Shown piece after piece: positions 1 through 31,405 of a stretch of 31,405 nt of DNA (the stretch's first letter is position 1; the number at the start of each line of letters is the position of its first letter). This DNA comes from Coleofasciculaceae cyanobacterium CTOTU46645 (lineage in GTDB: Bacteria; Cyanobacteriota; Cyanobacteriia; Cyanobacteriales; Coleofasciculaceae). The notes under the pieces were generated by a model that worked only from the letters and a program-made list of their open reading frames with translations, was not told the DNA's origin and searched no databases. The translations under genes and the position numbers were made by a program. The stretch covers positions 1 through 31,405 of the forward strand of contig DALYKJ010000064.1 in assembly GCA_031969375.1 (NCBI GenBank), given 5' to 3'.

Positions 1-21
1 TTCTGACTGAGACTGGCTATC

Positions 22-423
22 TTGTCCACTGTTGTCCAGTGTTTAGCGGATAGCCCCCAAAGGGAAAGCGACCGCTTGCACCGAGCTAGCCGTGCTGGTA
101 ACACTGCTAGTCCGATGACTTCCACTCCACAGAATCAGCCTATGGAGGGCAAATTTATGTTGACATATAATAGCCAAAACTTAAACCCTGGCGGGAACTA
201 TCCCGCTGGGGTTGGTTTGTTTCATCGGGGATGTGGACGAAAAACCCGCCCCAAACCTTGGGCGATTGCCAAGATAGGAATCGTACAAGGTAACCGCATT
301 GCCCACCGATTTGCCAACCGCCAAGATGCCGATGATACCCTGAGATTCCTGCAACGTTACAGCCCAATTGGTAATCTATTTGTGGTGATTTTTGATCCGG
401 AGGTAAACGAGCAGGAAATTTAA
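22..423 (+). CDS. Hypothetical protein. The true start may be an internal Met (MEGKF or MLTYN). It could be a non-coding leader instead.
   Basis: Six-frame ORF of 133 aa. I recognise no family motif in the translation. It is followed directly by a MITE. It sits 3' of the minus-strand nifVZT operon. Confidence 0.25.
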   Translation: MSTVVQCLADSPQRESDRLHRASRAGNTASPMTSTPQNQPMEGKFMLTYNSQNLNPGGNYPAGVGLFHRGCGRKTRPKPWAIAKIGIVQGNRIAHRFANRQDADDTLRFLQRYSPIGNLFVVIFDPEVNEQEI

Positions 424-461
424 GCGATTCATTACTACTAACTCAAGTTGTTAGTTAACGT

Positions 462-597
462 AAGTTGCTAGTTACAAATATTGACTGTTAGATCCCCCCT
501 AGCCCCCCTTTTTAAGGGGGGAAATAGATTCAAAGTCCCCCTTAAAAAGGGGGATTTAGGGGGATCGACAAGATCTAAACTCATAACTAGCAACTTG
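462..597. mobile_element. MITE-like element, copy A, about 136 bp. It has 13-bp terminal inverted repeats AAGTTGCTAGTTA / TAACTAGCAACTT. Its subterminal repeats are GATCCCCCCTAGCCCCCC / GGGGGATTTAGGGGGATC. The interior holds G5/C5 hairpins (CCCCCTTAAAAAGGGGG).
   Basis: Inverted terminal sequences read directly from the sequence. The same termini and internal hairpin units recur at 17084-17389 and, degenerate, at 19628-19810. No coding capacity. Confidence 0.8.
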
Positions 598-688
598 GGT
601 TATATAGTTGATACTCCCCACGAAAAAGCGACGGGGCTTCCAGCCTTACCGCCGCTTTTTTCTAACGCTAGGTTGGAGTGTCAAGAAT

Positions 689-892
689 CTAACTTAAGCG
701 TTTGGCTTCTACCGTCTGCGGTAATTTTAATGGCTCCATTAAATTACTAAGTTCTAATTCCCAACCATTAGCTAAAGTCAAAATTTTATTTCCATTTAAG
801 TCTGTCTCGCTCACTACTTCCTCTTCCAAGTCTTTCTTCGCCACATAAGCCATTAATTTGCCAGTTGTCCCGCGACGTAACATTACTTTCAT
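689..892 (-). CDS. nifT: NifT/FixU, a small nitrogen-fixation protein
   Basis: The 67-aa ORF starts MKVMLRRGTTGKL and contains YVAKKDLEEEVVS and a C-terminal LPQTVEAKRL. This matches the NifT/FixU family signature (Azotobacter NifT: MIRR..G.L..YIAKKDLEEPVVS...VEARRL). It lies immediately downstream of nifZ on the same strand. Confidence 0.9.
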   Translation of the reverse strand: MKVMLRRGTTGKLMAYVAKKDLEEEVVSETDLNGNKILTLANGWELELSNLMEPLKLPQTVEAKRLS

Positions 893-904
893 CTTTGAAT
901 TACC

Positions 905-1171
905 TCAAACTCCGGTTTCTACTGCTTCTAATTCTTTGCCACGACAACCGATAACATAGCCTGTTCCCAGAAAATGGACGGCGTAAATATAGGAATTCTG
1001 CAAAAATGTTCCGATAGAAATTACATAGCCAATTTCCCCTTTTTTTGCTAAAGTTGCTCCAATTTCTTGACCTGGAAAAGTGCCATCATTACGGATTAAC
1101 TTCCTCGTTTTGACTTTTTCCCCAATTTCAAAACGTGGCGGCAAGTCAAGTTCTAATTCATCTGGCTGCAT
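905..1171 (-). CDS. nifZ: NifZ
   Basis: The 88-aa ORF has the NifZ motifs PRFEIGEKV..IRNDGTFPG, KKGEIGYV, FLQ..YIYAVHF and IGCRGKELE. It lies 4 bp downstream of nifV on the same strand. Confidence 0.9.
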   Translation of the reverse strand: MQPDELELDLPPRFEIGEKVKTRKLIRNDGTFPGQEIGATLAKKGEIGYVISIGTFLQNSYIYAVHFLGTGYVIGCRGKELEAVETGV

Positions 1172-1175
1172 GGAT

Positions 1176-2309
1176 TTACCTCACTTGGAGAACTAAATTT
1201 AGGAGTTCTTCATCAGTAATACTGTGCTTAGATTGTACGGCGCGATCGCGGACTGCTTGTAAAAGTGACTCTGTTTGTTCCCTGTTAAGCGTTACGCCAC
1301 GTTCTGCCATAAAATTGTTAATTAAGTGTTTACCGGAATGTTTTCCCACTACCAAACGGCGTTCCCATCCGACATCTTTGGGGTCAAAAGGTTCGTATGT
1401 GAGGGGGTTTTGTAGGACTCCATGGGCGTGGATACCTGATTCGTGGGCAAAGGTATTTTCTCCGACAATTGCTTTCCAAGGTGGCACGGGACAATTAGAA
1501 GCTTTTGCAACCATACGAGACAATTCTAGTAGATGTTTGGTATCGATACCAACATCAATTTTATAGATACACTTCAGTGCCATTACTACTTCTTCTAATG
1601 CCGCATTCCCTGCTCTTTCTCCTAACCCATTGACAGTAGTATTTACTGATAATGCACCTGCTTTAATTCCAGCTAAGGCATTAGCAGTTGCCAATCCCAA
1701 ATCGTTATGAGTGTGCATCTCGACGGGAATAGATAGGAAAAAGACAAGTTTGCTGACTTTTTGATAAGTAGTGATGGGATCGAGAATCCCGACTGTATCG
1801 CAAAATCGAAATCTAAAAGCACCCCATTCTTGGGCTGCTAAGGCTACATCTAAGAGGAAATTTTCATCAGCTCTAGAAGAATCTTCGCCGCCAACTGATA
1901 TCGCTAATCCACAATCGAGGGCATAGTTAATGGTATCTCGCAACCGTTCCAACATTGTCCGCCACTGTCCGTGAAATTTGGCAGCTATTTGGATTTCCGA
2001 GACGGGTACAGAGATATGTACTCGCTGCAAACCGCAGGCGATAGAAGCGCGAATATCCGATGCTACAGCACGATTCCAGCCTAGTAGTTTAGCATTCAGA
2101 CCGAGATCTGCGATCGCTCGAATTGCTTTGGCTTCATCTTGTCCCATGACAGGAATACCAACTTCTAATTCTTGCACGCCGATGGCATCGAGAAAAGTTG
2201 CGATCGCAACTTTTTCTTCCACATTAAAAGCAACCCCTGCTGCTTGTTCCCCATCTCGCAGGGTAGTATCGTTAATCTGAATCGCTTTAGTTATAGTTGG
2301 TTCCTTCAT
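1176..2309 (-). CDS. nifV: Homocitrate synthase NifV (HMGL-like / IPMS family)
   Basis: 377 aa. The N-terminal TLRDGEQ motif and the HTHNDLGLATANALAGIKAGA motif are typical of homocitrate and isopropylmalate synthases. The nifV-nifZ-nifT order is diagnostic. Confidence 0.92.
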   Translation of the reverse strand: MKEPTITKAIQINDTTLRDGEQAAGVAFNVEEKVAIATFLDAIGVQELEVGIPVMGQDEAKAIRAIADLGLNAKLLGWNRAVASDIRASIACGLQRVHISVPVSEIQIAAKFHGQWRTMLERLRDTINYALDCGLAISVGGEDSSRADENFLLDVALAAQEWGAFRFRFCDTVGILDPITTYQKVSKLVFFLSIPVEMHTHNDLGLATANALAGIKAGALSVNTTVNGLGERAGNAALEEVVMALKCIYKIDVGIDTKHLLELSRMVAKASNCPVPPWKAIVGENTFAHESGIHAHGVLQNPLTYEPFDPKDVGWERRLVVGKHSGKHLINNFMAERGVTLNREQTESLLQAVRDRAVQSKHSITDEELLNLVLQVR

Positions 2310-2380
2310 TTTTACCCCTCAATGGATGCACCATTAACTACCAGATTTTCTTGTCCTTATTCATTGTCTTCTTTCTTAAA

Positions 2381-3142
2381 TTAATCACCCTTAACGACTG
2401 AGATTTTCATACTCATTAATAGTTCTTCTAATTGCTCAATCCGATCTAATAATCTGCGGATCTCGATCGCTTCCACATCCGGGATTTGTCCATGTTCCAG
2501 AGGATTATTTAGCTGAGGAAAAGGACAAATATTTCTCCCAGGAATTCCTACTACTGTACATTCTGATGGGACATCTTTTAAGACAATGGAACCTGCACCA
2601 ATCCGCACATTATCGCCAATGTTAATATTACCCAAAACTTTTGCCCCAGCACCGACAACAACAGAGTTACCAAGAGTCGGATGACGCTTACCACTTTCTT
2701 TGCCCGTCCCCCCCAGAGTCACGCCCTGATAAATTAGCGTGTAATCTCCCACAATTGCTGTTTCCCCAATTACTACTCCCATCCCATGATCGATAAATAC
2801 TCCCTTTCCCATCACTGCACCAGGGTGAATCTCAATACCTGTAAACAACCGTGTCAGGAAAGAAATCAGACGAGGGAAAAACGGAATTTTTTGATTGTGT
2901 AACCAGTGGGAAATCCGATGGAGTTCCAAAGCGTGAAACCCTGGATACAAACAAATAACTTCCAGCCAATTACGAGCCGCAGGATCCCGCTCAAAAATAA
3001 TCTGGAAATCAACTTTGATTGTTTGCCACCAGTTGAGAAATGAATAATGTACTGCTGCTTGAGGAGTTTTACCACCTTCAGCATACAGTTTTTCTGGTGC
3101 AATGGGTTTAACTGCTAACCAAGGGGCAAAAGTCTGTAACAT
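2381..3142 (-). CDS. cysE: Serine O-acetyltransferase (nif-associated cysE/nifP)
   Basis: 253 aa. The C-terminal left-handed beta-helix carries hexapeptide repeats (GETAIVGDYTLIYQGVTLGG...GAGAKVLGNINIGDNVRIGAGSIV). The N-terminus is SAT-like. It sits directly upstream of nifV, as in other cyanobacterial nif clusters. Confidence 0.88.
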   Translation of the reverse strand: MLQTFAPWLAVKPIAPEKLYAEGGKTPQAAVHYSFLNWWQTIKVDFQIIFERDPAARNWLEVICLYPGFHALELHRISHWLHNQKIPFFPRLISFLTRLFTGIEIHPGAVMGKGVFIDHGMGVVIGETAIVGDYTLIYQGVTLGGTGKESGKRHPTLGNSVVVGAGAKVLGNINIGDNVRIGAGSIVLKDVPSECTVVGIPGRNICPFPQLNNPLEHGQIPDVEAIEIRRLLDRIEQLEELLMSMKISVVKGD

Positions 3143-4339
3143 TGCTTTCCGGGGATTGAAAAAGCCATAATCTTTATCTCCTGCTTATATCAGATCCTTA
3201 AAACTTAGGCAGTTTACCTCACCCAGATTAAACTAATTAAAATAATTAAAACTGTACTCATGCCCTGAATTCCTTGATACTCAAGGGATTATTTTTTTTT
3301 TCGGGCTATAGGTACGAGTATTTTTGCCTATAGGGATGAGTATTTATCGACCAGGAAATCAGTATTTATGCACTCAGGCACAAATCCCCTGTTTGTAAGT
3401 ATTTGAGGCTATTTTTGTGGTTACCCTGGAGGATAAAAAGATTGTACTCATATCTGAAAACAGCGGTATCAGTGAGTTGGATCAATTTTAAAGTTTTTGT
3501 ATATCTAATTACTTTTTCCCAGTAAATGTCTTAAAGTAGAAGTAGCAAAGATAATTTTTGTGCAGAACTTGCTCTAACAACAATATCAAAATCAAATTTA
3601 TTTCTGTATCGCAAGCTACAAGTTAAATAAAATGTTAAGGAACGATCAAAAAAGACCAAAACAAACAAAAAAATGATATCTTAGATACAGAATTAAATTT
3701 TCAAAAAAGTATGGAGTTCTGAGTACAAGTCAAACTAGTTCAAAAATCATAAAAAACACCATCAAACCATTATGGAAACTGGGTTTGAGCTGAGTACAGG
3801 AATACCCAATATCCACCACATAAATACTTGTACCTCAAGGAAAAAATACTCGTACCTATAGCCCAAAAAATTTTTTCAAATTTCTTTGCTGCCCATCCCA
3901 TAAGGATTAGCGGGTTTTGAGTACAGCCTTAATCAATTTAATAAGTTTTATCCCTAGCCGTCTTTTCCCTCCTCAATTTCGCGGCTGCTATAAATTTCAT
4001 AACGCCAGATGCTTAACCCGCCAAAGGTAATCGGTATTTGGGAGTTGGTAAATTCAAACCTTACCAAAAGCCAAATAACCAATGGATTCTGGGAGAAGTT
4101 AATGGAGACAAATTGGACTAGGACATGTTTTCTATTCTTTGTGGGGGCGTTTTCCTTTGCGTTTAGATACAAAACCTTGTGTTTAAGCGATGAATTATCG
4201 CCCAAATGCAATTCCTTCTATTGCTACTCCTTTACTACTGCCACACCATCAACTCGCATTTGAAGGAACGCCCCCTCAATTTATCACTTTGAAGACACGC
4301 TCTAGCCTCGTCATCAATGAATAAACAAAATAATTACGT
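3143..4339. promoter_or_regulatory. Divergent cysE-nifV / nifB intergenic control region of 1.2 kb. It is AT-rich. A 23-bp inverted-repeat pair (3303-3325 versus 3842-3864) flanks about 540 bp. The octamer TGAGTACA / TGTACTCA is iterated at 3253, 3443, 3720, 3791 and 3918.
   Basis: No credible ORF is present; the 84/85-aa ORFs at 3954-4263 overlap each other antisense and look spurious. The repeats were read directly from the sequence. The position between divergently transcribed nif operons implies promoters and activator sites. Confidence 0.6.
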
Positions 4340-5845
4340 TTGTTCATATTTCCTGTAGCATTTACCAGTCAACTTAATCCCAGAAATTCAATGACACCTC
4401 AATCTGGAACCCTCACTAAACCAAGCACAATTCAATCTAGCGGCTGTAGTTCTTCTAGCTGTGGCACTTCTACTGAAGGAATTGATGAAAAACTAAAAAA
4501 GCGGATTGAAACCCACCCTTGTTATAGCGAAGAAGCACATCATCACTATGCCAGGATGCACGTTGCCGTTGCCCCTGCTTGCAATATTCAATGTAATTAT
4601 TGTAATCGCAAATACGACTGTGCTAACGAAAGTCGTCCCGGCGTAGTTAGTGAATTACTGACACCTGAAGAAGCAGCCCATAAAGTATTAGTAATTGCCG
4701 GGAAAATTCCCCAGATGACAGTGTTAGGAATTGCTGGACCTGGTGACCCCCTAGCAAACCCTGAAAAAACCTTCAAAACCTTTGAATTAATTGCCGACAA
4801 AGCCCCAGATATCAAACTTTGTCTATCTACTAATGGTTTGATGTTACCCGATTACGTGGATCGGATTAAGCAACTCAATGTGGATCACGTCACCATTACT
4901 ATTAATATGGTGGAACCAGAAATCGGGACACAAATCTATCCTTGGGTGCGCTATAGAAACAAGCGCTACACAGGTATTGAAGCCGCCCGGATTCTCCACG
5001 AAAGACAAATGGAAGGCTTGCAAGCACTTCAAGAAGCCGATATCCTTTGTAAAGTGAACTCAGTCATGATTCCGGGAATTAATGACCATCATTTACCCGC
5101 AGTAAATGAAGTTATTCGTTCCAAAGGGGCATTTCTCCACAATATTATGCCCCTAATCTCGGCACCAGAACATGGTACATATTTCGGTTTAAATGGTCAA
5201 CGCGGTCCAACACCAAAAGAACTGAAAACAGTGCAAGATAACTGTGCTGGCAACATGAAAATGATGCGCCACTGTCGTCAATGTCGAGCCGATGCTGTTG
5301 GTTTATTAGGTGAAGATCGCAGCCAAGAATTTACTAAAGATAAATTCTTAGAAATGGAGCCAGAGTACAATATTGAAGCACGGCAAGAAGTTCATGCTGA
5401 CATTAAGAAGTTCAAAGAAGAACTGAAATTAGCCAAAGCCAAAATCAAGCCAACTCAAAAAGTGGCTGACAGTCCTAAAATTCTCGTTGCAGTAGCCACT
5501 AAAGGCGGCGGGTTAGTGAATCAACACTTTGGTCATGCCAAAGAATTCCAAATTTACGAAGTAGATGCTAACGAAGCCAAATTTGTTGGTCATCGCAAAA
5601 TAGATCATTACTGCCAAAGCGGTTATGGCGAGGAAGCTACTTTAGAACACACGATTAAAGCCATCTCTGATTGCAAAGCGATTCTCGTTTCTAAAGTAGG
5701 CGAATGTCCCAAAGCAGATTTACAAGCAGCGGGTTTAATTGTGGTAGAAGCTTACGACGTAATTGAGAAAGTTGCCCGGGCATTTTATGACCTCCATATT
5801 CTCAAAACAGCTAATCCCATTCCTGAGATTGTCGGTTGTTTGTAA
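4340..5845 (+). CDS. nifB: FeMo-cofactor biosynthesis radical-SAM protein NifB, with the C-terminal NifX/NafY-like domain. The likely true start is the ATG at 4391 (MTPQSG...).
   Basis: The radical-SAM cluster motif [14 protein letters not shown] and the motifs [29 protein letters not shown] and [10 protein letters not shown] are present. The C-terminal about 100 aa resemble the dinitrogenase FeMo-cofactor-binding domain. Confidence 0.93.
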
Positions 5846-5881
5846 TTAACAAGTATTGTTCATTGGCATGAGGTATAGCAT

Positions 5882-5904
5882 TGCTAACTGCTAATTGCTA
5901 ATTG
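5882..5904. repeat. STRR-like heptamer tandem repeat (TGCTAAC/TGCTAAT, 3 units)
   Basis: Direct reading of the nifB-nifS spacer. Confidence 0.6.
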
Positions 5905-5996
5905 TGAATGGTGTACCTCATCCAATTGAAGATTCCTTACTAATTTCCAATTCTCTATTCCCTAGCCCTTCCCGCTGTAAATCTGAGGATAAGATC

Positions 5997-7205
5997 GTGT
6001 CAAATTGTATTTACCTAGACAACAACGCCACAACCAAAGTAGATCCCATAGTATTGGAAGCAATGCTACCCTACTTAACCGAAAATTATGGTAATCCCTC
6101 CAGTATGCACACCTTTGGAGGAAGAGTAGGAAAAGCAGTCAAACAAGCCAGAGAACAAGTAGCAGGTTTGTTAGGTGCCGATGATGTAGAAATTATCTTT
6201 ACCAGTTGCGGCAGTGAAAGCAATAATACAGCCATTAGAGCTGCATTAGCTGCCCAACCAAATAAACGACATATTATTACCACTCAAGTCGAACACGCCT
6301 CTGTCACTAATCTTTGCAAACATTTAGAAAAACAAGGTTACACAGTTACTTATCTATCTGTTAACCGTCAGGGGCAATTAGATTTAATGGAATTGGAAGC
6401 AGCATTAACTGGAAACACAGCCTTAGTTTCCACCATGTATGCTAACAACGAAACCGGGACAATTTTCCCCATCGAACAAATCGGTTCCTTGGCTAAAGAA
6501 TATGGTGCAACTTTCCACGTTGATGCAGTTCAAGCCGTAGGTAAAGTTCCTCTCAATATGAAGAACAGTACCATTGACTTACTAACTCTATCCGGACATA
6601 AATTACACGCCCCTAAAGGTATTGGTGCTTTATATGTCCGCAGAGGTTTCCACTTCCGTCCATTACTAATAGGTGGACATCAGGAACGGGGACGGAGAGC
6701 TGGAACCGAAAATGTACCAGGAATAATTGCTTTAGGGAAAGCCGCTGAACTCGAATTATTACACATACCAGAAGCAACAAAACGGCAAAATCAATTAAGA
6801 AATCGCCTAGAACAAAACCTCCTCCTGAATATTCCTGATTGTGAAGTAAATGGCGACACAGCCCATCGCTTACCTAACACTACTAATATTGGCTTTAAAT
6901 ACATTGAAGGTGAAGCAATTTTACTTTCATTAGACAAATACGGAATTTGCGCTTCTTCTGGTTCCGCTTGCACTTCTGGATCTTTAGAACCCTCTCACGT
7001 TTTACGTGCCATGGGCTTACCCTATACAATCCTTCACGGTTCCATTCGATTCAGTCTTAGCCGTTACACCACTGATGCGGAAATAGATCTAATTTTAACT
7101 GTAATGCCAGGAATTATCGAACGTCTCCGTGCCCTTTCACCCTTCAACAATGACAATGCTGAATGGTTACAAGATAGAGAAGAAGCTGTAGCAGTTAGCA
7201 GATAA
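5997..7205 (+). CDS. nifS: Cysteine desulfurase NifS (class V aminotransferase). Probable GTG start at 5997; the ORF is open from 5895.
   Basis: CIYLDNNATTKVDP, the PLP-lysine region SGHKLHAPKGIGALYVR, and SSGSACTSGSLEPSHVL containing the active-site Cys. The N-terminal 34 codons of the open frame are unconserved. AGGATAAG lies 8 nt before the GTG. Confidence 0.9.
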   Translation: MSNCIYLDNNATTKVDPIVLEAMLPYLTENYGNPSSMHTFGGRVGKAVKQAREQVAGLLGADDVEIIFTSCGSESNNTAIRAALAAQPNKRHIITTQVEHASVTNLCKHLEKQGYTVTYLSVNRQGQLDLMELEAALTGNTALVSTMYANNETGTIFPIEQIGSLAKEYGATFHVDAVQAVGKVPLNMKNSTIDLLTLSGHKLHAPKGIGALYVRRGFHFRPLLIGGHQERGRRAGTENVPGIIALGKAAELELLHIPEATKRQNQLRNRLEQNLLLNIPDCEVNGDTAHRLPNTTNIGFKYIEGEAILLSLDKYGICASSGSACTSGSLEPSHVLRAMGLPYTILHGSIRFSLSRYTTDAEIDLILTVMPGIIERLRALSPFNNDNAEWLQDREEAVAVSR

Positions 7206-7224
7206 AACAGACAAAAAAGTAGGT

Positions 7225-7280
7225 CTGAACTCCGAATTCCGAACTCCGAACTCTGAACTCCGAACTCCGAACTCCCAATT
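7225..7280. repeat. STRR heptamer tandem repeat (CCGAACT/CTGAACT family, 8 units)
   Basis: ctgaact ccgaatt ccgaact ccgaact ctgaact ccgaact ccgaact cccaatt, read directly between nifS and nifU. Confidence 0.85.
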
Positions 7281-7308
7281 ACCACTTCATTTAATTTGGA
7301 AAACTGAT

Positions 7309-8214
7309 ATGTGGGACTACACCGAAAAAGTATTAGACTTATTCTATAACCCAAAAAACCAAGGGGCGATAGAAGACAACAACGAACCAGGAATTGCCGT
7401 AGTATTTGGCGAAGTAGGTAGTATTGCTTGCGGTGATGCTTTAAGACTTCATCTGAAAATAGACCAAGAACAAGATACAATTCTGGATTCTCGTTTTCAA
7501 ACCTTTGGTTGCACCAGTGCTATTGCTTCCTCTTCTGCTTTAACAGAATTAGTTAAAGGCTTAACATTAGATCAAGCATTAAAAGTCACCAATAAAGAAA
7601 TTGCTGATTTCTTAGGTGGTTTACCAGAAGCGAAAATGCACTGTTCTGTGATGGGACAAGAAGCATTAGAAGCAGCAATTTATAAATATCGCGGCATTGA
7701 AATCGAAGAACACGCTGAAGATGATGGCGCTTTAATTTGTACTTGCTTTGGTATCAGCGAACCGAAAATTCGGCGGGTAATTGTTGAAAATAACTTGACT
7801 ACAGCAGAACAAGTAACGAGCTATGTTAAAGCTGGTGGTGGTTGTGGTTCTTGTTTATCTGGCATCGATGATGTAATTGCTGAAGTCCTCAAAGATAAAG
7901 CCAATATCACCAAAGTTGCTAATGAGATTGTCTTTGCTAAAGATCGAAATCAGCAGGGATCAGGACAAACTCTAACAACAGTGCAAAAGATTTCCCTAAT
8001 TCAGAAAGTCTTACTAGAAGATGTGCGCCCATTACTAGTCGCAGATGGAGGTGATGTAGAACTTTACGATGTCGAAGGAGATATTGTCAAAGTCTTCCTT
8101 AAAGGCGCTTGCGGTTCTTGTCCTAGCAGTACCTCAACTCTGAAAGGACTAATCGAAACTACCCTAAAAGAGAAAGTCTTATCCAGTTTAGTAGTTCAAG
8201 ACATCTCCCACTAA
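7309..8214 (+). CDS. nifU: Fe-S cluster scaffold NifU. It has three domains: an N-terminal IscU-like domain, a central ferredoxin-like domain and a C-terminal Nfu domain.
   Basis: 301 aa. The N-terminal GSIACGDALRLHL and FGCTSAIASS are IscU-like. The central CTCFG...GGGCGSC is a [2Fe-2S] domain. The C-terminal GACGSCPSS is the Nfu CxxC motif. Confidence 0.93.
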   Translation: MWDYTEKVLDLFYNPKNQGAIEDNNEPGIAVVFGEVGSIACGDALRLHLKIDQEQDTILDSRFQTFGCTSAIASSSALTELVKGLTLDQALKVTNKEIADFLGGLPEAKMHCSVMGQEALEAAIYKYRGIEIEEHAEDDGALICTCFGISEPKIRRVIVENNLTTAEQVTSYVKAGGGCGSCLSGIDDVIAEVLKDKANITKVANEIVFAKDRNQQGSGQTLTTVQKISLIQKVLLEDVRPLLVADGGDVELYDVEGDIVKVFLKGACGSCPSSTSTLKGLIETTLKEKVLSSLVVQDISH

Positions 8215-8233
8215 AAAGTCAAAAGATCTTTTC

Positions 8234-8268
8234 AGCCAATTAGCGATTAGCCATTAGCCATTCCTAAC
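8234..8268. repeat. STRR-like heptamer repeat (TAGCCAT/TAGCGAT, about 5 units)
   Basis: agccaat tagcgat tagccat tagccat tcctaac in the nifU-nifH spacer. Confidence 0.7.
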
Positions 8269-8429
8269 TACCAGAATAATTATGAAAGTTCAAACAAGTT
8301 ACATAGATGCGCGTTCCCCCCCAAAGGGATAGGTTTCAGACTCCAACTTTCAGCATTGAAACTACTCTCTGAAACTGCCACATCACAACCTCTCCTCAAA
8401 CAACAAACCTATTCATTGATAAAGGATAA

Positions 8430-9338
<909 letters not shown>

Positions 9339-9372
9339 ACCCTAGATACTCATGTTTGGTAGGGTGGGGATT

Positions 9373-9420
9373 GCCAGCTAAAACTAAAGTTAGCTTTTCT
9401 GATTGCAGCAAGCAATACCC
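9373..9420 (+). other. Nested stem-loops in the nifH-nifD spacer: GGGGATTGC...GCAATACCCC enclosing AGCTAAaactaaagTTAGCT.
   Basis: Inverted repeats read directly. They lie immediately 3' of the nifH stop codon. Confidence 0.45.
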
Positions 9421-9504
9421 CATCCTCAAAAAAGGTTGAAACCCCAGTCGTCAGGGGATAAGGAAAAGAGGTATCAGGACTATTCTCTAATCCCCAATTC
9501 AAAA

Positions 9505-9539
9505 GTTCCTATTTTCTATTCCCTATTCCCTGTTCCCTA
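9505..9539. repeat. STRR-like heptamer repeat (TTCCCTA family, 5 units)
   Basis: gttccta ttttcta ttcccta ttccctg ttcccta, just upstream of the nifD start. Confidence 0.75.
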
Positions 9540-9565
9540 CTCACTCCATTCAGAGAGGCACACCT

Positions 9566-11041
9566 ATGAGTCCCATCGAATCCCCTACTCTTGAAGCTAA
9601 AGACTTAGTTGCAGAAAAGAAAGAACTGATTAAAGAAGCCTTATCAGTATATCCTGACAAAGCGAAGAAAAAACGGGAAAAACACCTCAACGTTTTTGAA
9701 GAAGGCAAATCAGATTGCGGCGTTAAGTCTAATATCAAATCTGTTCCCGGTTCCATGACTACTCGTGGCTGCGCCTACGCTGGTTCAAAAGGTGTAGTCT
9801 GGGGACCAATTAAAGACATGATTCACATTAGTCATGGTCCTGTAGGTTGCGGTTATTATTCTTGGTCAGGTCGTCGTAATTACTACATTGGCACCACAGG
9901 GATTGATACCTTCGGGACAATGCAATTTACCTCGGATTTCCAAGAACGAGACATCGTATTTGGTGGTGATAAAAAACTTGCCAAACTAATTACTGAATTA
10001 GAAGAACTATTCCCCCTAAATAGAGGTGTTTCTATTCAGTCCGAATGTCCGATTGGTTTAATTGGAGATGACATCGAAGCTGTTGCCAAAAAAGCCAGTA
10101 AAGAAATTGGTAAAACCGTTGTCCCTGTACGTTGTGAAGGCTTCCGAGGTGTATCTCAATCTCTCGGACACCACATCGCTAACGACGCTGTACGGGATTG
10201 GGTTTTCCCTCAAGCTGACAAGAAAAAGAAAGAATTAGGCATTGAAGGTACACCCTACGATGTGGCAATTATTGGAGATTACAACATCGGTGGTGATGCT
10301 TGGTCTAGCCGAATTCTCCTCGAAGAAATTGGCTTACGAGTAGTAGCTCAATGGTCCGGAGATGGCACGCTTCACGAAATGATGATGACTCCCACTGTGA
10401 AGCTAAATTTAGTTCACTGCTATCGTTCCATGAACTATATCAGCCGTCACATGGAAGAAGCTTATGGTATTCCCTGGTTAGAATATAACTTCTTTGGTCC
10501 AACTCAAATTGCAGCATCTCTGCGGGAAATTGCCAGTAAGTTTGACCAAACTATTCAAGACAACGCGGAAAAAGTTATTGCTAAGTACGAAGCCCAAACT
10601 AAGGCAGTACTTGATAAATTTTACCCCCGTTTAGAAGGGAAAACAGTTGCCCTAATGGTTGGTGGCTTGCGTCCCCGTCACGTCGTTCCCGCCTTCCACG
10701 ATTTGGGGATGAAATTGGTTGGTACTGGTTATGAATTTGGTCATAATGATGACTACAAACGGACGACTCATTACATCGAAAATGGCACGTTAATCTACGA
10801 TGACGTTTCCGCTTATGAGTTCGAGCATTTTGTCAAGGAACTGAAACCAGATTTAATCGCTTCCGGCATTAAAGAGAAGTATGTCTTCCAAAAAATGGCA
10901 CTTCCCTTCCGTCAGATGCACTCTTGGGATTACTCCGGTCCTTATCACGGTTACGATGGTTTCGCTATCTTTGCTCGCGACATGGATTTGGCCTTAAATA
11001 GCCCCACTTGGGACTTAATTGGCGCTCCTTGGAAGAAGTAA
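9566..11041 (+). CDS. nifD: Nitrogenase MoFe protein alpha subunit NifD. It is uninterrupted, with no excision element.
   Basis: 491 aa. The P-cluster and FeMoco ligand contexts are present ([26 protein letters not shown], and the [10 protein letters not shown] Cys that is the FeMoco ligand). The C-terminus is contiguous through [13 protein letters not shown]. Confidence 0.97.
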
Positions 11042-11199
11042 ACCACACAGAGTAGGGGAACACTACTAAGGATGGATTTAAAGTTTAAATTTCCCAAGAC
11101 TATCTCTTTACTTTCATCTTTAGTCCCTCCTCAATCCCCGTTTTTTGTTATTTCCAATTCCCTACACAACACTCCCCTATAAATATTGGAGAACGAGTC

Positions 11200-12738
11200 A
11201 TGGCTCAGAACAATATAGACCAAATTCAAGACCACGCTACACTATTTCATCAGGACGAATATCAACAACTATTTGCTACTAAGAAAGAATTTGAAGGTGG
11301 ACATAGCCCAGAAGAAATTTCCCGGATTGCGGAATGGACAAAAAGCTGGGAATATCGGGAAAAGAATTTCTCCCGCGAGGCTTTAACCGTTAATCCAGCC
11401 AAGGCTTGTCAACCTTTAGGCGCAATTTTAGCTGCTGTTGGTTTTGAAGCTACTCTACCCTTTGTTCACGGTTCTCAAGGTTGTGTGGCTTACTTCCGTT
11501 CTCACTTTACTCGCCACTTCAAAGAACCTTTTTCCGCAGTGTCTTCTTCAATGACTGAAGATGCCGCAGTATTTGGCGGACAGAATAATATGATTGATGG
11601 CTTGGCGACATCCTACAATCTCTACAAGCCGAAAATGATTGCTGTCTGCACTACCTGTATGGCAGAAGTTATTGGTGATGACTTGCAGGCATTTATTAAT
11701 AATGCCAAAACAGCGGGTTCTGTCCCTCAAGAATTTCCCGTACCTTACGCCCATACTCCCAGTTTTGTCGGTTCCCATATTACGGGTTACGACAATATGA
11801 TGAAGGGAATCTTATCTAATCTCACCGCAGGTAAGAAAGCGGAAACAACTAATGGTAAGATTAACTTTATCCCTGGCTTTGAAACCTACATCGGCAACCT
11901 GCGGGAAGTCAAGAGAATTGCCTCTTTAATGGGTGTAAACTATACGCTCCTGGCAGATAATTCTGAATATCTGGATTCACCCAATACCGGGGAATACAAA
12001 ATGTATCCTGGTGGTACACCGCTAACCGAAGCTGCTGATTCAATTAATGCCGAAGCTACTGTTGCTTTCCAAGCTTATTCAACTACCAAAACTCGCGAGT
12101 ATATCGGTACAGAATGGAAGCAACCTACCTACGTTACTCGTCCCGTCGGTATCCGAGGTACAGATGAATTCTTAATGAAATTATCTGCCCTCACAGGTAA
12201 ACCAATTCCCCAGGAATTAGAAGATGAAAGAGGACGTGCAGTAGATGCTTTGACAGATTCTCAAGCCTGGTTACATGGTAAGCGAATTGCTCTCTATGGC
12301 GATCCAGATTTAGTAATTGGACTAACTCAATTCTTGCTCGAAATTGGTGCCGAACCCGTCCATATACTGGTAAGTAACAGCAACGAAGCATTTGAAAGAG
12401 AATTACAAGCAATTCTCGATGCTAGTCCCTTCGGCAAAGGTGCAACAATTTGGGGTGGTAAAGACTTGTGGCATTTGCGATCGCTATTATTCACTGAACC
12501 CGTAGATTTATTAATCGGTAACTCCTACGGTAAGTATCTGTGGCGCGATACCAAAACTCCCTTAGTACGGATTGGCTATCCCATTTTCGATCGCCATCAC
12601 ATGCACCGCTACGCTACCTACGGCTATCAAGGCGCGATCAACCTACTCAACTGGATTGTTAATACCCTACTTGATGAACTGGATCGCAATACCATTATCC
12701 CAGCCAAGACCGATATTTCCTACGATTTGATTCGGTAA
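11200..12738 (+). CDS. nifK: Nitrogenase MoFe protein beta subunit NifK
   Basis: 512 aa, with [22 protein letters not shown] and [12 protein letters not shown]. Length and order after nifD are as expected. Confidence 0.97.
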
Positions 12739-12747
12739 GTAGGAATT

Positions 12748-12789
12748 GGGGAAAGAGAAATAGCGATCGCAACAAACTTCTCTTTCCCC
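12748..12789 (+). terminator. Perfect 12-bp stem (GGGGAAAGAGAA / TTCTCTTTCCCC) with an 18-nt loop, 10 nt after the nifK stop. Probable nifHDK transcript 3' end or stabilising hairpin.
   Basis: Inverted repeat read directly. It is followed by a T/C-rich tract. Confidence 0.55.
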
Positions 12790-12904
12790 TTCTCTCTATC
12801 CAGCAGATTTTCTCACAAGTTGCTCTCCCAGATAGTAGTTTCTCACTCCCCTTTGACTATCTACTATCTTTTCCTCCTATTCCTTAGTCCTCTCCGCGAT
12901 TCCT

Positions 12905-13234
12905 ATGTCTACCATCACCCACACGCACCACCACAATTCTCATCACCATTCCCTAATTCCTAGAGAAAAAGCTGGTTTTGATCTTCTCTTCCCCTTGCGT
13001 CGATGGGTAGATAGAGTTCAGGTTGGTAATCGCAAATTCGCCCATCTCATTTGTCAGATTATTCCTTGTTGTTGTCCCTTTGAACGAGACATCAATTTAT
13101 TCGGAAAAACCCACCACATTCCGCCTCTGTGTAAATTAAATCCTCTCTATGACGAGTTTGTCGGTTTACGCTTCCGTGCCCTGAATTATTTAGCAGATGT
13201 TTGTCAAGAAGATATCACAATATACATCTGTTAA
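12905..13234 (+). CDS. Conserved small nif-cluster protein, probably of the Mo-dependent-nitrogenase C-terminal-domain family. It has a His-rich N-terminus (HTHHHNSHHH) and a Cys-rich core (IPCCCPFERD).
   Basis: 109-aa ORF at the conserved cyanobacterial position between nifK and nifE. The family assignment is from memory of that gene context and the Cys pattern, not from a search. Confidence 0.5.
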   Translation: MSTITHTHHHNSHHHSLIPREKAGFDLLFPLRRWVDRVQVGNRKFAHLICQIIPCCCPFERDINLFGKTHHIPPLCKLNPLYDEFVGLRFRALNYLADVCQEDITIYIC

Positions 13235-13312
13235 ATAACCATAATAAGTAGTTGTCTTTTACCAGAAGAATTGGTTTGAAGCACTGTCATTCTAGGACTG
13301 TTTTTCTGCCAG

Positions 13313-13354
13313 TTGTCACCTGTCAACTGTCACCTGTCAACTGTCACCTATCAC
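13313..13354. repeat. STRR heptamer repeat (CTGTCAA/CTGTCAC, 6 units) immediately upstream of nifE
   Basis: ttgtcac ctgtcaa ctgtcac ctgtcaa ctgtcac ctatcac. The same heptamer family recurs at 26727-26768 and 31379-31405. Confidence 0.85.
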
Positions 13355-13358
13355 TCCT

Positions 13359-14741
13359 ATGAAAATTACTCAAGGCAAAATTAACGAACTACTCAGTGAG
13401 CCAGGTTGCGAACACAATCATCACAAACATGGGGAGAAAAAGAATAAATCTTGCCAACAACAAGCCCAACCTGGTGCAGCTCAAGGTGGATGTGCTTTTG
13501 ATGGTGCAATGATTGCTCTAGTACCAATTACCGACGTAGCACATCTAGTTCACGGACCGATCGCCTGTGCAGGAAATTCTTGGGGGAGTCGGGGCAGTCT
13601 TTCCTCTGGTTCTCATCTATATAAGATGGGTTTTACGACAGATTTAAGTGAAAATGATGTTATTTTTGGTGGAGAAAAACGACTCTATAAGGCTATTTTA
13701 GAAGTCCAACAACGCTATCAACCCGCTGCTGTTTTTGTTTATGCCACTTGCGTGACTGCCTTAATCGGAGATGACTTAGATGCCGTTTGCGAAGCGGCAG
13801 CTAAAAAGATAGGAACTCCTGTAATTCCGGTTAATTCACCCGGATTTATTGGTAGCAAAAATTTAGGTAATCGCGTCGGCGGAGAATCCCTATTAGAATA
13901 CGTTATCGGTACTGCCGAACCAGAATTTACTACCCCCTACGATATCAACCTGATTGGCGAATACAACATCGCTGGGGAATTGTGGGATGTACTGCCACTC
14001 TTTGAAAAAGTGGGTATTCGCGTCCTCTCTAAAATGACAGGAGATGCCAGATATCGAGAAATTTGTTATGCTCATCGTGCTAAATTAAACGTCACTATTT
14101 GCTCAAAAGCCCTCATTAATATTGCCCGCAAAATGGAGGAACGCTACGGCATTCCCTACATTGAAGAATCTTTCTACGGTGTAGAAGATGTCAACCGTTG
14201 CTTACGCAATATTGCCCTCAAATTAGGCGATTCCCAATTACAAGAAAGAGTCGAAGCACTAATTGCTGAAGAAACTACCAAACTAGATCGAGAATTAGCC
14301 CCCTATCGAGAAAAACTCAAAGGAAAACGAGTCGTACTCTATACAGGAGGAGTAAAAAGTTGGTCAGTTATCTCCGCTGCTAAAGATTTAGGGATGGAAG
14401 TAGTTGCCACTAGTACTAAGAAAAGTACCGAAGAAGATAAAGCCAGAATTCGGGAATTACTAGGAGCAGATGGCATCATGATGGAAAAGGGTAATGCTCA
14501 GGAAATACTCAAAGTAATTGCCCAAACTAAAGCAGATATGTTAATTGCTGGGGGACGGAATCAATACACAGCTTTAAAAGCCAAGATTCCTTTTCTTGAT
14601 ATCAATCAAGAACGCCACCACTCATACACCGGATATGCAGGAATGGTATCCATGGCAAGAGAGTTAGAAGAAGCATTATATAGCCCCATTTGGGCACAAC
14701 TGCGCCAACCTGCACCCTGGGAAAAAGAGGAGGTAATCTGA
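13359..14741 (+). CDS. nifE: FeMo-cofactor biosynthesis scaffold NifE
   Basis: 460 aa and NifD-like, with [23 protein letters not shown] and [12 protein letters not shown]. It precedes nifN with a 1-nt spacer. Confidence 0.95.
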
Positions 14742-14742
14742 A

Positions 14743-16050
14743 ATGGCTACAGTCGCAACCGGAAAAAAATCTGTCGCGGTAAATCCCTTAAAGCAAAGTC
14801 AACCTTTGGGCGCTGCCCTGGCATTTTTGGGATTAAAAGGGATGATGCCTTTATTACATGGTTCTCAAGGATGTACTGCTTTTGCTAAAGTAACATTAGT
14901 CCGACATTTCCGAGAAGCCATCCCTCTTTCCACCACAGCAATGACGGAAGTTACCACAATTTTAGGTGGAGAAGATAATGTAGAAAAAGCAATTTTAACT
15001 TTAGTAGAAAAATCTAAGCCACAAATAATTGGTCTTTGTACCACAGGCTTAACAGAAACGCGAGGCGATGACATGGAGGGAATTCTTCGCAGTATTCGCA
15101 AGCGTCACCCAGAATTATACGATTTACCTATCGTATTTGTTTCAGCCCCAGACTTCCGAGGTGCATTACAAGATGGTTTTGCGGCTGCGGTGGAAAGTAT
15201 GATGCGGGAATTACCACAAACAGGTGAAACTCGTCACCATCAAGTGACATTATTAGTTAGTTCCGCTTTTACTCCTGGTGATGTTCAAGAAATTAAAGAA
15301 ATTATCACCGCTTTTGGACTCGTACCAATTGTTGTACCCAATCTATCGGGTTCTTTAGATGGGCATTTAAGTGATTCTTTTAGTCCAGTAACGACGGGAG
15401 GTACGACTTTAGCAGAATTACGAGAAATTGGTACTTCTGTCTATACAATTGCCCTCGGCGAAAGTATGCGCGAAAGTGCCAAAATTCTAGAAAAACGCTT
15501 TGGAATTCCTTATGAAGTATTTAGCAACTTAACTGGATTGGGCGCTGTAGATGAATTTATGCAAGGACTTTCCGATCTCAGCGGTATTCCTGTACCAGAT
15601 AAATATTGTCACCAACGCCGTCAGTTACAGGATGCAATGTTAGATACTCATTTTTATTTTGGACACAAACGAGTATCTTTAGCATTGGAACCAGATTTGT
15701 TATCTCCAATTGCTTGGTTATTACATGGAATGGGGGCAGAAATACAAGCCGCAGTAACCACAACCAAATCGCCTTTACTAGAAACACTCCCAGTAGAAAC
15801 AGTAACAATTGGCGATTTAGCGGATTTTGAGGAACTTGCAGTAGGTTCAGATTTATTAATTACCAACTCTTACGGTGCAGACATCTCTCGCCGCCTGAAT
15901 ATTCCTCTCTATCGCCAAGGTTTCCCCATTGTAGATCGTTTGGGTAACGGTCAACGTTGCACCGTTGGCTACCGGGGTACAACACAGCTTTTATTTGAGA
16001 TTGGGAATTTGTTTTTAGAACAAGAAGAATCAAGCCATTCAAAATCTTAA
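14743..16050 (+). CDS. nifN: FeMo-cofactor biosynthesis scaffold NifN
   Basis: 435 aa and NifK-like, with NPLKQSQPLGA, HGSQGCTAF and CTTGLTETRGDD. Confidence 0.93.
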   Translation: MATVATGKKSVAVNPLKQSQPLGAALAFLGLKGMMPLLHGSQGCTAFAKVTLVRHFREAIPLSTTAMTEVTTILGGEDNVEKAILTLVEKSKPQIIGLCTTGLTETRGDDMEGILRSIRKRHPELYDLPIVFVSAPDFRGALQDGFAAAVESMMRELPQTGETRHHQVTLLVSSAFTPGDVQEIKEIITAFGLVPIVVPNLSGSLDGHLSDSFSPVTTGGTTLAELREIGTSVYTIALGESMRESAKILEKRFGIPYEVFSNLTGLGAVDEFMQGLSDLSGIPVPDKYCHQRRQLQDAMLDTHFYFGHKRVSLALEPDLLSPIAWLLHGMGAEIQAAVTTTKSPLLETLPVETVTIGDLADFEELAVGSDLLITNSYGADISRRLNIPLYRQGFPIVDRLGNGQRCTVGYRGTTQLLFEIGNLFLEQEESSHSKS

Positions 16051-16175
16051 CCACTGACATCATTGAGATGATTAGATTAGTGAATAATTAGGGGGAGGAG
16101 GGCGGGTGAATAGGAGGACTTTTAATTGACTATAACTTGGTTATTGTCTGATATTTCAGCAGGAGAAAGAAAGCG

Positions 16176-16595
16176 ATGAGAATTGCCTTCACTACTAGCG
16201 ATAACGTTCACATCAATGCCCACTTTGGTTGGGCAAAAAAGATAGATGTCTATGAAGTTTCCACCGAGGGCTATCAATTCTTAAAAACCCTCAAATTTGA
16301 TGGAGATCTCAAAGAAGATGGTAATGAGGATAAACTTTTACCCAAAATTGAAGCCCTCTACGACTGCACCATTGTTTATGTTTCTGCCATTGGAGGTAGT
16401 GCCGCTGCCCGTTTAATTAAAAAACGGATTACCCCTGTTAAGGCACAATCTGAGGAACAAGAAATTACCGATGTTCTCACTAAATTAGTTGCTACCTTAA
16501 ATGGAAATCCTCCTCCTTGGTTGAGGAAAGTCCTGCAACAACAACAACAGTCCACATTTTTAGATCGATTAGAAGAGGAAGCTACCCCTGTATGA
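16176..16595 (+). CDS. nifX: NifX (FeMo-cofactor carrier, NifX/NafY family)
   Basis: 139 aa starting MRIAFTTSDNVHINAHFGWAKKIDVYEV, which is the family motif. It follows nifN. Confidence 0.9.
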   Translation: MRIAFTTSDNVHINAHFGWAKKIDVYEVSTEGYQFLKTLKFDGDLKEDGNEDKLLPKIEALYDCTIVYVSAIGGSAAARLIKKRITPVKAQSEEQEITDVLTKLVATLNGNPPPWLRKVLQQQQQSTFLDRLEEEATPV

Positions 16596-17068
16596 CTACC
16601 ACTCAAACTATTGCTGAACCCACTAAGCTAGAAATTCTGGAACATCCTTTTATTCAGGAAGTAATTCGCCAAATTCGGGCAGAAGATTCCTATGGCTTTT
16701 ACCGTAATTGGACAGATGAATTAATCCTAAAACCATTCATTGTTAGTCGGGAAGCCAAACGGAAAATCTCCGTTGATGGTGATGTGGAACCGAATACCAA
16801 GGGAAGAATCCAGTTATTTTATCGCGCCATTGCCGCACAAGTGGAAAAAGAAACTGGGTTACTTTCCCAAGTAGTAATTGATTTAAGTCACGAAGGCTTT
16901 GGTTGGGCGTTAGTTTTCTCTGGTCGTCTTTTACTAGTGGCGAGAACCTTACGAGATGCACAACGGTTTGGTTTTGATTCCTTTGAAAAATTAGCTGCTG
17001 AAGGGGAAAAGCTAACTAAATCTGGTATTGATTTAGCCAAACGCTATCCTGACATTGGCGGACTTTAA
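16592..17068 (+). CDS. NifX-associated nitrogen-fixation protein (DUF269 family). Its start overlaps the nifX stop (ATGA).
   Basis: The ORF is open from 16517. An in-frame ATG at 16592 overlaps the nifX TGA, which is a classic sign of translational coupling. This is the conserved position after nifX in cyanobacterial clusters. Confidence 0.75.
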   Translation: MTTTQTIAEPTKLEILEHPFIQEVIRQIRAEDSYGFYRNWTDELILKPFIVSREAKRKISVDGDVEPNTKGRIQLFYRAIAAQVEKETGLLSQVVIDLSHEGFGWALVFSGRLLLVARTLRDAQRFGFDSFEKLAAEGEKLTKSGIDLAKRYPDIGGL

Positions 17069-17083
17069 TTCAGTAGTTAATGG

Positions 17084-17389
17084 AAGTTACTAGTTACAAA
17101 TATTGACGGTTAGATCCCCCCTAGCCCCCCTTAATAAGGGGGGAATTAGACTCAATTTTCTCCTTCTTAATAAGGGTACAAAATGAAGTCAAAATCCTCT
17201 TTTTGAAGGTAAGAAATAGACTAAAAGCCCCCTTATTAAGGGGTGTAACTGGACTCAAAGTCCCCCTTATTAGGGGGTGTAACTGGACTCAAAGTCTCGC
17301 TTATTAGGGGGTGTAACTGGACTCAAAGTCCCCCTTATTAAGGGGGATTTAGGGGGATCAAAAATATCTAAACTCACAACTAGCAACTT
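17084..17389. mobile_element. MITE-like element, copy B, about 306 bp. It has the same termini as copy A and carries an internal array of three 34-bp tandem units (CCCCTTATTAGGGGGTGTAACTGGACTCAAAGTC).
   Basis: Terminal sequences AAGTTACTAGTTACAAATATTGACGGTTAGATCCCCCC ... GGGGGATC..AACTAGCAACTT, read directly. It is inserted between the DUF269 and DUF683 genes inside the nif operon. Confidence 0.8.
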
Positions 17390-17444
17390 GGGTTATTTAT
17401 GATGCGTTAGCTCGCCCATAGCACCCTACATAAAGGAGACAAGA

Positions 17445-17681
17445 TTGATGGTTCAAGCAACGGAAACAGCCCCAATTAACCTTACTGTTGAGGAGTTAAA
17501 AGCCCAAATTAAACGACTCAATAGCAAAGCCGGACAACAAAAAATGGATCTTCACGATTTAGCGGAAGGTTTGCCAACAAATTATCAACAATTAATGGCA
17601 ATGGCAGCCGAAACCTACGAAATATATCGTCAACTAGATGAACTCAAACAACAACTAAAAATCAAGGAGAAAAACCAATGA
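17445..17681 (+). CDS. Small nif-cluster protein (DUF683-type nitrogen-fixation protein)
   Basis: 78 aa, predicted helical. It occupies the conserved position between the DUF269 gene and nifW. Its stop overlaps the nifW start (ATGA). Confidence 0.65.
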   Translation: MMVQATETAPINLTVEELKAQIKRLNSKAGQQKMDLHDLAEGLPTNYQQLMAMAAETYEIYRQLDELKQQLKIKEKNQ

Positions 17682-17995
17682 GTACCACCTGGTATGATTT
17701 TAGAAACCTGACCGATGCCGAGGATTACTTCAAGTTTTTTAACTTGAGCTACGATCCCAAAGTTGTCAATGTCAATCGCCTCCATATTTTGAAGAAGTTT
17801 TCTGAACTTGTCCAAGAAATTGATGCTAATTCAACGGAAGAAGATCGAGAAAAAAAATTCGACTTGTACAAGGCTGCACTGCAACAAGCTTACCAAGTGT
17901 TTCTGACTTCCACCTCTTTAGATCAAAAACTGTTTAAAGTATTTAATCAGAAACCTAACAATGTGGTTTTACTAGCAGAAATTAATGCTGATTAA
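17678..17995 (+). CDS. nifW: Nitrogenase-stabilising/protective protein NifW
   Basis: 105 aa. The AEDYFKFFNLSYDPKVVNVNRLHILKKF motif is characteristic of NifW. Confidence 0.9.
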   Translation: MSTTWYDFRNLTDAEDYFKFFNLSYDPKVVNVNRLHILKKFSELVQEIDANSTEEDREKKFDLYKAALQQAYQVFLTSTSLDQKLFKVFNQKPNNVVLLAEINAD

Positions 17996-18006
17996 GGAGA
18001 AATAAG

Positions 18007-18837
18007 GTGCTACAACTCACCGCCAAAGAATTAGAACGCTACCGTCGCCAAATTATGCTATCAGGTTTTGGAGAAGCGGGGCAAAAACGACTCAAATCAT
18101 CCACTATATTAGTGACAGGTGTTGGTGGTTTAGGTGGCACTGCTGCACTTTATTTAGCTGTTGCAGGTGTGGGGCGATTAATCCTAGTTAGAGGCGGTGA
18201 ATTGCGCCTAGATGACATGAATCGTCAGATTTTAATGACTGACGATTGGGTGGGTAAACCGAGAGTTTTTAAAGCTAAAGAAACTCTGGAGGAAATTAAT
18301 CCAGATGTCCAAATTGATGCTATCTGTGAATATGTAACTCCTGAAAATGTTGACGCTTTAGTACAATCTGCCGATCTAGTCCTTGACTGTGCCCATAATT
18401 TCATTGAACGGGATTTGTTAAATGTGGCTTGTGTCCGCTGGAATAAACCAATGGTGGAAGCAGCGATGAACGATATGGAGGCATATTTAACCACAATTGT
18501 TCCGGGACAAACGCCTTGTTTATCCTGTATTTTCCCGGAAAAACCAGATTGGGATAAGCGCGGCTTTGGGGTTTTAGGCGCAGTGTCGGGAACTCTTGCT
18601 TGTTTGACAGCTTTAGAGGCAATTAAGTTAATAACTGGTATTGGCAAACCGCTATTATCTCAATTGCTAACCATGGATTTAGCCACTTTTGATTTTGCGA
18701 AACGTCGCCCTTACCACGATCCTAATTGTCCAGTTTGTGGCGATAAATATCGAGAGATATTGGAAAAGAATGTGGGTTCAGATTCCGTATTTTCTAGCAC
18801 TAAAGTGCTTACTACGAACTTTCCCATAAGTTTGTAG
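18007..18837 (+). CDS. hesA: HesA (MoeB/ThiF-type E1-like adenylyltransferase). GTG start.
   Basis: 276 aa. The nucleotide-binding motif VTGVGGLGGTAALYLAVAGVGRL and the CxxC pairs (CLSC, CPVCG) are present. The SD AGGAGAAATAAG precedes the GTG. It lies after nifW as in Anabaena. Confidence 0.9.
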   Translation: MLQLTAKELERYRRQIMLSGFGEAGQKRLKSSTILVTGVGGLGGTAALYLAVAGVGRLILVRGGELRLDDMNRQILMTDDWVGKPRVFKAKETLEEINPDVQIDAICEYVTPENVDALVQSADLVLDCAHNFIERDLLNVACVRWNKPMVEAAMNDMEAYLTTIVPGQTPCLSCIFPEKPDWDKRGFGVLGAVSGTLACLTALEAIKLITGIGKPLLSQLLTMDLATFDFAKRRPYHDPNCPVCGDKYREILEKNVGSDSVFSSTKVLTTNFPISL

Positions 18838-18899
18838 TAGGCACTTTAGTGCCTCTCTCTCCCTTATCTTAATTACTCATACTTAACCAGGAGTTTTCT

Positions 18900-19271
18900 A
18901 TGACATTAACACTGACAGAAGTTGCTGAATTACGCCTTCGTGCCTTTCTCCAAGGTTCCGCTAAAGGAGAAAATCAAGTACAACGGGGTGTTCGTTTTTC
19001 TGTTGTTGATGGCGGTTGTAGTGGCTATCAATATTCTTTGGATATAACCAACGAACCCAATCCCGATGATTTGTGCGAACAACAGGGGAAAATTCGAGTT
19101 TATATTGACAAAGAAAGTGCCCCATTATTGGAAGGTGTGGTGGTTGATTATGTGGATGGATTAACTCAAAGTGGCTTTAAATTCTTGAATCCTAATGCTA
19201 CTGATACCTGTGGCTGTGGGCAATCTTTCCAAGCTGGTAATTGCACTCCTACTGGTGTCCCTTGCAGTTAA
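18900..19271 (+). CDS. hesB: HesB (IscA/SufA-type Fe-S assembly protein)
   Basis: 123 aa. GGCSGYQY and the C-terminal CGCGQSF are the A-type carrier Cys motifs. Confidence 0.92.
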   Translation: MTLTLTEVAELRLRAFLQGSAKGENQVQRGVRFSVVDGGCSGYQYSLDITNEPNPDDLCEQQGKIRVYIDKESAPLLEGVVVDYVDGLTQSGFKFLNPNATDTCGCGQSFQAGNCTPTGVPCS

Positions 19272-19314
19272 GCTATCGCTGATTTTTCCTTTACAATTTT
19301 CAAGGAGTTGACAG

Positions 19315-19614
19315 ATGACTACTTATAATGTCCGCTTGATTAGTAAGAAGTATAAACTTGATATCACTATCCCTGTCGCCGAAGATCAATATATCCTGAA
19401 AGCGGCAGAAGAAAATGACTTAGATTTGCCTTTTTCCTGTGGTTCAGGTTCTTGTTCCAGTTGTGTTGGTAAACTAATGGAAGGGACAGTCGATCAATCA
19501 GATCAGGTATTTTTAGATGACGAACAAATGAGCAAAGGATTTGTACTTCTCTGTGTAGCTTACCCTCGCTCTGATTGTACGATTCGTACTCATCAAGAAG
19601 CCTATTTAGTTTAA
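19315..19614 (+). CDS. fdxH: Plant-type [2Fe-2S] ferredoxin, FdxH-like
   Basis: 99 aa. [12 protein letters not shown]...[17 protein letters not shown] is nearly collinear with Anabaena heterocyst ferredoxin FdxH. Confidence 0.92.
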
Positions 19615-19627
19615 CAGTTATTAGGGT

Positions 19628-19810
19628 AAGTTTTGATCCCCCCTCACCCCCCTTAATAAGGGGGGGACTAGATGAAAATCAACCTGATTAAGGGGGAAAT
19701 GGAAGGAAATTAACCTGATTAAGGGGGGAAATATAAAGTCCCCCTTAATAAGGGGGATTTAGGGGGATCTAAAATGTTTAACTTCATAACTACCCACTTA
19801 ACTTAATAGC
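19628..19810. mobile_element. MITE-like element, copy C, with degenerate termini. It has the same G5/C5 hairpin units (CCCCCTTAATAAGGGGG) and the subterminal GGATTTAGGGGGATC.
   Basis: Internal units and the 3' subterminal block match copies A and B. The outer TIRs have decayed. Confidence 0.65.
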
Positions 19811-19866
19811 TCTTCCCTATACGCTCAAAATTCGCTACTCATTATTTTCTCAAGAGGAATGAAATC

Positions 19867-20163
19867 ATGGCAACATTAACTGGTTTGACTTTTGGCGGCG
19901 CTACCTGGATACCCAAGTTTGTCCAGGCAATTAACCAAGTAAAATGTATTGGTTGTGGGAGATGCTTTAAAGCTTGTGGTCGTAATGTGTTACAACTAAG
20001 GGCGATGAATGAAGATGGAGAATTTGTGGAGGATGAGGATGAAGATGAAATTGAACGGAAAGTGATGAGTATTATTCATCCAGAATCTTGTATTGGCTGT
20101 CAAGCTTGTTCGCGAGTTTGCCCTAAGAATTGTTACACCCATGGTGCGCTTGTTCAAGCTTAA
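19867..20163 (+). CDS. fdxB: nif-type 2[4Fe-4S] ferredoxin (ferredoxin III / FdxB- or FdxN-like)
   Basis: 98 aa with two CxxCxxCxxxC(P) motifs ([14 protein letters not shown] and [14 protein letters not shown]). They are separated by an acidic insert ([15 protein letters not shown]), which is typical of nif-associated ferredoxin III. Confidence 0.8.
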
Positions 20164-20172
20164 ATAGTCGTA

Positions 20173-20200
20173 GGTTGGGTTGAGGTTCCGAAACCCAACT
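20173..20200 (+). terminator. Stem-loop GTTGGGTT-(10 nt)-AACCCAAC, 10 nt after the fdxB stop. Candidate 3' end of the long nif transcript.
   Basis: Inverted repeat read directly. No strong U-tract follows, so this is only a candidate. Confidence 0.4.
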
Positions 20201-20349
20201 TAGATAAAGTAACTTGGACTAAGATTCTCAATAAACTGCAACAACAGTTGAAGTAATGGCTTACCTTATCGCAGAAATTGCCAAAAACATGACTTTTTTA
20301 GGTTTAATGATAATGCCAGAAAATAAATTACCGAAAAATGGAGGCAGCT

Positions 20350-20529
20350 ATGTCAAATTACCCATTAGTTATCGAGCCAAATAAACAGCCTTTAAGCCGG
20401 GAAATTGTTCATCTGCTACAGTCAATTAAAGCGGCGATAGAATTGCGTAACGGGATACGCCGTAATCGTAGAAACAGGAAAACTAGATACCTCGAAGCTG
20501 AATATCCTCAAGCCAACTATACCGATTAA
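20350..20529 (+). CDS. Small hypothetical protein of 59 aa with an Arg-rich C-terminal half (RNGIRRNRRNRKTRY)
   Basis: GGAGG lies 5 nt upstream of the ATG at 20350. The annotated ORF starts at 20338. No recognisable family. Confidence 0.4.
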   Translation: MSNYPLVIEPNKQPLSREIVHLLQSIKAAIELRNGIRRNRRNRKTRYLEAEYPQANYTD

Positions 20530-20689
20530 GTTTCTCCCGAAAGGATGGCTACTCATACTCAGGATAATTGGGATTGCGATGGCACGAGCGTGCCCGCTGC
20601 GCGATCCCATTCAGTATCGAAATAGTCGCTTTTCCTTTCACAACAAGCCTTGATGGTTTTATCGCGGAAGTTTCTCAGGGGGAAGACAG

Positions 20690-31378: not shown

Positions 31379-31405
31379 TAACTGTCAACTGTCAACTGTC
31401 AACTA
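31379..31405. repeat. STRR heptamer repeat (AACTGTC units) at the window end
   Basis: taactgtcaactgtcaactgtcaacta. Confidence 0.8.

Follow-up and report, generated by a model that had tools for sequence, protein, structure and literature searches.

One closely similar described system is the Nezha MITE, which Zhou, Tran, and Xu reportedly described in 2008 from Anabaena variabilis and Nostoc sp. PCC 7120, with ISNpu3 of N. punctiforme said to have been proposed as its mobiliser. Nezha has its TIR in common with an IS in N. punctiforme (PMC3184786), a Nezha-type consensus from MITE-Hunter measures 135 nt, and a 10-bp direct repeat, CATTATCTAC, is given for one copy of Nezha (PMC6042816). The family described here resembles Nezha by description, as a cyanobacterial MITE of approximately 130 to 170 bp with stable secondary structure, AT-rich targets, and a partner IS in N. 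punctiforme, and its modal TIR-to-TIR length equals the 135 nt of the Nezha consensus (modal sizes of 135 to 144 nt). The 10-bp repeat quoted for Nezha differs from the 5- to 7-bp duplications found here but includes TATCTA, in agreement with the TA(N)TA target form. The TIR string of the present family did not occur in the literature searched. From a comparison of descriptions, it is plausible that the family is Nezha and that its partner is ISNpu3.

Correia/NEMIS elements of Neisseria, ERIC elements of enterobacteria, and RUP elements of pneumococcus are likewise IS derived, 100 to 200 bp long, bounded by TIRs, and flanked by short TA-containing duplications. They are also intergenic and cotranscribed, form long hairpins, and are possible RNase targets. 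In contrast to the present family, RNA processing has been demonstrated for those elements, and their sequences and transposase families are unrelated to those found here; what distinguishes the present family is a modular, expandable G5/C5 hairpin core. That core is like REP/BIME repeats and the cyanobacterial "small dispersed repeats" that Elhai et al. are said to have described in 2008, in being made of GC-rich hairpin units of approximately 21 to 27 nt that are dispersed, nested in larger repeats, and locally amplified. Unlike REP/BIME, the core units have no GTAG/CGTC tags, and in the window they lie inside a TIR-bounded MITE.

Three related elements in the nif cluster

The window, by which we mean the whole stretch of 31,405 nucleotides that was analysed, contained three small noncoding repeats in the nif cluster that were mutually related, shared one orientation, and fell within 20 kb. 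We call them copy A (positions 458 to 600, plus strand, 143 nt), copy B (17080 to 17393, plus strand, 314 nt), and copy C (19624 to 19803, plus strand, 180 nt), all shorter than 600 bp. The first-pass annotation had placed all three at the right sites but had drawn their boundaries too tightly, as the true ends lay 4 nt farther out on each side and the outermost bases read AC[G/C/T][Y]...[R]NGT. When up to two mismatches were allowed, the TIR AAGTTGCTAGTTA occurred 8 times in the window versus 0.94 expected, and none of 100 shuffles reached 8. A 13-bp TIR had been credited to every copy; it was perfect in both arms of A (13/13; 462 to 474 and 584 to 596) and matched at 12 of 13 positions in each arm of B (17084 to 17096 and 17377 to 17389), but C had lost its left arm and kept a right arm with two mismatches (19787 to 19799). 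Also as annotated, the subterminal blocks GATCCCCCC and GGGGGATC were found in A, B, and C; the 9-mer subterminal block by itself was no commoner than chance. G5/C5 hairpins were present, with the double core of A at 491 to 566, and their loops were TTAWWAA-like rather than uniformly TTAATAA, a loop that was absent from A. No Rfam family matched at gathering score anywhere in the window, and the single ORF that overlapped any element, at 481 to 750 across A, was a purely mechanical call.

The wider family and its candidate IS982 partner

The termini recurred in at least 120 genome stretches among the matches listed, nearly all of them cyanobacterial and from many orders, and most had the G5/C5 double-hairpin core. 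The proposal that the three copies belong to a mobile family had been staked on such recurrence, and it held. Copies were numerous within genomes too, with at least 15 stretches in MAG DALYLM01, which is probably conspecific, and approximately 38 in the cyanobacterial MAG CAYXCW01. The canonical element was approximately 143 nt long, 5′-AC(G/C/T)Y-AAGTTGCTAGTTA...TAACTAGCAACTT-RNGT-3′, and its interior combined short subterminal stretches resembling both ends of the IS with the GC-rich double-hairpin core. TIR-to-TIR sizes had their mode at 135 to 136 nt, and the consensus TIR extended to approximately 17 to 20 nt when AC..GT was counted. Perfect target duplications of 5 to 7 bp, of the form TA(N)1-3TA, flanked 54 of 84 complete copies, and none of 85 complete copies lay inside a long ORF. 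By crude ORF calls and in small numbers, 27 of 45 classifiable copies lay between codirectional ORFs (11 sense, 9 antisense, and 7 unassigned), with no orientation bias.

IS982-family elements are approximately 1 kb long and, as described in ISfinder, have one ORF of approximately 270 to 310 amino acids, 5′-AC ends, and short direct repeats. AC...GT termini are expected for the family and were seen here in both IS and MITEs. The MITE ends, ACCCAAGTTGC...GCAACTTGGGT, matched IS982-family insertion sequences in Nostoc punctiforme, N. flagelliforme, Sphaerospermopsis, Calothrix, and Symploca. Five IS copies from five taxa fit the IS982 description in size (1057 to 1110 bp), ORF (274 amino acids), ends (ACCC...GGGT; in full, ACCCAAGTTGC(T/G)(A/G)GTTA...TAACTAGCAACTTGGGT), and direct repeats (5-bp TATTA-type flanks). 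Their transposase scored 172.5 bits on the IS982-family model NF033520 (cutoff, 130), contained DDE_Tnp_1 domains, and was annotated by PGAP as "IS982 family transposase." The outer ends of the copy on plasmid pNPUN02 of N. punctiforme PCC 73102 (NC_010632.1, 170653 to 171709; 1057 bp; WP_012413301.1) were identical to those of the MITE family (ACCCAAGTTGC..GTTA / TAACTAGCAACTTGGGT), with some subterminal similarity past the TIR at both ends and like TA-rich 5-bp flanks (TATTA). Unlike the IS, A, B, and C had no transposase gene; a GC-rich double-hairpin core took the place of the IS interior and was absent from the IS copies examined. An internal-deletion derivative of 232 nt that retained the transposase start codon region was found at locus L018.

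The candidates for the autonomous partner sought by the annotation are the IS982 elements with common ends in other taxa; within approximately 1 Mb of fetched loci, tblastn detected no IS982 transposase gene apart from those at L074 and L127. These IS982-family elements are the likely mobilisers of the MITE family. Their transposase would recognise the inverted ends and insert the element at TA(N)1-3TA, duplicating 5 to 7 bp of target. The family combines the attributes of an IS-derived, "type I" bacterial MITE, being small and noncoding, with TIRs, a target duplication with an empty and a filled site, dispersed copies, and ends common to an autonomous IS. We conclude that A, B, and C very probably belong to a MITE family that arose from a cyanobacterial IS982-family IS and is moved by it in trans, with the insertion history and transcriptional read-through described below. 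The element is of a known kind and of modest interest, and nothing about it is unexpected for MITE-rich cyanobacterial genomes; its defined ends, target, and partner should aid repeat annotation in cyanobacteria.

The hairpin core also occurred between unrelated inverted repeats in Nostoc sp. C052 and Kovacikia.

All 33 of 33 core matches on cyanobacterial plasmids lacked TIRs, and those plasmid cores, together with the cores found within another inverted repeat, indicate that the core and the IS982 ends may have had different histories. Moreover, half-cores stood alone in the window (26378 to 26412, minus strand; a single C6/G6 hairpin with GGGGGGAT and no TIRs) and at loci L013, L046, and L070; cores were nested in hairpin loops at L055, L064, L114, and L125; an element at L034 had identical TIRs and no core; and hairpin units had been amplified independently within copies. 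The core could on this evidence be the actual mobile or selected unit, REP-like or akin to the small dispersed repeats, that spreads or is captured on its own and for which IS982-type ends are one of several vehicles, a reading we hold to be unlikely. Approximately 87% of cores were TIR associated (111 of 127 scorable half-core signatures, in TIR-selected loci), neither a duplication nor an empty site has been demonstrated for the core alone, and decayed MITEs could account for the cores without TIRs. We think it less likely again that the core, GATCCCCCC-TAR-CCCCCC-loop-GGGGGG ... CCCCC-loop-GGGGG-ATTTA-GGGGGATC, is autonomous cargo that passes among, or has been captured time and again by, MITE families with unrelated ends, that is amplified unit by unit within each copy, and that could have an RNA processing or stability role where cotranscribed, as in the nif spacers. 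If so, the hairpin rather than the transposon ends would have been propagated or selected across cyanobacteria. The identity of A, B, and C as MITEs would be unaffected, as B went in as a whole TIR-bounded unit.

Insertion history of copies A, B, and C

Copy A, with ends ACGT...GGGT, lay 3′ of nifT (689 to 892, minus strand), as had been noted, and was flanked by convergent genes. A copy elsewhere, at locus L051, matched it at 98.7% identity across 151 nt and had a perfect TACTTA duplication. A belongs to a recently active subfamily. The flanks of A differed (TAGTTA at 452 to 457 and TATATA at 601 to 606); those of A and of C had a TA...TA frame in common but no matching duplication longer than TA. 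Recombination between copies, rather than transposition, could have brought A into its present context. Abutting A was a solo element end, ACTC-AAGTTGTTAGTTA (441 to 457, plus strand), the remnant of an older copy, whose TAGTTA was the apparent insertion target of A. Nesting of this kind, with TAGTTA duplicated, was also found at L101, L062, L123, and L113.

Copy B occupied the spacer between the DUF269 gene, which ends at 17068, and the Rop-like DUF683 gene, which starts at 17448. Its terminal bases were mutated, with ATGG in place of ACGY, and its target-site duplications, TAGTTA on the left (17074 to 17079) and TATTTA on the right (17394 to 17399), differed by one change. A sister lineage with 94% HesA identity had a clean empty site at this position, in which a single TAGTTA was followed directly by TGGTGCGTTAGC, and comparison with that site indicated that B had inserted as an entire TIR-bounded unit. 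The reported amplification of an internal 34-bp unit in B was borne out by a tandem array of hairpin-plus-linker units (17219 to 17345, plus strand; 3.8 copies, 91% matches). Hairpin units of approximately 34 bp were amplified independently in other expanded copies, at L112, L047, and L106, each with its own linker variant. The number of such units would rise and fall locally, with slippage between C5/G5 runs as the probable cause.

Copy C, an immobile fossil, lay between the end of fdxH at 19614 and the start of a 2[4Fe-4S] ferredoxin gene at 19867. Approximately 22 nt had been deleted from its left TIR region, leaving only AAGT of the left arm, and its flanks retained a possible duplication (TATTA at 19619 to 19623 and TAATA at 19804 to 19808). 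The three had been set down as one old, degenerate copy and two intact ones, and "two intact" was an overstatement, given the mutated ends and TIR arms of B and the absence of a matching duplication around A. The truncated left end of C was also present in the sister lineage, and thus B is the younger insertion and C the older. More distant relatives with the same gene order lacked both B and C, and C was missing at 83 to 87% HesA identity. C would have inserted first and lost its left end later, with B arriving after the sister split. We conclude that B, as judged from the filled and empty sites, inserted only after this lineage and its nearest sampled relative had diverged; the precise absence of B where truncated C was already in place directly supports the repeated colonisation that had been suggested for this locus. 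The filled and empty pair dates one insertion in a conserved nif array, with true ends, a TA(N)1-3TA target, and an IS982-type partner defined.

That three copies in one orientation should share a 20-kb cluster might point to nif-specific structured regulatory elements or to assembly artefacts rather than mobile DNA. B and C were identical across every independent assembly compared, however, and A occurred in each, differing by one or two substitutions. In four runs, contigs assembled from short reads ended inside B, and others ended inside A, as expected for a multicopy repeat. Both explanations are next to impossible, and we rejected them on the recurrence of hundreds of copies with target duplications at unrelated loci in many genera and on the empty site of B. 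For annotation, the three "odd" nif spacers are transposon insertions, not regulatory RNAs, and they account for the breaks and misjoins of the lineage's short-read assemblies there.

RNA structure and transcription through the nif spacers

Two copies, B and C, had been assigned to a nifB-to-fdxH transcriptional array; the array ends with fdxH, and C sits beyond that gene. In A. variabilis, the cluster is driven mostly from the nifB promoter, and how long a transcript persists is determined by processed 5′ ends that bear stem-loops (PMC4284476). By analogy with A. variabilis, we infer that the B and C spacers are cotranscribed in the present host, which is filamentous and nonheterocystous. The expectation that the copies fold into stable RNA hairpins was upheld for A (−73.6 kcal/mol, z = −9.2) and B (−114 kcal/mol, z = −4.6), and the fold of C was weak, barely better than that of shuffled sequence (z = −2.2). 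No intrinsic terminator, that is, a GC-rich hairpin with a U-tract, was found on the plus strand of B or C, the minus strand of the two had only weak candidates, and no sense-strand promoter-like site was detected in either. Given the absence of a sense-strand U-tract and the frequent siting of the family between codirectional genes in either orientation, RNA polymerase most likely reads through B and C. The RNA of both would form long stable hairpins that act at most as processing or stability elements and not as terminators. We conclude that A, B, and C are ordinary mobile-DNA litter from an abundant and widespread cyanobacterial miniature transposon, with no sign so far of halting transcription.

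One way in which B and C could matter is as coopted RNA processing or stability modules. Once cotranscribed, the long hairpins would be cleaved by RNase III or RNase E, or would shield 3′ or 5′ ends, so that the nifENX-DUF269, DUF683-nifW-hesAB-fdxH, and downstream ferredoxin segments would no longer have coupled mRNA abundances. The very stable structures predicted for A and B and the half-lives fixed by stem-loop-bearing 5′ ends in A. variabilis (PMC4284476) are consistent with such a role, RNA effects of this kind are reviewed for MITEs (PMC3049150, PMC3733652), Correia/NEMIS and ERIC elements behave so in other bacteria, as do native stem-loops at the nifH and fdxH processing sites of Anabaena, and C has been kept since before the sister-lineage split. 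The absence of B from the nearest relative, and of both from others with the same gene order, means that neither is needed for nif expression; moreover, C hardly outfolds shuffled sequence, and the family has no orientation bias between codirectional genes. On balance, we consider cooption unlikely. B provides a natural experiment, as a very stable hairpin array of 314 nt is present in the DUF269/DUF683-nifW spacer of one lineage and absent from its sister, and transcript processing could be compared directly between them given cultures or metatranscriptomes.

Alternatively, B, C, or both might be terminators or attenuators that divide the nif array, as they contain tandem GC-rich stems of 5 to 6 bp and BIME-type repeats attenuate within operons (PMC3049150). 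The sense-strand hairpins lacked a T-run, however, the antisense candidates were weak, and the family was inserted without orientation bias. Moreover, DUF683 and nifW were intact and conserved though no promoter of their own was detected in or after B, and termination is very unlikely when set beside read-through. Across 23 contigs, the Rop-like protein encoded 3′ of B did not vary, and the Shine-Dalgarno region of its gene was conserved beside the insertion.

A mobile repeat family in the nif cluster

Direct reading of the regions and alignment confirmed that three related elements are present in the nif cluster, as the first-pass annotation had proposed; with their ends revised (see below), they are copy A (458 to 600), copy B (17080 to 17393) and copy C (19624 to 19803). 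The 13-nt terminal inverted repeats (TIRs) that had been ascribed to all three were perfect in A (arms at 462 to 474 and 584 to 596), but B carried one mismatch in each arm (17084 to 17096 and 17377 to 17389), and C had lost most of its left arm, reduced to AAGT by a deletion of approximately 22 nt, and retained only a degenerate right arm (19787 to 19799). With up to two mismatches allowed, the TIR motif occurred at eight sites in the window where 0.94 were expected, and no shuffle reached eight. Common to A, B, and C were the blocks GATCCCCCC-TAG/TCA-CCCCCC-loop-GGGGGG and CCCCC-loop-GGGGG-ATTTA-GGGGGATC. The same family also contributed a solo element end that directly abuts A (441 to 457) and a solo half-core (26378 to 26412). 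Rfam returned no match anywhere in the window at gathering thresholds.

The gene neighborhoods had also been assigned correctly, as judged by Pfam. Copy A is located 3′ of nifT (689 to 892, minus strand), with a convergent unknown ORF (22 to 423) on its other side. Copy B sits between the DUF269 gene, which ends at 17068, and the Rop-like/DUF683 gene, which starts at 17448, and copy C sits between fdxH, which ends at 19614, and a 2[4Fe-4S] ferredoxin gene, which starts at 19867.

The canonical element was predicted to fold as a single long RNA rod (for A, −73.6 kcal/mol, z = −9.2). The predicted fold of B was −114 kcal/mol (z = −4.6) and that of C was weak (z = −2.2). Amplification of an internal 34-bp unit in B was confirmed as a tandem array of 3.8 units (17219 to 17345), upstream of which lie older, decayed hairpin units. 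Other expanded copies (L112, L047, L106, L080, L023, and L084) contained hairpin-plus-linker repeats of approximately 33 to 35 nt, each with its own linker variant, and thus unit amplification is recurrent, arises copy by copy, and is not peculiar to B. At another locus (L115, approximately 1140 to 1400, minus strand), a half-element comprising the left end and first hairpin was triplicated in tandem with an 85-nt period.

The family terminus, also given as ACNNAAGTTGCTAGTTA, was not specific to this locus. A scan for AAGTTGCTAGTTAYRARTWT using one genome per species found it in at least 120 genome stretches. Apart from a handful of chance or simple-repeat matches in other phyla, the matches listed came from cyanobacteria of many orders, including Microcystis, Symploca, Floridaenema, Microcoleus, Microseira, Spirulina, [Phormidium], Anabaena, Dolichospermum, Cuspidothrix, Sphaerospermopsis, Mastigocoleus, Calothrix, and several metagenome-assembled genomes (MAGs). 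Nearly all cyanobacterial matches listed had the TIR motif followed by the same core, a G5/C5 double hairpin, and the modal arm-to-arm distance among them was 135 to 136 nt, exactly that of copy A. The bases directly outside the annotated TIR were also conserved, as TAAC-G/C-Y at one end and TAACCC at the opposite end. With the element boundaries moved 4 nt outward (AC..GT), a perfect 5- to 7-bp flank match of the form TA(N)1-3TA appeared in 54 of the 84 complete copies listed. Since the match includes the variable middle bases, the flanks are true target site duplications and not extensions of a palindrome. We conclude that the elements belong to a mobile family, as had been suggested, rather than representing a structure confined to the nif locus. 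A partial family copy was also observed in the divergent nifP-nifB intergenic region of Floridaenema flaviceps BLCC-F50 (L010, approximately 5700 to 5830), which, being in the nif cluster of another genus, indicates an independent insertion into such a cluster.

Insertion history at the nif locus

The window encodes a HesA protein with 100% identity to its counterpart in "Cyanobacteria bacterium UBA11149," and the nearest relatives were non-heterocystous filamentous organisms such as Kamptonema, Phormidium/Oscillatoria, and Oscillatoriales USR001. A sister lineage with 94% HesA identity was represented by Logan assemblies of SRR10571246/49/50, and its DUF269-DUF683 spacer was only 59 nt long. 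There, the sister sequence ...TAGTTA|TGGTGCGTTAGC... aligned with ...TAGTTA[ATGG-AAGTTAC ... CAACTT-GGGT]TATTTA|TGATGCGTTAGC... in the window. The alignment of empty and filled sites sets the bounds of B at 17080 and 17393, with a 6-bp duplication that later acquired one substitution, and indicates that B entered after the two lineages split. Copy C was already present in the sister lineage and was truncated alike at its left end, the sister contigs ending inside C. C is therefore the older copy and B the younger, which supports the earlier proposal that the locus was colonized repeatedly. In relatives at 83 to 87% HesA identity, short unrelated spacers occupied the positions of both B and C.

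Copy A shared 98.7% identity across 151 nt with a copy at another locus, in MAG DALYLM01 (L051), that has a perfect TACTTA duplication. The flanks of A itself differ (TAGTTA and TATATA). Both this and the solo end abutting A are consistent with A having inserted into TAGTTA within the TIR of an older copy, and later decay or rearrangement would account for the mismatch between the two flanks. Such nesting was also found at L101, L062, L123, and L113.

Two contigs joined family copies to other sequence. In DOVO01000260.1 (GCA_003520045.1; L143, 1790 to 1945), from the window's lineage, the nifT side of A was joined to the flank of the L051 locus, which places both loci in one population. Either the contig is a chimera assembled through the near-identical copies, or a real MITE-mediated recombination or rearrangement has occurred. 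In ENA ERZ27299535 metagenome contig k119_253993 (L002/L135, 430 to 480), other sequence stood upstream of the GATCCCCCC block of B, with no left TIR and no end of the DUF269 gene, probably owing to a chimeric join through the repeat.

A probable IS982-family partner and a shared core

In a Calothrix MAG, the family ends bracketed 1.1 kb containing a decayed transposase gene, and blastn with this element found intact relatives on plasmids that are annotated as IS982 family. The copy on pNPUN02 of Nostoc punctiforme was 1,057 bp long, was bounded by ACCCAAGTTGCGGGTTA... and ...TAACTAGCAACTTGGGT, and had a perfect duplication of TATTA. The same ends and TA-rich flanks were shared by insertion sequence (IS) copies from N. 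flagelliforme, Sphaerospermopsis, and Symploca. The 274-amino-acid transposase contained DDE_Tnp_1 domains and scored 172.5 bits against the IS982 family model NCBIfam NF033520 (cutoff, 130). At E ≤ 1e-50, its clade comprised more than 2,200 cluster representatives, the majority of them from Nostocales. Similarity to the IS ends extended beyond the TIR, the subterminal bases of the MITE being TGAGTTTAG on the right, against TAAATTTAGG and TGAGGAAG in the IS, and CAAATAT on the left, against CAAAATAC and TCAAATAC. A 232-nt internal-deletion derivative in Spirirestis (L018) retained the transposase start region. No tblastn match to an IS982 transposase was obtained in the retrieved pieces of a probably conspecific MAG, and when proteins were searched with the transposase, most matches came from Nostocales and none could be attributed to UBA11149.

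IS630/Tc1-like mobilization, which was considered because of the apparent TA flanks, was rejected in view of the IS982 partners, the AC...GT ends, and a duplication length of 5 to 7 bp. The elements showed each of the five defining features tested, and we conclude that A, B, and C are classical IS-derived bacterial MITEs, a known kind of element.

An unusual IS982 copy was observed on a Sphaerospermopsis kisseleviana plasmid (L142, 174 to 1335), where an extra inverted copy of the right end, 96 nt outside the left end, creates a perfect 42-nt inverted repeat. The arrangement could be an intermediate toward MITEs with two like ends.

The core also occurred without IS982-type ends. All 33 cyanobacterial plasmid matches of copy A found by blastn contained the core only and never the TIRs, and the search yielded no copies from Anabaena/Nostoc PCC 7120. 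Such cores were present in Synechocystis PCC 7339 (L128), Nostoc sp. C052 (L129), Leptolyngbya BL0902 (L130), and Kovacikia minuta (L150, 19940 to 20140). An unrelated inverted repeat, AGARGATGTTTGAAAAGT.. and ..AGGACTTTTCAAACAYCCTCT, enclosed the core in Nostoc sp. C052 and Kovacikia, and thus the same core is carried by MITEs with different ends; this second TIR type had no match in the window. Conversely, a contig from a MAG labeled Aquificota, which may be mis-binned, contained the same TIRs and a 7-bp TATTATA duplication around an AT-rich interior without the G5/C5 core (L034, 4662 to 4805). TIR-less cores and a core-less copy together suggest that the core may be a module shared or captured among MITE families, which recalls the "small dispersed repeats" reportedly described by Elhai et al. 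in 2008. This reading leaves the assignment of A, B, and C as it stands.

Literature searches with the TIR and core strings returned no relevant paper. The closest named element, compared by description only, is Nezha, an element of approximately 130 to 170 bp found in A. variabilis and PCC 7120 that has a TIR in common with ISNpu3 of N. punctiforme (PMC3184786). By that description, size, host range, and N. punctiforme partner all fit the family in the window, but one Nezha copy is quoted with a 10-bp direct repeat (PMC6042816), in contrast to the 5- to 7-bp duplications found here. For MaeMITE, the Microcystis genome paper gives sizes and no sequences. The nearest functional analogues are Correia/NEMIS, ERIC, and RUP.

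Expected effects on nif expression and other repeats

In Anabaena variabilis, the nifB promoter drives most of the nif cluster, hesA has a separate promoter, and the 5′ ends of nifH and fdxH are processing sites with stabilizing stem-loops (PMC4284476), a pattern that need not hold for the non-heterocystous organism of the window. The sense strands of B and C contained neither a hairpin followed by a T run nor a promoter-like site, and the Shine-Dalgarno region and downstream genes were intact and conserved. No NtcA-type GTA-N8-TAC site was seen by eye in the element ends, which contained GTA-N10-TAC only. None of the 85 complete copies listed interrupted a long ORF, and by a crude ORF-based tally 27 of 45 classifiable copies were flanked by co-directional ORFs, and these 27 showed no bias in orientation (11 sense, 9 antisense, and 7 unassigned). 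Frequent co-directional placement and intact genes argue that insertion into operon-type spacers is commonplace and apparently tolerated. For B and C, the likeliest outcome would be read-through with, at most, effects on RNase processing or stability, and transcription termination at either copy appears unlikely.

Other repeats were also observed in the window. GTAG-tagged REP-like hairpins (GTAGGGTGCGTTA...TAACGCACCCTAC) occur at 22877 to 22912, 23069 to 23104, and 26692 to 26727, with a decayed copy at 17400 to 17432; one such hairpin is directly beside the target site of B, and the sister lineage (L131) retains it intact. Several nif intergenic spacers (7227 to 7275, 9508 to 9539, 13314 to 13354, 24545 to 24591, 26728 to 26768, and 31380 to 31404) are filled with tandem repeats of heptamers (GAACTCC, CCTATTC, TGTCACC/CTGTCAA, and AATGGGG), which resemble the short tandemly repeated sequences of filamentous cyanobacteria. 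The divergent nifP-nifB spacer contains a 51-nt inverted repeat (3297 to 3347 and 3820 to 3870; 86% complementary, 472 nt apart) made of TAGGTACGAGTATTT-like motifs, which may be paired regulator-binding sites for both promoters or another repeat element. Finally, three tandem repeats of approximately 250 nt with 65 to 86% identity (23260 to 23961) lie inside a long minus-strand ORF (23212 to 24459), which suggests that the ORF encodes a repeat-domain protein.

Follow-up and report, generated by a model that had tools for sequence, protein, structure and literature searches.

The diverging genes nifB and cysE (nifP) of the uncultured Coleofasciculaceae cyanobacterium CTOTU46645 are separated by about 1.2 kb of DNA that contains an inverted repeat, an AT-rich interior and a recurring octamer. 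The question raised by this locus is whether such a spacer represents an inserted element, a looping device, neutral sequence or a site from which the neighbouring genes are controlled. The answer is that it belongs to an already described kind of two-way nitrogen-fixation control region, and is real, functional and ordinary. By sequence comparison, the spacer has its orthologues in the nifB-nifP intergenic region of Leptolyngbya boryana and the nifB2-nifZ2 region of Anabaena variabilis, the octamer TGAGTACA is the published motif 1A/1B/1C of cyanobacterial nifB and nifP promoters, and the arms of the inverted repeat are the published motif 2B (AAAAATACTCGTACC...), part of the element required for CnfR activation in L. 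boryana. These motif identities were taken from later papers citing Tsujimoto 2016 and Vernon 2017, together with our own inspection of the sequences from L. boryana and A. variabilis. There is little doubt that this is the control region of a canonical cyanobacterial nif cluster, one that works in both directions and depends on an activator, presumably CnfR, and for which start points are predicted.

The window, by which is meant the whole stretch of 31,405 nucleotides that was analysed (contig DALYKJ010000064.1), places the spacer between two genes that are readily recognised.

2381 to 3142, minus strand: cysE (nifP), serine O-acetyltransferase, the first gene of a leftward cysE-nifV-nifZ-nifT operon (TIGR01172 cysE, 7e-74)
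4391 to 5845, plus strand: nifB (TIGR01290 nifB, 2e-200)

The gene adjoining cysE on the left is nifV (TIGR02660, 2e-159), whilst nifB is accompanied by nifS on the right, and the NifB protein is 100% identical to that of 'Cyanobacteria bacterium UBA11149'. The arrangement is that of a canonical nif cluster, comprising cysE, nifV, nifB and nifS here, plus nifZ, nifT, nifU and nifH on contigs with the same protein; NifZ and NifT are called downstream on contigs bearing an identical cysE protein. None of the open reading frames scanned in the 31-kb window gave a match to an Fe-S plus HTH regulator or looked like CnfR, and no cnfR gene was found there. The larger non-nif reading frames of the window encode an enolase, a hybrid response-regulator histidine kinase, a Ca/Na antiporter, a methyltransferase, a HesA/MoeB-type protein and a major vault protein homologue, and one frame of 415 amino acids has no family match. 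The spacer is indeed long, and had originally been regarded as far longer than two promoters need, but its length is no peculiarity of this genome, as divergent nifB spacers span 0.94–1.26 kb in the eight complete examples that were measured.

The octamer TGAGTACA occurs five times without mismatch, at 3253(-), 3443(-), 3720(+), 3791(+) and 3918(+), which agrees with the original description of five copies in both orientations. All five lie inside the spacer, against 0.70 matches expected in the 31.4-kb window, and none of 100 shuffles reached five. The left-hand boxes are all on the minus strand and the right-hand boxes all on the plus strand. When a copy with one mismatch at 3369 is included, there are three boxes in the same orientation on each side, at 3720, 3791 and 3918 (+) towards nifB and at 3443, 3369 and 3253 (-) towards cysE. 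Together with the other elements they form the following series.

3184 to 3192, minus strand: putative extended -10 (TGATATAAG, minus strand) for the cysE/nifP promoter, whose start is predicted near 3177
3226 to 3260, minus strand: box 1C' (TGAGTACA at 3253-3260) with a TTAAT-rich conserved 3' flank, an outer inverted-repeat arm
3287 to 3301, no strand: T-run (A/T tract) separating motif 2B' from box 1C', read directly
3303 to 3347, minus strand: motifs 2B' (3303-3325) and 2A' (3326-3347), 22-bp tandem AAATACTCGTACC-type units, the left inverted-repeat arm
3369 to 3376, minus strand: box 1B', degenerate (TGAGTGCA, one mismatch), the sixth box
3443 to 3450, minus strand: box 1A' (TGAGTACA)
3720 to 3727, plus strand: box 1A (TGAGTACA) of the nifB module, 8/8 invariant in three close relatives
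3791 to 3798, plus strand: box 1B (TGAGTACA), 71 bp past 1A
3820 to 3864, plus strand: motifs 2A (3820-3841) and 2B (3842-3864), the right inverted-repeat arm
3865 to 3885, no strand: A6T6 tract (AAAAAATTTTTTCAAATTTC) separating motif 2B from box 1C, with the same tract in A. variabilis nif2
3918 to 3952, plus strand: box 1C (3918-3925) with a TTAAT-rich conserved flank, an outer inverted-repeat arm, 127 bp past 1B
3986 to 3995, plus strand: putative extended -10 (TGCTATAAAT) for the nifB promoter, whose start is predicted near 4002
3996 to 4390, plus strand: predicted nifB 5' leader of about 389 nt, with conserved blocks at 3996-4104 and roughly 4318-4390

The spacer is made of two copies of one promoter module of about 275 bp, arranged in mirror orientation and facing nifB and cysE (nifP), respectively. 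Each module runs in the order 1A, about 71 bp, 1B, two tandem 22-bp motif-2 units, an A/T tract, 1C, 68 bp and an extended -10 of the form TGnTATAA. The mirror symmetry extends from 3184 to 3995 around a centre near 3589, with a promoter-like extended -10 at either end, and in each half 68 bp separate box 1C from the TG of its -10.

The 23-bp inverted repeat exists because motif 2B is present once in each of the oppositely oriented modules. The sequence GGGCTATAGGTACGAGTATTTTT lies at 3303-3325(+) and 3842-3864(-) with no mismatches, exactly as originally described, and no other match with three or fewer mismatches is found in the window. The repeat is longer than was earlier noted, with 51-nt arms (3297-3347 and 3820-3870) that are 86% complementary, and a second, outer pair is formed by 3226-3260 and 3918-3952. 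Each arm contains a 22-bp tandem duplication. Its units lie between 1B and 1C, with AAATACTTGTACC at 3822, AAATACTCGTACC at 3844 and their mirror counterparts at 3333 and 3311, all at a spacing of 22 bp; the left-arm units have 0 and 2 mismatches to AAATACTCGTACC. They align with the corresponding units of L. boryana and A. variabilis. Four motif-2 matches are present in the window, all in the spacer, against 0.65 expected, a count that none of 100 shuffles reached. The pair 2A/2B at 3820-3864 is likely to be the CnfR-dependent element. An A/T tract, for which a role in the module is presumed, follows at the corresponding place in all 18 aligned modules. A terminator-like hairpin at 3268-3290 is apparently lineage-specific, its arms not being kept in the relatives L015 or L007, and is treated as a chance feature.

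The promoters themselves appear to be of a -35-less kind. A scan of the spacer for sigma-70 -35/-10 pairs returned no sites against 4.1 expected, and the starts of nifB1 and nifB2 have been reported with an extended -10 and without a -35. On the nifB side, TGnTATAA stands 66–68 bp past box 1C in all ten modules, and on the other side TTATA[N]CA stands 68 bp from box 1C' in seven of the eight nifP/nifZ-side modules. The predicted cysE start would lie about 35 nt before the ATG, in agreement with the A. variabilis nifP start, which has been mapped at -33/-34. For nifB, the motifs here are located at -473 to -671 from the ATG, or about -80 to -280 from the predicted start; the assigned nifB -10 could be wrong, because the published distances fit the ATG-based positions better than those counted from the predicted start. 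Within the predicted leader there is a lineage-specific insert at roughly 4119-4317, with 2% invariant columns; L007, L008 and L015 lack this insert, and it is not repeated elsewhere in the window. The reading frames 4009-4263(+) and 3954-4211(-), which lie over this non-conserved insert and have no Pfam or NCBIfam match, were rejected as genes. A search of 3100-4450 against Rfam (E up to 1) returned nothing, so that neither spacer nor leader holds a known riboswitch or small RNA.

The module is retained well beyond this genome. The box order with near-identical spacing recurs in each of the 11 further nifB or cysE spacers that were examined, among them those of L. boryana, A. variabilis nif2, Allocoleopsis and Chroococcidiopsis. 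Across ten nifB-side modules, 1A and 1B are 70–73 bp apart, 1B and 1C either 116–117 or 126–127 bp apart, and 1C and the -10 66–68 bp apart; the three distances are 71/127/68 bp here, 71/127/66 bp in A. variabilis nif2 and 71/116/68 bp in L. boryana. On the cysE side, the 74 bp between 1A' and 1B' are the same in L011, L012 and L014. In three close relatives, five of the six boxes (all five exact ones, as an alignment of related nifB upstream regions made plain) and both -10 elements are invariant, the latter at 12/12 positions for nifB and 9/9 for cysE. Box 1C' is invariant at 8/8 positions and its flank at 20/27, and the degenerate box 1B' is perfect in L007 and L015. Motif 2B is 87–96% invariant in these relatives (22/23 for 2B and 20/23 for 2B'), compared with 47% invariant columns in the unassigned remainder of the spacer.

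CnfR is an Fe-S plus XRE-type HTH protein whose binding or requirement is known for Nostoc 7120, A. variabilis and L. boryana only, and its cis elements are conserved in canonical nif clusters. Activation by CnfR is accompanied by divergent transcription out of the nifB-nifP spacer. Published work describes three repeats of TGAGTACA(A), motifs 1A-1C, together with 2A/2B upstream of nifB1, nifB2, nifZ2 and nifP in A. variabilis, and the same motifs in the L. boryana nifB-nifP region; it also reports that losing 1A or 1B halves nifB1 transcription and that CnfR binds such promoter fragments in vitro. For L. boryana, altering 2A or 2B is described as abolishing CnfR activation (Tsujimoto 2016, as relayed by a citing paper). 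The effects of single motifs differ by gene and species. A literature search for the TGAGTACA string found one cyanobacterial match, a 2025 preprint (bioRxiv 10.1101/2025.04.01.646610).

The closest parallels can be drawn in some detail. The L. boryana region (Tsujimoto et al. 2016, as cited in later papers) has nifB and nifP (cysE) diverging about 1.25 kb apart, as here. It shares the outward-facing TGAGTACA boxes on both sides, the motif-2 units between 1B and 1C, an extended -10 sequence (TGCTATAA) 68 bp past box 1C and a central GATACAGA-type element. It differs in having 116 bp rather than 127 bp between 1B and 1C, a mismatched nifB-side box 1B, a looser nifP-side arm, a leftward operon nifP-orf84-dpsA-nifENX... 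instead of cysE-nifV-nifZ-nifT, and fdxN after nifB, which is not found here. The A. variabilis nifB2-nifZ2 region (Vernon et al. 2017; bioRxiv 10.1101/2025.04.01.646610) has the identical octamer, distances of 71 and 127 bp between 1A, 1B and 1C, the AAATACTCGTACC units, the AAAAAATTTTTTCAAATTTC tract and a GGCTGCTATAAAT -10. Its left partner, however, is nifZ2T2, served by a shortened module in which 1C' is only 42 bp from the -10 and there is no clear 1B', whereas nifP is at a separate locus, and the organism has two paralogous activators, CnfR1 and CnfR2, with heterocyst specificity. The array of sites for a CnfR/PatB-type activator that was originally proposed upstream of nifB is thus essentially right, the motifs 1A-C and 2A/2B being published and having the same order and spacing elsewhere, with binding in this organism presumed.

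Of the other explanations, the one that fares best, though still improbable, is that regulation needs a loop of the AT-rich centre, formed by activator bound at both motif-2 pairs, which are about 520 bp apart. The pairs are identical over 23 bp and mirror-oriented, the centre is very AT-rich and hence flexible, and just two 1B-1C spacings occur, differing by about one helical turn, as would be expected of face-of-helix constraints. Against this, the module also occurs singly: the nifB of Cyanothece PCC 7425 has plus-strand boxes only, and in A. variabilis nifB1 and nifP bear the motifs at separate loci. A truncated nifB promoter of 484 bp served as a working part of constructs in L. boryana. 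Species differ in how far apart the two motif-2 sets lie, and relatives do not preserve the identity of the arms, with four differences in 23 in L007. The looping inverted repeat that had been suggested earlier therefore finds no support, as the repeat follows simply from the opposed modules.

A considerably weaker case, in effect a refuted one, can be made for a MITE or foldback element of 560 bp, or of 730 bp in a wider version, inserted between nifB and cysE. The perfect 23-bp terminal-looking inverted repeats, which extend to 51 nt at 86%, and the AT-rich, non-coding interior without an open reading frame that matches a family resemble those of cyanobacterial MITEs. However, the segment here is single-copy, orthologous across genera and without a target-site duplication, and what look like its ends are regulatory motifs. 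It is collinear, with no indel, in USR001 and in relatives whose NifB is 91% identical, and is present in L007, L008 (as far as the contig reaches), L015 and more distant genera. The mirrored layout is also found in L. boryana, A. variabilis nif2, Allocoleopsis and Chroococcidiopsis, and organisms so far apart could not share an insertion at a single site. There is no second copy of the segment in the window; a 20-mer from the arm has two matches in species-representative genomes, a single one in a related 7.6-Mb contig and one in USR001, and a third in metagenomes, all three in nifB/cysE spacers. The left flank (...TTTTTTTTTTC) and the right flank (AAAAAATTTTTTC...) extend the inverted repeat and contain no direct repeat. 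As the spacer consists of two mirrored modules, the '560-bp bracketed segment' amounts to no more than the interval from one copy of a motif to the other and is no discrete unit. The proposal of a MITE in the nifB leader also fails on position, the segment being upstream of the predicted nifB promoter and so outside the leader.

The nifB-side and nifP-side modules each group with their own orthologues (70–76% identity) and not with each other (51–57%), a further point against an inserted element. Concerted evolution was considered for the identity of the 23-bp arms and rejected, because 2B is nearly as well kept between species (22/23) as between arms and the modules group by side and not by genome. 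Least probable of all, to the point of being negligible, is a neutral AT-rich spacer with repeats that arose by chance or slippage, for although the intergenic DNA of this window is full of short tandem repeats, the shuffled sequences never attained the observed counts, the motifs are invariant across genera while their flanks diverge, and published mutagenesis shows the motifs to be important.

Between the two modules of the control region lies the AT-rich centre, whose composition was described correctly from the outset (GC 0.255–0.30 across 3400-3799). It contains two further elements.

3499 to 3620, no strand: left half of the AT-rich centre, with two GTA-N8-TAC (NtcA-type) boxes at 3499-3512 and 3606-3619
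3674 to 3692, plus strand: right central element, an extended -10-like TGATATCTT followed by GATACAGAA, facing nifB

In NtcA-activated promoters, a GTA-N8-TAC box precedes a TAN3T -10 by about 22 nt. In the left half, TGTA-N8-TACA is found at 3605-3620 (TGTATCGCAAGCTACA), a pattern with two matches in the window against 0.38 expected, and TTCTGTATC at 3602-3610; a TATTGT on the minus strand, 19 nt from the NtcA-type box, was noted by eye. The blocks TTTTTGTATAT and TCTGTATC are invariant in three relatives. Of nine scanned spacers, six have an equivalent of TTCTGTATC and the GTA-N8-TAC box that overlaps it (3602-3620), the exceptions being L011, L012 and L013, whilst the box at 3499-3512 has a positional counterpart in L007 only. 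On the right, a 9-mer of the GATACAGAA type, exact or with one change, stands upstream of box 1A in all ten nifB-side spacers at a variable distance of 36–158 bp, and TGnTAnnTT precedes it in all eight spacers where that context was read. The right element forms a 17-nt inverted repeat with 3594-3610. It is conceivable, if somewhat doubtful, that the centre carries a conserved, outward-facing extra pair beyond motifs 1 and 2, with TTCTGTATC and its NtcA-type box directed towards cysE and the right element towards nifB, which may act as two distal promoters or as an NtcA input. Were this so, transcription from the central elements would cross the CnfR sites and add a nitrogen-status layer to nif control.

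In the mechanism suggested by the literature on the orthologous regions, low oxygen and nitrogen limitation would cause the Fe-S/HTH activator CnfR to bind the upstream motifs. Motif 2 would be the indispensable part, as it is in L. boryana, and the TGAGTACA boxes would contribute as they do to nifB1 expression in A. variabilis. Binding would switch on both -35-less promoters, and the outcome would be coordinated divergent transcription of nifB-nifS-nifU-nifHDK... and cysE-nifV-nifZ-nifT. In Proteobacteria, NifA upstream activator sequences (TGT-N10-ACA) work with sigma-54 promoters. The logic is alike, in that an activator responsive to oxygen and nitrogen binds repeated sites ahead of nif operons, in many cases within divergent spacers, and the DNA bends between site and promoter. 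The sequences and the activator family are unrelated, however, and the promoter is of the -24/-12 type as opposed to the predicted extended -10 here, such that this is an analogy and not membership.

The spacer raises no new question. For specialists, the strict spacings and nucleotide-exact mirror layout across 18 modules are modest additions, as are the two alternative 1B-1C distances, one helical turn apart, and the motif map could serve reporter or synthetic-biology work. For the organism, an uncultured cyanobacterium, the spacer is the place at which its nif cluster is turned on, and it is likely that its nitrogenase is controlled as in Leptolyngbya and Anabaena, by low oxygen and nitrogen limitation acting through CnfR.

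The divergent spacer between the start codons of cysE (nifP) and nifB measures 1,248 bp and lies in a nif cluster of the canonical cyanobacterial type; on contigs with an identical CysE, nifZ, nifT, nifU and nifH are called. The window NifB has 100% identity to that of 'Cyanobacteria bacterium UBA11149'; for the next-closest NifB proteins the figure is 91%. The main features, with primed names for cysE-facing copies, are as follows.

2381-3142, minus strand: cysE (nifP), followed leftward by nifV
3184-3192, reverse complement: predicted cysE-side extended -10, TGATATAAG
3253: box 1C', cysE side
3311 and 3333: motif 2 units, cysE side
3369: box 1B', cysE side
3443: box 1A', cysE side
3499-3512: second GTA-N8-TAC (NtcA-type) box
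3602-3610: TTCTGTATC, overlapping a perfect TGTA-N8-TACA at 3605-3620
3674-3692, toward nifB: TGATATCTT-A-GATACAGAA, with TGATATCTT extended -10-like
3986-3995: predicted nifB-side extended -10, TGCTATAAAT, conserved
~4119-4317: insert of ~200 bp in the predicted nifB 5' leader
4391-5845, plus strand: nifB, followed by nifS

The five copies of the octamer TGAGTACA lie where the original prediction placed them in the spacer and are the only exact matches in 31.4 kb (0.70 expected in the window; at least five in 0 of 100 shuffles). The predicted 23-bp inverted repeat was likewise recovered, with GGGCTATAGGTACGAGTATTTTT at 3303-3325 and the reverse complement at 3842-3864, and the AT-rich interior falls to 25-30% GC. 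With a repeat finder the arms grow to 51 nt (86% complementary), each is seen to hold a 22-bp tandem duplication, and an outer inverted pair appears at 3226-3260 and 3918-3952. When 3200-3590 is aligned to the reverse complement of 3580-3975, some 230 bp per side are related, and the octamer positions number three per side, the middle left one being degenerate (TGAGTGCA at 3369-3376).

This layout was compared with the nifB or cysE neighbourhoods of relatives: a 7.6-Mb contig (L007/L016) and a metagenome contig (L008), each with a NifB 91% identical to that of the window, Oscillatoriales cyanobacterium USR001 (L015), a Leptolyngbya whose NifB is the one listed by NCBI for strains of the L. boryana group (L009), the A. 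variabilis nif2 cluster (L010), a metagenome contig (L011), Allocoleopsis franciscana (L012), Cyanothece PCC 7425 (L013), Chroococcidiopsis TS-821 (L014) and a metagenome contig spanning cysE and its upstream module (L017). The nifB-nifS gap is about 150 bp and without fdxN in the window (5845-6000), L007 and L012; a ferredoxin gene occupies it in L009, L011 and L014.

Element order is identical in every mapped spacer (nine, plus L015 and L017). On the nifB side it runs 1A, 70-73 bp, 1B, two motif 2 units with a 22-bp spacing, an A/T tract, 1C at 116-117 or 126-127 bp from 1B, and TGnTATAA 66-68 bp after 1C. The 1A-1B, 1B-1C and 1C-to--10 distances are 71/127/68 in the window as against 71/127/66 in A. 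variabilis nif2, and 1C lies 68 bp from the TG of the -10 on either side of the window spacer. All eight complete divergent spacers carry a mirrored copy toward the divergent gene, if in a shortened form in A. variabilis nif2 and a looser one in L. boryana.

Published work on these promoters puts motifs 2A and 2B between 1B and 1C and reports that nifB1 transcription falls by half when 1A or 1B is lost. In L. boryana, activation by the nif activator CnfR is reportedly abolished by changes to 2A or 2B (IV-V and VI-VII in the naming used there), changes to 1B having little effect, and fragments that contain these regions are bound by CnfR in vitro. The nifB1 and nifB2 starts are described as having an extended -10 and lacking a -35, with which the conserved TGCTATAAAT and the failure to find a -35/-10 pair in the spacer agree. 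The predicted cysE start falls at about -35; in A. variabilis, nifP transcription starts at -33/-34. Since the order and spacing of the published motifs are kept in relatives, the proposal of a CnfR-type binding-site array appears to be the right one.

Octamer conservation is borne out by a three-species alignment. Every position of boxes 1A, 1B, 1C and 1C' and of both -10 elements is invariant (100%), as are 96% of the motif 2B positions on the nifB side and 87% on the cysE side, against 49% of columns for the alignment as a whole and 47% of those beyond annotated features. The suggested DNA-looping function of the inverted repeat is unsupported; the arms are motif 2B (AAAAATACTCGTACC-N2-TAGCCC in the window's clade, by alignment of 18 modules, 10 nifB-side and 8 nifP/nifZ-side), and Cyanothece PCC 7425, where nifB has no divergent nif partner, carries the nifB-side module alone. 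Since the entire spacer is collinear in the closest relatives, the bracketed segment is no indel, and a MITE in the nifB leader is further contradicted by the lack of other spacer or arm copies in the window (up to 3 mismatches for GGGCTATAGGTACGAGTATTTTT), by the absence of a target-site duplication beside the arms and by the arm 20-mer GGCTAKAGGTACGAGTATTT, whose two matches in a one-genome-per-species collection (USR001 and a single one in the 7.6-Mb contig) and one in a metagenome collection all sit, by BLAST against the window, in nifB/cysE spacers.

Within the close clade (window, L007, L008, L015), identity is 70-76% among nifB-side and 71-76% among cysE-side modules, and 51-57% between the two modules of one genome (52% in the window). 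As same-side identity exceeds within-genome identity, the module duplication is old and its arms undergo no homogenisation; in L007 the two arm copies show 4 differences over 23 positions. Selection on the motif accounts for the perfect 23-bp match.

The AT-rich centre also carries conserved elements. A GATACAGAA-type 9-mer precedes box 1A, at variable distance, in 10/10 nifB spacers, and TTCTGTATC and GATACAGAA form an inverted pair. These elements, which later papers on the published motifs do not mention, may represent distal promoters or sites for NtcA.

The predicted nifB leader (~389 nt) is the longest among ten compared because of its insert, which is missing from the three closest relatives (L007, L008, L015) and has neither a second copy within the window nor an RNA family match. 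It contains a small inverted repeat (4139-4151 / 4267-4279), and 28 nt of it (4182-4209) match L007:4357-4384, downstream of nifT, at 93%.

Elsewhere in the window, an 881-aa ORF (28641-31286, plus strand) adjoining enolase, ~7 kb beyond the nif cluster, is a full-length homologue of the major vault protein (Vault repeats 2.6e-68 and MVP_shoulder 1.1e-52 in Pfam; 8e-294 over residues 13-876 against solved eukaryotic MVP structures). Similar homologues are already described in bacteria and cyanobacteria (bioRxiv 10.1101/872010), and it is a known oddity, though the similarity is striking. A 34-bp tandem repeat at 17219-17345 (3.8 copies, 91% match, palindromic CCCCCTTATTAAGGGGG core), with related palindromes at 17115-17150, sits between an ORF (16517-17068) and small ORFs preceding a HesA/MoeB-type gene (18007-18837), and is probably the other repeat element to which the original prediction alluded. 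Heptamer tandem repeats (units include GAACTCC, TGTCACC, AATGGGG and CTGTCAA) are numerous in intergenic gaps, e.g. 7227-7275, 13314-13354, 24545-24591 and 26728-26768, and are of a type, the short tandemly repeated sequence, that is characteristic of filamentous cyanobacteria.

Across the 18 aligned modules (window, L007-L015) the 1B-1C distance takes two values only, 116-117 or 126-128 bp, which are about one helical turn apart and can differ within one genome (in the window, 116 bp for the cysE-facing module and 127 bp for the nifB-facing one), and this suggests a face-of-helix constraint. The spacer is the orthologue of an already described regulatory region, whose cis elements a 2026 preprint treats as a conserved signature of the canonical type of nif cluster.
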